Source of the DNA: a bacterium
GTDB taxonomy: Bacteria > Patescibacteriota > Patescibacteriia > Patescibacteriales > UBA12465
Reading direction: 5' to 3'
Length of the DNA stretch: 64,000 nt
NCBI GenBank assembly: GCA_035400585.1
Contig: DAOMZR010000001.1
Coordinates: 370,643-434,642, forward strand
This document shows positions 1 through 64,000 of the stretch, in pieces. The notes beneath the pieces are model-generated. The model was not told the origin of the DNA, ran no database searches, and saw only the letters and a program-made list of their open reading frames with translations. The number at the start of each line of letters is the position of its first letter. Positions within the stretch are counted from its first letter, which is position 1. A program made the position numbers and the translations under genes.

Positions 1-343
1 CACCAAGATGAGCCAAACTAACACCTTCTATATCAAAACGAAAAATAATATTTTCTCCTCTTTCTTCACCTTTTTTTTCATCATGAAAAGATTTAATCCC
101 CTCAATAATAACTCCCTTAATGTCATATTCTCCGGCGCAATCTACTACAAAAGGATTTCCACGAAGACCGGAGATATTGCTATGATCAGGATGATTATGA
201 CTAACCGAAACTATATCGGCTTCAACATTTGGCAATTTAAAACCAACGGAAGAGTCAAAAGGATCAGTAACAACCGAAACGTTTTCTCCATTGATTTTTT
301 CTTCTATTTTAAAAGAAGAATGACCAAACCAGCTAATTATCAT
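1..343 (-). CDS. MBL-fold metal-dependent hydrolase (UPF0173-like), 3' end cut by window edge
   Basis: This ORF is not in the ORF track because it runs off the window. My translation of the minus strand from the ATG at 343-341 gives MIISWFGHSSFKIEEKINGENVSVVTDPFD...VSHNHPDHSNISGL. It contains an HxHxDH metal-binding motif. The + strand ORF 8..355 is its antisense shadow. Confidence 0.7.
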   Translation of the reverse strand, partial: MIISWFGHSSFKIEEKINGENVSVVTDPFDSSVGFKLPNVEADIVSVSHNHPDHSNISGLRGNPFVVDCAGEYDIKGVIIEGIKSFHDEKKGEERGENIIFRFDIEGVSLAHLG

Positions 344-415
344 AAGATTATTTAAATTGAGATTTATAAAATAGACAAAAAGCTAATCACTTAGCTTTTT
401 TTAACTTCCGTATTT

Positions 416-444
416 ATTATAACAAAACGACGTTAAATGGTCAA
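416..444 (-). promoter_or_regulatory. sigma70-type promoter TTGACC-17-TATAAT
   Basis: Read on the minus strand, TTGACC lies at 444-439, the spacer is 17 nt, and TATAAT lies at 421-416. It sits upstream of the hydrolase ATG at 343. Confidence 0.6.
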
Positions 445-456
445 CGCTTAAAATCA

Positions 457-486
457 ATAAAAAACCCGTTACCTAAGTAACGGGTT
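457..486 (-). terminator. rho-independent terminator after CDS 515..1687
   Basis: A 9-bp stem ACCCGTTAC (464-472) / GTAACGGGT (477-485) has loop CTAA. The plus-strand A-run at 459-463 gives a U-tract on the minus strand. Confidence 0.7.
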
Positions 487-514
487 AAAGAATTCGAAAA
501 ATCTTTATTTTCGT

Positions 515-1687
515 TTAATCGTTTCCAGAGAACAATATTCCTTTTCCGGACCAAAGCGTAAATTTATTTTTACCTCGCTGGTCGACTCCGATTTCTCCTA
601 AGTACAGACGATTTTGATTCACGGCTTGTATATGTCGATACAAGAAATGAACTTTGCCCACCGGTAGTGAAAAAGCGGTGTATCTTTGGGAAGGATTTAA
701 AGTTCTTTGGAGTTTGGGTTTGAATTTCAGAGAATTGCCCTTAGTTAAATCACTAAGACCAGATCCCCAGAAAAACTCAACGCCATTTTGATAATTAGTC
801 CTTAAAAAAACTGGCTTAGTTCCCTTGGTAGTAAAGCTGTAGTTAACAGCAATAACTCCAAGTAAATCATTCGGAATAACTGGTGAAATTTCACCATTTT
901 CATCCACTGAAACCTTGATTTGTTTTCTGGTTCCATCCTGATTCCAGATTTCAGTCCATCCACCAAAGTCAGAGATATAGACCTCAAAATTGGCAAAATA
1001 GGTACCTACTTCTGGTTTTTGCAAAGATAACAACTCCTTCTCTTTAGTGCTTGAAGCCATAATGTTTTCTGAATTTTCATCTCCAGGAATTAAAAATTTA
1101 TTCCCTTCGAATTCAATAAACATTGGATAAGCAACTTTGCTTTTCATTGTTATCTTAGAAAAATCAGCCAAACCCAGAACGGTGTCATTAATAACAAATT
1201 CTAGGTTGTGTCCCGGACCAGTTGTGTTGGTTATTCCGGTCATTCCTGGTAAATCTCCGCTAACAATTACCGATAAACCATCGGGGGTTACAACTTTAAA
1301 AGAAATCGCCTTTACAGAATAAATTGTTGTTTCTTTTCCACTCTTTTTATCGCGCGTAAAAGTTATAACCGAACAAGGAACCTTTATTTCCTTAACATTT
1401 TGGTCAAACTCATAGCCGGAAGAGGTAACAACGGGAACAGCCCACATTTTACTTTGAAGCAAGGCCCCGGTTTCTGCTTTATTCAAAGAATAAATTTTGA
1501 AATTTTTTAGCCTCGATTCGTTTTTGATTGTTACAAAATTGTAAGCCTTACCAGAAAGTCTTTCGTTGTCAAACCTGGTGGCTTTAATGGTCTGCTCATT
1601 TTTTATCGGTTTTTGCTGAGCAAAAATTTCTCGTGTTGCAGAAAAAATCATCACAACACCCATAAGTAAATAAACAAATCTTTTCAT
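515..1687 (-). CDS. secreted hypothetical protein (N-terminal signal peptide)
   Basis: This is a 390-aa ORF with an ATG start. The N-terminus MKRFVYLLMGVVMIFSATREIFAQQ looks like a Sec signal peptide. I recognise no family. It has its own consensus promoter. Confidence 0.75.
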   Translation of the reverse strand: MKRFVYLLMGVVMIFSATREIFAQQKPIKNEQTIKATRFDNERLSGKAYNFVTIKNESRLKNFKIYSLNKAETGALLQSKMWAVPVVTSSGYEFDQNVKEIKVPCSVITFTRDKKSGKETTIYSVKAISFKVVTPDGLSVIVSGDLPGMTGITNTTGPGHNLEFVINDTVLGLADFSKITMKSKVAYPMFIEFEGNKFLIPGDENSENIMASSTKEKELLSLQKPEVGTYFANFEVYISDFGGWTEIWNQDGTRKQIKVSVDENGEISPVIPNDLLGVIAVNYSFTTKGTKPVFLRTNYQNGVEFFWGSGLSDLTKGNSLKFKPKLQRTLNPSQRYTAFSLPVGKVHFLYRHIQAVNQNRLYLGEIGVDQRGKNKFTLWSGKGILFSGND

Positions 1688-1768
1688 GATCGTTTCGTTT
1701 TATGTTAGACAATTAAAATTATCAAATTCAATTGTTCTCGAAAATGTTAATGTACTCGAAAACAGAAA

Positions 1769-1797
1769 ATTATATCATATATAAAAATATTTGTCAA
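1769..1797 (-). promoter_or_regulatory. consensus promoter TTGACA-17-TATAAT
   Basis: On the minus strand, TTGACA lies at 1797-1792, the spacer is 17 nt, and TATAAT lies at 1774-1769. Confidence 0.7.
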
Positions 1798-1840
1798 TAC
1801 CCAGAAAATATAAGAAAAAACAAGCAAATACAAAACAAAT

Positions 1841-1868
1841 AAAAAGAGCAGAAACTTTGTCTCTGCTC
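1841..1868 (-). terminator. rho-independent terminator after CDS 1886..2311
   Basis: A 7-bp stem GAGCAGA / TCTGCTC spans 1846-1868. The plus-strand A-run at 1841-1845 gives a U-tract on the minus strand. Confidence 0.6.
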
Positions 1869-1885
1869 ATTGTTTTTAATAGCTG

Positions 1886-2311
1886 TTATTCTTCCTCTTC
1901 GTCGTATTCTTCATCATCTTCACCAAGATCGTTATCTTCGGCAACAACTTGGCTTTTCAAGAGGCTATCGATGGCAGAAAAAATCTTTTCATTTTCCTTT
2001 TTCAAGGCCTCATTCTCTTTCTCCAAACCACTGATACGACTGTTTGCCCAATTGGCACTCTTCTGAGCTTTATCGGCTTTTTCGTCGGCTAATTTAACCT
2101 CCTTAACAAGTCGCGGAATCTTGAGAGTATCAATAACGTTAACCGTGCTATCGATAACAGTAACCTTTTTATCAACTCCAACAACTTTCGTTAGGATAAT
2201 TTTATTGCCCTCGACAACTGTTTTGTTGGTACTTCTAATACCAAAAAACAACAAGATACCAATCACGACAGATATTACTATCGCTATTATTGGAAGGCGA
2301 TTCTCATTCAT
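1886..2311 (-). CDS. membrane-anchored coiled-coil protein with acidic C-terminal tail
   Basis: This is a 141-aa ORF. It has one N-terminal TM segment (LPIIAIVISVVIGILLFFGI), a heptad-like K/E-rich region, and the tail DDEEYDEEEE. No family is recognised. Confidence 0.65.
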   Translation of the reverse strand: MNENRLPIIAIVISVVIGILLFFGIRSTNKTVVEGNKIILTKVVGVDKKVTVIDSTVNVIDTLKIPRLVKEVKLADEKADKAQKSANWANSRISGLEKENEALKKENEKIFSAIDSLLKSQVVAEDNDLGEDDEEYDEEEE

Positions 2312-2377
2312 CTTTTTTCCTCCTATTTATTTTATGTTAAACAATTTTTTTGATTTTAAATTACAAAATAACATTTA

Positions 2378-2406
2378 ATTATATCACATAAAAAAAATTT
2401 TGTCAA
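2378..2406 (-). promoter_or_regulatory. consensus promoter TTGACA-17-TATAAT
   Basis: On the minus strand, TTGACA lies at 2406-2401 and overlaps the stop codon of CDS 2403..2900. TATAAT lies at 2383-2378. Confidence 0.65.
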
Positions 2407-2900
2407 GGATTGTGACTCAACCCCCTCAACCGACGCATCTCAGTAAAAACACTATCTTTTACTTCTAACATACCATGACCGATCCACTCTATAACACTGT
2501 CATATCTTTCGGACATTTCTTTGTTCTTCTTAACCTCACTATCCAATCTTTTTTCCAATTTTGTTAACTTTGATTGTAAATCATTAATTTTTAATTGAGC
2601 ATTTTTGTCAGATTCATTGGACTCAAAATGTTTGGAATTTTTTAATAAAGAAGAATCTTGAGGTAAAATAGAAGTAACTGGCAACACTGAAGCATAATTT
2701 TTATCAGCAACAAAACCAGTTTTATTCTCCCTTGGCTCCGAAGAGTTAATTTTTTGTGTTTTATCGAGATGATCTTTGTAATTTTCTAGGTCATAAGACA
2801 TTACAACCTCATCATTCATTTTAATCAATTCTTTTGCCGAAAATACGGACAAAACAATTAAAACCAAAATTAGCGCAATTAAGCCGGTTTTTGTTTTCAT
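2403..2900 (-). CDS. membrane-anchored coiled-coil hypothetical protein
   Basis: This is a 165-aa ORF with an N-terminal TM/signal segment (MKTKTGLIALILVLIVLSVFSA) and a coiled-coil-like C-terminal half. Confidence 0.65.
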   Translation of the reverse strand: MKTKTGLIALILVLIVLSVFSAKELIKMNDEVVMSYDLENYKDHLDKTQKINSSEPRENKTGFVADKNYASVLPVTSILPQDSSLLKNSKHFESNESDKNAQLKINDLQSKLTKLEKRLDSEVKKNKEMSERYDSVIEWIGHGMLEVKDSVFTEMRRLRGLSHNP

Positions 2901-2936
2901 GTTTTATTATTTTAATGTACATTATTTTAACCCCGA

Positions 2937-2965
2937 ATTATATCATAAAAAAATATATTTGTCAA
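2937..2965 (-). promoter_or_regulatory. consensus promoter TTGACA-17-TATAAT (divergent pair, minus member)
   Basis: On the minus strand, TTGACA lies at 2965-2960 and TATAAT at 2942-2937. Confidence 0.7.
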
Positions 2966-2985
2966 TACGGAGTTAAAAGCACGTA

Positions 2986-3014
2986 TTGACAAAATATTTT
3001 AAATATGATACAAT
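2986..3014 (+). promoter_or_regulatory. promoter TTGACA-17-TACAAT (divergent pair, plus member)
   Basis: TTGACA lies at 2986-2991, the spacer is 17 nt, and TACAAT lies at 3009-3014. Confidence 0.7.
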
Positions 3015-3049
3015 CAAGGGTTGTATTTAGTTCATTAAAAAGCCAAATG

Positions 3050-3108
3050 CTAAATTAAAAAATTTTCTAGGAAGCAATTTTTGTTTTCTGAAAAATTTTT
3101 TAATTTAG
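3050..3108 (+). promoter_or_regulatory. long 5'-UTR hairpin upstream of CDS 3134
   Basis: CTAAATTAAAAAATTTTC (3050-3067) pairs with GAAAAATTTTTTAATTTAG (3090-3108). That gives 18 bp with one bulged A and a 22-nt loop. The hairpin lies between the promoter at 2986 and the ATG at 3134. Confidence 0.55.
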
Positions 3109-3133
3109 TATAAACCAAAAAAACAAAACAATA

Positions 3134-3682
3134 ATGGAAGCGAAAATTCTGGACTACATCTACGATGAAAACAAAGAATTGATTGGAGTAAATCTTGATC
3201 AGATCGGTGAACTAAAAATTAGTCACTGGGAAGAAAAGGTTATCGGCTCGTTTGCCAGGGTGGAATTTAAAATTCCAGCTAAAGACGGCGTATTCACCAA
3301 ATTTATTCCTGAAAGACTTCGTCTTTATAAAAATGGTGAAATACAAAGCATGCTCCCCTATTGGCGACACGGGGTTTTCGTTAAATCAACAAAAGGAGAA
3401 GATGTTCTGGTGACCAGATGCTATTATCATGTTGATTCTAAAAAAACAGAAAACAGCCTGCCCTTCGGAAAAACAGTTATTGGAACTGTTGAAATTCGAA
3501 AAGCGACCAACGCCAAAACCGGAGAAGAAAAAATAATTTTAAATTTTATTTACTCTGGTGAAACCAAAAAAATTGAGAAAAAAAGGAAAATTGTTATTGA
3601 CAGCGGCTCCGACAAGGAACCAATATTCAAAACAAAAATTCCCGGAAGTGGAGGAAAAATGATTAAAGTATTCAACGTTTAA
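3134..3682 (+). CDS. hypothetical protein
   Basis: This is a 182-aa ORF with an ATG start, a consensus promoter and a structured leader. No motif is recognised. Confidence 0.7.
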   Translation: MEAKILDYIYDENKELIGVNLDQIGELKISHWEEKVIGSFARVEFKIPAKDGVFTKFIPERLRLYKNGEIQSMLPYWRHGVFVKSTKGEDVLVTRCYYHVDSKKTENSLPFGKTVIGTVEIRKATNAKTGEEKIILNFIYSGETKKIEKKRKIVIDSGSDKEPIFKTKIPGSGGKMIKVFNV

Positions 3683-3754
3683 TTCTCCCCTCAAAAAAAC
3701 AAAAGCGCAAGAAAAAAATCTTGCGCTTATTTTTTTATATTTATTTTGCTAAAA

Positions 3755-5149
3755 TTAATAACCAATATTTTTAATAAAATAATCCTTTAAATCACTGATT
3801 TTAATTCTTTCCTGTTCCATTGAATCTCGATGTCTTAAGGTAACATCATTATTTTCCAGACTATCAAAATCGACTGTTAAACAATAAGGCGTTCCTATTT
3901 CATCTTGACGGCGATAACGCTTACCGATATTACCATTGTCGTCAAATTCACACTTCCAATTAATTTTTAATACATCAAAAACTTCTTTGGCTTTAGAAAC
4001 TAATTCTGGTTTATTTTTTAACAAAGGAAAAACAGCAATTTTAACTGGGGCTAATTTAGAAGAAATTTTTAAAACAATTCTAGAATTATCTCCCTCACCC
4101 TCTTCACAATAAGCATCAGATAAAATAGCCAAAAAAGTTCTACCAACACCAGCCGACGTTTCAATTATATGAGGAGTAAAACGAGAGTTGTCGCTTGGAT
4201 CTAAATAAGTTAGATCTTTACCAGAGTGTTTGCTGTGTTGAGTCAAATCATAATCTCCTCGAGCATGTATTCCTTCTAGCTCTTTAAAACCAAAAGGAAA
4301 GTTATACTCAATATCATAAGCTTCTTTAGCATAAAAAACCAAATTTTCATGTTTGTGCCATTTTAAATTATTCTCCTTAATCCCTAAACTCAAATAAAAA
4401 TTCCAACGAACATCCTTCCATTCATTATAATATTTCTGATAATCTTCTGGCCTAATAAAATATTGCATTTCCATTTGCTCAAACTCTCTAGTTCTAAAAA
4501 TAAACTGTCTGGCAGTTATCTCATTTCTAAAAGCCTTACCAATTTGAGCAACTCCAAAAGGAACTTTAACTCTAGTTGAGTCTAAAACATTTTTATAATT
4601 AACATAAATTCCCTGGCAAGTTTCTCCTCTTAAATAAGTTGGTTCCTTAGACCAATCTCCGGTAAAATTTCCCAGATTAGATTGAACTAATAAATTAAAT
4701 TTTTTGCCTGGCGTAAAATCTTTAGCTCCGCAATTCGGACATTTTATTTTATCTTTATTTTGGCTAAAAATTTCATTAATTTCCTCTTCGCTCATTTTTT
4801 CATCAGCAAAAATTCCAGCCTCTTCCAATAAAGAATCTAGTCTTAGACGAGAATGACACTTGCGACATTCAGTTAAGGGATCAGAAAAACCTTTGACATG
4901 ACCAGAGGCTTCCCATATTTTGGGATTCATAAAAATAGCTGAATCGAGACCAACAACATCGTTGCGATACTGAGTCATAGCTTTCCACCAAGCGTTTTTG
5001 ATATTATTAGCCAATTCTACTCCGTAAGGACCGTAATCGTAAACGGCCGGAAAACCATTATAAATTTCCGAGGATTGAAAAACAAAACCCCGTCTTTTAC
5101 ACAAAGAAACTATTTTTTCCATTTTACTTTCTTGGTTGCCACTGCTCAT
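3755..5149 (-). CDS. glyQS: glycine--tRNA ligase (class II, single-chain GlyQS type)
   Basis: This 464-aa product begins MEKIVSLCKRRGFVFQSSEIYNG, which is typical of dimeric GlyRS. Class II core motifs are present. The start may instead be the internal MEKIV. Confidence 0.9.
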   Translation of the reverse strand: MSSGNQESKMEKIVSLCKRRGFVFQSSEIYNGFPAVYDYGPYGVELANNIKNAWWKAMTQYRNDVVGLDSAIFMNPKIWEASGHVKGFSDPLTECRKCHSRLRLDSLLEEAGIFADEKMSEEEINEIFSQNKDKIKCPNCGAKDFTPGKKFNLLVQSNLGNFTGDWSKEPTYLRGETCQGIYVNYKNVLDSTRVKVPFGVAQIGKAFRNEITARQFIFRTREFEQMEMQYFIRPEDYQKYYNEWKDVRWNFYLSLGIKENNLKWHKHENLVFYAKEAYDIEYNFPFGFKELEGIHARGDYDLTQHSKHSGKDLTYLDPSDNSRFTPHIIETSAGVGRTFLAILSDAYCEEGEGDNSRIVLKISSKLAPVKIAVFPLLKNKPELVSKAKEVFDVLKINWKCEFDDNGNIGKRYRRQDEIGTPYCLTVDFDSLENNDVTLRHRDSMEQERIKISDLKDYFIKNIGY

Positions 5150-5169
5150 ATTTTTAAATATATTTAAAT

Positions 5170-6852
5170 TTAAATTTCTTCAATATTAGTTTTAATACCC
5201 AACAAAGAAAAAGCGTTTTTCATTAAAACAATGCAAGATTTAATTAACACCACTCTGGCTCGCATGACAGCCTCTTCTGCCTGTAAAATATTAACTTTTT
5301 GATAATAATCATTAAATATTTTTACAAAAGAAAACAAATATTTTGCCACCTCACTAGGATCATTATCTTTTCCAGCTTTAATAATAATATCCCCATATTT
5401 GGAAATTTCCAAACAAATTATTTTTTCAATTTCATCTTTTAAGCTATCAGCTACAGAATTGAAATCGATTTGAGACGGAATTTGAAAATTTGATTTTCTA
5501 ACAATACTTTTCATTCTAACTAGACTGTATAAAATATAAAGAGCTCCAAACCCATCAAACTTCAAAGCATTCTCTATGTCAAAGGTTATCACTTTATTTG
5601 GAGAAACTTTAAGCATTTCAAATTTTAAAATAGCCACGGCTAGTTTTTGAGAATTTTCTTCTATTTTATCATCACTCCAATCTTGGTGTCTCTCTTTGGT
5701 TTCTGATACTAATTTATTGAAAATCTGATTATAAAGATCTTTTAATAGAACAATTTTACCTGAACGAGAAGACATCATTCCGTCTGGCAACTTAACAAAA
5801 TCATAGGCTAGATGAGTAAAGTCATTTTTATAACCGGCTAATTCTAAAATTTTAAATAATTGTTTAAAATGCAAACTTTGCCTTACATCAACTACGATAA
5901 AAGATTTTTTTAAATTAGAAAAATCGGAATTCTTTTTTTCAGCTAAAGCTAAATCAGCCACGGCATACAAAGCGGTACCATCACTTCTAACCACCGGCAA
6001 AACACCCAAATTATATTTCTCTAAATCAGCAATAATTGCTCCTTGACTTTTTTTAAAAATTTCTTTTTTTAAAAAATTATCTACTATTTCAACCCCTCTT
6101 TCGGTAAAATCGCTTTCAAAATAAGTTTTATCAAATTTTATATCCAAGAGAGAATAAATATCATCAAATTCTTTTAAGCTTAATTTTCTGGTTTCTTTCC
6201 ATAATTGATAATTGTCTCCCTTTTTGCCTTCAATATCTATCATTATTTTACTAATTTCTTCAGAAATTTCTGGTTTTTTTTCTATCTCAGAAACAGACCA
6301 AGAATAACACTCTCCTATGTTTTGGCTATGCCCCATTTTATAAGCCCAAACGGTTTTGGCCGTATTTATGCCAAGATCATTAATGAAAGAAACAGGATGA
6401 GCATCAAAACCATTAGCTTTAAAAATTTTAACCAAAGAATCACCCAAAACAATATTTCTTAAATGGCCAATATGTATTTCTTTGTGGGTGTTAGCATTAG
6501 AATATTCAAAAATAACCCTATCTTGCCCACCAATATTATTATAAAAAAGATTTTTTTGATTATCCAAAGTGATTTTAATTGTTTCAGCTATTAAATATTT
6601 TTTGTTTATAAAAAAATTAAGATATGGACCAGCTATATCTACTTTTTCAACAATTAAGTTTAATTCCGGTTCGGACAAAATTTTATCTTTAATTTTCAAA
6701 GATAAAACTTTTAAATCTTCTTTGGATTTTTTAGCCAAAGAAAAAAGAGGCAAAGATAAGTCGCCCAAATCATTGCTCGGCGGATAAACAAAGATATTTT
6801 GTTCAATATCCAAATTTTTAGCTATTTTTTCTTTAATATGGTCTAAAATCAT
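5170..6852 (-). CDS. argS: arginine--tRNA ligase
   Basis: This is a 560-aa product with the class I HIGH motif (HIGHLRN). The length and layout match ArgRS. Confidence 0.9.
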   Translation of the reverse strand: MILDHIKEKIAKNLDIEQNIFVYPPSNDLGDLSLPLFSLAKKSKEDLKVLSLKIKDKILSEPELNLIVEKVDIAGPYLNFFINKKYLIAETIKITLDNQKNLFYNNIGGQDRVIFEYSNANTHKEIHIGHLRNIVLGDSLVKIFKANGFDAHPVSFINDLGINTAKTVWAYKMGHSQNIGECYSWSVSEIEKKPEISEEISKIMIDIEGKKGDNYQLWKETRKLSLKEFDDIYSLLDIKFDKTYFESDFTERGVEIVDNFLKKEIFKKSQGAIIADLEKYNLGVLPVVRSDGTALYAVADLALAEKKNSDFSNLKKSFIVVDVRQSLHFKQLFKILELAGYKNDFTHLAYDFVKLPDGMMSSRSGKIVLLKDLYNQIFNKLVSETKERHQDWSDDKIEENSQKLAVAILKFEMLKVSPNKVITFDIENALKFDGFGALYILYSLVRMKSIVRKSNFQIPSQIDFNSVADSLKDEIEKIICLEISKYGDIIIKAGKDNDPSEVAKYLFSFVKIFNDYYQKVNILQAEEAVMRARVVLIKSCIVLMKNAFSLLGIKTNIEEI

Positions 6853-6995
6853 AAAAAACCAAAAATAATTAGGTCTAGTAAAATTGTATACTATTTATAT
6901 TGATTTGACAATATAAAGTTAAAAAAAATATTGTATAATTTTCAAAATATGCTATAATTAAATTAATAAAAATTATTAAAATTAAAATCAAAATT

Positions 6996-7991
6996 ATGAC
7001 CCCTTACAGAGAAATTTTGAAACGAGCTTGGAAAATCTCTTGGAAAAATAAAATTCTGTGGTTTTTCGGCTTTTTCGCCTCACTTATCAGTTTTGGTGCT
7101 GAATTAAAAATTTTTTCCAGAGCTTTTAGTCAAGAAAGTGGTTTAAAAATTATAAACAATATTGGCTTATTTATTAAAACTGGGATCTTCTCTAAAAATG
7201 CTTTATATAATTTATCATACTTAATTAAAACAGAACCTTGGTCAGCAATCCTTCTGTTTTTAATACTAATAGTGACATTAGCTATATCGCTATTCTTTAT
7301 TTGGCTAGCCACAACCTCGCAAATATCAATTATTGATGCTGTCAAAAAAATAAATAAAGAAAATAAAGAAAAAATAAACATTAAAGATCAAATAAAAAAA
7401 TCCAAAAATAAATTCTGGCCAGTTCTAGGGATGAATGTTTTAATTTGGTTAATTATTAATGGGGTTACTCTTTTAATAAGTTTGCTTTTAGTGGTTATTA
7501 TAATTCAAAACAAATCATCTCTTTTGGCAATTTACGGTTTATTATTTATAATTTTTATTCCGATAATTTTGTTTTTATCTTTCATGATAAAATATGCGAT
7601 TGCTTATATAGTTATAGATGGTAAAAAAACATCTGACGCTTTAAAAAGCGGTTGGGAATTATTTAAAAAAAACTGGCTAATTAGCATTGAAATGTCTATC
7701 ACCTTATTCTTCATAAATATTTTAGCTATGGCTATCATATCTATTGTTGTTTTCCTAATCTTCCTTGTCTTGGCTGGTATAGCCATGACAACAGCTATAT
7801 TTATCTTCTCTTCTCAGGCTTTCTTCTGGGGATTAATATCTATAGCCATACTAATTGCTGTTGTCTTGATTTCTTTGGGTAGTGCTATAATTAATACCTT
7901 CCAAATAAGCGCCTGGACAGAATTGTTTATTAAACTAAAAGAAGAAAAAACAAGCAGTAAACTAGAAAGAATATTCTCAGAACAAAAATAA
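6996..7991 (+). CDS. polytopic membrane protein, unknown function
   Basis: This is a 331-aa product with several long hydrophobic segments. No catalytic motif is recognised. Confidence 0.7.
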   Translation: MTPYREILKRAWKISWKNKILWFFGFFASLISFGAELKIFSRAFSQESGLKIINNIGLFIKTGIFSKNALYNLSYLIKTEPWSAILLFLILIVTLAISLFFIWLATTSQISIIDAVKKINKENKEKINIKDQIKKSKNKFWPVLGMNVLIWLIINGVTLLISLLLVVIIIQNKSSLLAIYGLLFIIFIPIILFLSFMIKYAIAYIVIDGKKTSDALKSGWELFKKNWLISIEMSITLFFINILAMAIISIVVFLIFLVLAGIAMTTAIFIFSSQAFFWGLISIAILIAVVLISLGSAIINTFQISAWTELFIKLKEEKTSSKLERIFSEQK

Positions 7992-8007
7992 ATGTAATTT
8001 TAAATAA

Positions 8008-11000
8008 ATGAGTGGATTTGATTCAATCTCCAGCTTGCTTAATAAAAACAAACAAAGTAATGATGATACTGCGCAAGGAAAGCTGGCGGCTAAACAACAA
8101 GAAATAAAGCTTAAAGAAATAGAAAGACAAACAAAACTCAAAGCTGATGCTTTGGGTCTTTCTTATGTTAATTTATTTGCTTTTCCTATAAGCCCAGAAG
8201 CTATAACCTTAATACCAGAAGAAGAAGCTATTGCCGAAAAAATAATTTGTTTTTATTACGATGGTGAAAATATTCGTTTAGCCACTAGTCGTCCGGAAAA
8301 TCCTCGGGTTAAAGAAATAGAAGAAGAGTTGAACAAAACTTATTTTACAAAAAGTGTTCTTTATTTAATTTCCGACACCAGTCTTGGTCATGGATTAGAG
8401 GTTTATAAAACAATACCAAAAATAAAAAGGGTTACTGGTGGTGTTGAGATTAAAGAAGAAGACTTGGAAAAATTTAAAGCTGATATTGAGAGCTATCAAA
8501 GTTTAAATGAGAAAATAAATGAGGTAAATATTACTGATGTTGTTACTTTGCTTTTAGCAACAGCTCTTAAAGTTGGCTCTAGCGATATACATATTGAAGC
8601 CGAAGAACAAGGAATTGTCATTAGATTAAGGATTGACGGGGTTCTACAAGAAGCGGCTGTAATCGATAAAATAAAATGGAAAAAAATAATTTCTCGCATG
8701 AAGATACTAGCAGCGGTTAAAATTAACATTGAGGACAAACCACAGGATGGAAGATTTTCTATATTTTTAACTGACGACAGGGTTGATGTTAGAGTTTCTT
8801 TTTTACCAACCGCCTTTGGAGAAAGTGTCGTAATGAGGCTTTTGAAATCTAGCTCTGTTGGATTGTCTTTTGATGATCTTGGTTTAATGCCTCAAGCTTA
8901 TGAGATATTAAAAGCTGAAATCGAAAAACCAAACGGTTTAGTCTTAACAACCGGACCAACTGGTAGTGGTAAAACTACAACCTTGTATGCTATTTTAAAC
9001 AAATTAAACCAACCTGGAACAAAAATTATAACCATGGAAGATCCGATAGAGTATCAGCTTAAAGGAATAAACCAAAGCCAGGTAAACCCTAAAAAGGGAT
9101 ATACTTTTGCCAGTGGATTAAGATCAATACTTAGACAAGATCCAGATGTAGTTATGGTTGGTGAAACCAGGGATTTAGAAACAGCCGAAATAGCTGTTCA
9201 AGCTAGCTTGACTGGACACTTAGTACTATCAACTTTACACACTAACGATGCTGCCGGTGTCATTCCGAGATTGATTGATATGGGAATAAAACCCTATTTT
9301 TTGGTTCCATCAATTAACGCTGTTATTGGTCAAAGACTTATAAGAAAATTATGCCCGCATTGTCGAGAAGCTCATCAATTAAATGAAGATGAAGAGTTTC
9401 AACTAAAAAAAATACTTGGGGTTATCTCCCCTAAAGCCGGTCTCGATATTCCGACTACCCTACCAACAATTTATAAATCCGGAAAAGGATGTGAGCATTG
9501 TGGTGGAATTGGTTATAAAGGCAGAGTTGGTATTTATGAAGTTTTTACAATGGACGATAAATTAAAACAACTAACAATAGATAATGCTCCTTCTTTCAAA
9601 ATATTACAACAAGCCATTGAAAACGGCATGGTAACCATGCTCCAAGATGGAGTTTTAAAAGTTCTAAAAGGAATGACTAGTCTTGATGAGGTTTATAGAG
9701 TTATTGGTGTATTTGATTATATTGACGAACTATACGACGTATCAATATCCAAAACGATGGGTAGAGGTATCAAGATTAAAGCTGAAAAACTAGAAGAGGC
9801 TCAATCTTTGTTAAAAAATGTTCCGACCATTAATCAATTAATGAAGGAGGTGCCAACCAAAGAAATAATAAATCTATTAATTTCTCTAGCTGTCCAAAGC
9901 AGTGCTGGCGACTTGCATATTGAACCAACGGAAAATAATATTAAAATTCGTTTCAGAATAGATGGCGTTCTTCACGATATGTTTGAACTACCAAAAGAAA
10001 ACTATTTGCCGTTAATTGGAGAGATGAAAATATTAATGGGAGTAGAAACAAACATTAAAAAAGCTACAATTGATGGTCGTTTTACAATCTTCCTTCCGGA
10101 CTCAAAACTTGATTGTCGTGTCTCAATAATATCAGGAGCTTTTGGAGAAACCATCGTAGTCAGACTTTTAACTGGAGCTGGAGAAGCTTTAGATATCGAA
10201 AAATTAGGCTTATCACAATATGCCCTGCCAGCATTAAAACGATCTATGGTTAAAACAAAAGGAATTATTTTGACGACCGGGCCAACTGGTAGTGGTAAAA
10301 CTACAACTTTATACAGTGTTTTGAAAAAAATTAATACACCCGATGTAAAAATAATTACCGTTGAAGATCCGATTGAGTATCAAATGCCGGGTATTATTCA
10401 AACTCAAATCGATAATGATAGTGGATATACTTTTGCAGCCGCTATGAGATCTTTTTTGCGTCAAAATCCAAACATAATGATGATTGGAGAAATTCGTGAC
10501 CGAGAAACAGCTGAAATATCAATTGAAGCCGCCTTAACCGGACATTTAGTTTTATCAACCATACACACCAACAGTGCGGCTGGCGCAGTCTCTCGTTTTA
10601 TTGGCTTAAATGTTGAAAGACAAATGCTCGCCAATGCCCTGGAATGTTCCATTGGACAAAGATTAGTAAGAAGAATCTGTCCTTATTGTGAAAAAGAAGA
10701 AATTACACCAGACGAAACAAGCATGCAAGAAGTAAAAAAAATACTAGACAGCATTAAAAACCCTAATGTAGTTATACCTAGTCAAATAAAATTCTACAAA
10801 GGAAAAGGTTGCGACAAGTGCAACAACATCGGTTATAAAGGTAGGCTTGGTTTGTATGAATCACTAGAAGTTAACGAAGAGATAAGAAAATTGATAGCCA
10901 CCGAAGGAATAAGTGATTATGAGATAGAACAAAAAGCCATAGAAAATGGAATGATAAATATAATTCAAGACGGCATACTTAAAGCTCTAGATGGTCAAAC

Positions 11001-11034
11001 AACCATTGATGAAGTATTTAGGATAGCCAAATAA
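8008..11034 (+). CDS. pilB: type IV pilus assembly ATPase PilB/GspE, tandem-duplicated (two complete ATPase units in one chain)
   Basis: This is a 1008-aa product. Unit 1 has a GSPII_E N-terminal-like domain, Walker A GPTGSGKTTTLYAIL (about 8953-8976), EDPIEYQL, VVMVGETRD, TGHLVLSTLHTND, and the cysteine pair CPHC...CEHC. Unit 2 starts at about nt 9706 and has GPTGSGKTTTLYSVL (about 10279-10302), EDPIEYQM, IMMIGEIRD, TGHLVLSTIHTNS, and CPYC...CDKC. Confidence 0.9.
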   Translation: MSGFDSISSLLNKNKQSNDDTAQGKLAAKQQEIKLKEIERQTKLKADALGLSYVNLFAFPISPEAITLIPEEEAIAEKIICFYYDGENIRLATSRPENPRVKEIEEELNKTYFTKSVLYLISDTSLGHGLEVYKTIPKIKRVTGGVEIKEEDLEKFKADIESYQSLNEKINEVNITDVVTLLLATALKVGSSDIHIEAEEQGIVIRLRIDGVLQEAAVIDKIKWKKIISRMKILAAVKINIEDKPQDGRFSIFLTDDRVDVRVSFLPTAFGESVVMRLLKSSSVGLSFDDLGLMPQAYEILKAEIEKPNGLVLTTGPTGSGKTTTLYAILNKLNQPGTKIITMEDPIEYQLKGINQSQVNPKKGYTFASGLRSILRQDPDVVMVGETRDLETAEIAVQASLTGHLVLSTLHTNDAAGVIPRLIDMGIKPYFLVPSINAVIGQRLIRKLCPHCREAHQLNEDEEFQLKKILGVISPKAGLDIPTTLPTIYKSGKGCEHCGGIGYKGRVGIYEVFTMDDKLKQLTIDNAPSFKILQQAIENGMVTMLQDGVLKVLKGMTSLDEVYRVIGVFDYIDELYDVSISKTMGRGIKIKAEKLEEAQSLLKNVPTINQLMKEVPTKEIINLLISLAVQSSAGDLHIEPTENNIKIRFRIDGVLHDMFELPKENYLPLIGEMKILMGVETNIKKATIDGRFTIFLPDSKLDCRVSIISGAFGETIVVRLLTGAGEALDIEKLGLSQYALPALKRSMVKTKGIILTTGPTGSGKTTTLYSVLKKINTPDVKIITVEDPIEYQMPGIIQTQIDNDSGYTFAAAMRSFLRQNPNIMMIGEIRDRETAEISIEAALTGHLVLSTIHTNSAAGAVSRFIGLNVERQMLANALECSIGQRLVRRICPYCEKEEITPDETSMQEVKKILDSIKNPNVVIPSQIKFYKGKGCDKCNNIGYKGRLGLYESLEVNEEIRKLIATEGISDYEIEQKAIENGMINIIQDGILKALDGQTTIDEVFRIAK

Positions 11035-11037
11035 AAT

Positions 11038-11616
11038 ATGTTAGATAAAAAATTTGTAGAAAGTCTGAGAAAAAATTATATAGAAAAAAATAGTCAAAGG
11101 AGGCAAATAATTAGTTCTTCGTCTATAATTCTAAATAATTCCAAAAAGGCAATTTTTGCTACTCACAGACAAGATATAAAATTAGCTGAAGAAAGACTAA
11201 AAGAATCCGAAGACATTATAAAAAAAATAGAAAAAAAATTCGGTCTAAACAGATTAAGAGAAGAGGGTTCGTTTTCCGCTTCGATCGAAGAATATGTTGA
11301 AGCCAAGCTTTTTCTTTCTTTTGTAAAAACTAAAAAAATTACCAAAATAAAAGAAACAAAAATTAGCGAAGAAGCCTATATTGGCGGTATTTGTGATTTC
11401 ACGGGCGAATTAATTAGGCTGGCAACCAACGAAGCAATAAATAAAAATTTTGCTGAAATTAAAAAAGTTAAAAATATAATAAATGAAATTCTTAATGAAT
11501 TGGTAGATTTTGATATTGTCGGACATTTAAGAACAAAATATGATCAGGCTAGAGGAAATTTAAAAAAAATAGAACAAATGGACTACGAAATAAGTCTTAA
11601 GAATTATAATAAATAA
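11038..11616 (+). CDS. translin-family-like protein (tentative)
   Basis: This is a 192-aa helical protein. GGICDFTGELIRLATNEAI and the C-terminal LRTKYDQARGNLKKIEQMDYEISL resemble translin/TRAX signature regions as I remember them. This is not verified by search. Confidence 0.45.
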   Translation: MLDKKFVESLRKNYIEKNSQRRQIISSSSIILNNSKKAIFATHRQDIKLAEERLKESEDIIKKIEKKFGLNRLREEGSFSASIEEYVEAKLFLSFVKTKKITKIKETKISEEAYIGGICDFTGELIRLATNEAINKNFAEIKKVKNIINEILNELVDFDIVGHLRTKYDQARGNLKKIEQMDYEISLKNYNK

Positions 11617-12105
11617 ATGAAAATAGCTATTATATCAGATATTCACGACAATTTGGCCAATCTTGGCCTTTTTTTCGAAATGATAAAAACAGAAGAAATA
11701 AAAAAAATTATTTGTTGTGGAGATGTTTGCAATCAAGAAACACTTGTATTTTTAAGTAAAAATTTTAAAAATGAAATATTTTTAGTAAGAGGAAACATGG
11801 AGCTGTATGAAGATAGTGAAATACTAAAATTAGAAAACATCGATTATCTTGGTAGATACGGGACAATAGAGATTGGAGGCCTTAGGGTTGGTGTTTGTCA
11901 TGAACCGATATTCATTAATAATTTATTAGAAAACGATCCGGAATTAAAATTTATTTTTTACGGACATACTCATCGTCCCTGGATATCAATGAGACAAAAA
12001 GCAACTTTAATAAATCCCGGAACCCTTGGTGGAGTGTTTCAAAAAGCTTGTTTTGCAATCTGGGACACAGAAACAACAGATGTTAAATTAAAAATAATTC
12101 AATAA
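11617..12105 (+). CDS. metallophosphoesterase (YfcE/MJ0936 family)
   Basis: This is a 162-aa product carrying the motifs ISDIHDN, GDV, RGNME and GHTH. Confidence 0.8.
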   Translation: MKIAIISDIHDNLANLGLFFEMIKTEEIKKIICCGDVCNQETLVFLSKNFKNEIFLVRGNMELYEDSEILKLENIDYLGRYGTIEIGGLRVGVCHEPIFINNLLENDPELKFIFYGHTHRPWISMRQKATLINPGTLGGVFQKACFAIWDTETTDVKLKIIQ

Positions 12106-12109
12106 AAAC

Positions 12110-12883
12110 ATGAAAAAAATAGAAAAAATAGCTCTAAAAGCCACTAAGCTAGCATCACAAAAATTAATTAAAATATATCAAAATTTTGATCGAGGAGATA
12201 TAAAAATGAAATCACCTCACGAAATAGTAAGTTATGCCGACATCCTTTCAGAAAAAATTATCATATCAGAAATAAAAAAACACTTCCCTTGTCATCACAT
12301 ATTATCAGAAGAACAAGGTGATAATAATCAAAAATCAGATTACACCTGGATAATAGACCCGATAGATGGGACAACCAATTTTACAATAAAAAACCCTCTT
12401 TGGGCGATATCTGTTGGTTTGTTATATAAAAAAGATGTTGTATTTGGAATTGTTCATGCTCCGATTTTAAACGAAACATATATAGCTTATAAGAATAAGG
12501 GGGCATTCTTAAATAACAAAAAAATAAGGGTGTCAAAAATAAAAAAAGATAAAGTTTTGAATACTTTTTGTCATGGAAGCAAAAAAGAAGATATTAAAAA
12601 AGCAACAAAATACTACCAAAAACAAAAAGAAAATAATTTTGATTGTCGTCAGCTAGGCAGCGCGTCAATTGAACTAGCCTATGTCGCTAGTGGCAGAATA
12701 GAATCAATAACTATTCCAGGAGCAAATTCTTGGGATGTGGCCGCTGGAACACTTTTAGTTTCAGAGGCTGGCGGAAAAGTTACTGATTTCAATAATAAAA
12801 AATGGATGACAAAAAGCAAAGACATGATAGCTTCTAATGGGTTGGTTCATAACCAAATTATAAAAACTATAAAAAATATATAA
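12110..12883 (+). CDS. inositol monophosphatase family protein
   Basis: This is a 257-aa product carrying the motifs WIIDPIDGTTNF and WDVAAG. Confidence 0.85.
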   Translation: MKKIEKIALKATKLASQKLIKIYQNFDRGDIKMKSPHEIVSYADILSEKIIISEIKKHFPCHHILSEEQGDNNQKSDYTWIIDPIDGTTNFTIKNPLWAISVGLLYKKDVVFGIVHAPILNETYIAYKNKGAFLNNKKIRVSKIKKDKVLNTFCHGSKKEDIKKATKYYQKQKENNFDCRQLGSASIELAYVASGRIESITIPGANSWDVAAGTLLVSEAGGKVTDFNNKKWMTKSKDMIASNGLVHNQIIKTIKNI

Positions 12884-12904
12884 AAAAATAAAAAAACTAC
12901 TTGG

Positions 12905-13720
12905 TTAATTAAGTAGTTTTTTTATTGTATTTATTTCTTTTAAAGTCTTTTTTTCGGCCTGAGTCATTATTTCCAGAGAAACGTTTTTATCAAAATAGGC
13001 CTTCATCCTTGATCGACCAGAATAAGACGAGGTGTCTGGATTTATAACAACATCGGAATCCTTTAACGTGTTTTTAGATAAATTTAACAAAGTTATTTCC
13101 GTTGCTCTATTCATTATCTTAAACATATCAAACTTAGAACTAGAAAAAATATAATCATTATATAGATTTACTGATAAAACAACATCTGCGCCCATTTTTT
13201 TAACTATGTCATCTGGAACCGGATTACTTATTCCACCATCAATAAGTATCGTTTCTTTATTATATTTAACCGGCTTAAAAGCCACCGGAATGGAAATACT
13301 GGACATAACAGCCTCGGCTAAATCCCCCTTAGTAAATACAAAGGGCTTCCCACTAATTAAATCGGTAGCAACAATTGAAATTGGAACTTGAGTATTTTTA
13401 AATTCAGCCCCTTTAAACATTTTTAAAAGATCCTTCATTAAATATTTATTACCAATAAAACCTTCTTTTAAACTAAAGGCTTTTAAATAATTAAGCTTCT
13501 TTTTTTGCAAATTCAAAACGTCGTTAATTGTTCTTTCCACATCTTTAAAGATTGCATAGTGAGCACCAATTAAGGCACCAATACTGCTTCCGGCCAAAAA
13601 ATCAATTGATATCTTATTGTCAATTAAAGCTTTTATGACGCCAATATGGGCCGAACCCCTAAAACCACCACTTCCCAGAGCTAAACCTAGTTTTTTTTGT
13701 TTTTTTTGAGAAAAAATCAT
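12905..13720 (-). CDS. patatin-like phospholipase
   Basis: This is a 271-aa product. It has the oxyanion motif GSGGFRG, the nucleophile motif GSSIGA, and a DGG dyad aspartate. Confidence 0.85.
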   Translation of the reverse strand: MIFSQKKQKKLGLALGSGGFRGSAHIGVIKALIDNKISIDFLAGSSIGALIGAHYAIFKDVERTINDVLNLQKKKLNYLKAFSLKEGFIGNKYLMKDLLKMFKGAEFKNTQVPISIVATDLISGKPFVFTKGDLAEAVMSSISIPVAFKPVKYNKETILIDGGISNPVPDDIVKKMGADVVLSVNLYNDYIFSSSKFDMFKIMNRATEITLLNLSKNTLKDSDVVINPDTSSYSGRSRMKAYFDKNVSLEIMTQAEKKTLKEINTIKKLLN

Positions 13721-13721
13721 A

Positions 13722-16187
13722 TTATTTAAGACCAGAATTTAAATATTTACCAGTATAACTTTTTTTATTTTTAATTAATTCTGAAGGCGTACCGGAAAAT
13801 AAAACTTGACCACCAGCATCACCGCCGTCTGGACCAAGATCAATAACCCAATCAGAACATTTAATAACATCTGAGTTGTGCTCAATAACCAAAACAGTGT
13901 TTCCTTTATCAACTAAAGCATTAAGAACTTTTAATAAATTTTTAACATCATCAAAGTGTAAGCCCGTTGTTGGTTCGTCTAAAATATACAAAGTTTTTCC
14001 GGTAGATGGACGAGAGAGTTCAAAGGCTAATTTAATTCTCTGAGATTCTCCCCCAGATAATGTAGTAGCGCTTTGACCGAGTCTAATATAGGATAAACCA
14101 ATATCATTTAATATTTTTAATCTGCTACAAAGATTTTTATTGTGAGAAAAAAATTTCAAAGACTCCTCAACTGTCATTTCTAAAACTTCAAAAATATTTT
14201 TTCCATTCAATTTTACTTCTAACACTTCTTTTTTATATCTTTGACCACCACATTCATCACATTTAACATAAACATCGGGTAAAAATTGCATCTCTATTTT
14301 TATAAGACCATCTCCTTGACACTTTTCACATCTACCGCCACTTAGATTGAAAGAAAAATGAGCCGGTTTTAGAAATCTTTTCTTAGACTCTTCTAGAGAA
14401 GCAAACTCATCTCTAATATAAGAAAAAATTCCAGTATAAGTAGCCAAATTAGATCGAGGAGTTCTGCCAATTGGTGATTGATCAATATCTATTATTTTAT
14501 CTATCCATTCAACACCCAAAATTGTCTTGTGCTTCCCTGGCTCTTCTTTGGCTCTGTAAAATTTTTTATTTAGAGCCTTGGCTAAAATATCTATTATTAA
14601 AGTTGATTTTCCAGAGCCAGAAACTCCAGTGACTGAAATTAATTTTTCTAAAGGAATTTCAACATCAATTTCTTTAAGATTATTTTCTGAAGCACCTATT
14701 ATTTTTATTGATTTTCCACTTCCCTTGCGACATTTTAGCGGTGGTTCAATTTTTTTTCTACCAAATAAATAATCGGCGGTTAAAGAATTTTTAACATTTT
14801 TAACTTTTTTCATTTCTCCAGCAAAAATCAATTCCCCTCCATGCTCACCGGCCCTGGGACCAATATCTAATAGATAATCAGCCGAAAACATCATTTTAGG
14901 ATCATGCTCAACAACTATTATCGAATTACCTTTATCTTTTAACTTTTTTAACATCAAGATTAAATTTTCGTTATCTTTAGGGTGTAAGCCAATTGAAGGT
15001 TCATCCAGAACATACAAGAGACCGACGAGATTAGAACTAATCTGATGAGCTAATCTTAGTCTTTGAGATTCTCCACCAGAAAGAGTTGTAGCTGATCTAG
15101 AAATAGATAAATAAGAAAGACCAACTTTATTTATATTTTCCGCCCTTAGTAAAACTTCTTTAGCAATTGAAGAAAAAATAGGATCAGGATTTTTTTTGTT
15201 TTTTTCTTCTTTTAATAAAGTTCCCCAAAAAACAATTAAATCTTTTATATTCTTACTTGATAATTCAGAAATATTTATATCTTTAAATTTAACAGATAAA
15301 GAATCGCCATTCAGTCTTTGGCCAGAACAAACAGGACAAACTCCCATTCTCATATATTGCTCTATTTTTTGTCTGATATAATTAGAATCGGTTTCTTGAT
15401 ATTTTTGATTCAACCCTTCAATAACACCAACAAAATAATTATCCCCATTTAAGATTAAATTTAAATTTTTTTTGCTCAAATCTTTCAAGGGAGAATTAAA
15501 ATCAAATTTATTTCTATTAGCCAACTTTTCTATTTCGGCCATTAAAGTTTTCTGATTGTCAAAATTATAATGAAGCCAAGGCTTAATAGCTCCTTGGGAT
15601 ACGTTTAATTTCAAATTTAAGATTGATTTTGGCTCTATTTCCATTTTATAGCCCAACCCCCCACAAGCCGAACAAGCTCCTTGACTAGAATTAAAAGAAA
15701 AATCTATTGGCTTAAAAACTGGTCTTTCCCAAGAACATTTCGGACAAATTAGTTTCTGTTCAACTTTTTTTCTGTTTTCATATTTTTTTGAACCTAATAA
15801 CTCCATTTTAGCGCCACATTCACGACAATAAGGAATTCCTAGTTTAGAATAAAGCAAACGAAAATAATCATATATTTCTGTTATTGTTCCAACAGTAGAG
15901 CGAGGATTGTTGGTAACAGACCGTTGATCTATAGATATTGCCGGAATAAGGCCATCAACTGAGTCAACGTCTGGTTTATCCATCATCCCCACAAACTGCC
16001 GAGCATAAGACGATAGGGACTCAACATACCTTCTTTGACTTTCGGCATATATTAAATCAAAAACCAAAGACGATTTACCAGAACCAGAAAGACCAGTAAC
16101 AACAATAAATTTATTTAAAGGAATTTCTAAATCTATGTTTTTTAAATTATTAACTCTAGCTCCTTTTATTTTTATAAAATTCGGCAT
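13722..16187 (-). CDS. UvrA-family ABC ATPase lacking the UvrB-binding domain (class II UvrA-like)
   Basis: This 821-aa product has two ABC modules ([18 protein letters not shown], and LSGGESQR twice). The segment [31 protein letters not shown] (about 15735-15827) leaves only 23 residues between the two halves of the first Zn module. Canonical UvrA carries about 130 residues there. Confidence 0.85.
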
Positions 16188-16211
16188 TTTAATTTGAATT
16201 TAATATTTAAT

Positions 16212-17246
16212 TTATAAAATAGAATAAAATAAACGGATAAAACCTAAGATTATTTTATCAAAAATATTGATTTTTTTGTTTTTTACTGGAAAATCACAAG
16301 AATTTTCTTTCCATTTTTCTATAATTAACAACAAATCATTAACTAATTTTTTGTTATTAGAAAAAATACCCGATTCAACATTCATTCTAAAAGACATAAT
16401 ATCTAAATTTTGAGACCCAATTAAAACATCTTGATCATCAATCAACAGCACCTTGGAATGATTCATTTCTTTTTGGGCATAAAATTTAATATTTGAATTT
16501 CTAATTTGATAAATATGGGCATAGTTAACCCTATCTAAAAATTTTAAATCTGTTTTTAGAGGAACAATAATTTCAACCAAAACTCCGCGAGAAGCGGCGT
16601 TATCCAACAAGGCAATGAGCCAACGAGGAGGAACAAAATAAGGGGTTACTATTTTTATACTTTTTTGAGCTGATATTATTTTATCTTGATAGTAAGTCTC
16701 CAGAGCATAAACATTATGACTAGGAAGATTTTCCAAAAATTGGGCTTTCAAATTTTCAAGTATTGAGTGTTTTCTTTTTTCTAAAATATGATTTTTCTTA
16801 CCACCACTCATCATATAAGAATAAGAAAAAGATCTTAGAATATTTTTTATTAAAATTTTTCCACTAACTCTCATTTGCAGATCAACCCAATCAATACTTT
16901 TTCCGTGAAAATTAACACCTCCAATAAAAGCAGTCGAATCATCTATTATTAATATTTTTCTATGAGTTCTTCTCAGCCATTTACTAAAAAATAAAACTTC
17001 GACTCCATTATCTCTTAAAAATTTAATATCAGAACTTTTAAACTCCGAACTTCCGAAAGCATCCAAAACCAAAATAATCTCCAAACCCTCTCTTGCTTTA
17101 TCAGCTAATATTTTCAAAAAATCATATTCTTGAATTTTATTATCAAGAATATACATTTCCATATAAATATATTTTTTAGCTTTTAAAATGGAACTGATCA
17201 TTCCCTTCCAGGCCTGTTTAGATGTTGTATATAATTTATATTTCAT
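16212..17246 (-). CDS. phospholipase D / cardiolipin synthase-like protein (two canonical HKD motifs)
   Basis: The motifs HRKILIIDD and HSKVLLIDD are both present. The track start at 17306 is a TTG codon, so I prefer the ATG at 17246 (MKYKLYTT...). Confidence 0.8.
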   Translation of the reverse strand: MKYKLYTTSKQAWKGMISSILKAKKYIYMEMYILDNKIQEYDFLKILADKAREGLEIILVLDAFGSSEFKSSDIKFLRDNGVEVLFFSKWLRRTHRKILIIDDSTAFIGGVNFHGKSIDWVDLQMRVSGKILIKNILRSFSYSYMMSGGKKNHILEKRKHSILENLKAQFLENLPSHNVYALETYYQDKIISAQKSIKIVTPYFVPPRWLIALLDNAASRGVLVEIIVPLKTDLKFLDRVNYAHIYQIRNSNIKFYAQKEMNHSKVLLIDDQDVLIGSQNLDIMSFRMNVESGIFSNNKKLVNDLLLIIEKWKENSCDFPVKNKKINIFDKIILGFIRLFYSIL

Positions 17247-17333
17247 AGAAAATAGCTCAAAAAAAATTATAACATATTTTTTTAAAAGCTTAAAGCCCTC
17301 TGACAAAATACGGAAATAATAAAATTTTCTTAT

Positions 17334-17363
17334 AAAAAAATAAAACCGGAAAAATCCGGTTTT
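17334..17363 (-). terminator. terminator downstream of 16S rRNA
   Basis: An 8-bp stem AAAACCGG (17342-17349) / CCGGTTTT (17356-17363) is present. The plus-strand A-run at 17334-17341 gives a U-tract on the minus strand. T-runs on the plus side too make it potentially bidirectional. Confidence 0.6.
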
Positions 17364-17502
17364 ATTTACTTTTTTTGTTTGATAATTTCGAAGCTAACAG
17401 GCATCAATTCAGTTTTTTCCCATTACTTAATAATGGGTCTCTTCTTAACAAGAAGAGCCGACCTAAATTTTTAAACCGTAGTTTAAAAATTTTATCTCCC
17501 TA

Positions 17503-19063
<1,561 letters not shown>

Positions 19064-19212
19064 AAATATTTAGAATTTTGATTGCTCAAAATATAATGTT
19101 ATCATTACCTAATTTTATAGAAAACTATAAAATATTGGATTTATTGAATTGATGCCTGTTAGCATCAAAATCTCACCAAACAAAAAATATAAAAGAACGT
19201 TTTGCAAATTAA

Positions 19213-19241
19213 ATTATAGACACTATCAGAAATAATGTCAA
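19213..19241 (-). promoter_or_regulatory. consensus promoter TTGACA-17-TATAAT in the 5S-16S spacer, directed at 16S
   Basis: On the minus strand, TTGACA lies at 19241-19236, the spacer is 17 nt, and TATAAT lies at 19218-19213. A GTTCTTTT (boxA-like) element follows at 19198-19191. Confidence 0.7.
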
Positions 19242-19260
19242 CTAAATTAAATTGCATAAT

Positions 19261-19374
<114 letters not shown>

Positions 19375-19426
19375 ATTATGCAATCTAATAAGATTACATA
19401 AATGTAATTAACTTAAAATTAGAAAA

Positions 19427-22441
<3,015 letters not shown>

Positions 22442-22626
22442 ATTTCTAACTTTAAAAAATTAAAAATGTTCTCTAATTTATATTTTTCTTCGAAATAAAA
22501 CTTATTATTGAAATTGCTTAAGAATAATAAGTTTGTCATTTTGTTATTAAAGTCCTTCCAATAAACAGCAAAAATTTGAAAACTATTTTACATAATTTTC
22601 AAGTTTGTGATATTTATTTTGACAAA

Positions 22627-22747
22627 GAAAAAACCGCTTGAAAAGCGGTCACCAAAAACGTTAAGTTTGGAACCGCGACTAAAAATTATTTAAAGATAAA
22701 AATGAATTTAGCATATTCAAACAAACTCGAACCTTTTTTTAAACAGT
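22627..22747 (-). ncRNA. candidate ~120-nt small RNA or rRNA leader, bounded by a consensus promoter and an intrinsic terminator
   Basis: The promoter at 22782-22754 predicts a TSS near 22747. A terminator hairpin ACCGCTT (22633-22639) / AAGCGGT (22643-22649) is followed by a U-tract on the minus strand. There is no convincing ORF or SD inside. No family is recognised. Confidence 0.35.
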
Positions 22748-22753
22748 GAGTCC

Positions 22754-22782
22754 ATTATATATTATTTTTAAAACATTGTCAA
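22754..22782 (-). promoter_or_regulatory. consensus promoter TTGACA-17-TATAAT downstream of PLD gene, upstream of 23S
   Basis: On the minus strand, TTGACA lies at 22782-22777 and TATAAT at 22759-22754. Confidence 0.7.
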
Positions 22783-22825
22783 CCCCTTGATAAATAAGGG
22801 TTAAATCAGTATTTTTTAAAACTAA

Positions 22826-24040
22826 TTATTTATTTTTTAAATAATTAATTTTAAAAGAATCAACAAAGGATTCTACCAAAAAAGGTATGTCGGAAATTAT
22901 TATTGATTCATCGTTATTAAAAAAACCAGCTATGCTCCAATTATTAGTACCCGTAATTAAAATTTTATCATCAATTATCATGGTGTGCTGATGCAAAAAA
23001 GAATTTAAAATATTTTGTCCCAATTCTTGCATTTCATATTGTCTTTTTTCATCCGTTATTACCTCAACATTATCATAAACCCCGACTTTAAAAATACTTT
23101 TAAAAACTGATCCGTTTTGATTAAGATTTGACTCATCAGTAATCATTGTTATTTTTTTGTCTTTTGGTATTAATAAAATTTCTTTAGCCAAACCTCTATC
23201 AGTCCAAAGCCAAATCATTATTCTAATTTTTTCTTGAGTGTTTTTTGCTAATTCAATCATTCTATTTTTAGCATTATTATATTTATCTCCTGGTGAAAAC
23301 CAAATTTCTATAAAGCCGTTTTTATACTTAATACGCGCAGCAAATGGGTTAACATTTTCAATTGTTTTTCTAGCTCCGTGAATGCCAGAATTTATTCTGT
23401 CAAATTCTTCGCCAAAAATTCTAACAAAATTTTCATCATTAGTTTTAATTAAAAAACTAGGATCATATTTTTCTTGCAAATGGGTAAAATTATAGGAACC
23501 AAAAAACAATGTTCGACTTTCAAGTTGACGATCAATAATAATAAACTTATGGTGCATTAAATATGATCTATTATTTTTCCAAAAAGAATAGGTTATATCT
23601 TTCCTGGTAATAAAATTTTCTATATCAGCAAAAAAAACATCATGAATATCCTTTCCCTTGCTGCAAACCAAAACAACTATTTCAACTCCTCTATCAGCCG
23701 CTTTTTTCAGGGCTTCCTTAATATTAGAATCGTTCATCGCGTAAACGGCTATTTCAATAGTATTAGTGGCGGAATTAATTGATTTTATAACTTCATCAGA
23801 AAAAATATTTTCACCCAGCTTGTCATTAAAATAAACATCAGCCTTAAAATCATAATCAACAGTCAACTCTTCTCTTGGGGCTATCGGAGTTATTTCTTTT
23901 AAATTTTTATTGTCAGAAAAAAAATAAAACAAAGAAAGAAAAAACAAAAAAAGAATTAAGAACAAACTAAAAAAAATTATAATTAAATTCCTTGTATTAT
24001 TTTTATTTTTTTTCTCTAATTTCTTTTGATTGGATTTCAT
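22826..24040 (-). CDS. membrane-anchored PLD-family protein, third gene of the RT cassette
   Basis: This 404-aa product has a basic N-terminus followed by one TM segment (LIIIFFSLFLILFLFFLSLFYFF). The first motif, HHKFIIID...GSYN (about 23531-23554), is canonical HxK(x)4D. The second, HQHTMIIDDKILITGTNN (about 22970-22993), has the lysine position replaced. Its ATG at 24040 overlaps the upstream gene by 38 nt. Confidence 0.8.
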   Translation of the reverse strand: MKSNQKKLEKKNKNNTRNLIIIFFSLFLILFLFFLSLFYFFSDNKNLKEITPIAPREELTVDYDFKADVYFNDKLGENIFSDEVIKSINSATNTIEIAVYAMNDSNIKEALKKAADRGVEIVVLVCSKGKDIHDVFFADIENFITRKDITYSFWKNNRSYLMHHKFIIIDRQLESRTLFFGSYNFTHLQEKYDPSFLIKTNDENFVRIFGEEFDRINSGIHGARKTIENVNPFAARIKYKNGFIEIWFSPGDKYNNAKNRMIELAKNTQEKIRIMIWLWTDRGLAKEILLIPKDKKITMITDESNLNQNGSVFKSIFKVGVYDNVEVITDEKRQYEMQELGQNILNSFLHQHTMIIDDKILITGTNNWSIAGFFNNDESIIISDIPFLVESFVDSFKINYLKNK

Positions 24041-25706
24041 ATTTTTTATAATAACTTAAAATTTGATTATCGTTTTTAGAAAAAACAATTATGCTTGTTT
24101 TATTTAATTCATCGCTGATTAAGCGCAACATTTTATTAATGGGTTCATAGTTTAGATCCAGCCATAAATTATCAATAACTATAACATCCGGCTTAACAAT
24201 TAAACAATGAGCACAATGAGCCGCAAAAGATTTTACAAAATTATTAAAAACAAATTCTAATTTTATATTATAGTTAGCATCCTGGCTTAAATTTTGAGCT
24301 ATCAGATCAAATTTTTGAATCTTTTTTATATTTTTTTCAACTTCCTCCATCGAAATCATCTCCTTGTCTTTTCCCGAAACAAATTCCAATAAAGTTCGCA
24401 CAGATTTAAATAGTGGATCAAAATAATAGGGACGAGGCCGACAACCAGACCAAAAAGAATAATTGAATTTCTGACCATCAATTTTTACTTTCCAGCTCAG
24501 AGGATTGCAAACCTTTAAACCAGAAAAAGCTAAGGCTAAAGATGTTTTTCCGGATAAATTTTCACCTGTAAATAAATATCTATTTCCGCTTTTAAAAACA
24601 AAAGACAAGCGACGATAGTACGCACCTTCTAAAAACAATTTCGTCTTTCTATTGTGAAAGCTTATTTCGTTTCTAACTATTGGCGCCATTTTTGTTAACG
24701 AAATTCTTTTTGGCAAAACTGATAGCACTATTCCTAGTTTAGCTGGGTAAGTATAAAGACCAATAGTTGAAGCCTCATAAAGAGCTCGGGAAATATAGAT
24801 AATAAAAAATATAAGAAATAGATAGTTGAAATTATGTTTAGCAAAATAAGAATTCAAAAATCCTTCATTAAAATTTACAAAAAAATAAATAATTATTACT
24901 AATAAAAAAATAAACTTTCCAGCCAAACGAAACCACAAATCGCGACGAATTCTGAAATAAGAATCAAAATCTACCAAGCGATCAAATTTTTTAATAAAAT
25001 AACCCTCTTGAAAAAATCTTTTTAAAAAAGATTTATCAGAAAAATTGAAACTGATATGTTTTAATATTTGAGAATAAAAAGTAACCTCTCTGGATATATA
25101 ATATCTGGAAATAAAATAAGAAAACAAAATTATAATCAAAGAAAGTACCACAAAAAATAAAGAAGACCACAATAAACTTAAATCAATCAAATGGGCAATA
25201 AAAACAAAACAGGCAAAATAAAAAAACCAACGGATAACTGCAAAAAAAACTTTAGTAACAAAAGAGGAAAGCAGGGGCAAATGATAAGATATTTTGGCTA
25301 TTAAATTAGATTGAGACTCTCCGTTTATAGAAGCCTCCCCTCTGTTTAAATAAAAAGAAACTATTCTTTTTCTAACCTCGTTGCTAAGATAAACTGATAA
25401 AGTTTTTTCCTTTTTTATTGAAAAATATGAAAACAATAGAAAAAGAACGGAAAAAACAATAAACAACAACAAGAGGCTATTATTCGTTGTTTCAAAATTT
25501 AATTTATTGCGACTAATTAATAGCAACAACAACTCTACAATTGTCTGACAAACAATTAGGGTTAAAGCCAAAAAAAATAAAACCCTATTTTTTTTATAAA
25601 ATTTTTTAAAAAAAGAAATGTAAAAACCCAAACCTCTTTCTTGATCAATCGGCAAGGCATTGTTTCTTATTTTTTTTAATTCTGAAATATTTTTATTTTC
25701 GATCAT
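24003..25706 (-). CDS. ABC half-transporter-like protein (multi-TM N-domain plus degenerate nucleotide-binding domain), second gene of the RT cassette
   Basis: In this 567-aa product, roughly the first 330 aa hold about 6 hydrophobic helices. The C-terminal domain has Walker A GENLSGKT (24543-24566). The signature position reads LSQDA instead of LSGGQ. The Walker B position reads VIVIDN (24168-24185), with Asn where the catalytic Glu normally sits. The gene overlaps the RT stop by 14 nt. Confidence 0.75.
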   Translation of the reverse strand: MIENKNISELKKIRNNALPIDQERGLGFYISFFKKFYKKNRVLFFLALTLIVCQTIVELLLLLISRNKLNFETTNNSLLLLFIVFSVLFLLFSYFSIKKEKTLSVYLSNEVRKRIVSFYLNRGEASINGESQSNLIAKISYHLPLLSSFVTKVFFAVIRWFFYFACFVFIAHLIDLSLLWSSLFFVVLSLIIILFSYFISRYYISREVTFYSQILKHISFNFSDKSFLKRFFQEGYFIKKFDRLVDFDSYFRIRRDLWFRLAGKFIFLLVIIIYFFVNFNEGFLNSYFAKHNFNYLFLIFFIIYISRALYEASTIGLYTYPAKLGIVLSVLPKRISLTKMAPIVRNEISFHNRKTKLFLEGAYYRRLSFVFKSGNRYLFTGENLSGKTSLALAFSGLKVCNPLSWKVKIDGQKFNYSFWSGCRPRPYYFDPLFKSVRTLLEFVSGKDKEMISMEEVEKNIKKIQKFDLIAQNLSQDANYNIKLEFVFNNFVKSFAAHCAHCLIVKPDVIVIDNLWLDLNYEPINKMLRLISDELNKTSIIVFSKNDNQILSYYKKYEIQSKEIREKK

Positions 25707-26904
25707 AATGAAATTTTAAGTAAAATTTATACAAGGAAATTATTTTGATCTGGCTTTCGGATAATTTATCAACAAGCAATCTTCTATTTCTGGAATTATA
25801 TTTGCCAAACAAAAATTCAGTTAGAACTTTAAAAAACGATTCGGACAAAAGTTTTATTTGATCAGAGTCATTTATTTGTGGTTTGCTTTTTATAATACCT
25901 TTAAAAACATTATTAAAATTTTTTTGAGGATTCTTCATTATTTTTCTCAAAATAGTCATCTTATAATTTTGACTATAATTTTTGTAAATCAAAATCGATT
26001 GCCAACTTTTTATTATTTTTTTGACAAAATTATCTGGCAAGGATATTTTACCCGCCAAAAAATTATAACCTAAATAAGAAAATTTTTCTTTAGCTTGACC
26101 GAAAAATATTTTATCTAAATTTATTTTGAGTTTCAAATTCGAAACATCATTTAAAAATTCTTCTTTATTTTTTTCTAATTTTTCCTTGTCTGGATCAAGC
26201 ATTATCAAATCATCACCTACTCGTAAATAAAATTGGGCACGAGAAGAAAATTTCTTATCGATATCGTTTAAATAAAAATTGGTTAAAAGACCAAAAATCG
26301 GACAACCAATGACTAGCCCCCTATTTGGTTTTAAAAATTCACCTTGATAGTAAAAACTATTATTAACAAAAACAGATAATAATTTTAAAACGGAATCATC
26401 TTTAATAAATTCTGACAACTTCTCCATCATTAATGTCCGATCGATTTCACCAGAAAAATTACTTAAATCAGCCGTAAAGACATAATCGGTATTGAAAAAT
26501 TTACGATATCTTTTGGCCATTAAATAAGCTGCGTTATAAGGTGATTTTCCTGGACGATAAGAAAAAAGGCGAGACGAAAACTCTTTTTCAAATTCGCCCA
26601 AAAGAACTCGATAAATTGCCTGGGATTTAACTCTCTCCTTAATATTGTAAATAAATATCTCTCTATTTTTTTCTGGATTATGTTTTTTAGGAATATAAAT
26701 ATTAAGGGCCGGATCAATTTCTTTAAATTCTCTCATTTCTTTTTTAATTTGCCTAATTAAATTAAAAACAAACAAATTAAAAAAATTTAAATTTAAACCG
26801 TCCAAGCCCCTGTACCTATTTTCTTTGTTTTCCAAATGAAAATAATCAAAAACCTCTTGATAGGCTTCCCTAATATTCTTAGAAGATGTTATTTTTTTAA
26901 ACAT
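25693..26904 (-). CDS. reverse transcriptase (unclassified; not obviously retron, DGR or group II)
   Basis: RT motifs occur in the expected order: IYIPKKHNPEKNREIFIYNIKERVKSQAIYRVL (motif 1), SYRPGKSPYNAA (2), YVFTADLSNFSGEID (3/A), GLVIGCPIFGLLTNFYLNDID (4/B), YLRVGDDLIML (5/C; VGDD is encoded at 26220-26209), LKLKINLDK (6) and FSYLGYNF (7). A C-terminal region of about 110 aa follows. The track start at 26913 is a TTG codon, so I use the ATG at 26904. Confidence 0.85.
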   Translation of the reverse strand: MFKKITSSKNIREAYQEVFDYFHLENKENRYRGLDGLNLNFFNLFVFNLIRQIKKEMREFKEIDPALNIYIPKKHNPEKNREIFIYNIKERVKSQAIYRVLLGEFEKEFSSRLFSYRPGKSPYNAAYLMAKRYRKFFNTDYVFTADLSNFSGEIDRTLMMEKLSEFIKDDSVLKLLSVFVNNSFYYQGEFLKPNRGLVIGCPIFGLLTNFYLNDIDKKFSSRAQFYLRVGDDLIMLDPDKEKLEKNKEEFLNDVSNLKLKINLDKIFFGQAKEKFSYLGYNFLAGKISLPDNFVKKIIKSWQSILIYKNYSQNYKMTILRKIMKNPQKNFNNVFKGIIKSKPQINDSDQIKLLSESFFKVLTEFLFGKYNSRNRRLLVDKLSESQIKIISLYKFYLKFHYDRK

Positions 26905-26916
26905 TTTAAACAAAAA

Positions 26917-27306
26917 ACTGCTCTTAAGATTTTTAACAGTTATATCTGTTAAAAATTAATAATATAATATTCATTGAGAAGTGGCGGATGAGACCCAGTG
27001 ATGGCAGGGTAGCGGTAAAAACCAGCTCTAAATTATCTTGGCATTATCAAGAATGGAAAAAAACAGGCTGATTTTAATGCCCTTTTTAAAAAAGGTTTTA
27101 AGAGCAGTCAACAAATGTAAAGGTAGCAGAAAAAATCGTTTCAGGATCTTCGACGGATTACCATCAAAGATTATTTAAGTATTTCATTGAGAAGTAGTGT
27201 AAAAGCGAAATTTAAGGAGTGATCCTTAATTACCGATAAAATTTTTGTATCTCTTATCGATTTTGATACCCATAACAATGGTTTTGAAACGATTTTAAAC
27301 TGCTAC
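26917..27306 (-). ncRNA. candidate RT-associated structured noncoding RNA / long structured leader
   Basis: No ORF of 60 aa or more lies in 26905-27391. G+C is locally elevated (28/50 in 26981-27030 by my count). Two long-range helices and several local hairpins are present. A minus-strand promoter sits immediately upstream of the outer helix. See the findings for coordinates. Confidence 0.55.
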
Positions 27307-27310
27307 TTAA

Positions 27311-27338
27311 ATTATATACCAAATGAACAAAAAGTCAA
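27311..27338 (-). promoter_or_regulatory. promoter TTGACT-16-TATAAT for the ncRNA/RT cassette
   Basis: On the minus strand, TTGACT lies at 27338-27333, the spacer is 16 nt, and TATAAT lies at 27316-27311. The predicted TSS is about 27304-27306. Confidence 0.6.
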
Positions 27339-27391
27339 AAAAATAATAATTATTTTAACTAAATTTTATAACACAAAATTATAATGGATAT

Positions 27392-28258
27392 ATGAAAAAA
27401 AATAAAAAAATAATTTTCTGGCTATTTTTTTTGTTAATAATTTTTATTGTTTTTTTGAATTATTATTTAAAAATTAGAAATAATAAAAATTTAAATATTT
27501 TCTTTCTGGATTCAGGCCAGGCTGATACAATATTAATAAAAACACCAGAAGAACAAAATATTATTATTGATTTAGGCAGTAAAGATGGACTTAAAGGTGT
27601 TGGTCAGCAAATTTTTTGGTGGGACAGAAAAATAGACATATTAATAATAACCCATCCTCACGATGATCATATCTTGGCCATTCCTCAATTAATAGATAAA
27701 TATAAAATAAATAAAATAATATTTACTGGGATAATATACGATTCACCAATCTATGAAGAAATAATTAAAAAAGCGCAAGATAAAAAAATAAAATTATTAA
27801 TTCCGCAAATCAATCAAAAAATATTATTGGGAAAGAGTTGCGAGTTGGATTTTTTATATCCATTAGAAAGTTTAAAAGATAAAAAAATAGAAAATATTAA
27901 CAATTCTTCCATTGTTAATAGATTGAAATATAAAAACAATTATTTTTTATTCATGGGTGATTCTGAAATTGACATTGAAGAAAAATTATTAGAAAAAAAT
28001 TATGAATTAAAAAGTGATGTTTTAAAAGTTAGCCACCATGGCTCCATTAGTTCTAGTCATCAAGAATTTATAAAAAAAATAAACCCGAAAATTTCAATCA
28101 TCATGGTTGGTCAAAATAATAAATTCAACCATCCAAGTTTAAGAACATTAAATAAATTACAAAAAATCGGCTCTTTGATTTTTAGAACCGATTTAAACGG
28201 AGATATAAATATAACAAGTGATGGTCAATTGATAAAATATAAACTATCCAGCGAATAA
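27392..28258 (+). CDS. ComEC/Rec2-type MBL-fold domain protein with N-terminal TM anchor
   Basis: This is a 288-aa product. The motifs FLDSGQADTILI, ITHPHDDH, LKVSHHGS and FNHPS...RTDLNGDI match the C-terminal metallo-beta-lactamase domain of ComEC. Confidence 0.8.
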   Translation: MKKNKKIIFWLFFLLIIFIVFLNYYLKIRNNKNLNIFFLDSGQADTILIKTPEEQNIIIDLGSKDGLKGVGQQIFWWDRKIDILIITHPHDDHILAIPQLIDKYKINKIIFTGIIYDSPIYEEIIKKAQDKKIKLLIPQINQKILLGKSCELDFLYPLESLKDKKIENINNSSIVNRLKYKNNYFLFMGDSEIDIEEKLLEKNYELKSDVLKVSHHGSISSSHQEFIKKINPKISIIMVGQNNKFNHPSLRTLNKLQKIGSLIFRTDLNGDINITSDGQLIKYKLSSE

Positions 28259-29512
28259 TTTATTGGCTAATAAATTTTTAGCTGTTTCCATACTAATCAT
28301 TCCTCTGTTAGTAAGATCTTTAATGCTTCTTTCAAAGCTAATCATACCTTCGCTAGAATGAGTTTCAATAACACTTCTTATTTGGGCTATTTTTTGTTCC
28401 CTAATAAGATTGGAAACAGCTGAATTATTCAACAAGACTTCTCTCACCGCTACTCGACCGCCATTAACACCAGGAACGAGTATTTGAGAGATTACTGCTG
28501 ATAAAATCAAGGATAACTGTGATTTTATTTGATTTTGCTGATGAGGTGGAAAAATATCAATAATACGATCAATAGTTTGAGAAGCATTGCAAGTATGCAA
28601 AGTAGCTAAAACTAAATGTCCAGTTTCAGCCAAGGTTATAGCCGTAGAAATAGTTTCTAAATCGCGCATTTCCCCAACCATAATAACATTAGGATCTTGT
28701 CTTAAAACATGTCTTAGGCCACTAGCAAAATCGGGCATATCGGTTCCTAATTGTCTTTGGCTAATTATGCTTTTTTTAGGTTTAAATATAAATTCGATTG
28801 GATCTTCAAAGGTGACAATATTACAACTACGAAAATTATTTATATGATCGATCATGGCCGCCAAAGAAGTTGATTTTCCAGAACCAGTTGGACCAGTTAT
28901 CAAAATTAATCCCTGAGTTAATCCTAGGAGACCATAAACTTGTTTGGGCATATCCAACATTTCCATCGATGGCATAACCTCATCAATAATTCTAGCTGTC
29001 ATTTTGATATTGCCCTTCTCAAAAGATAAGTTAGATCTAAATCTATAATTTTCAAATTGATAAGAAAAATCTAAATCCTTTTTTCTATTTAAGCGATCAA
29101 TTTGTTTTTTACTTAAAATATGTTTAATCGCCTTAATCATTTCTTTGTTAGTAACCAAGCTTAAGTCATAAGGCTCTAGAGACGGAGTAAAAGATGAAAT
29201 ATTTTTGGAAATTTCGCTACTAATTAATTCATCATCTTCTGACAAAACAAACCTCTCAACCGAATTTCCCGTATCTTCATAAGACCCTAAAATATTTTTT
29301 TGGTTAGAATTGTTTTCTGAGAGTAAATCTTGTTCTTTGCCAATGTTATTATCAAAAGAATTATCAATCATGTCCAAGTCTGGCATTGATTGAAATTTGT
29401 CGATTGAAATTAAATTACCATCTATTCTTAGTATTGGCCTTAAACCAGAAACTAAGTGAATATCAGAGGCTTTTTGTTCGACGGCAATCTTAAAAATTTG
29501 ATTAATATCCAT
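28244..29512 (-). CDS. pilT: type IV pilus retraction ATPase PilT with N-domain insertion
   Basis: The motifs ASDIHL, GPTGSGKSTSLAAMI, FEDPIEF, VIMVGEMRD and TGHLVLATLHT are present. The track start is a TTG codon, so I use the ATG at 29512 (MDINQIF). A low-complexity insertion of about 70 aa follows IDGNLISID. Confidence 0.88.
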   Translation of the reverse strand: MDINQIFKIAVEQKASDIHLVSGLRPILRIDGNLISIDKFQSMPDLDMIDNSFDNNIGKEQDLLSENNSNQKNILGSYEDTGNSVERFVLSEDDELISSEISKNISSFTPSLEPYDLSLVTNKEMIKAIKHILSKKQIDRLNRKKDLDFSYQFENYRFRSNLSFEKGNIKMTARIIDEVMPSMEMLDMPKQVYGLLGLTQGLILITGPTGSGKSTSLAAMIDHINNFRSCNIVTFEDPIEFIFKPKKSIISQRQLGTDMPDFASGLRHVLRQDPNVIMVGEMRDLETISTAITLAETGHLVLATLHTCNASQTIDRIIDIFPPHQQNQIKSQLSLILSAVISQILVPGVNGGRVAVREVLLNNSAVSNLIREQKIAQIRSVIETHSSEGMISFERSIKDLTNRGMISMETAKNLLANKLFAG

Positions 29513-29520
29513 ATAATTTA

Positions 29521-30213
29521 TTACCAATTTTTTAACTTTAAACCTTTAATAGCTGCATCAACTTGAGCTTCCTGTTTGGAGCCACCAATTCCAACTGAAA
29601 CTAGCTCATCGTCTAAAAACAAACCGACTGTAAATTTTTTGTCATGATCCGGACCTTCTTCTTTTAAAACTTTATAAACTGGTGTTATGCCGGTTTTTTC
29701 TTGAGATGATTCTTGAAATTTCGACTTAGGATCTAAATAAGATTTATTTTCTATAATATCATTTAAGTTAACAATTATTTTTTCAAGAATAAATTTTTTA
29801 GCTGGTTCTATTCCCTGATCAAGATAAATGGCACCGATCAAAGCTTCAATAGCATTGGCCAATATATATTGACGAGCCTTAGAATTTTTATCTTTAGCCT
29901 CACCTCTGGAAAGTAAAATATGTCCTTCAATATCCAAACCATCAGCCACTTGATAAAGCATTTTAGAATTAACTAAACTAGCTCGCCAATTAGTTAGATC
30001 TCCTTCTGGGTTGTTAGGAAAATTAACAAACAAATACTCAGTAATAACAATTTCCAAAACAGCATCTCCCAAAAATTCCAAACGCTCATTATGACCAAAC
30101 GGAAAATTATGATTTTCGTTTAAATAAGATCTGTGGGTTAAAGCTTGTTGTAAAAGATCTTGATTTTTAAAATAAAAACCAATCTTTTTTTCTAAATTCT
30201 TAAAACTAGACAT
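29521..30213 (-). CDS. rnc: ribonuclease III
   Basis: The ERLEFLGDAVL signature and a C-terminal dsRBD are present. I use the ATG at 30213. Confidence 0.9.
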   Translation of the reverse strand: MSSFKNLEKKIGFYFKNQDLLQQALTHRSYLNENHNFPFGHNERLEFLGDAVLEIVITEYLFVNFPNNPEGDLTNWRASLVNSKMLYQVADGLDIEGHILLSRGEAKDKNSKARQYILANAIEALIGAIYLDQGIEPAKKFILEKIIVNLNDIIENKSYLDPKSKFQESSQEKTGITPVYKVLKEEGPDHDKKFTVGLFLDDELVSVGIGGSKQEAQVDAAIKGLKLKNW

Positions 30214-30310
30214 AAACAAATAAAATAGACTTGTTGCTTAATAATTTTTCTAAATTTAAAAAATTATCAAGTAAAAGGTCTAATTAAATTATTTTTTATT
30301 ACTTTATTTT

Positions 30311-30826
30311 TTATTCTTTTTCTTCAACTATTTCTTCTTTTTCTTTGTCCTTTTTTTCCTGATCTTTTGTTTTCTTTCTGTCCTCTGATATTTTTTCTCT
30401 TTTATTTTTTTCATCCTCGGGCATATCGGCATAAACTGAGCCTAGCACTCCATTAATAAATTTTCCAGAAGCTTCTCCGCCGAAATTTTTGGCTACCTCG
30501 ATTGCTTCATTTATGGCCACTTTTGGTGGAACCTCAGTAGCAACAGCTAATTCATAAATTCCTAAACGCAAAACATTGCGATCAACTGCATTTATTTGAT
30601 CAATCGGCCATTCAGTTGCGTATTTTTTTATATATCCATCTATAAGTTCAATGTTTTTAATAACCCCCTGAGCCAAACTAATAGAAAATCCCTGATCGTC
30701 AAAATCAGGAGCAAAATCAGAAAAATCTCGATTAATTATTTCTGCAATATCAAAAGTTTTACCATTAAAATCCCATTCAAATAAAGCTTGCATAGCTATT
30801 GTTCGCGATAAATGTCTATTAGCCAT
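30311..30826 (-). CDS. nusB: transcription antitermination factor NusB with K/E-rich C-terminal tail
   Basis: The sequence [18 protein letters not shown]...[26 protein letters not shown] is typical of NusB. A charged tail of about 35 aa follows. Confidence 0.88.
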
Positions 30827-30864
30827 AAAAAATTAATATAAATAAAAATAAAGCATAAGATGCT

Positions 30865-31056
30865 TTATTTCTTGGTTTTATTTTTAATCTTTAAAACAGT
30901 TTTGCCGTTGTAATTTCCACAAAAAGAACAGGCTGTATGTGGTTTAATAGCTTGTCCACATTTTGAACAAGTTGCCAAAGTTTGCTTTTTCAAAGAATGA
31001 TGAGATCTTTGTTGCCTGGTTGCAGAACTTGTTTTTCTCTTCTTTGGTACTGACAT
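30865..31056 (-). CDS. rpmF: 50S ribosomal protein L32
   Basis: The product begins MSVPKKRKTSSATRQQRSHHSLK and has a CxxC...CxxC zinc ribbon. Confidence 0.9.
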   Translation of the reverse strand: MSVPKKRKTSSATRQQRSHHSLKKQTLATCSKCGQAIKPHTACSFCGNYNGKTVLKIKNKTKK

Positions 31057-31094
31057 AATATTATTTGATAAATTTTTAAATTAAATCTGGATTC

Positions 31095-31123
31095 ATATTA
31101 TATTTTATAATATATTTTGTCAA
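31095..31123 (-). promoter_or_regulatory. promoter TTGACA-17-TAATAT upstream of rpmF
   Basis: On the minus strand, TTGACA lies at 31123-31118 and TAATAT at 31100-31095. Confidence 0.6.
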
Positions 31124-31131
31124 ATTTAAAA

Positions 31132-32433
31132 CTATCTAACCGGCCTTAAAAGCTTGTTACTAGCAAAAACAACAACTTCGCCATTATAAGTGAAAAATTT
31201 GCCAGTTGTAGCAGTAGGGCTAAAGGTATAAAGGACATCACCATCAATGTTATAAATTCCACCGCTGCCTACAGCATGAAGTTCGTTATCAACAATAGCA
31301 ATTTGACGAATGCCACTGGGAACATTCGATAAGTCCCAGGTATCGTTTTGATTATTATATTTATAAATACGATTATAGTGAGTACAATATAGATCATTAT
31401 TGAAACTATTAATAAATCTATGTTGAGAACCTATAACTTGGGCAACCGGAGTAAAAATTGATGTTACATCATTCTCTCTGTATCTTATTCCATAACCAGG
31501 CAACCATAAACGATTATCAACAACATTGTCATCCAGATAGGAGAGATTAACATAAGTATCCGAGGTAAACAATTGAGCTAGGGTATCAACATTATATATT
31601 TTACCAATGTAAGCAAAAATAATATTTCCGTTCCAACTAATAACTGAGTGTCCAAAACGATTATCGGTGCCAGTCTGAATAGTATTTATTTCCCAAGTAT
31701 TTAAATCTATTTCGGAAATTTTAGTATCTCCTGAAGTAAATAATCTACCTCCTACATATACCAAAGTATGACCAGACGAACCAATGCCACCAACCGCCCC
31801 CAATCTAAGATCGGTAGCGTGAAGAAGACTATATTGTCCGTTGCTATACTTCCAAAGTTGTTTATCGGTATCAATAAAAATTAAATCATTTCCAATCGGA
31901 ACAACATCGACAACGTTTTTCTCAAATTCAAAAAAAACTTCATAATAACTGTAATCTGGAAGAACTGGATTATCGGGCGATAAATAAGACTCACAACTAT
32001 TAGCAACTATGCCACCAGGGGTTAAACATTTTGGACCTTCGGGCAAATTAGAGATTACTTCTCCGGTACAAAAAGATAACGTATAGGTAGATCCATCGAC
32101 TCCTGGGGAATATTGATAAGTGTTGGAAGAATTGAGACATTCACCATCAGCCGGAGTTGGAGCGGCAGGAATATTATACATATAAAGTTCACCAGAATTA
32201 GAGCCTATAGAACCAGAACTCCACTCTCCATCGGTTGGATATCTACCATTTTCGTTAAAAAATAATTCTAAAGCGGTTTGAAGTTGTTTAACATCAGCAA
32301 CTCGCTTAGAATCTCTAGCCCTAGAACGAGCTTGTTGCAAAGCAACAACAGCTAGCGTGGCCAGTATTCCAATAATAGCGATAACTACCAAGAGTTCAAT
32401 TAAAGTAAAGGCTTTTTTGTTAACCCTAACCAT
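31132..32433 (-). CDS. type IV pilin-like protein, shared N-terminal pilin module plus ~300-aa C-terminal domain (possible beta-propeller)
   Basis: The prepilin leader plus hydrophobic helix is [31 protein letters not shown]. The first ~135 aa are homologous to the pilins at 35865 and 54977. The C-terminal part has recurring IYN(V/I)D- and YKYN-like strand motifs. Confidence 0.85.
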   Translation of the reverse strand: MVRVNKKAFTLIELLVVIAIIGILATLAVVALQQARSRARDSKRVADVKQLQTALELFFNENGRYPTDGEWSSGSIGSNSGELYMYNIPAAPTPADGECLNSSNTYQYSPGVDGSTYTLSFCTGEVISNLPEGPKCLTPGGIVANSCESYLSPDNPVLPDYSYYEVFFEFEKNVVDVVPIGNDLIFIDTDKQLWKYSNGQYSLLHATDLRLGAVGGIGSSGHTLVYVGGRLFTSGDTKISEIDLNTWEINTIQTGTDNRFGHSVISWNGNIIFAYIGKIYNVDTLAQLFTSDTYVNLSYLDDNVVDNRLWLPGYGIRYRENDVTSIFTPVAQVIGSQHRFINSFNNDLYCTHYNRIYKYNNQNDTWDLSNVPSGIRQIAIVDNELHAVGSGGIYNIDGDVLYTFSPTATTGKFFTYNGEVVVFASNKLLRPVR

Positions 32434-32478
32434 AAAATTATATTTTAATTATAGCCTATCTATATAAAAAACAGTATT

Positions 32479-34305
32479 TTAAATACTGTTTTTTTCTCCA
32501 ACAATTTTTTCAAACTCTTCTTTTTCAATCGTTTCTTTTTCCATCAAAACTTTCACTATTTTTTCCAAATAATCTTTTTTATCAGACAAAATTTTTTCAG
32601 CTTTCTTTTTGGAAGATTCTATAAAGTTAGACATTTCTTCATCTATAACCTCGGCTATCTTTTCACTATAATCGCGCTGTTCATGTATTTCTCTACCCAA
32701 AAAAATCATTTCTTCTTTTTCACCAAAAGTTCTAGGTCCGAGCTTTTCGCTCATTCCATAATCAGTGATAAGTCTTCTGGCTATACTGGTTGCTCTTCTT
32801 AAATCAGACGTAGCTCCAGTTGTGACTTCGCCAAAAATTTTTTTCTCAGTAATGTGACCGGCCAATAGGACAGCTATTTCGTCTAAGAAATAATTTTTAG
32901 AATATAATCTTTTGTCATTGGTTGGTAATTTTAAAGTATAGCCACCAGCTTGACCACGAGCAATGATTGAAATTTTATGAACTGGATCGGCATTCGGCAA
33001 AAAATGAGCCACTAAAGCATGCCCAGCTTCGTGATAAGCAGTTACTTCTTTTTCATGATCAGTTATAACTCTACTTTTTCTTTCCGGTCCCATTAAAACT
33101 TTTTCGATGGCTTCAAACAAATCTTTAATATCAATAATTTTTTTATCTTGTCTGGCGGCCAAAATAGCAGCTTCGTTCAAAACGTTAGCTAAATCAGCTC
33201 CGCTAAAACCTGGGGTTCTTTCAGCAATTTTTTTAATTTCAATTTCTTTAGACAGTGGTTTTTTTCTAGCATGAACTTCTAAAATTTCTTCTCTATCTTT
33301 TAAATCAGGGAGGTCAATCACAACTTGACGATCAAAGCGTCCCGGACGAAGAAGTGCTGGATCTAAAACATCTGGCCGATTAGTTGCGGCAATGACAATA
33401 ATATTAACAGTTGGATCAAACCCATCCATCTCAACTAGTATTTGATTTAAAGTTTGCTCTCTTTCATCGTGCGATCCGCCAAGTCCTGCTCCACGACGAC
33501 GACCAACAGCGTCAATTTCATCTATGAAAACTATACAAGGCGAATTCTTTTTAGCTTTTTGAAATAAAGATCTGACACGAGAAGCTCCAACTCCAACAAA
33601 CATTTCCACAAACTCTGAACCAGATATACTATAGAAAGGAACATTAGCTTCGCCAGCCACAGCTTTGGCCATTAAAGTTTTTCCTGTTCCTGGACTGCCC
33701 AAAAGCAAAACTCCCTTAGGAATTTTTGCTCCTAACTCGTGAAACTTTTTAGGAAATCTTAAAAAATCTACTATCTCTGCTAATTCCTGTTTTGCTTCTT
33801 TAGCACCAGCAACATCTTTGAATGTAGTTTTATTTTTTTGATTGTTATCAAATTCTCTGGCCTGAGATTGTCCAAACATCATAGCTTTAGAATTGGCACC
33901 TGAAACGCCCCTCATCATAAAAAACATAAAAGCTGCTACTAAAACAAATGGGATTAAAAATGGCAAAATAGACATCAGCAAAACATTAAAGCCATCCTTC
34001 TCCATTACTTTAATTTCAATTTTGGATGTCTTTTCTGGTAAAACTGAGAAATTATTAAACAATTCCGAAAGAGATTCTCCCTCCTCTTTTTTAACAATTT
34101 TTTTCTCATCTGAATTTAAAACAACATTTAATTCATTGCCACTAACTGAAATTTCTTTAATCTGTTCATCGTTTACCAAAGAAATAAAACTATTTATGCC
34201 AATAACTTCTGGCTTACTGACACCTTCGGAAAAAATACTAAACAAACTAGCAATTACTAAAAAAATAAATAAAAACACTAAACTATTTTTCATTAAAGAT
34301 TTCAT
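32479..34305 (-). CDS. ftsH: ATP-dependent zinc metalloprotease FtsH
   Basis: The AAA Walker A motif GSPGTGKT, the second region of homology, and the HEAGH zinc site are present. The track start is a TTG codon, so I use the ATG at 34305. Confidence 0.93.
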
Positions 34306-34395
34306 AATTATCAAAATAAATTTTTTAAAACAAAAATTTCCGAAATATCGGTTTCAAATTTATTATATATTATTTTAAGCTAATTGTCCAAAAAC

Positions 34396-34422
34396 AAAAA
34401 ACGGGCATCAAGCCCGTTTTTT
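34396..34422 (-). terminator. terminator after rpsA (bidirectional shape)
   Basis: The stem ACGGGC (34401-34406) / GCCCGT (34412-34417) is flanked by an A-run and a T-run. Confidence 0.65.
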
Positions 34423-34434
34423 ATCAAATCTATC

Positions 34435-35601
34435 TTATTTCTTTTCTTTTTTAGTAGTTTTTTTCTCTTTAACCTCTTCTTTTTCAGTTTCACTTTCAAT
34501 TTCTTCTTTTTTCTTTTTTGCCTTTTTACCATCAACTAATTTTAAACCTAAACGATGATCGCTAGCAGAGATGGAAATTATTTCGAATTCTTTTTCTTCG
34601 CCAGCTTTGAAAATATCGTTAACTTTATCTTTTGGATTTATTCCTAGTTGAGTAATGTGAGCTAGACCATGAATTTCATCATCTAATTTAACGAATAGTC
34701 CGAAAGGATTTACCTTTAAAATAGTTCCTTTAACAACTTGAGCAACCTTATATTTTTCAACTGCTTTTTTCCATGGATCTTCAACTATTTTTTTAGCACT
34801 TAAGAAAATCTTATTGTTGTCTAGGTTAACTATTTCAGCTCTGATATCGTCACCAACTTTATACATTTTATCCAAAGAATCAATTCTTTGCCAAGCTAAC
34901 TCTGAAATATGAATCAAGCCTTCCATTCCCTCACCAAAACTAATAAACACACCAAAATTAGTAACAGCTGAGATCTTACCATCAACCACCATTCCGACTT
35001 TGTATTTATCAATAATATGTTTTTGTTTTTTATTCCAAACGTCTTTTTCGCTGAATATTATCTTATCTGATTCTTCTCCTAGATTGATGACGTTAACCTC
35101 TATTTCGTTGCCAACAAAAGATTTTAATTTTTCTAATATTTTTTGTTTATCTCCACCACTAACACGAGGATAATTCTCTGGAGATAATTGTGAAACCGGC
35201 AAGAAACCAGTTATTTGATTGTGTTTAACCAAAAGACCACCCTTGTTAGCATCTAAAACTTTAACTTTAATAACTTCTCTGTCCTTGAAAGCTTGTTCCA
35301 ACTTAGCCCAAGCTTTTTCTTGACCAGCTTGTCTAAATGATAATTCCAATTCTCCATTTTCATTTTCTTCGTCAATAACAGTGGCTTCAATTTCGTTGCC
35401 CGGTTTTAAATTGTCAAAATCATCAGCATCAAAATAAAGCTCTGGTCCACGAACAACACCAACGAAAATACCGTCGATATCTATTCTAACTTCTGATTTA
35501 GAAGCTGAAATTATTTTTCCAATAACGGTGTCTCCAACTTTAGGAATTTTAATTTCATCCTTCTCTAACAAACTAGCTAAAATGCTATTGTTGTTATCCA
35601 T
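34435..35601 (-). CDS. rpsA: 30S ribosomal protein S1 (four S1 domains) with K/E-rich tail
   Basis: This is a 388-aa product with repeated S1 OB-fold motifs (GxxVxGxV...GFVxL..gl.GLiHiSel). The charged tail is KKAKKKKEEIESETEKEE. Confidence 0.88.
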   Translation of the reverse strand: MDNNNSILASLLEKDEIKIPKVGDTVIGKIISASKSEVRIDIDGIFVGVVRGPELYFDADDFDNLKPGNEIEATVIDEENENGELELSFRQAGQEKAWAKLEQAFKDREVIKVKVLDANKGGLLVKHNQITGFLPVSQLSPENYPRVSGGDKQKILEKLKSFVGNEIEVNVINLGEESDKIIFSEKDVWNKKQKHIIDKYKVGMVVDGKISAVTNFGVFISFGEGMEGLIHISELAWQRIDSLDKMYKVGDDIRAEIVNLDNNKIFLSAKKIVEDPWKKAVEKYKVAQVVKGTILKVNPFGLFVKLDDEIHGLAHITQLGINPKDKVNDIFKAGEEKEFEIISISASDHRLGLKLVDGKKAKKKKEEIESETEKEEVKEKKTTKKEKK

Positions 35602-35657
35602 ATAAAAGTTTCTTTTTATCTATTTTAAAAAGGTTATTAAAATAAAAAAAGATTAAC

Positions 35658-35706
35658 TTAGCCCCAAACACTGACATAGTCAGCTTGCAAGCTCCCTGGG
35701 CGCTAA
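35658..35706 (-). promoter_or_regulatory. G+C-rich structured element in the rpsA 5' leader
   Basis: The closing helix is TTAGCCCC (35658-35665) / GGGCGCTAA (35698-35706, with one bulge). Inside lie hairpin CTGAC-ATA-GTCAG (35671-35683) and palindrome AGCTTGCAAGCT (35682-35693). The element sits between a plausible promoter (TTGCTT-17-TAATAT on the minus strand, about 35745-35775) and the rpsA ATG at 35601. Confidence 0.4.
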
Positions 35707-35794
35707 AACCAAGGAATTTATAAAAAGCGCTAAATTCTATTTTTAATATCTTTATATTACTTGATTATTTTAAAAAAAGCAATACTTGTTGTTA

Positions 35795-35823
35795 AAAACA
35801 AAAAAGCCCGAAGAAATCGGGCT
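35795..35823 (-). terminator. terminator after pilin gene 35865..36911
   Basis: The stem is AGCCCG (35805-35810) / CGGGCT (35818-35823). The plus-strand A-run upstream gives a U-tract on the minus strand. Confidence 0.7.
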
Positions 35824-35864
35824 TTAAAATGTAATATTTAAAAACTAAAAAATTAAAATAAATT

Positions 35865-36911
35865 TTATTGAGAAAAACCAACTAGTCTAATCGCTCTAAC
35901 TTTGTGGGAATTGATTTTTAAATCGGTTGGTGCTGGTATAGCATTTGCTTCTTTTACAAAAAAATTTAAAACTTTGTTTTTATAGGACATTGGCGGTTCT
36001 ACGTAGAAAATATTAGCCCCGTTAGCAGGATCTATTGGATCTTCGGTTGATGTCCAATAGTACCCAGATAAACCAGCCCCTTGCAAATTGCTAGACATAA
36101 TATTAATTAACTCACTATATGATGGTAAAAACCAATCATCGTAGCCACCGCCCCTATAATCACTAGCTAACTTAGCGGCCCCACTAGAACCAACGCAGCT
36201 TGGATCATAACTCAAAATATCATTTGTGCTATCAATACCACAATATCCAGAATAATTAAAAGTATCAGTAGTTTCAACACCTGCACAACCCCAAGAAGTT
36301 CCAGAGCTTTGATCCTCTTCAGCTACAACTAAGGCAAAATCTTGCCAATTATTAGTCGGGCAAGTTATAGGATAGCCAGAAGTGTCTCTATAAATAACAA
36401 TACCACCGCCACAACTATCTCCCACCACTGAATCAATTGTACACTCTGGCTCTGTTGCTGGTTGAGATGGCGCCCCGCTAGAAGAAAGTATTATTCCGCC
36501 TGGAGTTAAATATTTTGCACCATCTGGCAAGTCAGCTACTTGTTTGCCAGTACAAAAATCTACAGTATAAGTATCACCATTTACCGAAGGCGTGTAGGTG
36601 TAAGTGTTGGAAGCCGACGTACAATCACCATCAGCTGGAGATGGGGCAGCTGGAATGTTATACATAAAAATTTCTCCACTAGAATCAGAAACAATCTGAC
36701 CAGAGCTCCACTCGCCCTGAGTTGGATAACGACCATTTTCACTAAAAAACAATTCTAAAGCAGTTTGGAGTTGTTTCATGTCAGCCATTCTCTTGCTATC
36801 ACGAGCACGAGAACGAGCTTGTTGCAAGGCAACTACCGCTAAAGTGGCGAGTATTCCAATGATGGCAATAACCACCAAAAGTTCGATCAAAGTAAAGGCT
36901 TTTTTCCTCAT
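35865..36911 (-). CDS. type IV pilin-like protein, shared N-terminal module plus DUF1566 (Lcl C-terminal)-like domain
   Basis: The product begins [33 protein letters not shown]. The C-terminal [14 protein letters not shown] and YYWTSTE resemble the DUF1566 signature (WRLPT..EL, YWSS) as I remember it. Confidence 0.8.
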
Positions 36912-37016
36912 ATTTTTTTAAATAAAAATAAAAATAAAAAATATTACTATTTAAATAAATTTATCATTTTTTTATATTTTTGTAAACATTTAAAAAATAA
37001 AGTAAAAAAATTAACC

Positions 37017-38285
37017 TTAAATTTTCAAGTTCTTTTTAATTTCCAGTTCTTTGATTCCATCTCCAATAACAGCTAAATTTAAAGATTTGTTAACAAATAA
37101 ATTATTAGCCACTCTTCTAATGTCCTGGCTAGAAACTTTTTTAATTTTTTTCAAAGCCTCGTCGGGTGACAAAAATTTCTTAGAAAAAGGAAATTGATGA
37201 CCATACCAACTAGTAAAATCATCTGTTCCCTCCATGTTAACAATCAGTTTGCCGGCAAATAAATCTTTGGCTTTTTGTAACTCCTCTTTACCGACCAATT
37301 CTTTTTTTAATTTTTTGTATTCATTTAAAATAACCCTAACTGATTCATTTAACTTATCTTTTGGTATCCCAGCTTGAACGCTAACGTAACCACAATCAGA
37401 ATAAAGTTCAACATTACTACGAACATAATAGGCCAAACCACGACGCTCTCGAAGCTCGATAAACAACCTAGAACTCATTGATCCACCGAGAATAATAGAC
37501 AAAAGTTTTAAAACTTTTTCATCTTTATGATTTGAAGGAAAAGCTCTAAAACCAAGGGACAAGGTTATTTGATCTGTTTTTTTATTTTTAATTTTTACAC
37601 TGGGGATTTTTTGAGTTTCTACAACTTTAATTTTGTTTTTATATTTATTTTTCCTAAATTCACCAAACTTTTTCTCTAACTCTTTTTTAATTTTGTCATC
37701 AGAAAAATCGCCAGCCACAAAAACAGCTGATCCATTAGCGCCATACTGACTATCATAATAATCTAAAAAATCTTGACGATTCAAATTTAAAATATTTTCT
37801 TTGAAACCAATTGTATCCCAACCAGCTGGCGTGTCTCCATAAAGACAAGACTCAAAAACATCTTCAATATACATCAAGGGATTGTCTTCATACATATTCA
37901 ACTCTTCAATAATAACACCTCTCTCTCTGTCAATTTCTGCTTGTTCAAATTTTGAATTAATGAGCATATCACTCAACACATCCAGAGCTACATTAAATTT
38001 AGCTTTCTGAGATTTGATATAATAACCAGTATATTCTTTGCCAGTAAAAGCATTAAACTCGGCTCCAATTGAATCAAGTTCGCCCGAAAGATCACGAGTT
38101 GTTGGTCTGTTTTTTGTTCCCTTAAAAAACATATGTTCTAAAAAATGAGACAAACCGGAATTCTGACGATTTTCATATTTAGATCCAGTTTTAAACATAA
38201 CCAAAACTGTGGCTGACTTAGCGCGAGGAATATTAACCAAAAAGGTCGGCATTCCATTACTTAAAATAATTTTTTTAACATTCAT
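37017..38285 (-). CDS. M16-family zinc peptidase (pitrilysin-like)
   Basis: The inverted zinc motif HFLEHMFFKGT (HxxEH) is present. The product is 422 aa. Confidence 0.88.
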   Translation of the reverse strand: MNVKKIILSNGMPTFLVNIPRAKSATVLVMFKTGSKYENRQNSGLSHFLEHMFFKGTKNRPTTRDLSGELDSIGAEFNAFTGKEYTGYYIKSQKAKFNVALDVLSDMLINSKFEQAEIDRERGVIIEELNMYEDNPLMYIEDVFESCLYGDTPAGWDTIGFKENILNLNRQDFLDYYDSQYGANGSAVFVAGDFSDDKIKKELEKKFGEFRKNKYKNKIKVVETQKIPSVKIKNKKTDQITLSLGFRAFPSNHKDEKVLKLLSIILGGSMSSRLFIELRERRGLAYYVRSNVELYSDCGYVSVQAGIPKDKLNESVRVILNEYKKLKKELVGKEELQKAKDLFAGKLIVNMEGTDDFTSWYGHQFPFSKKFLSPDEALKKIKKVSSQDIRRVANNLFVNKSLNLAVIGDGIKELEIKKNLKI

Positions 38286-38402
38286 AAGATTAATTTTTTT
38301 AAAAACAAAAAAACGGTTTAAATAAAATTTATTTAATTATAATTCATTTTAATTATATCAAATATATGTTATAATTGGAATAATTAAAATTAATAAAATT
38401 CT

Positions 38403-39119
38403 ATGAAGTATAAAATGAAGGATAATAATATAATTATCAATCGTAACAAAAAATACAACATAGTTGCTATCAGAGACAGAATAGAAGATGAAAAGCCCAG
38501 GGAAAAAATGATAAAAATGAGCCCCGAAACCCTATCTTCGGCTGAACTATTAGCTGTAATTTTAAATTCCGGAACCAAAAAGGAAGAAGTGTTAAGCATG
38601 GCCGACAGAATATTAAAAGAGTACGGAAAAAATTCAATAATCAATGAAAAAAATCCAAAAAATATAGAAAAACAATTCGGATTGCCACTAGTTAAATCCT
38701 GCCAAATAGTAGCTTGCTTTGAATTGGGGCGCCGTTTTTTTAATGAAAATAAAATTGGAACAATTACAATCAGAAACGCCAAGCAAGCCTTCGAACATCT
38801 TAAAGATATGGGCAATTTAAATAAAGAGCATTTCAAGGGTCTTTATTTAAATAGTCGTTATAAACTGGTACATAGCGAAACAATTTCCATCGGAACTTTA
38901 GATGCTAGCATAATACATCCTCGAGAAGTTTTTAAACCAGCCTTAGAATATTCAGCCAGTGCAGTTATAATTGCCCACAATCATCCTTCTGGTGTTTTAA
39001 AGCCAAGCAAAGAAGATCTAGAAATAAACACCAAACTTAAAGAGGCGGGAGAAATACTGGGAATTGAAATTCTTGATCATCTAATAATTTCTAAAAATAA
39101 ATTTATAAGCCTATCTTAA
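38403..39119 (+). CDS. radC: RadC-like JAMM domain protein
   Basis: The motifs PREKM...LSSAELLAVIL and HNHPSG (JAMM) are present. The antisense ORF 38390..38836 is rejected. Confidence 0.88.
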   Translation: MKYKMKDNNIIINRNKKYNIVAIRDRIEDEKPREKMIKMSPETLSSAELLAVILNSGTKKEEVLSMADRILKEYGKNSIINEKNPKNIEKQFGLPLVKSCQIVACFELGRRFFNENKIGTITIRNAKQAFEHLKDMGNLNKEHFKGLYLNSRYKLVHSETISIGTLDASIIHPREVFKPALEYSASAVIIAHNHPSGVLKPSKEDLEINTKLKEAGEILGIEILDHLIISKNKFISLS

Positions 39120-39352
39120 TGAATGATAAAAATTATAAAATTGAAAATCATAATTTAATAATTAAGGATCAAAAAAGTACCAGACAACATATAAAACAAA
39201 ATGACTACTTCGGAACAACAGCTACAATATTAAATTTGCTTAGCCAAAATAAATTTATAAACGATAACTCTGAAATTAGAAAAATTTTAAAAAAAATCAG
39301 TAAAGAATTTGCCTATTTACAAAAAAATTATGAGATAAAAAAAAGACCCTGA
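39119..39352 (+). CDS. small hypothetical protein
   Basis: This is a 77-aa ORF. Its start overlaps the radC stop (TAATG). Its stop lies inside the terminator stem. Confidence 0.5.
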   Translation: MNDKNYKIENHNLIIKDQKSTRQHIKQNDYFGTTATILNLLSQNKFINDNSEIRKILKKISKEFAYLQKNYEIKKRP

Positions 39353-39374
39353 TTTTATTCAGGGTTATTTTTTT
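39346..39374 (+). terminator. rho-independent terminator
   Basis: The stem is ACCCTGA (39346-39352) / TCAGGGT (39359-39365), followed by a T-run. Confidence 0.7.
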
Positions 39375-39390
39375 AAAAACATTAACATTG

Positions 39391-40287
39391 TTAATGCTGA
39401 TAAATCTGAGCTTCAAATTTATCAACGAAAGAAACTAAGGAATCAAAAAGTTTTTCTGGATTAACTTTTGACGGTTTTGTAGCTGGACTTTTTCTACTGC
39501 CACGACAAATAAGTCTTTTGCCAGGATCAATAAACCAATTATTTTCTCCTTCACCGAATTTCTCGCCAGCTTCTTCAACAATCTTACGAACAACACTGAC
39601 AAGTTCATCGGATTTCAAACGAGAATCACCCACAACCACACCTAAATCATTACCATCGATATAAACCACCACCTTTTTTCCTTGATTGAAGAGCAAACCA
39701 CTAGGAACATGGCTGTTCTTAACCAGGGCAACCTTGGTGTTTGGGTCCACACACTTCAAATTTTCTTTAATTTCTCTTGATTTAGAAATCAGGTTAAAAT
39801 GATTTTCTAAATTCTCAAAAAACTTAATGAAAATTTGATAATCGTCGTTACTAACATTAGTGTGATAACCCATAAAAACCTTTAATAAACCACGAAGATC
39901 AACTAAATCATTTTTTTCTGCTTCAGGAAATTTTAAATTTTTTAGAGATCCAATACCTTCGGAATCGTGTTTATCGACAAAAGTAGTTAAGGAAACAACA
40001 GCTCTTCTTATTTCCTTATCAACACTTTCCAAATTATGGTCCAAGAGGCTCATTAAACAAGACCTAGTTCGATTGTATTTAAATTCCCCTTTAATCCCTT
40101 TGCCACCGGCATAAATATCCAAAGCAAAATCTCCTTCTTCTATTTCCTGCCCATCCCAGTTAGCTGGTTTAAAAATGATTTCAACTTCTTCTGGTTTTTT
40201 CTTTAAAATAAATTTTAAAAAAAACCAAACAGAACATGCTGCATCCATATCGATACTAACATGAGTGAAAATCCTTGTTTTTTTCAT
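39391..40287 (-). CDS. hypothetical protein (weak DHH-like N-terminal motif)
   Basis: The track start at 40323 is a TTG codon, so I use the ATG at 40287 (MKKTRIFTHVSIDMDAACS). The H..D.D pattern only weakly recalls DHH phosphoesterases. Confidence 0.6.
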   Translation of the reverse strand: MKKTRIFTHVSIDMDAACSVWFFLKFILKKKPEEVEIIFKPANWDGQEIEEGDFALDIYAGGKGIKGEFKYNRTRSCLMSLLDHNLESVDKEIRRAVVSLTTFVDKHDSEGIGSLKNLKFPEAEKNDLVDLRGLLKVFMGYHTNVSNDDYQIFIKFFENLENHFNLISKSREIKENLKCVDPNTKVALVKNSHVPSGLLFNQGKKVVVYIDGNDLGVVVGDSRLKSDELVSVVRKIVEEAGEKFGEGENNWFIDPGKRLICRGSRKSPATKPSKVNPEKLFDSLVSFVDKFEAQIYQH

Positions 40288-40363
40288 TTTATATATATTT
40301 ATTTGTTTTTTTTCAAAGTACAAAATTGGCTGACAAAATCTGGACAGCCTAGACTAACCGCTG

Positions 40364-40392
40364 ATAATATCATATTTACAAAAAAAAGTCAA
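40364..40392 (-). promoter_or_regulatory. promoter TTGACT-17-TATTAT
   Basis: On the minus strand, TTGACT lies at 40392-40387 and TATTAT at 40369-40364. Confidence 0.55.
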
Positions 40393-40494
40393 TAGAGGAA
40401 CAAAAATATAAGCAAAAAAGTAATGTTAACATAATTAGCCAAATTATTTTAAAAATGTTAGAATGAAAGAACAAATCAATAAAATCAAACAATT

Positions 40495-43299
40495 ATGGCC
40501 GAAAAACTAATAATAATAGATGGCAATGCCTTGGTTCATCGTAGCTTCCACGCCCTACCAACTACGCTAAAAACCAAAGACGGAACGATTACTAATGCCG
40601 CCTATGGCTTTGCTTCTTTTTTAATTAAAGCTTTATCGGAAATAAAACCAAAATATGCCATTTTAACCATGGACAAAAAAGCTCCCACCTTTAGACATAA
40701 AATGTACCAAGAATATAAAGCCACCAGAGTAAAAGCTCCTCAAGAATTATATGACCAAATTCCAATGGCTAAAGAAATTGCTCAAGCTTTTAACATTCCT
40801 CTCTTTGAACTGGAAGGATTTGAAGCTGATGATTTAATAGGAACTATTAGCCAAAAAATAAATCAAGAGGAACCTAAAATAGAAATAATTATTATTACTG
40901 GCGACATGGACACTCTTCAATTAGTAAATAAAAAAACTAAAGTTTATTCAATGAGCAGGGGTTTATCGGAGTCAGTCTTGTATGATGAAAAAAAAATATT
41001 GGAAAAATATAATTTAGAACCAAAACAAATAATAGATTTTAAAGCCCTAAAAGGAGATCCCAGTGACAATATCCCTGGAGTTTCTGGTATTGGCGAAAAA
41101 ACAGCTAAAGAATTATTAATGGAATTTAAAGATTTAAATTCCATTTATAAAAATATCAATAGCCCAAAAATAAAAGAGAAAACTAAAGAACTTTTAATAA
41201 AAAACAAAGAAATGGCTTATCTCAGTTATCAGTTAGCTACTATTGAAAAAAACGCCCCTCTAAAAATAAATTTAGAAGAAACAAAAATACATAATTTAGA
41301 TAAAAATAAAATAAACAAAATTTTTAGCCAACTAGAATTTAAATCTCTTTTAAGTAGAATCTTGAATTTAGATTTTGTTAAATCAACTCAACAAAGCGAA
41401 GATAAATTTTCTCGAAACAAAAAAGAATTTAAATATGAATTAGTTGATACTGAAGAAAAATTTCAAAAATTTATCAAAAAGATAAAAGCAGTTAAAGAAT
41501 TCTCCTTGGATACGGAAACTGATTCTATTGATCCTCTGCAAGCCAATCTATTGGGATTAAGTTTTTGTTTTCAAGAAAATGAAGCTTTCTTTTTAAACAT
41601 CAGAACAGAACAAAAAAATAATTCTAAGAAAAACGAATCAACTCCCAGCTTATTTGCTGAAGAAAAAAAACTGAAAATAAATCAAGCAGAGTCTTGGTTG
41701 GAAGAATTGAAGACAATAATAGAAGACGAAAAAACAAAAAAAATTGGTCATAATATAAAATATGATTTACAAGTTCTTCTAAACTACGGAATAGAAATTA
41801 AGGGAGAATTATTTGACACAATGATTGCCTCTTATTTATTAAATCCAGAAAATAGACAACACAACTTAGATGCTTTAACATTTTCCGAGTTTAATTGGGA
41901 AAAAATAAGTTCCGAAGAATTGATTGGTCGCGGAAAAGAAAAAATTAAATTTGAAGAAGTTGAGATAGAAAAACTATCACTATACTCTTGTGAAGACGCT
42001 GATTTCACTTTCAAATTAAAAAATAAATTAAGCAAAAAGCTAAAAGCGAAAAAATTGGAAAAATTATTTTGCGAAATTGAAATGCCCTTGGTTAAAATAC
42101 TGGCTGAAATGGAAAGAAATGGAATTATTCTCGATGACTCTTTTTTAAAAAAATTAGGTGGAGAAATAAAACTAGAAATTGAAAAAACAGAAAAATTAAT
42201 TTGGCAAGAAGCTAAAACCAATTTCAATATAAACTCCCCCAAACAATTGAAAGAAATTTTATATAATAAGATGGGACTAGAATCAAAAGGAATTAAAAAA
42301 ACCAAAACTGGATTTTCAACGGCCGCCGAAGAATTAGAAAAATTAAAAGATTTGAGTCCAATTATACCTCTTATCCAAAATTATCGAGAATTAAGCAAGC
42401 TAGATTCAACCTATATAGACTCTTTGCCAAAATTAAAAAACAAAAAAACCAATCGAATACATACTAGTTTTAATCAAACCATTACAGCCACTGGTAGATT
42501 ATCTTCATCTGACCCCAATCTACAAAATATTCCTGTTAGAACCGAACTTGGACAAAAAATAAGACAATCCTTTGTAGCTGATAAAAACAAAAAATTATTA
42601 AGTGTTGATTATTCTCAAATAGAATTAAGAATAATGGCCCATCTATCTAAAGATAAAAAACTACTAGAGGCCTTCAAGGAAAATAAAGACATACATAGTT
42701 TTACCGCCGCCTCCATCAATAAAATACCCCTAGAAAAAGTTGACGAAAAATTAAGATACCAGGCTAAAGCCACAAACTTTGGTATAATGTATGGCCAAGG
42801 ACCGCACGGACTAAGTCAAACCGCCGGCATAAATTATCAAGAGGCTAAAAGATTTATTGACGGATATTTTGAACTTTATTCTGGCGTAAAGAAATATATA
42901 CAAAAAGAAATAAAAGAAGCTGAAAAAACTGAAATAGTTAAAACAATGTTTGACAGAATTAGACCCATACCAGAAATAAACTCCTCGGAAATAATGAAAA
43001 AAAAGGCAGCTGAAAGAATGGTTATAAACACACCAATCCAAGGTAGCGCAGCTGATATATTAAAATTAGCTATGATTAAAATTTATTCGGAAATAAAAAA
43101 CGAAAATGATATTAAAATTTTACTTCAAGTTCATGATGAATTAATATTTGAAATAGAAGAAAATAAAATTGATTATTATTACCAAAAAATCAAAAATATA
43201 ATGGAAAACATAGTAAAATTAGAAATTCCCCTAATTGCTGAAGGAAAAATTGGAAAAAATTGGGGAGAAATGAACAAAATAAAAAAGGCCTCTATTTAA
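40495..43299 (+). CDS. polA: DNA polymerase I (5'-nuclease, 3'-5' exonuclease-like and polymerase domains)
   Basis: This is a 934-aa product. It begins LIIIDGNALVHRSFHALP. The polymerase motifs DYSQIELR, QAKATNFGIMYG and QVHDEL are present. Confidence 0.95.
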   Translation: MAEKLIIIDGNALVHRSFHALPTTLKTKDGTITNAAYGFASFLIKALSEIKPKYAILTMDKKAPTFRHKMYQEYKATRVKAPQELYDQIPMAKEIAQAFNIPLFELEGFEADDLIGTISQKINQEEPKIEIIIITGDMDTLQLVNKKTKVYSMSRGLSESVLYDEKKILEKYNLEPKQIIDFKALKGDPSDNIPGVSGIGEKTAKELLMEFKDLNSIYKNINSPKIKEKTKELLIKNKEMAYLSYQLATIEKNAPLKINLEETKIHNLDKNKINKIFSQLEFKSLLSRILNLDFVKSTQQSEDKFSRNKKEFKYELVDTEEKFQKFIKKIKAVKEFSLDTETDSIDPLQANLLGLSFCFQENEAFFLNIRTEQKNNSKKNESTPSLFAEEKKLKINQAESWLEELKTIIEDEKTKKIGHNIKYDLQVLLNYGIEIKGELFDTMIASYLLNPENRQHNLDALTFSEFNWEKISSEELIGRGKEKIKFEEVEIEKLSLYSCEDADFTFKLKNKLSKKLKAKKLEKLFCEIEMPLVKILAEMERNGIILDDSFLKKLGGEIKLEIEKTEKLIWQEAKTNFNINSPKQLKEILYNKMGLESKGIKKTKTGFSTAAEELEKLKDLSPIIPLIQNYRELSKLDSTYIDSLPKLKNKKTNRIHTSFNQTITATGRLSSSDPNLQNIPVRTELGQKIRQSFVADKNKKLLSVDYSQIELRIMAHLSKDKKLLEAFKENKDIHSFTAASINKIPLEKVDEKLRYQAKATNFGIMYGQGPHGLSQTAGINYQEAKRFIDGYFELYSGVKKYIQKEIKEAEKTEIVKTMFDRIRPIPEINSSEIMKKKAAERMVINTPIQGSAADILKLAMIKIYSEIKNENDIKILLQVHDELIFEIEENKIDYYYQKIKNIMENIVKLEIPLIAEGKIGKNWGEMNKIKKASI

Positions 43300-43318
43300 G
43301 AAATAGAAGCCAACGAAA

Positions 43319-43894
43319 TTAGCAAATTACTATTTTTGTTTCTATCTTCCAAATATTTTTTAGAAAACGAATAATCAAAATAACACCAAAATAAATTAGG
43401 AAGAATAAAAAAAAGATTGCCAGGGAATATATTGAACCGCAAAGAAATATGAGTGAGCAGACAAAGAGAACGGCTACAATTAAAAATCCATTTAAAATAT
43501 TGCTTAAAGCCTCATATCTATCGGTTAATATATCCAAAAGAAGACCAGAAAAAATTAGCATCAGCCAAAAAGCCTGGTCCCACCAACGAGATATTGAATA
43601 TTCCAAAAAAGAAAACTGCAGAAAATTTGGCAAATCCTCGTTACTCATAACCGGCACATAGCCCAATTTAGAAAGATACCAAAACCAAAAAAATAACGGC
43701 CAAAAAAGAACAAAAAAAGCACAGAAAAACTTAAAAAATTTAACTAAAAATCTACCAACCAAGTTTTTAAGTGACACAATTTTCTTTTCCAGATTAAGCA
43801 AAAAAACAAAAAACCTTCCGTTCCTCTTTTTGCTAATTTTACCCAGAATAAACAAAAGCAAAGGAACAACGATTATTGTCAGAATAGTTACCAT
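43319..43894 (-). CDS. polytopic membrane protein, unknown function
   Basis: This is a 191-aa, strongly hydrophobic product with an ATG start. Confidence 0.6.
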   Translation of the reverse strand: MVTILTIIVVPLLLFILGKISKKRNGRFFVFLLNLEKKIVSLKNLVGRFLVKFFKFFCAFFVLFWPLFFWFWYLSKLGYVPVMSNEDLPNFLQFSFLEYSISRWWDQAFWLMLIFSGLLLDILTDRYEALSNILNGFLIVAVLFVCSLIFLCGSIYSLAIFFLFFLIYFGVILIIRFLKNIWKIETKIVIC

Positions 43895-44000
43895 AGCTGA
43901 ATCCTCCTAGCTTTAATATTAATATTCTTATTTTTTTTCCATTTTCAAATAACTGATTTTACTATATACTAATAACAGAAAAAATCAATGGCAAACTAAT

Positions 44001-45323
44001 ATGCAAGAAACAATAAACACAAAAAAAGAAAAAATAGCCCTACTTGGTTTGGGTCTAGAAAACCAATCATTATTAAAATTTTTAGTTAAAAAATATCCCC
44101 AAACAGACATAACTATTTGTGATTTAAGAACAGAAAAACAGATTAAAGAAATATTAAAAAAAATTAAAATAAACAAAAAATTAAAATTTCAAACAGAAAA
44201 GAATTTTAACATTGAACTTGATAAATACTCTCTTCTTTTCAGGTCCCCTGGTTGGCCAATTTCTTGTCCCGGAATTCAATCTGCCTTAGAAAAAGGTAGT
44301 AAATTTTCTAGTCCCATGAACTTTTTCTTTTCTATCTGCCCCACCAAAAATATAATTGGAGTTTCTGGTAGCAAAGGAAAAGGAACAACATCTTCTTTGA
44401 TTTTTGAAATAATAAAAAATAATAAGCAAAAATGTTTCTTAGGTGGCAACATTGGAATTGCGCCCTTGGAATTTGTAGATGAGATCAAAAAAAATGACTT
44501 TGTAGTTTTAGAACTTTCCAGTTTTCAATTAGAAGACCTAAATTATAGCCCAAAAATTTCAGTAATAACTAATATCTTCAAAGAACACCTCTCCCCCGCC
44601 GATCCTTTTAACCCCAATTTCCATCGTAATTTTAAATTTTATATTGACGCTAAAATGAATATAGCTGCTAGTCAAACAAAAAATGATTTTTTTATAATCA
44701 ACAAAAAGATAGAAAAATTTGTTAAAAAATATAACATCAAAAGCAAAATAATCACTTTTAACAAATCCAGAACAAAAAGTTCATTGGTTGGTGATTTTAA
44801 TCAAGAAAATATTGCTGCCGCCGAAACAGTTGCCAAAATATTAAAAATAAAAAAAACCATTATTCAAAATACCATACAAAAATTTACCAACCTAGAGCAC
44901 AGACTACAATTTGTCAGAAATATACAAGGAGTTAATTATTACGATAACAGCTTTTCAACTACCCCTGAAAGTACAATTGCTGATTTAAAATCATTTAAAA
45001 AAAATATAATACTTTTGGCTGGCGGGTCTGACAAAGGAGCTAATTTTAAAAAATTAGCTGAAGAAATCAAAAAAAGAGTCAAACTAATAACATTTTTCCC
45101 TGGTCTGGGATCAGACAGAATAATAAAAGAATTAAACTCCATAAAATTTCCTAAAAACAAAATAAAATTGGTTCAAAGCATGAGAGAGGCTGTAATTACA
45201 GCCCAGAAAAACTCTACTAAAAACGATACCGTTCTTCTTTCAACGGCTTGTGCTAGTTTTGGTATTTTCAAAAACTATAAAGAGCGCGGGGATCTTTTTC
45301 AGGATGAAGTTAAAAAAATATGA
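44001..45323 (+). CDS. murD: UDP-N-acetylmuramoylalanine--D-glutamate ligase
   Basis: The Mur ligase P-loop GVSGSKGKGTTSS is present. The length and layout match MurD. Confidence 0.85.
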   Translation: MQETINTKKEKIALLGLGLENQSLLKFLVKKYPQTDITICDLRTEKQIKEILKKIKINKKLKFQTEKNFNIELDKYSLLFRSPGWPISCPGIQSALEKGSKFSSPMNFFFSICPTKNIIGVSGSKGKGTTSSLIFEIIKNNKQKCFLGGNIGIAPLEFVDEIKKNDFVVLELSSFQLEDLNYSPKISVITNIFKEHLSPADPFNPNFHRNFKFYIDAKMNIAASQTKNDFFIINKKIEKFVKKYNIKSKIITFNKSRTKSSLVGDFNQENIAAAETVAKILKIKKTIIQNTIQKFTNLEHRLQFVRNIQGVNYYDNSFSTTPESTIADLKSFKKNIILLAGGSDKGANFKKLAEEIKKRVKLITFFPGLGSDRIIKELNSIKFPKNKIKLVQSMREAVITAQKNSTKNDTVLLSTACASFGIFKNYKERGDLFQDEVKKI

Positions 45324-46339
45324 TTATTCTTTTATACGGAGAAAACGATTTTAAAATCCATCAAAAGGCCAAAGAATTGAAGGATAAATTTATCAGAGAA
45401 ATAGATCCTAGTGGTCAAAATATTTGGAAAATTGATGGCGATAAAATGAAAATTGAAGATTTAAGCAATCAGCTTGGATCTTCTTCTCTTTTTGTTAACA
45501 AAAAAATGGTTATAATTTCTGATTTAATAAAAAACAAACAAAAAGATTTTTTAAAAAAATTTTTAGAATACATTAAAAAAAACAAATTAAGTGAATCGCC
45601 GGATATTTTTATATTTGTTGAAAAAAATATTAAAAACAAAAAAAACAAAGGTTTAGTAAAAACAAATAACGACAAAGATACACCATTAAATATGTCCGAA
45701 AAAGCTTTTTTTGAATTCTTGATTAAAGAAAAATATTCTCAAGAATTAAATAAATTTACCAACTCAGAATTAATAAGCTTTATTCAAAAAGAATTAGACA
45801 AATCTTCTTTAAAAATAGACAATCGTCTTGCTCAAACCATTATCAACTTAACGGCTGGTGATCCTTGGATTATTAAGAATGAAATCAAAAAATTAATTCA
45901 TCTTAAATTGTCAGAAAAAGTTAACAAAAATATTAACCTAAAAGACATCGAAGATAACGTTTTCGAAAAAATACAAGAAGATATTTTTGCCTTCATTGAC
46001 GCTATTAGTTCTAAAAATATAAAGCAATCTCTTGAAATATTAGAAAAACAATATCTAGCCGACCTAGAGCCAGACTATATAATGAACATGCTTGTCAGAC
46101 AATTTAAAATACTACTTCAAATAAAAGAGGCCCTGGAATTAAACCTTAGCGCTCAAAAAATGGCTTCTTATTTAAAACTTCATCCCTTTATAATAAGCAA
46201 AGGTATCAATCAGGCAAAAAATTTTGACAAAATTTTTTTAAAAAAAACTATTAACAATCTACTTGATTTAGATAAAAAAAACCGAAGTGGTTTTTGTGAT
46301 TTAAAATCACATATCAACTTATTAATAAATAAAATGTGA
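45320..46339 (+). CDS. holA: DNA polymerase III delta subunit
   Basis: This is a 339-aa product beginning MIILLYGENDFKI. The layout is HolA-like. It overlaps murD by 4 nt (ATGA). Confidence 0.75.
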   Translation: MIILLYGENDFKIHQKAKELKDKFIREIDPSGQNIWKIDGDKMKIEDLSNQLGSSSLFVNKKMVIISDLIKNKQKDFLKKFLEYIKKNKLSESPDIFIFVEKNIKNKKNKGLVKTNNDKDTPLNMSEKAFFEFLIKEKYSQELNKFTNSELISFIQKELDKSSLKIDNRLAQTIINLTAGDPWIIKNEIKKLIHLKLSEKVNKNINLKDIEDNVFEKIQEDIFAFIDAISSKNIKQSLEILEKQYLADLEPDYIMNMLVRQFKILLQIKEALELNLSAQKMASYLKLHPFIISKGINQAKNFDKIFLKKTINNLLDLDKKNRSGFCDLKSHINLLINKM

Positions 46340-46420
46340 GGTCTTGCCTTTTATTTTTTTATTTGTTATATTCATAACAAATGGACTTTTGTCTATTATT
46401 GTTTTTGTTGAATTTATTCC

Positions 46421-46494
46421 GGGCAATTAGCTCAGCTGGCTAGAGCGCAACACTGATAATGTTGAGGTCGGAGGTTCAAGTCCTCCATTGCCCA
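46421..46494 (+). tRNA. tRNA-Ile (anticodon GAT)
   Basis: A manual cloverleaf folds as follows: acceptor GGGCAAT/ATTGCCC, anticodon arm CAACA-CTGATAA-TGTTG, and T arm GGAGG-TTCAAGT-CCTCC. Confidence 0.9.
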
Positions 46495-46510
46495 CAGTAC
46501 AATATAATGA

Positions 46511-46583
46511 AGCGGGGTAGAGCAGTTGGCAGCTCGCCAGGCCCATAACCTGGAGGCCGTGGGTTCGAGTCCCACCCCCGCAA
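46511..46583 (+). tRNA. tRNA-Met (anticodon CAT), probably initiator
   Basis: The cloverleaf has U8, D stem GAGC/GCTC, anticodon arm CCAGG-CCCATAA-CCTGG, and T arm GTGGG-TTCGAGT-CCCAC. There is an A1xA72 mismatch and an A11:U24 pair, which are initiator hallmarks. Confidence 0.85.
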
Positions 46584-46588
46584 CATAA

Positions 46589-46660
46589 GCCTCGGTAGCT
46601 CAGTGGTAGAGCAAAGGACTGAAAATCCTTGTGTCGTCAGTTCAATTCTGACCCGGGGCA
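46589..46660 (+). tRNA. tRNA-Phe (anticodon GAA)
   Basis: The acceptor is GCCTCGG/CCGGGGC, the anticodon arm is AAGGA-CTGAAAA-TCCTT, and the T arm is GTCAG-TTCAATT-CTGAC. Confidence 0.9.
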
Positions 46661-46674
46661 CGTTAATAAACCCT

Positions 46675-46751
46675 CGGGGTGTGGCCCAGTTGGCTAGGGC
46701 GTCTGGTTTGGGACCAGAAGATCGTGGGTTCAAGTCCCACCACCCCGACCA
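46675..46751 (+). tRNA. tRNA-Pro (anticodon TGG), CCA encoded
   Basis: The acceptor is CGGGGTG/CACCCCG, the anticodon arm is TCTGG-TTTGGGA-CCAGA, and the T arm is GTGGG-TTCAAGT-CCCAC. ACCA follows the acceptor. Confidence 0.9.
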
Positions 46752-46783
46752 ACTAGAACAATAAATTAATTTAATTTAAAAAT

Positions 46784-47041
46784 ATGCCAAATAAAAAAAA
46801 TGCTAGGAAAGAATTAAGAAAAAGCACTAAAAGAAACAAACAAAACAATGAAGTCAAGGCAAAAACTAAAGACTTAATTAAAAAAACCAAAAAAGAAATT
46901 GAAGCTAAAAATGCTGAAGTTAAAAAAAATTTTAACCAAGTAGTAAAAGCAATTGATAAAATGGCCAAAAAGGGCTTGATTAAAAAAAATACAGCTGCTA
47001 GAAAAAAATCAAGATTACAGAAAAAAATTAACAAAATTTAA
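46784..47041 (+). CDS. rpsT: 30S ribosomal protein S20
   Basis: The sequence MPNKKNARKELRKSTKRNKQN...KKGLIKKNTAARKKSRL is typical of S20. Confidence 0.88.
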   Translation: MPNKKNARKELRKSTKRNKQNNEVKAKTKDLIKKTKKEIEAKNAEVKKNFNQVVKAIDKMAKKGLIKKNTAARKKSRLQKKINKI

Positions 47042-47060
47042 TAAATTTTCTTTTAATTAA

Positions 47061-47105
47061 CCTAATCTTGGTTCTTGGATGATTAAATCCATTTCTCGGA
47101 TTAGG
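47061..47105 (+). promoter_or_regulatory. nested hairpins in rpsO leader sequestering the SD region
   Basis: The outer stem is CCTAATC (47061-47067) / GATTAGG (47099-47105). The inner stem is TGGAT (47076-47080) / ATCCA (47087-47091). The AGGAA SD overlaps the outer stem. Confidence 0.45.
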
Positions 47106-47114
47106 AATAAACAA

Positions 47115-47477
47115 ATGTTAGAAAAAAAGGCAAAAGAAAAAATAATAAAAAAATTTCAAACTCACGCCAATGACACTGGTTCGTCCCAAGTTCAGATAGC
47201 AATTTTAACAGCTGAAATTGAAGAATTGACTGAGCATTTGAAAAAACACAAACACGACTTCTCTTCTCGCCGAGGCTTACTTAGAAAAGTTTCCGAAAGA
47301 AGAAGGTTGTTAAAATACTTACAAAAGGAAGATCAAAAAGCGTTTCAAGATTTAGCTACCAAATTAAAACTAAAAATAGCTAATAAAATGATTGAGGAAG
47401 AAAAAGAAAAAGAATTAAAGGAACAGGAGTTAGAGAAAATGATTAAGGGAGAAAATGACGAAGAAGAAGTTGACTAG
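47115..47477 (+). CDS. rpsO: 30S ribosomal protein S15 with acidic C-terminal extension
   Basis: The sequence THANDTGSSQVQIAILTAEIEELTEHLKKHKHDFSSRRGLLRKVSERRRLLKYL matches S15. I prefer the ATG at 47115 (MLEKK), which aligns with the S15 N-terminus and has an AGGAA SD. The track start at 47079 lies inside the leader hairpin. Confidence 0.88.
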   Translation: MLEKKAKEKIIKKFQTHANDTGSSQVQIAILTAEIEELTEHLKKHKHDFSSRRGLLRKVSERRRLLKYLQKEDQKAFQDLATKLKLKIANKMIEEEKEKELKEQELEKMIKGENDEEEVD

Positions 47478-47508
47478 TTTCACAATCTAATAATTTTCAA
47501 ACAAATTT

Positions 47509-48009
47509 ATGGTAAAGCACAAAGAACAACGAGTTGGTGTTTTGATAGATGTATCAAACATGTATCATTCAGCTAAAAATTTGTTTGGAAAAAAAGCAAA
47601 CTTCCAAGAAATACTTAAACAAGCAGTCGCCGGACGAAAACTTATTCGGGCGACTGCTTATGTTATAAAGACTGAAAAAGAAGAAGAGTTTCCTTTTTTC
47701 GAAGCTCTAAGTCAACAGGGGTTTGAAGTTAAAATGAAAGATCTTCAAATATTTGCTGGCGGAGCCAAAAAGGCTAACTGGGACATTGGAATAGCTATCG
47801 ATGCTATTAAATTAGCCAGCAAACTAGACGTGATTGTTTTAGTTTCTGGTGACGGTGATTTTTTGCCTTTAATGTCTTATTTACAAAACAATAAAGGCTG
47901 TTTAGTAGAAGTAATGGCCTTCGGCAAAACTACTTCTAGCAAGCTAGTAGAAGAATCTGATGACTTTATTGATCTAGGTAAAGATAAAAAGTTTTTAATA
48001 AGCAAATAG
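47509..48009 (+). CDS. NYN-domain (LabA/DUF88-like) protein
   Basis: The motifs VGVLIDVSNMY and VLVSGDGDFLPL are typical of NYN/LabA nucleases. Confidence 0.75.
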   Translation: MVKHKEQRVGVLIDVSNMYHSAKNLFGKKANFQEILKQAVAGRKLIRATAYVIKTEKEEEFPFFEALSQQGFEVKMKDLQIFAGGAKKANWDIGIAIDAIKLASKLDVIVLVSGDGDFLPLMSYLQNNKGCLVEVMAFGKTTSSKLVEESDDFIDLGKDKKFLISK

Positions 48010-48080
48010 GTATAACATAAAACAAGATTTTAAACTTTAAGCTTCAAATCTTTTGAAGCTTGAATTTTAAAATTATTTTT

Positions 48081-48136
48081 TTGACCATTAAATACAGAGG
48101 GCTGTATTAAATACAGTACTTAAATTTAATGGTCAA
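48081..48136 (+). promoter_or_regulatory. long hairpin in the pnp 5' leader
   Basis: TTGACCATTAAAT (48081-48093) pairs perfectly with ATTTAATGGTCAA (48124-48136), giving 13 bp. An inner hairpin ATACAG-AGGG-CTGTAT is present. The element ends 11 nt before the pnp ATG. Confidence 0.55.
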
Positions 48137-48147
48137 AATAAAAAATT

Positions 48148-50373
48148 ATGACAGAAGAAAAAAAATTTTCTGGAGACTGGCTTGGTCGAGAACTAAGCTT
48201 TAGAACCGGCAAATTAGCCAAACAGGCCGATGCTTCGGTTTTGGTTCAATATGGCGAAACAGTAGTTATGGCCACGGTTGTTCAATCAAAAAACGAAAGA
48301 GATGGTATAGATTTCTTCCCTCTTATGGTTGAGTTTGAAGAAAAATTATACGCAGCTGGAATCATCAAAGGTTCTCGCTGGATCAAACGCGAAGGTCGTC
48401 CAACAGATCAATCGATTCTAACAGGCAGAATGATTGATCGCTCAATAAGACCTCTTTTTAATGATGAAGAAAGAAAAGACGTTCAACTTATAATTACAGT
48501 TTTATCAGTTGATGGGGAAAATGATTATGACATTGTATCTTTGATAGCTGCTTCAGCTGTTTTAAGAATTTCTGGAATAGATTGGAATGGACCAATTGGT
48601 GGAATTAGGGTTGGTTTAATTGATAATCAATTTGTTTTTAATCCTAGCTATGAACAACAAGGTATTAGTAATTTAGATTTAATTGTTGCTGGTACTAAGG
48701 AAAAAGTAATAATGATTGAAGCTGGTGCTCAAGAAATTAAAGAAGATTTAATGCTTGAAGCTATAAAACTAGGTCAAGAAAAACTACAGGGAGCAATTAA
48801 TTTAATAGAACAATTTAAAGCTCAAGTGACCGTAAAAGAAAGCGAGGAAACAAAAAAGATGATTAGTGAAGAGGAAATAAAAGAAAAAAACAGAAAGGAA
48901 GAATTACTAAATTTTGGGAAAACATGGCTTAAAGAAAATATCAAAAACATTCTTTTTGATAAAATCTATTACACCAAAAACGAAAGAAAACTAGCCGTCA
49001 GAAAAATAAAAGAAGGTTTAGACGAATATTTATTCACTCAAAACATCGGAAAATCAGATAGAGATTTTATAATCAAAAAACTAGTTGAAAAAATGGTAGA
49101 AGCTGAAGTAACTCGAGCAATTTTAGAGGAGAAAAAAAGAGTTGACGGCAGATCTTTAAACGAAATCAGGTCTTTATCATCTGAAGTTTCAATACTGCCA
49201 AGAAATCACGGCACAGGATTATTCACTCGTGGAGAAACACAGGTTTTATCAATAGTAACACTTGGATCACCAGGAATGGAACAATCACTAGAAAGCATTG
49301 AAGGTCAAAGCAAAAAAAGATATATGCACCACTACAACTTTCCTCCTTACAGCGTAGGAGAGGCTAGTCCACTTCGAGGAACTGGTCGAAGAGAAATTGG
49401 TCATGGTGCCTTAGCTGAAAAAGCCTTGATTCCAGTTCTACCAAATAAAGAAGAATTCCCTTACACAGTTAGAGTTGTCAGTGAAACCCTAGGATCAAAC
49501 GGATCATCTTCAATGGCTTCTACTTGTGGATCAAGCTTAGCCTTAATGGACGCTGGAGTGCCAATTAAAAGCCCAGTTGCTGGTATTGCCATGGGACTGG
49601 CCTCTAATGAAGATATGAGCAAATGGGAAATACTAACTGATATTCAAGACTTAGAAGATGGTAAAGGTGGTATGGATTTTAAAATAACCGGAACAAAAGA
49701 AGGATTAACAGCCATACAATTAGATACTAAAACTGATGGATTAACTGAAGAAATAATTAAAAAAACATTGTCTGATGGCAGAAAAGCTTTAAATCAGGTT
49801 CTAGAATCAATACAGGGCACACTAGTTGAAGCTAGAAAAGAGTTGTCGCCTTATGCTCCTAGAATAATCAGCTTTCGTGTTAACCCAGAAAAAATTGGAG
49901 CAATCATTGGTCCCGGTGGAAAGATTATTAATAAAATAATAGAAGAAACCGAAGTAACCATCGACATTGAAGATGATGGTTTGGTTATGATTTGCTCAAC
50001 CAATCAAGAAAACGGAAAAAGAGCCGAAAAAATGGTTAAAGATATTGTTAGAGAATTTGAAGTTGGAGAAATATTTACTGGAAAGGTAGTTAGATTAATG
50101 GACTTTGGGGCCTTTGTTGAATTAGCTGGTGGACAAGACGGAATGGTTCATGTCAGCGAATTAGCTCCCTATAGAATAGGGAAACCATCGGACTTCGTTA
50201 ATATCGGCGATATGGTAACTGTAAAGATAAAAGAAATTGATTCTCAAGGAAGAATAAATCTAACAATGAAAGGCTTGGCTGAAAATGAACCATTATGGAA
50301 AGATAAAAAGGGTGAATCTCAAGGAAATAATAATACTTTTCATAAAAAACCAAATTTTAGTAAAAAATACTAA
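48148..50373 (+). CDS. pnp: polynucleotide phosphorylase
   Basis: This 741-aa product has two RNase PH domains plus KH and S1 domains. It begins GRELSFRTGKLAKQADASVLVQYGETVVMATVV. Confidence 0.95.
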   Translation: MTEEKKFSGDWLGRELSFRTGKLAKQADASVLVQYGETVVMATVVQSKNERDGIDFFPLMVEFEEKLYAAGIIKGSRWIKREGRPTDQSILTGRMIDRSIRPLFNDEERKDVQLIITVLSVDGENDYDIVSLIAASAVLRISGIDWNGPIGGIRVGLIDNQFVFNPSYEQQGISNLDLIVAGTKEKVIMIEAGAQEIKEDLMLEAIKLGQEKLQGAINLIEQFKAQVTVKESEETKKMISEEEIKEKNRKEELLNFGKTWLKENIKNILFDKIYYTKNERKLAVRKIKEGLDEYLFTQNIGKSDRDFIIKKLVEKMVEAEVTRAILEEKKRVDGRSLNEIRSLSSEVSILPRNHGTGLFTRGETQVLSIVTLGSPGMEQSLESIEGQSKKRYMHHYNFPPYSVGEASPLRGTGRREIGHGALAEKALIPVLPNKEEFPYTVRVVSETLGSNGSSSMASTCGSSLALMDAGVPIKSPVAGIAMGLASNEDMSKWEILTDIQDLEDGKGGMDFKITGTKEGLTAIQLDTKTDGLTEEIIKKTLSDGRKALNQVLESIQGTLVEARKELSPYAPRIISFRVNPEKIGAIIGPGGKIINKIIEETEVTIDIEDDGLVMICSTNQENGKRAEKMVKDIVREFEVGEIFTGKVVRLMDFGAFVELAGGQDGMVHVSELAPYRIGKPSDFVNIGDMVTVKIKEIDSQGRINLTMKGLAENEPLWKDKKGESQGNNNTFHKKPNFSKKY

Positions 50374-50376
50374 ATA

Positions 50377-50405
50377 TTGACTTTTATCTATAATTAATAT
50401 AGTAT
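50377..50405 (+). promoter_or_regulatory. promoter TTGACT-17-TAGTAT upstream of rpsP
   Basis: TTGACT lies at 50377-50382 and TAGTAT at 50400-50405. Confidence 0.5.
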
Positions 50406-50442
50406 AAAGTATCTAATCTATAAGTAAAAAGAGAAGAAAAAT

Positions 50443-50865
50443 ATGTTAACGATCAAAATGGCCAAAGTTGGTAAAACAAACAAGAAGGTTTTCCGAATTG
50501 TTGTCTCTGAAAAAGCTAGAGACCCATATGGAAGAGCTTTAGAAATTCTTGGTTCTTACAACCCTTACAGCAAAAAACTAGACGTAAAAGCTGATAGAGT
50601 TAAACACTGGATTTCCAAAGGATCACAAATGACACCATCTATCAATAATTTATTTATTGATAACAAAGTTATTGATGGCGGAAAAATTAAAAATTCCAAA
50701 CCAGGAACACCAAATAAAAGAAAATTAGAAAAAGCTGAAAAGATTAAAGAAAAAGAGTTAGCAGCAGCTCAAGCAGCTGAAGAAGCTAAGAAAGCAGCTG
50801 AAGAAGCTAAAAACAATCCAGTAGAACAAACAGAAACTCCAAGCGAAGAAGTTAAGGCAGAATAA
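50443..50865 (+). CDS. rpsP: 30S ribosomal protein S16 with long charged C-terminal extension
   Basis: The core is MLTIKMAKVGKTNKKVFRIVVSEKARDPYGRALEILGSYNP. A K/E/A-rich tail of about 60 aa follows. Confidence 0.9.
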   Translation: MLTIKMAKVGKTNKKVFRIVVSEKARDPYGRALEILGSYNPYSKKLDVKADRVKHWISKGSQMTPSINNLFIDNKVIDGGKIKNSKPGTPNKRKLEKAEKIKEKELAAAQAAEEAKKAAEEAKNNPVEQTETPSEEVKAE

Positions 50866-50871
50866 TTTGGT

Positions 50872-50900
50872 TTGACTTTTTGTTAAAATACCTTTAAAAT
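50872..50900 (+). promoter_or_regulatory. promoter TTGACT-17-TAAAAT upstream of KH-domain gene
   Basis: TTGACT lies at 50872-50877 and TAAAAT at 50895-50900. Confidence 0.5.
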
Positions 50901-50988
50901 TTAAACAGCACCGTTTAGGTGGTTAAAAATTAAGAAAATTCTTATAAATTTGTGTGATGAAACAATTTATAGGGATAGATCGACAATT

Positions 50989-51303
50989 ATGTCGGAAAAT
51001 CAAGACAAGAAATTCTTAGAAACGATCATCACTTCTATTGTCAGCAAACCAGAAGCTGTATCAGTAGATAGAACAGTTGATGAAAGAGGAGTTCTTTTGA
51101 CCTTAAAAATTGATCCAAGCGATATGGGATTTGTTATCGGTCGCCGCGGACAAACAGCTCAAGCTATTAGAACTTTGCTGAAAGTTGTTGGTGCTAGAAA
51201 TAACTCTAGAGTAAATTTAAAGATTTACGATCCAAATAACGGAGCTAGACCAGAAAGAAGAGAGTCAATTGATACTTCAGCTATCGACGATTTAAAAATC
51301 TAG
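50989..51303 (+). CDS. KH-domain RNA-binding protein (YlqC/UPF0109-like)
   Basis: The KH GxxG motif occurs in VIGRRGQTAQAIRTLLKVV. The gene sits in the conserved position between rpsP and trmD. I prefer the ATG at 50989 (MSENQ) over the non-ATG track start at 50950. Confidence 0.8.
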   Translation: MSENQDKKFLETIITSIVSKPEAVSVDRTVDERGVLLTLKIDPSDMGFVIGRRGQTAQAIRTLLKVVGARNNSRVNLKIYDPNNGARPERRESIDTSAIDDLKI

Positions 51304-51327
51304 TTAATAAAAAACAAATTAGATAAA

Positions 51328-51360
51328 ACAAAAGACCATAAAATGGTCTTTTGTTTGTTT
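51328..51360 (+). terminator. rho-independent terminator
   Basis: An 11-bp stem ACAAAAGACCA (51328-51338) / TGGTCTTTTGT (51344-51354) is followed by a T-rich run. Confidence 0.7.
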
Positions 51361-51370
51361 ATAGAAAAAT

Positions 51371-52033
51371 ATGAAATTCAACATCATTACAATCTTCCCC
51401 CAAATCTTTTCTTCCTATTTTAACGAAGGAATGTTAAAAAGAGCTATTGATAGAAAAATAATAAAAATAAAAACACACGATTTACGAAACTTTACCAACG
51501 ACAAAAGAAAAACTGTCGATGATACTGTTTATGGTGGCGGCGCTGGAATGCTTTTAAAAATAGAGCCTCTGTATAAGGCTGTAAAAAAAATTGCTAAAAA
51601 GAAAAAAACGACTGGCCAAAAGATAATTCTACTATCAGCCAAGGGTAAGAAGTGGAATCAACAAATGGCCCAAAAATATTCAAAACTAAAATCAATAACT
51701 TTGATATGTGGAAGATATGAGGGCGTAGATGAAAGAATAAAAAATTTTATTGACGAAGAAATATCAATTGGAGATTATGTTCTAACTGGCGGTGAAATTG
51801 GAGCCATGGCTATAATCGACTCCGTCTCCAGATTACTACCCAAAGTATTGGGAAACAAGGAAAGCATAAAAGACGAATCTCATCAAAAAGAAGGGGTTTT
51901 AGAACATCCCCAATATACTAAACCAGCTATTTTTAAAATTGGAAAAAAAGAATACAAAGTACCAAAAGAATTATTATCAGGAAATCACAAACTAATAGAA
52001 AACTGGAAACTTGACAATAAATTAAAAAAGTAG
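51371..52033 (+). CDS. trmD: tRNA (guanine37-N1)-methyltransferase
   Basis: The motifs MKFNIITIFPQIF, YGGGAGMLL and GRYEGVDER are TrmD signatures. Confidence 0.93.
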   Translation: MKFNIITIFPQIFSSYFNEGMLKRAIDRKIIKIKTHDLRNFTNDKRKTVDDTVYGGGAGMLLKIEPLYKAVKKIAKKKKTTGQKIILLSAKGKKWNQQMAQKYSKLKSITLICGRYEGVDERIKNFIDEEISIGDYVLTGGEIGAMAIIDSVSRLLPKVLGNKESIKDESHQKEGVLEHPQYTKPAIFKIGKKEYKVPKELLSGNHKLIENWKLDNKLKK

Positions 52034-52088
52034 CAAAAAATTAAAACAAACCAGAAAAACACCTTTATTTAATGGGTGTTTTTTAGTA

Positions 52089-52117
52089 TTGACATTTTCT
52101 ATAATATATGATATAAT
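52089..52117 (+). promoter_or_regulatory. consensus promoter TTGACA-17-TATAAT
   Basis: TTGACA lies at 52089-52094 and TATAAT at 52112-52117. Confidence 0.7.
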
Positions 52118-52167
52118 TCTAGGTTATTAGGACATTAAAATTGTTTAATCTAAAATAAAAGAAAACC

Positions 52168-53400
52168 ATGAGAACAAAAGTCGTTTTTCTGTTTATGGCT
52201 GTAATCGGCCTGATGTTTTCCTCCTGTGAAAAGGAAGAATATTTTATGATGGTTTCAGAGGAAGATAATGAAAATCCATCAAACCAGATTTCTCTTAATT
52301 ACTCCCTAAAAGAGTCTCAAAAAAGCTCTAAGGCTGAAGGAACAAATTTGGTGAATGGACAGACCATTACTGGAAACATTGCTTATTATTTTTCATTTTG
52401 GTTGAACCCTAGCGAAGGTGTTGTTGCTAAAGGTATTTACACTATAACAAACACCAAAACCAGTGCTATTGTTTATGGACCTTCTGCCGCCGCTGAAAAC
52501 GGAATTGATTTTAAATTTCCAGAAGCCGCAAACTACAGTTTAAAAGTTGAGGGAAACTACAATGGACAAAATTTTCTATATGAAAATATAACCATTATTG
52601 TCACCCCTTCAGACACAACTACTGGCAACACTAGTTTGACATCACCCGTTAGATTGTATGATTTTTCTTTAAACGGAACCAATGCTATAGTTAAAATAGC
52701 AATCAGTAAAGCAGAATATCAATCATCATCTTCGGCAAACTGGTTTTATGTAAAGAGAACTAATGGACAAGGTTTCGTTGGCAATCAATCTTTAACCAGT
52801 GAAAACGACAGCGTTCGCTTTACTTTAACTTTCCCAGCAAACAGTAATGATTATATCGAATTTAATGTTGGGTATCATGATGGATCTAGTGGTGGAATGT
52901 GGTTAACCCCATCGATTGGACAAAATCCAAGCATCTTATGGTCGGGTAATCAAAATCTACCCTACACAAATTCTGGTTCCTTCTTCGGTTTTAGATTGCA
53001 TGTAATTTCGTCTACTCAAGCGGAACTCCGAAATTATGGTGGTACTACACTAATAACATTTAATAGTGCTAGCACGACTCAAATACCGGGCGAAGCAGGT
53101 GATGGACCTTCTACTCAATATACTGTTAGATGGAGTGGTTTTAAACATTTTTTTAAGACCAGTATTACTTCTCCGACTTTCAGATATAAAGTAGGAACAA
53201 ATGGTACATGGAATTTTTTAACAGTTTCAAACAACGCCAACCCTTCTTACAAAGAAATAACTTTTCCAGATCAAACAACTGGAGAAATACATTTTCAATG
53301 GGGAACGGGAACTGGAACAAGTTTTGTGCCAGCAACAAGCGAGATGGCTTACAGTATATACTGGAGCCCAAGCAATCAGTCCTTAGTAAAAAATATTTAG
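52168..53400 (+). CDS. putative lipoprotein / secreted protein, unknown function
   Basis: This is a 410-aa product. Its N-terminus MRTKVVFLFMAVIGLMFSSCEKEE has a signal peptide with a Cys at a lipobox-like position. The body is S/T/N-rich and looks beta-rich. Confidence 0.7.
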   Translation: MRTKVVFLFMAVIGLMFSSCEKEEYFMMVSEEDNENPSNQISLNYSLKESQKSSKAEGTNLVNGQTITGNIAYYFSFWLNPSEGVVAKGIYTITNTKTSAIVYGPSAAAENGIDFKFPEAANYSLKVEGNYNGQNFLYENITIIVTPSDTTTGNTSLTSPVRLYDFSLNGTNAIVKIAISKAEYQSSSSANWFYVKRTNGQGFVGNQSLTSENDSVRFTLTFPANSNDYIEFNVGYHDGSSGGMWLTPSIGQNPSILWSGNQNLPYTNSGSFFGFRLHVISSTQAELRNYGGTTLITFNSASTTQIPGEAGDGPSTQYTVRWSGFKHFFKTSITSPTFRYKVGTNGTWNFLTVSNNANPSYKEITFPDQTTGEIHFQWGTGTGTSFVPATSEMAYSIYWSPSNQSLVKNI

Positions 53401-53420
53401 GACATTAGAATAAGTAAAAC

Positions 53421-53457
53421 AAAAAAGCCTTCATTAATTTGAAGGCTTCTTTTTTTA
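53421..53457. terminator. bidirectional terminator between convergent genes
   Basis: A 9-bp stem AAGCCTTCA (53425-53433) / TGAAGGCTT (53440-53448) is flanked by an A-run and a T-run. Confidence 0.75.
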
Positions 53458-53469
53458 TAAAAATATTAA

Positions 53470-54528
53470 TTAAATTAAATAATAGCCATTGTTATTTTTT
53501 AGTATATTGCCCTCAACCATAAATCCGGCGGCCTTTTTGTGCCCTCCACCATTAAAATAGGAAGCTAAATGGGCAACGTCAATTTTCTCAACATTTTCTC
53601 CAGATCCAACCCTCAAACTTCCCTTTATTTTTCCCTTCTCTTCTTCTCTTAAAAGCAAAAATGTTTTAGCATCAGACAAACTACTCATAAAACCAATAAT
53701 ATCTCCAAAAACATCACTACTTAAATTGATAGCTGGTTCTTTAAAAAATATTAAATTTTCATAAGTCAGGACCGAAAAAGCAATATTATATTTTTTGTTT
53801 ATTTTTAAATTAGCTAAAGCCAGGCCCCATAATTTCATTTCCCAAAAGTTTTTATTGCGCCAAGTATTTTGAAGTAGTTTAGGAAACTGAGCGCCCAAGC
53901 TCATCATTTCTGAAGCTATTTTTAAAGTTTTATCACTAACTGAAGAATACAAAAAATTTCCAGTATCGGTTAACATTCCAGCTAGAATGCAATTAGCTAT
54001 ATCGCGATTTATTTCAATATTATTTTCTTTTAAAAAATAATATAAAAGCTCGGTGTTTGATGACAATTGAATTTTAATTTCAATATCAGCATAACTTTTA
54101 ACTTTTAAATGATGGTCAATTTCTATAACAAATGTGTCCAACATTAAATCTCTAATATTATAAATTTCCTCAGCAATAACTGTCCTGTCTATAGATCCGC
54201 AATCCAAGGTTACAATAACATCAAAAAATTTTAACCAATCGTTCCCAACTTCCAAGTTGTTGTTATATTTGGATTTAATTTTATTTATAAGACTTTCTTT
54301 ATTGGAAATGATATTTTCAAATCCAGGCAAAAAATAATAATCATCATTTTTTTTCTCAGCGAATGCCAAAAAGTCTTTATTTAAGTTTTTAAAAATTTCA
54401 ATAAAAACACCCAGAGAAGATAGAGCATCAACATCAGGATTAATATGAGACACTAAAAGAACCCTATCTGCCGAGAGGATTCTTTGCCAGGCTTTTTTAA
54501 AGTTTTTCTGATCAGTTTCGGAAAACAT
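53470..54528 (-). CDS. DHH-family phosphoesterase (NrnA-like)
   Basis: The motifs SHINPDVDALSS, DHH and GGGHKKAAG (DHHA1) are present. Confidence 0.8.
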   Translation of the reverse strand: MFSETDQKNFKKAWQRILSADRVLLVSHINPDVDALSSLGVFIEIFKNLNKDFLAFAEKKNDDYYFLPGFENIISNKESLINKIKSKYNNNLEVGNDWLKFFDVIVTLDCGSIDRTVIAEEIYNIRDLMLDTFVIEIDHHLKVKSYADIEIKIQLSSNTELLYYFLKENNIEINRDIANCILAGMLTDTGNFLYSSVSDKTLKIASEMMSLGAQFPKLLQNTWRNKNFWEMKLWGLALANLKINKKYNIAFSVLTYENLIFFKEPAINLSSDVFGDIIGFMSSLSDAKTFLLLREEEKGKIKGSLRVGSGENVEKIDVAHLASYFNGGGHKKAAGFMVEGNILKNNNGYYLI

Positions 54529-54532
54529 ATTT

Positions 54533-54874
54533 TTATTCTTTTTTTTCCCTCTCTATTTCATTAAAAGCTTCATCCAATTTTCCAGCGATTTTAAAACCAT
54601 CGTCAACTACCCAAAAAATCTTGGGAACTCTAACTAATCTAGCTTTTATTTTTAATAGTTTAGATAAGTGACCGGTTTTAGATCGAAGTCTTTTTAAGGC
54701 TGTGCCAAAAAAATTTTCTGGCAAAACAGAAATAAAAACTTTAGCTACAGACAAATCGGGCGAACACTTCACATCAGAAATGGTAATTAAAAAATTAGGC
54801 GACTCAATTTCACTTACTATTATTTCCGCTAGATAATGCTTTATTATCTCATTTAGTTGATTGGCTTTAGACAT
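54533..54874 (-). CDS. rbfA: ribosome-binding factor A
   Basis: This is a 113-aa RbfA-like product. It lies in the infB neighbourhood. Confidence 0.8.
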   Translation of the reverse strand: MSKANQLNEIIKHYLAEIIVSEIESPNFLITISDVKCSPDLSVAKVFISVLPENFFGTALKRLRSKTGHLSKLLKIKARLVRVPKIFWVVDDGFKIAGKLDEAFNEIEREKKE

Positions 54875-54935
54875 AAATTGTTATTAGATATTGTGAAATT
54901 ATAGCATTTTATAAGATTTTATTCAAGACAAACAA

Positions 54936-54966
54936 AAAACCCAAAAAAAATATTTGGGTTTTTTAT
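54936..54966 (-). terminator. terminator after BNR-repeat pilin gene
   Basis: The stem AAAACCCAAA (54936-54945) / TTTGGGTTTT (54954-54963) has U-tracts available on either strand. Confidence 0.65.
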
Positions 54967-54976
54967 AAAAGTTAAT

Positions 54977-57274
54977 TTACTTACACAACCAAACATTTCC
55001 ACCAAATACTACTGCATAAATTTTATTGCCATCCGAAGATAAGGCAACTGATCGCCAATTTCTTGTGCCAGCCAATGTTCTTTCTGTCCAGGTTACGCCA
55101 GAATCAGAAGAGGTATAAATATAACCACCATAAGCAACGGCGGCTAATTTTGTTCCATCAGAAGAGGAAGCGATAGAATTCCAACTTCTTGAGCCAGCGG
55201 AAGTTTGTTCTGTCCAAGTTGCACCAGAATCAGAAGAGATATAAATATAACCACTAGAAACAACCGCTGCTAATTTGGTGCCATCAGAAGAAGAGGCGAC
55301 AGAGGTCCAACTTCTTGATCCAGCGGAAGTTTGTTCTGTCCAAGTTGCACCAGAATCAGAAGAGGTATAAATATAACCACCAAAATTAACTACAGCTACT
55401 AGTTTTGTACCATCAGAAGAGGAAGCGATAGAATTCCAGCTCCTTGATCCAGCAGAAGTTTGTTCTGTCCAAGTAACTCCAGAATCAGAAGAGGTATAAA
55501 TATAACCAGTAGAAACAGTCGCTGCTAGTTTTGTGCCATCAGAAGAAGAGGCGACAGAGGTCCAACTCTTTGAACCAGCCGATGTTTGATTCCAAGTAAT
55601 GCCAGAGTCGGACGAAGTATAAACATGACCTCCCCCAACAACAGCAACCAGTTTGATGCCATCCCAAGAAGATGCAATCGAAAACCAACTAACTAAAGGG
55701 GAAATTTGACCAGTCAAAGTTTCACCAAAATCGGAAGAAGTATAAATATTACCAGCATTACCAACCACTGCAAAAACTTTTTCACCATCAGAAGAAGATG
55801 TGATTGAACGCCAATTTTTAGGACCAAGACCAGAATAATCTTTTTTTACCCAAGTAACACCAGAATCGACTGAAGTATAAATATAATCATTATAGGCAGC
55901 AGCGATTAATTTCGTACCATCGTAAGAAGAAACAATTGATTGCCAGCCCCTTGAACCGGCCGAGGTTCTTTCTGTCCAAGTTACCCCCGAATCAGATGAA
56001 GTATAAATATAACCGCTAATTTCTGAAGTTGCCATTAATTTTGTACCATCAGATGAAGAATAGATTGATGTCCAATATTTTGAACCAGCCGAGGTTCTTT
56101 CTGTCCAGTTTACGCCAGAATCAGAAGAGGTATAAATATAACCAGTATAGGCCACAGCCGCAAGCTTGACACCATCAGAAGAAGAAGATATTGATTTCCA
56201 ATATCTTGCCCCAGCCGAGGTTCTTTCTGTCCAAGTTACACCTGAATCAGATGAAGTATAAATATAACCAGTAGTTCCAGTTCCTGCTACAATCGTGCTA
56301 CAATCCGACGAACAAACGATAGAATACCAACTTCTAGCACCGGATGATGTTTGTTCTACCCAAGTTACACCAGAATCAGAAGAGGTATAAATATAACCAC
56401 CATAAGCAACGGCGGCTAATTTTGTTCCATCAGAAGAGGAAGCGATAGAATTCCAACTTCTTGAGCCAGCGGAAGTTTGTTCTGTCCAAGTTGCACCAGA
56501 ATCAGAAGAAGTATAAATATAACCGCTAGAAACAACCGCTGCTAATTTGGTGCCATCGGAAGAAGAGGAAATTGATCTCCAACTTCTTAAACCAGCCGAG
56601 GTTCTTTCTGCCCAGGTTGCGCCAGAGTCGGTTGAAGTATAAACATAACCGGAACTGACAAAAGCTAAAGCAGCTAATTTAGTTCCATCGGAAGAAGAAG
56701 AAATAACTCTCCAAGCCCTAGGTCCAGAAGCAACCACCTCGGTCCATTGTTTTTCAACACAAGAACCATCAACACAATTATAACCATATTCGCAGGCTGG
56801 ACTACAAACCGCCCCTCCTTCACTAGAAGTATCGCTAACGATTATTATTCCACCAGGAGTCATTTGTTTGACCCCATCTGGTAAATCAGAAACTTGCTTA
56901 CCGGTACAGAAATCTATAGTATAACTAGCTCCATTATCCCTAGGAATATAAACGTAAGTATTAGAAGAATTTGTACAACCACCATCAGCTGGTGTCGAAG
57001 CAGAAGGAATAGTTTGCATAAAAATTATTCCTTCGGTTGAAGAACCTATAAAACCCTGATTCCATTCTTCTTCTGTGGGATATCTACCATATTCGTTAGC
57101 AAATAGCTCCAAAGCAGTGTGAAGTTGCTTCATGTCAGCCATTCTTTTAGAATCTCTAGCGTTTTGTCTTGCTTGTTGCAAAGCAACAACAGCCAAAGTT
57201 GCTAAAATACCAATAATGGCAACAACTACCAATAATTCAACCAAGGTAAAAGCTTTTTTTCTTAGCTTAAACAT
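54977..57274 (-). CDS. type IV pilin-like protein, shared N-terminal module plus 14 BNR/Asp-box repeat blades
   Basis: The product begins [36 protein letters not shown]. It then has 14 units of about 42 aa, each with the pattern [21 protein letters not shown](A/V)TW. The SxDxGxTW element is the BNR/Asp-box. Confidence 0.88.
55098..55237. repeat. 140-nt perfect intragenic direct repeat, copy A
   Basis: This copy is identical to 56370-56509 by manual comparison. The offset is 1272 nt, so it is in frame (424 codons). Similarity continues with a few mismatches for about 80 more nt. Confidence 0.85.
56370..56509. repeat. 140-nt perfect intragenic direct repeat, copy B
   Basis: See copy A. Confidence 0.85.
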
Positions 57275-57325
57275 AAAATTAAGTTTATTTATTAAAAAAT
57301 TATTATTAAAACAAAAACCAGTTTG

Positions 57326-59317
57326 TTAAACTGGTAAATCGTCTAGGGATTCCTCTTCTTCTTTATACAAATGGAGAACATCTCCTATTTGAATTAGGGG
57401 CTTTCCTTCGTATCTCAAGCCACATTCCTGACCATTTTCCACAACATTTACATCTTGTTTGCCTGATTGCAGTTTATCTATTTTTCCTTTGTCAATAAAA
57501 CTGTCATCACGCCAAATCTCTAAAAGAGAATTAGACTCAATCAGACCTTCAATAACTTTTCCTCCGACAATTTGAGCATTATTTTCGGTTCTAAAAATAG
57601 CTAAGACTTTTAATCTACCAAGATCTTTTCTGATTATTTGTGGTTTATAAATATTTTTCATTTCTAATTTAACATATTTTATTAAATCGTAAATGATACT
57701 AAAAATATTTATCTTGATATTTTTTTCTCTAACCAAGTCTTCTGTTTGTGGTTGTAAACGAACATTAAAACCAATGATTTGAGCATTAGAATCTTCGGCT
57801 CGTTTAATATCTCCTTCCCCAATATTTCCCAAACCTTTATGTATAATTTTAACTTTTATTTTTTTGGTATTAACCTTCATTAACGACTCTTCAATTGCTT
57901 CCGCTGATCCCAAAAAGTCAGCTTTGATAATTAAATTTAATTTCAAAGAATTGTCGTCAACATTATCTGAAGTAGAAACAGTCTGTCTGTCAGCTTTTGA
58001 TTTGGCGGCTATTTTTTTCATTTTAATTTTTTCACCTTCTCCAACCTCCAAAATATCACCAACTTCTGGCAACATTTTTAAACCCAAAACTCTGGCCGGG
58101 GTAGCTGGCTCAGCCTCTTCAATGGTTTCTCCTTTATAATTTTTTAAAGCTTTAACTTTACCATAAATTACTCCGTTATAACACAACTGATCGCCGACTC
58201 TTAATGTTCCATTTTGAACTAAAACGGTAGCCACTGGTCCGGCTCCCTTATCAACATTTGATTCAATAACTGTACCAACTGCAGCTGATTTTGGGTTAGC
58301 TTTTAAATTAGCTGACTCCACTTCAGCCGATAAAAGAACCATATCCAAGATATCATCTATACCCTTCTTTTCTAAAGCTGAAACTGGCACACAAACAGTT
58401 TTTCCTCCCCAATCTTCTGGTATTACATTTAATTTTGAAGATAAATCTTGTTTAGTGCGATTAATATCGGCCTCTGGTTTATCAATTTTGTTTATAGCCA
58501 CAATAAAAGGAATTTTTGAGGCTTCAATAATTCTAAAAGCTTCGACTGTTTGTGGTTTAACTCCATCATCAGCAGCTACTACCAAAATTGCAATATCAGC
58601 TACCTTAGCGCCTCTACTACGCATAGCCGTGAAAGCCTCGTGCCCAGGAGTATCAATAAAAGTAATTCTTTGATTTTTTCTAACAACTTGATAAGCACCA
58701 ATATGTTGAGTAATTCCTCCCGATTCTCCAGCTACAACGTTTGTTTCTCTAATAGCATCTAATAATTTTGTTTTTCCATGATCAACGTGTCCCATAACAA
58801 CCACAATTGGCGCTCTTTCTAAAAGCTCATCCTTTTTTTCTCTGGCGATAGCCTCAGCTAAAACTTCTTTACCACTAGAAGCATTCCCCATTTCATTATT
58901 TTCTTCTTTTAAAAAAACATCCAAACCTAAACCAGCTCCAATAATCACGGCTGTATCAAAATCGATTTTTTCATTCATGGAAACAAAAACACCATTCTTC
59001 ATTAATTCTTTTAAAACTATGTTTATTGGTAAATCGGCTAGAGAAGAAAGTTCCTTGACAGTAACTAATTTATTTATTCCTACTGGCTTGTTTTCCTTTT
59101 TGATCGATTTTTCTTGCTCTTTTTTTAAAGCTTCCTCTGCCTCTTTTTTCTTTTCGATTTGAGCTATAAAAATTGGCCAATTTTTAATAATCTTTTTAGC
59201 AATCATCTTGTCAACCTTGATTGCCTTTTGACCAATATTAAAACCCATTTGTGGCAACAAATGGCGAAGCTCAAAAGGAGAAACCTTTAAAATACGGGCT
59301 AATTCAGTTACGTTCAT
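57326..59317 (-). CDS. infB: translation initiation factor IF-2
   Basis: This is a 663-aa product. The G domain motifs GHVDHGKT, DTPGH and NKID are present. Confidence 0.95.
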   Translation of the reverse strand: MNVTELARILKVSPFELRHLLPQMGFNIGQKAIKVDKMIAKKIIKNWPIFIAQIEKKKEAEEALKKEQEKSIKKENKPVGINKLVTVKELSSLADLPINIVLKELMKNGVFVSMNEKIDFDTAVIIGAGLGLDVFLKEENNEMGNASSGKEVLAEAIAREKKDELLERAPIVVVMGHVDHGKTKLLDAIRETNVVAGESGGITQHIGAYQVVRKNQRITFIDTPGHEAFTAMRSRGAKVADIAILVVAADDGVKPQTVEAFRIIEASKIPFIVAINKIDKPEADINRTKQDLSSKLNVIPEDWGGKTVCVPVSALEKKGIDDILDMVLLSAEVESANLKANPKSAAVGTVIESNVDKGAGPVATVLVQNGTLRVGDQLCYNGVIYGKVKALKNYKGETIEEAEPATPARVLGLKMLPEVGDILEVGEGEKIKMKKIAAKSKADRQTVSTSDNVDDNSLKLNLIIKADFLGSAEAIEESLMKVNTKKIKVKIIHKGLGNIGEGDIKRAEDSNAQIIGFNVRLQPQTEDLVREKNIKINIFSIIYDLIKYVKLEMKNIYKPQIIRKDLGRLKVLAIFRTENNAQIVGGKVIEGLIESNSLLEIWRDDSFIDKGKIDKLQSGKQDVNVVENGQECGLRYEGKPLIQIGDVLHLYKEEEESLDDLPV

Positions 59318-59418
59318 TTATTTATATTTAAAACACTTAAATTAATTAAAGAAAAACAAACTAATTTTGCTTAGTTTATTATTATTTTATACCATTTTAT
59401 AGCTTTAGTCAAACAAAA

Positions 59419-59447
59419 TTGACAAAAAATAAACAATATTATACAAT
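59419..59447 (+). promoter_or_regulatory. promoter TTGACA-17-TACAAT
   Basis: TTGACA lies at 59419-59424 and TACAAT at 59442-59447. Confidence 0.65.
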
Positions 59448-59482
59448 GGTCAGAAGTAATTTAACAATAAAAAGAGAAGCAA

Positions 59483-60046
59483 ATGAAAAAAATTAGAGCT
59501 TTTTGCCCTTCTTATTCTGAAGGAAATTTTATTAATCAGGCTGGGTACGAATTAATAAGAAATAAAAAGAATGATTTACTGGACACCCCTAACATTTTTA
59601 TTGGACCTCAAACCATGGCAGCACAAACAGCTATTTACATGATGGAGATTTTGGAAAAAGAAATATGTCGAATAGTAATCGTAGAAGAATTAAGAAACAT
59701 AAAAATAGAAAAAAAATTAGAAAACAATAAAAAATCATCATTTTTCTACGAAGAAAACAAAAACAATTTCTACCAAACAATCAGAGAACATTTTAAAGAA
59801 GAAGAGATTGTTGAGATAGAAAAAGATTGCGGCAATAAAATAAAAGAATGTTTTAACAACATGAAAGAAGAAGAGGAGTTTATGTTAATCGGTCACAATT
59901 CCCTTATTTCCATGGCAGCCAATCATTTTACTGGTAGTTTTCATAGGGCAAGAAAATTTGATCGTCTGAAAGAAATGGAATCTGTAGATTTTTTTATGGA
60001 CGATAATGGCGACATTTTTGTTTCAGCTAATTTTTTTACATTATGA
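59483..60046 (+). CDS. hypothetical protein
   Basis: This 187-aa ORF has its own promoter and terminator. No family is recognised. Confidence 0.65.
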   Translation: MKKIRAFCPSYSEGNFINQAGYELIRNKKNDLLDTPNIFIGPQTMAAQTAIYMMEILEKEICRIVIVEELRNIKIEKKLENNKKSSFFYEENKNNFYQTIREHFKEEEIVEIEKDCGNKIKECFNNMKEEEEFMLIGHNSLISMAANHFTGSFHRARKFDRLKEMESVDFFMDDNGDIFVSANFFTL

Positions 60047-60055
60047 AAAATAAAA

Positions 60056-60081
60056 AGGAGTAAACAATACTCCTTTTTTTT
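60056..60081 (+). terminator. rho-independent terminator
   Basis: The stem AGGAGTA (60056-60062) / TACTCCT (60068-60074) is followed by a T-run of 7-8. Confidence 0.75.
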
Positions 60082-60086
60082 AATAA

Positions 60087-60110
60087 TAAAAAAAGGGTGG
60101 CTAGCACCCT
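60087..60110 (-). terminator. rho-independent terminator after CDS 60110..60970
   Basis: The stem is AGGGTG (60094-60099) / CACCCT (60105-60110). The plus-strand A-run at 60087-60093 gives a U-tract on the minus strand. Confidence 0.7.
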
Positions 60111-60970
60111 TAATCCTGGTCAAATCTTTCTTTTTGCCAGAAAAATTTTGGAAAAAAGATATAAGGATCAATATTTAGCTCCAAAAAAATTCCATGAATT
60201 TTTTTATCAGTTGAACTTATAACTCTTTGCTGGTAGTTAATGGTTAAAAGATTATAATGAGCTCTGTCATAATTGAAAGCCAGACCCAAATTAGCTAATG
60301 GATATTGATCGAGCGATATACCATTATCTCTCATTCCAAAGCCAATAACTGGTGAAATCGAAAAATTTCTGTAAATCCGCATTTTATAAAAATTGACTTT
60401 CATGTCAAAATTAATACTGACTTCTGGAGCGTAGGGGCTTTCAACTTTAAAATATTCTCCCTCAGCTGAAAGAAAAAACTTATTCAAAAAAGCTCTTTCT
60501 CTTTCATACAAAATGTCAAAACCAAAAAAAGCGCCATAACGATCAACTCTTTTTGCAGCCGGTGGACCCAGTTCTTCGATTTCAAAAAAAGTATGCTCGT
60601 TGATCATTCCTAAATAAACAAAACCGATTGAAGTTCTTCCAGCAACTCCAATCAACATTTTGTTCAAAATGCCAGAGCGATAATATTCGACTCCTTCTAC
60701 CACCTCATACAAACCAACGTCTCCCTTTAAATTGGTTACAATTGGTCCAAGCGGCAGTTTTTCATAAAAAACATTAAAACTCCAAGAATTAAAATTACCA
60801 ACCAGAGATTTCATTTCTGATTGACCAAAATTGTGGGCGTCAAAAATATCAAAATATTTGAGACTAACATCAACTCTGGTTTTGGTTAAAGTAGAATCGT
60901 TTAAGTTAGCTTGAGCAAAACCGCCAAGCAAAACAAGCAATAAAATTTGGAATAATTTCGCTTTCATCAT
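60110..60970 (-). CDS. secreted hypothetical protein (signal peptide, aromatic/beta-strand-rich)
   Basis: This is a 286-aa product. Its N-terminus MMKAKLFQILLLVLLGGFAQA is a signal peptide. There are no further TM segments. Confidence 0.7.
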   Translation of the reverse strand: MMKAKLFQILLLVLLGGFAQANLNDSTLTKTRVDVSLKYFDIFDAHNFGQSEMKSLVGNFNSWSFNVFYEKLPLGPIVTNLKGDVGLYEVVEGVEYYRSGILNKMLIGVAGRTSIGFVYLGMINEHTFFEIEELGPPAAKRVDRYGAFFGFDILYERERAFLNKFFLSAEGEYFKVESPYAPEVSINFDMKVNFYKMRIYRNFSISPVIGFGMRDNGISLDQYPLANLGLAFNYDRAHYNLLTINYQQRVISSTDKKIHGIFLELNIDPYIFFPKFFWQKERFDQD

Positions 60971-61105
60971 TTATTGTATTTTATTATTATAAAAGAACTA
61001 AACAATCCAATTATTGTAACATATTTTTTTACAAAAGTAAAGAGGCCCTTCAAGGACCTCAAAAAAAATACAACAAAAAATAAATAAATTTATTAATAAT
61101 AAAAA

Positions 61106-62665
61106 CTATTTTTTTGAAAATTCACAACCACAATATCTCTGGCAATAAAAACCTTTTAATTTAGCTAATTTATTAGATTTTTTTGATAAATCTAATTGAT
61201 TAAATTCTAGACTTATAAAATTTAATTTATTTTCGGAAGAAATATAATTTGCCAATTCTTTAATTTTAGTTGAGTCTTTGTAGGGACTAACAAGTAAAGT
61301 GGTATAAAAGTTGCTAATATTTAATTCCTTAGCTTTGTCGGCTGTTTTTAGTAAACGATCTCGATAACAGATAACGCATCGAGCTCCTCTTTCTGGTTCT
61401 TTTTCCAGCCCATTAACTTTATATAACCATTCGTCATGATTATACGGTTCTATTTCTAATTTTAAACCATATTCATCGGCAATTTTTTTAACAAACTCTA
61501 ATCGTCTGTTGTATTCTTCAAAGGTATCAATATTGGGATTATAAAAATACAAAACGACTTCAAACTTTTTTAATAAAATCTCAGAAACAAGAGATAAGCC
61601 ACAAGGAGCACAACAAATATGCAATAATAATTTTTCTTTTTTTATTTTTCTTTTATTTTCCAAATAATATAAAAAAATAATTAAAGCCAACATCAAAAAA
61701 AGCAACAAACCTAGGGCCAAAAACTTTCCTTTGCTTTGTAAAAATAAACCACTCAAACCAAAAACACTAGAAACGAAATAAAAAAACAAAACAGCCTGTT
61801 TTTGATTTAAACCTAAATCAATTAAGCGATGATGAAGGTGTTTGCGATCAGAATATTTAAAAGGATTTTTGCCAGAAAATAATCTTCTGACAATTGTCCA
61901 TAAAACATCTAGGGCCGGCAAACCGATAACCAAGAGAGCTATGGCAATTTTTCCACCAGAAATAATTGCTAAAACACCCAAAACATAACCGAGCAAAAGA
62001 GATCCGCTTTCCCCCAAAAATATTTTAGCTGGATTAAAATTAAAAACCAAAAAACCACAAAGAACAGTAAAAAATAAAAAAGAAGCTAGGGCGATATCTG
62101 GCTGATAGTATTTTTCACTGATGGTAAATAAAAATATAACCAAAGCTCCGATAGCTGAAACACCAGAAGCTAGACCATCTAGGCCATCAAGCAACTTTGT
62201 TGTATAAGTCATTCCTAATAACCACAAAAAAATAATAGCTGAGCTCAAAAAAGTAGAAAAATAAACAAAACCTCCAAAAGGATTGCTTATTTTTTCAATA
62301 TTAACCCCACCTAAAATAACCGCTATTGAAGCTAAAATTGGCCAAACTATTTGCCATTTGGCCGGTAAGTTGTATTTGTCATCCAAAACGCCTCCAAAAA
62401 CAATAAAAACAGCACCAACAAAAAAACCAATCCAATGAAAAATATTCAAATCACCAACCAAAAGATTATCCTTATAAATAAAAACAGCTAAAAAATAAAC
62501 AAAAAAAACGGCCAAACCGCCTAAAAGTGGAATTGGTTTTTTATGGATTTTTCTAGCACCATCAGGATTGTCAACTATATTAAGTTTTAGAGCTATTTTT
62601 CTAGTTAAATAAGTAAATAAAACAGAAACAGGAAAAAATATGATAAAATAATATATAAAAGACAT
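61106..62665 (-). CDS. fusion protein: MraY/WecA-family polyprenyl-phosphate sugar-phosphate transferase (N) plus QueH/DUF208 epoxyqueuosine reductase-like domain (C)
   Basis: The N-terminal ~335 aa are polytopic and carry DDKYNL, LDGLDGLASG, NPAKIFLGESGS and HLHHRL. The C-terminal ~175 aa (from about nt 61640 downward) carry LLLHICCAPCG, YFYNPNI, ERGARCVICY and CQRYCGCEFS, the DUF208/QueH cysteine pattern. Confidence 0.8.
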   Translation of the reverse strand: MSFIYYFIIFFPVSVLFTYLTRKIALKLNIVDNPDGARKIHKKPIPLLGGLAVFFVYFLAVFIYKDNLLVGDLNIFHWIGFFVGAVFIVFGGVLDDKYNLPAKWQIVWPILASIAVILGGVNIEKISNPFGGFVYFSTFLSSAIIFLWLLGMTYTTKLLDGLDGLASGVSAIGALVIFLFTISEKYYQPDIALASFLFFTVLCGFLVFNFNPAKIFLGESGSLLLGYVLGVLAIISGGKIAIALLVIGLPALDVLWTIVRRLFSGKNPFKYSDRKHLHHRLIDLGLNQKQAVLFFYFVSSVFGLSGLFLQSKGKFLALGLLLFLMLALIIFLYYLENKRKIKKEKLLLHICCAPCGLSLVSEILLKKFEVVLYFYNPNIDTFEEYNRRLEFVKKIADEYGLKLEIEPYNHDEWLYKVNGLEKEPERGARCVICYRDRLLKTADKAKELNISNFYTTLLVSPYKDSTKIKELANYISSENKLNFISLEFNQLDLSKKSNKLAKLKGFYCQRYCGCEFSKK

Positions 62666-62681
62666 AAAACAAAAAATAATA

Positions 62682-62710
62682 TTGACTTTTTAGTAATTAT
62701 TTGATAAAGT
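62682..62710 (+). promoter_or_regulatory. promoter TTGACT-17-TAAAGT
   Basis: TTGACT lies at 62682-62687 and TAAAGT at 62705-62710. Confidence 0.45.
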
Positions 62711-62740
62711 TAATAAGGTTAATTAACAATAAAAATTATA

Positions 62741-63037
62741 ATGATGGTAGTAGAAATAGAAACAGAAACAGAAATTCTTGCTGACAAAAAAACTGAAACC
62801 GCTAAAATAATCGAGAGATTGACTAAAAATGCCAGAAAAGCGGTCAAACAGTTTGAATCAGGATTAGTCGACGAGGCTTACAAAAAAGCTTTAGCTGAAG
62901 CACAAAAAATCGAGGACAAGAACACAAGAGATTTTCGTATCTCACTCATTGAAAGCGAACAGAAAAAAAATGAGCTGAAATACAAAGCAGCTAAAGAATT
63001 TTTACAATCAAAAACAAATCAGCAAGAACGAAGTTAA
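62741..63037 (+). CDS. small helical hypothetical protein
   Basis: This is a 98-aa, K/E-rich, helical-looking ORF with a terminator downstream. Confidence 0.55.
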   Translation: MMVVEIETETEILADKKTETAKIIERLTKNARKAVKQFESGLVDEAYKKALAEAQKIEDKNTRDFRISLIESEQKKNELKYKAAKEFLQSKTNQQERS

Positions 63038-63046
63038 ACCATCAAA

Positions 63047-63077
63047 CCCTCACCATTAAAGTGGGGGTATTTTTTTA
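63047..63077 (+). terminator. rho-independent terminator
   Basis: The stem CCCTCAC (63047-63053) / GTGGGGG (63061-63067) includes one G-U pair. A T-run follows. Confidence 0.6.
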
Positions 63078-63078
63078 T

Positions 63079-64000
63079 TTATATACTTTTTCCCTTTTCA
63101 ATTTGAACCTCACCTTTTTCATTTATAAAAACAGTATCTCTCCTTTTTAAATTACCAGCTAAAATTAAATTAGCAATTTCATTTTCTATTTTATCTTGTA
63201 ACAAACGACGAAGTGGTCTGGCTCCAAATTTGGGATCATAACCGGCTTTAGCCAATTTCAATAAACCATCTTCATCATAAAGCAGTGATACACCTTTACT
63301 TTCCAAACTCTTGGCAATCTTTTTCATCATTATTTTGGCAATTGCCAAAACATTTTCGATAGTCAAAGGTTTAAATACAATTATTCCATCAAAACGATTA
63401 ATAAGCTCCGGACGCATTATTTTATTTAAATGATTATCAATCAATTCTTGTTTAATAACTGCCAATTCTGTTTTATTCTTAACAGCTTCTTGAATAAATA
63501 AAGCTCCGGCATTAGAAGTTGTAATGATAATAGAGTTAGTAAAATTAATCGTTCTACCTTGTCCATCAGTCAGGCGACCATCATCTAAAATTTGTAAAAA
63601 TAAATTTAAAATATCAGGGTGAGCTTTTTCTATTTCATCAAATAAAATCAAAGAGAATGGATTTTTTCTAACTGCTTCTGTCAAATATCCCAAAGTACCG
63701 TCAACATCACCAATCATTTTTTTAACACTATCAAAAAGCTGATATTCACTCATATCAAGACGAATCATATATCTTTCGTCTCCGAAATAAACTTCCGATA
63801 CTGATTTAGCTAATTCGGTTTTACCAACACCAGTTGGACCTAAAAATAAGAAGCTGGCTATCGGTCGATTACCCTCTCTAATTTGAGCCCTGGCGCGCCT
63901 TAGACTGCCAGAAACAGCCACCACGGCCTCTTCTTGACCAATCATCCTTTCATGTATTTTAGCCTCTAAATTAAGCAATTTTTCGCCTTCAGAGGCCGAA
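63079..64000 (-). CDS. Clp/Hsp100 AAA+ ATPase (ClpB/ClpC family), C-terminal part; 5' end outside window
   Basis: The D2 module reads IGQEEAVVAVSGSLRRARAQI...FLFLGPTGVGKTELAKS...IRLDMSEY...LILFDEIEKAHPD...GARPLRR. The reading frame stays open to position 64000. Confidence 0.9.
   Translation of the reverse strand, partial: SASEGEKLLNLEAKIHERMIGQEEAVVAVSGSLRRARAQIREGNRPIASFLFLGPTGVGKTELAKSVSEVYFGDERYMIRLDMSEYQLFDSVKKMIGDVDGTLGYLTEAVRKNPFSLILFDEIEKAHPDILNLFLQILDDGRLTDGQGRTINFTNSIIITTSNAGALFIQEAVKNKTELAVIKQELIDNHLNKIMRPELINRFDGIIVFKPLTIENVLAIAKIMMKKIAKSLESKGVSLLYDEDGLLKLAKAGYDPKFGARPLRRLLQDKIENEIANLILAGNLKRRDTVFINEKGEVQIEKGKSI

Follow-up and report, generated by a model that had tools for sequence, protein, structure and literature searches.

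Three genes in the 64-kb stretch of DNA considered here (the window) begin in much the same way and end entirely differently, and the question that they raise is whether they encode pilus subunits, each of which presents a different binding domain to the outside, or proteins of some other kind. CPR/Patescibacteria cells depend on attachment to other microbes, for which type IV pili are the best-supported device, and the pilus component that recognises the host has been established mainly in one Saccharibacteria model. The genes, named A, B and C in what follows, are candidate host-recognition determinants in an uncultivated lineage from anaerobic-digester-type samples.

Three intact genes with a common N-terminal module

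All three genes are located on the reverse strand as intact open reading frames, each of which has an ATG start and no interruption: A at 31132–32433 (433 aa), B at 35865–36911 (348 aa) and C at 54977–57274 (765 aa). Together they account for about 7% of the window's coding space, in which they are scattered among housekeeping genes and not gathered in a pilus operon. The region that they share extends from KKAFTL to TPGGI (137–138 aa), with 68–79% identity at the protein and 70–75% at the DNA level, and a blind DNA repeat search recovered the same regions as three-copy families (D4 and D5) at the 5′ ends of the genes. Beyond TPGGI, pairwise comparison detects no similarity among the three. 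A preliminary description of the sequence, which had proposed a homologous N-terminal module followed by complete divergence, is thus borne out on both points.

When considered at the codon level, about 43% of the codons for conserved amino acids differ synonymously among the three modules, which marks them as old paralogues kept alike by selection rather than recent duplicates. Recent gene conversion among A, B and C can be ruled out, given the DNA identity of only 70–75% and the absence of long identical tracts, and so can recent exchange, since the synonymous difference (0.42–0.46) is saturated and as high as that of housekeeping orthologues. Six residues (Y62, P63, P87, C97, Y115 and C120) are invariant in 138 of 138 family members. 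Among GTDB representatives, the best locus is 83% identical to that of the window, and in a metagenome scan with the DNA pattern GTTGCYTTGCAACAAGC the contigs among the matches listed were unrelated.

A complete type IV pilin domain

Each protein starts with a class III signal peptide of the form KKA/FTL(I/V)ELLVV(I/V), consisting of a short basic leader that ends in Ala, Phe at +1, Glu at +5 and about 20 hydrophobic residues. The leaders are MVRVNKKA in A (32410–32433), MRKKA in B (36897–36911) and MFKLRKKA in C (57251–57274), and the modules that follow them comprise F9–I142 in A (32008–32409), F6–I140 in B (36492–36896) and F9–I143 in C (56846–57250), all on the reverse strand. The N_methyl profile (PF07963) scores the three at 30–33 bits against a cut-off of 21.2 (3e-08 for A) and TIGR02532 at 29–32 bits against 16.3, and a six-frame search of the whole window found only three class III signal-peptide motifs, namely those of A, B and C. 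The profile of the T2SS major pseudopilin GspG (TIGR01710) was also considered and rejected: the scores of 45–48 bits fall below its cut-off of 88.85, and only positions 2–64 of 134, corresponding to the helix, were matched.

The Ala at position −1 had been singled out as unusual, together with the suggestion that a prepilin peptidase able to accept it should be sought. The residue is indeed present, but it is a normal alternative to Gly: the leaders of prepilins generally have Gly or Ala as their last residue (PMC10191384), and within this pilin family 96 of the 135 long members and 31 of the 103 short ones have Ala there. Thus, it can be discarded as a special feature, and the need for a special peptidase is unsupported.

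As to the fold, the AlphaFold2 (AF2) models of the module (pLDDT 85–97; about 85–90 for A and about 95 for B) display a 52-residue α1 helix (residues 8–59) and an antiparallel β-sheet of four to five strands with the invariant Cys pair, that is, the “lollipop” typical of type IV pilins. The best PDB matches retrieved by Foldseek are pilins and pseudopilins (4d40, 1oqw, 5vxx and 4lw9), with TM scores up to 0.62 when normalised to the target; their E-values are weak (8e-03) because the query included 200 low-confidence residues. Structure prediction, which had been proposed as a check on the shared region, therefore returns a pilin fold. Moreover, the module is co-linear from end to end with stand-alone Patescibacteria pilins of 140–150 aa, to which it is 55–66% identical and which stop a median of 8 residues past the same TPGG motif. 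For instance, Falkowbacteria HGW-1 encodes one short form of 154 aa together with at least five extended forms. The proposal of a complete small pilin domain that carries additional cargo agrees with both the predicted fold and this co-linearity.

Part of the machinery that would handle such subunits is encoded in the window itself. A candidate pilus assembly ATPase of 1008 aa is located on the forward strand (8008–11034), with an MshEN N-terminal domain and two tandem PilB/GspE (T2SSE) domains (Pfam T2SSE 4.6e-231 over two stretches), and a candidate PilT-type retraction ATPase on the reverse strand (28244–29527; T2SSE 4.5e-43). The latter sits four genes downstream of gene A, a position that is kept in the related metagenome-assembled genome (MAG) CAZILW. 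A prepilin peptidase (PilD), PilC/PilMNO and a short major pilin are all absent from the 64 kb, so that the pilus which A, B and C would join is one that we infer.

Three unrelated cargos

The cargo of A (residues 143–433; 31135–32007, reverse strand) is predicted by AF2 to be an all-β domain of repeated four-stranded blades, with a low-confidence gap of 60 residues within the propeller, and Foldseek matches it to Kelch, WD40 and tectonin propellers at E-values of about 5e-08. It bears no database signature, and only four homologues were found among 5.8 billion proteins, all of the same architecture. The putative propeller of the preliminary description is thus retained, and the domain is a predicted β-propeller restricted to the lineage.

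In B, the module is followed by a linker rich in Ser, Pro and Glu and by a DUF1566/C-type-lectin-like cargo (together 35868–36491, reverse strand). With a single sequence, this cargo scores only 19.4 bits against Lcl_C (PF07603), under the Pfam gathering threshold of 34.9; its assignment, proposed earlier from sequence, holds by homology and motifs. Searched by itself with phmmer, the cargo matches more than 40 proteins annotated as PF07603 (E-values from 6e-10 to 1e-3), and the core motifs GGG(I/V)V, DDW.LPS, YW(S/T)S and VRA(I/V)R are all present, with G27, G28, D117, W118, P121, W144, S146 and VRAIR forming invariant columns of the alignment. A profile built on the cargo matches the solved structure 8q4e at 2e-25; a literature search for this entry (“HbP1”) returned nothing relevant. 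The AF2 model of the cargo was unusable (pLDDT about 35), probably as a result of a mixed MAFFT alignment, and the assignment was made from the sequence-profile evidence instead. The DUF1566-containing C-terminal domain of Lcl is C-type-lectin-like and binds glycosaminoglycans (PMC11162425). An intrinsic-terminator-like hairpin directly downstream of B (35803–35825, reverse strand) and a promoter-like site near it (36986–36958) suggest that the gene forms its own transcription unit. Since the window also contains a reverse transcriptase (25693–26913) and the cargo is lectin-like, B was considered as the target of a diversity-generating retroelement; the window contains no TR/VR repeat pair, in which a template repeat close to the reverse transcriptase would have a variable counterpart at the 3′ end of its target gene, and the reverse transcriptase is of the defence type (UG26 at 1e-34, also UG17), and the candidate was rejected.

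Finally, C carries a linker and a Cys-rich segment (56714–56845) in front of fourteen BNR/Asp-box blades of about 42 aa each (54980–56713), all on the reverse strand. The blade count given earlier stands: there are 14 repeats of 41–44 aa, 13 of which contain an SxDxGxTW box, with a period of 126 nt in the DNA. BNR_6 and PSII_BNR score 67.2 and 38 bits against cut-offs of 27, identifying a BNR/Asp-box propeller (PF15899, PF14870) at the sequence level, and the PDB matches are Ycf48-like. Intrinsic-terminator-like hairpins lie directly downstream of the gene (54932–54966, reverse strand) and upstream of it at the end of infB (57317–57335), and a promoter-like site lies directly upstream (57329–57302). 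Positional orthology of C with two other loci (L017 and L018) was rejected: their modules are 86–87% identical to that of C, but their flanks lack infB and rbfA.

Module and cargo in the wider family

The architecture of A, B and C recurs widely. Among the 150 best cluster representatives at 50% identity, nearly all are 300–1400 aa long with the module at the N-terminus, and the same module precedes dozens of different domain families. These were counted by Pfam, as single-linkage BLAST clustering over-merged the cargos (114 of 133 regions in one family), and comprise Fib_succ_major (51 of 101) as well as Lcl_C, InlB B-repeats, BNR, LVIVD, Laminin_G_3 and propellers, that is, domains of adhesion or glycan type. 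Fib_succ_major, DUF1566 and BNR are presumably the InterPro entries IPR011871, IPR011460 and IPR002860, respectively. Linkers are enriched in Gly, Ser and Asp across the family, and those of A, B and C are short and rich in Gly, Ser, Pro and Glu.

Four related MAGs contain paralogues whose cargos are unrelated and whose modules agree at 92–98% of protein and 90–93% of DNA positions; identity drops sharply at the linker. The synonymous difference in these genomes amounts to 0.12–0.22 in the module, compared with 0.42–0.57 in the cargo and 0.35 in orthologues. Such low divergence in the module, together with the sharp drop, points to module conversion or cargo swapping in the relatives; the evidence comes from metagenome-assembled genomes in which several of the loci are at contig ends, so that chimeric joins are possible. 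To judge from these sequences, module and cargo in related genomes appear to have evolved separately, with the breakpoints lying at the linker, which suggests how adhesin repertoires may diversify. This pattern goes beyond the published catalogue of modular pilins and, with the range of domain families behind the module, upholds the earlier notion that the cargo is interchangeable.

A more far-reaching possibility, which we regard as tentative and would sooner doubt than accept, is that the module serves both as a universal carrier, similar enough to the major-type pilin to be incorporated anywhere along the filament and not just at its tip, and as a recombination handle. Modules would be homogenised within genomes, and cargos, exchanged at the linker within and perhaps between genomes, would form a fast-evolving, scattered repertoire of pilus-displayed lectins and propellers that sets the host range of the episymbiont. 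In functional terms, such an arrangement would, if true, resemble the swapping of C-terminal parts in polymorphic toxins.

Proposed function and alternative explanations

The reading that we favour, with a probability of roughly 65%, is that A, B and C are modular type IV pilins which polymerise via the module and display their cargo outside, probably for target binding. A prepilin peptidase would cleave the prepilins, once inserted in the membrane, behind Ala(−1), and the type IV pilus machinery would polymerise them through the module; since this module is equivalent to the stand-alone pilin of the lineage, it could occupy the position of a filament subunit. The cargo would hang outside the filament on its linker, where its most probable ligands are glycans or proteins at the surface of a host cell or substrate; retraction of the pilus could then draw the small cell onto that target. 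With several cargos on a common carrier, the cell would have a repertoire of specificities. In the wider family the module would also offer a stretch of homology for cargo exchange or module homogenisation. An adhesin function is what we infer by analogy with Streptococcus sanguinis PilB/PilC (PMC8179133) and Saccharibacteria PilX2 (PMC11623550), and a direct role of the extra module in adhesion would likewise follow from the domain types and the precedents of PilB and PilX2. From a practical point of view, searching metagenomes for the single carrier module that precedes varied cargos is a simple way to collect adhesin repertoires.

The fusions themselves might be held to be artefacts, in which sequencing or assembly error, a missed stop or a frameshift had joined a short pilin gene to an independent gene downstream of it. 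The window is metagenomic, assemblies are known to break or to be mis-joined at repeated modules, and many related loci are located at contig ends. However, the frames of A, B and C are uninterrupted, their exact full-length proteins recur on 24, 18 and 13 independently assembled contigs, respectively, from different samples and different assemblers, their orthologues have the same lengths and architecture, and the layout is common to hundreds of family members. Unnoticed stops or frameshifts, which the preliminary description had named as grounds for giving up its proposal, are excluded in this way, and the artefact explanation, to which we assign a vanishingly small probability, is effectively refuted.

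A more serious rival, albeit an improbable one, accepts that the proteins are displayed at the surface and denies that they are filament subunits: signal peptide and module would only export and anchor the cargo, as in the archaeal Sulfolobus “bindosome”, in which class III signal peptides are found on sugar-binding proteins. The position of the genes among housekeeping genes, outside any pilus operon, would suit this explanation, and so would cargos of about 22–65 kDa, which are bulky for the shaft of a filament; nevertheless, a relative encodes its stand-alone short pilin in a scattered single gene too. Anchoring also leaves the degree of constraint hard to account for, since conservation extends beyond the signal peptide to the whole globular domain (68–79% identity among paralogues whose synonymous sites are saturated, and as much as 99% among relatives), and Phe1 and Glu5, which are relevant to polymerisation, are kept along with the Cys pair. 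Such constraint fits subunit–subunit packing better than simple anchoring. The cargo, at least that of C, might instead be enzymatic, its BNR propellers acting on the pilus as a glycoside hydrolase or sialidase-like enzyme that degrades host-surface polysaccharide, an explanation that we consider less probable still. BNR/Asp-box repeats are found in sialidases and GH74 enzymes, and C matches the F510_1955-family glycosylhydrolase model (NF045728) at 4.9e-29, a resemblance that would be compatible with a catalytic role; at 101.3 bits, however, the score is far under the curated cut-off of 175. An enzymatic cargo would have a precedent in the pilin–peptidase fusions listed by Raynaud et al. (PMC8179133). 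Against it, the blades of C are near-copies of one another, some of the 42-aa repeats being almost identical and DNA blocks reaching up to 85% identity, which argues against a differentiated active site, and the nearest solved relatives are Ycf48, a non-catalytic scaffold. Characterised modular pilins occur in filaments (PMC8179133), which again favours polymerisation over anchoring.

Comparison with known systems

The modular pilin concept is already published and common in CPR/Patescibacteria, and A, B and C do not represent a new idea. They add members, one unannotated propeller cargo and one microevolutionary observation, and leave the concept unchanged. Modular pilins are widespread, and the catalogue of Raynaud et al. 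2021, in which many examples are CPR, includes IPR012902 fused to IPR011871 (40 proteins), to IPR011460 (7 plus 2) and to five copies of IPR002860 (1 protein) (PMC8179133). A, B and C have the corresponding features, namely a complete module, a short linker and an extra domain of a kind not confined to pilus biology.

Some systems resemble the three genes in part. The type IVb minor pilins CofB and TcpB, as well as GspK, are pilin-fold subunits with extra domains that are located at filament tips (PMC8179133), but they belong to proteobacterial T4b and T2SS systems, and their extra domains are system-specific and present in one copy per system, without forming a repertoire. The PilY1/PilC tip adhesins share with A and C a β-propeller, displayed in their case at the pilus tip, and have variable added modules; in contrast, PilY1 is not itself a pilin but a protein without class III signal peptide that docks onto minor pilins, and no match to a PilY1-family profile was found in A, B or C. 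In Neisseria pilE/pilS and in Rhs/CDI polymorphic toxins, conserved N-terminal homology lets recombination replace the variable C-terminal part, an arrangement that resembles, by analogy, the sharp breakpoints between module and cargo in the relatives. Nevertheless, all copies of the A/B/C type are full-length genes with their own starts, the DNA repeat search of the window revealed no silent cassettes or orphan cargo modules, and a programmed mechanism is not implied.

Closer in overall design are the modular pilins of S. sanguinis, PilB with a vWA module, an established adhesin (PMC8179133), and PilC with a lectin module, with which A, B and C share the architecture of a pilin plus an extra module. 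There, the modular pilins are divergent minor pilins encoded in one operon, whereas the genes described here are scattered and monocistronic, number three per genome (four to six or more in relatives) on one highly similar carrier, and have a carrier that is itself about 60% identical to the stand-alone pilin of the lineage. From the same superphylum come PilX1 and PilX2 of the Saccharibacteria TM7x, pilins which, compared by description, also bear large C-terminal lectin-like domains (PMC11623550). PilX2 is a pilin with a seven-bladed β-propeller that is required for efficient host binding (PMC11623550) and provides, by analogy, genes A and C with their best functional precedent.

Three prepilin genes sharing a complete pilin module

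Genes A (31132-32433, 433 aa), B (35865-36911, 348 aa) and C (54977-57274, 765 aa) all lie on the minus strand where the preliminary description had placed them, each as an uninterrupted ORF with an ATG start. All three proteins score above the curated cut-offs for the N-terminal motif of prepilins, and a six-frame scan of the 64-kb window detected the class III signal motif in these genes and in no others. The described homology of their ~135-aa N-termini, followed by complete divergence, holds: the shared pilin module, from KKAFTL to TPGGI (137-138 aa), shows 69-79% protein identity among A, B and C, and nothing aligns downstream of TPGGI, in what is termed here the cargo. At the DNA level the modules are 70-75% identical, with ~43% of the codons for conserved amino acids differing, and the same three-copy families were recovered independently by a blind repeat search.

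That the shared region is a complete small pilin domain, as had been proposed, is borne out by structure prediction and by stand-alone relatives. AlphaFold2 models the module, with pLDDT 85-97, as an N-terminal helix of 52 residues leading into a sheet of 4-5 strands, which argues against a non-pilin fold, and the PDB structures closest in fold to the B model are those of type IV pilins and pseudopilins (Shewanella 4d40, PAK 1oqw, gonococcal 5vxx and EpsG 4lw9). With the module by itself as query, >4,500 proteins were retrieved, the best 120 of which are mostly Patescibacteria "prepilin-type" proteins of 140-165 aa with 50-60% identity. Since such short pilins match the module and stop shortly after the TPGG motif shared with it (median 8 residues), the module represents a whole small pilin and not a fragment. 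Six positions do not vary among 138 family members: Y62, P63, P87, C97, Y115 and C120 (B numbering), of which C97 and C120 probably form the usual pilin disulfide. The Ala at position -1 is indeed present, but its supposed unusual status in place of Gly does not stand: leader peptides end in Gly or Ala (PMC10191384), and Ala occupies this position in 96 of the 135 long members and 31 of the 103 short ones, so that it is ordinary.

An origin of the fusions in a missed stop, a frameshift or mis-assembly can be rejected. Proteins identical to A, B and C occur on 24, 18 and 13 contigs, respectively, each assembled independently (JGI, ENA and Logan samples), and lengths are unchanged in their orthologues; the pilin-cargo fusions are therefore real genes.

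Cargo domains

Among 5.8 billion proteins, just four are homologous to the cargo of A, its C-terminal 290 residues, and every one is a pilin of 433-434 aa. This cargo is modelled as an all-beta structure of recurring four-strand units (pLDDT 70-90 except for a gap at residues 277-338) that matches propellers of the Kelch, WD40, tectonin and fishelectin types (E ~5e-08), in line with the putative propeller of ~300 aa first suggested; judged from this model, it would be a six- or seven-bladed propeller without a database signature. Although the cargo of B alone scores under the Pfam cut-off for Lcl_C/DUF1566, it retrieves dozens of PF07603 proteins when used as query, contains the invariant PF07603 motifs and, as a profile, matches the solved structure 8q4e at 2e-25, which upholds its designation as DUF1566-like. 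In Legionella Lcl, the domain that contains DUF1566 resembles C-type lectins and binds glycosaminoglycans (PMC11162425).

The 14 BNR blades ascribed to C were recovered as 14 repeats of ~42 aa (DNA period 126 nt) with 13 Asp-boxes. Among solved structures the nearest relatives are the seven-bladed propellers of Ycf48; the fourteen blades would form two such propellers. The match to a glycosyl-hydrolase family is well under the family cut-off, and a scaffold is favoured over an enzyme because the blades are near-copies of each other. Within the gene (55012-56709), blade blocks have been duplicated internally and recently (55012-55311 versus 56284-56583, 85% DNA identity), two 42-aa blades are almost identical in protein, and blade number may vary from strain to strain.

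The module has 268 matches (E <= 1e-30) in a library of representatives clustered at 50% identity, and the best 150 of them are nearly all 300-1400 aa long, carrying it at residues ~5-145. Pfam assigned Fib_succ_major to 51 and Lcl_C to 10 of 101 of these representatives, further cargos comprising InlB B-repeats, BNR, DUF5122 and LVIVD propellers, Laminin_G_3 and Hint domains. We take Fib_succ_major, DUF1566 and BNR to be IPR011871, IPR011460 and IPR002860, respectively.

Separate histories of module and cargo

Scanning one genome per species revealed four close MAGs (JALNZW, CAZILW, CAZNDY and Falkowbacteria HGW-1) with 4-6 module loci each at >70% identity, many of them at contig ends, as expected of a repeated sequence. 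HGW-1 also encodes a 154-aa stand-alone pilin, a solitary gene flanked by housekeeping genes. Two GTDB/ENA records syntenic with the CPR-like window, CAZILW01 and CAZNDY01 (loci L005-L017), with the same pilin family, are titled "uncultured Gammaproteobacteria bacterium", probably a mislabel.

The idea of interchangeable cargo on a common pilin module gains support from these relatives, in which module and cargo have separate histories. Several paralogues cluster in the module tree by genome, not by cargo: the modules of L007, L009 and L010 in CAZILW share 98% protein identity with cargos that are unrelated or 33% identical (L007 versus L010, BLAST), and those of L008 and L014 in JALNZW, like those of L015 and L020 in HGW-1, share 95% with unrelated cargos. 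Across relatives, paralogues with unrelated cargo have modules 92-98% identical, compared with just 81-85% for cargo counterparts in other genomes. The fraction differing among codons with a conserved amino acid is 0.12-0.22 for within-genome module pairs, 0.42-0.57 for their cargos, 0.35 for orthologous modules of CAZILW and JALNZW, and 0.35-0.41 for housekeeping genes between the window and CAZILW. At the linker, sliding identity falls from ~0.95 to ~0.45 in one 60-nt step. Between genomes, L017 and L018 have module DNA 97-100% and cargo DNA 45-65% identical; L005b and L006 show the reverse, in a stretch at a contig end that could be chimeric. In these MAG assemblies, with some loci at contig ends, the pattern points to either concerted evolution homogenising the module or cargo swapping. 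The C module falls in the L017/L018 lineage of carriers, that is, cargo-bearing modules (86-87% identical), its cargo being BNR blades and not a Fib_succ_major-type domain. The A, B and C modules are mutually saturated at synonymous sites (0.42-0.46) and are three old carrier lineages without recent exchange.

Genomic setting

Each window pilin gene is solitary amid housekeeping genes (FtsH-A-L32-NusB, M16 peptidase-B-S1 and IF2-C-RbfA), with terminator-like hairpins 3' of B and of C. The A region is syntenic with CAZILW for >17 kb. The site of B (M16-S1; L212 4549-4785, L006, L005) is conserved; since B is absent in CAZILW, present in JALNZW and, in CAZNDY, preceded by a further modular pilin of 549 aa, the pilin repertoire changes between close relatives. 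A 1008-aa protein (8008-11034, plus strand) combines an MshEN-like N-terminal domain with a tandem pair of complete PilB/GspE-type (T2SSE) ATPase domains and resembles a fusion of two assembly ATPases. A PilT-like ATPase is also encoded in the window; PilD, PilC and a short pilin were not found in its 64 kb.

A reverse transcriptase (25693-26913) matches defence-type enzymes (PADLOC RT_UG26 1e-34, UG17); after it come an ATPase-like ORF of 567 aa and a PLD/DrmC-like ORF, with an MBL-fold protein adjoining; this block (22826-28258), syntenic as a whole in CAZILW (L212), is possibly a defence island, without link to the pilins. The rRNA genes (17504-22439, minus strand) run 23S (22439-19427), 5S (19374-19260) and 16S (19064-17504), an order that places 16S downstream of 5S, unlike the usual 16S-23S-5S. 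Three sizeable ORFs (515-1687, minus; 52168-53400, plus; 60110-60970, minus) without Pfam matches may, from their signal-peptide or lipoprotein-like N-termini, encode further surface proteins.

Comparison with known modular pilins

The observation is thus confirmed and its original interpretation essentially right. Beyond the architecture, pilin fold, co-linearity with stand-alone pilins, cargo types and modular evolution in relatives documented here, the prepilins would be cleaved after Ala(-1) and built, by way of the module, into a type IV pilus capable of retraction, displaying on a flexible linker cargo that may bind host-surface glycans or proteins, several cargos providing a multi-specificity repertoire. 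Host binding by Saccharibacteria TM7x requires PilX2, a pilin that bears a propeller (PMC11623550).

The modular-pilin concept is already published (Raynaud et al. 2021, PMC8179133): A, B and C follow the design of S. sanguinis PilB and PilC, and the InterPro-wide catalogue in that study (>1,200 proteins, 264 architectures) includes Magasanikbacteria, Falkowbacteria, Wolfebacteria, Gracilibacteria, Saccharibacteria and Parcubacteria, its Dataset S1 holding pilin fusions to IPR011871, IPR011460 and 5x IPR002860. Raynaud et al. prefer the tip as the position of the extra module and allow the shaft given a flexible linker; with regard to this discussion, the window carrier is unusually near to a stand-alone pilin. 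To this framework are added three more modular pilins, one with a cargo without signature, a single carrier common to several scattered genes per genome, and evidence in relatives of module homogenisation or cargo swapping.
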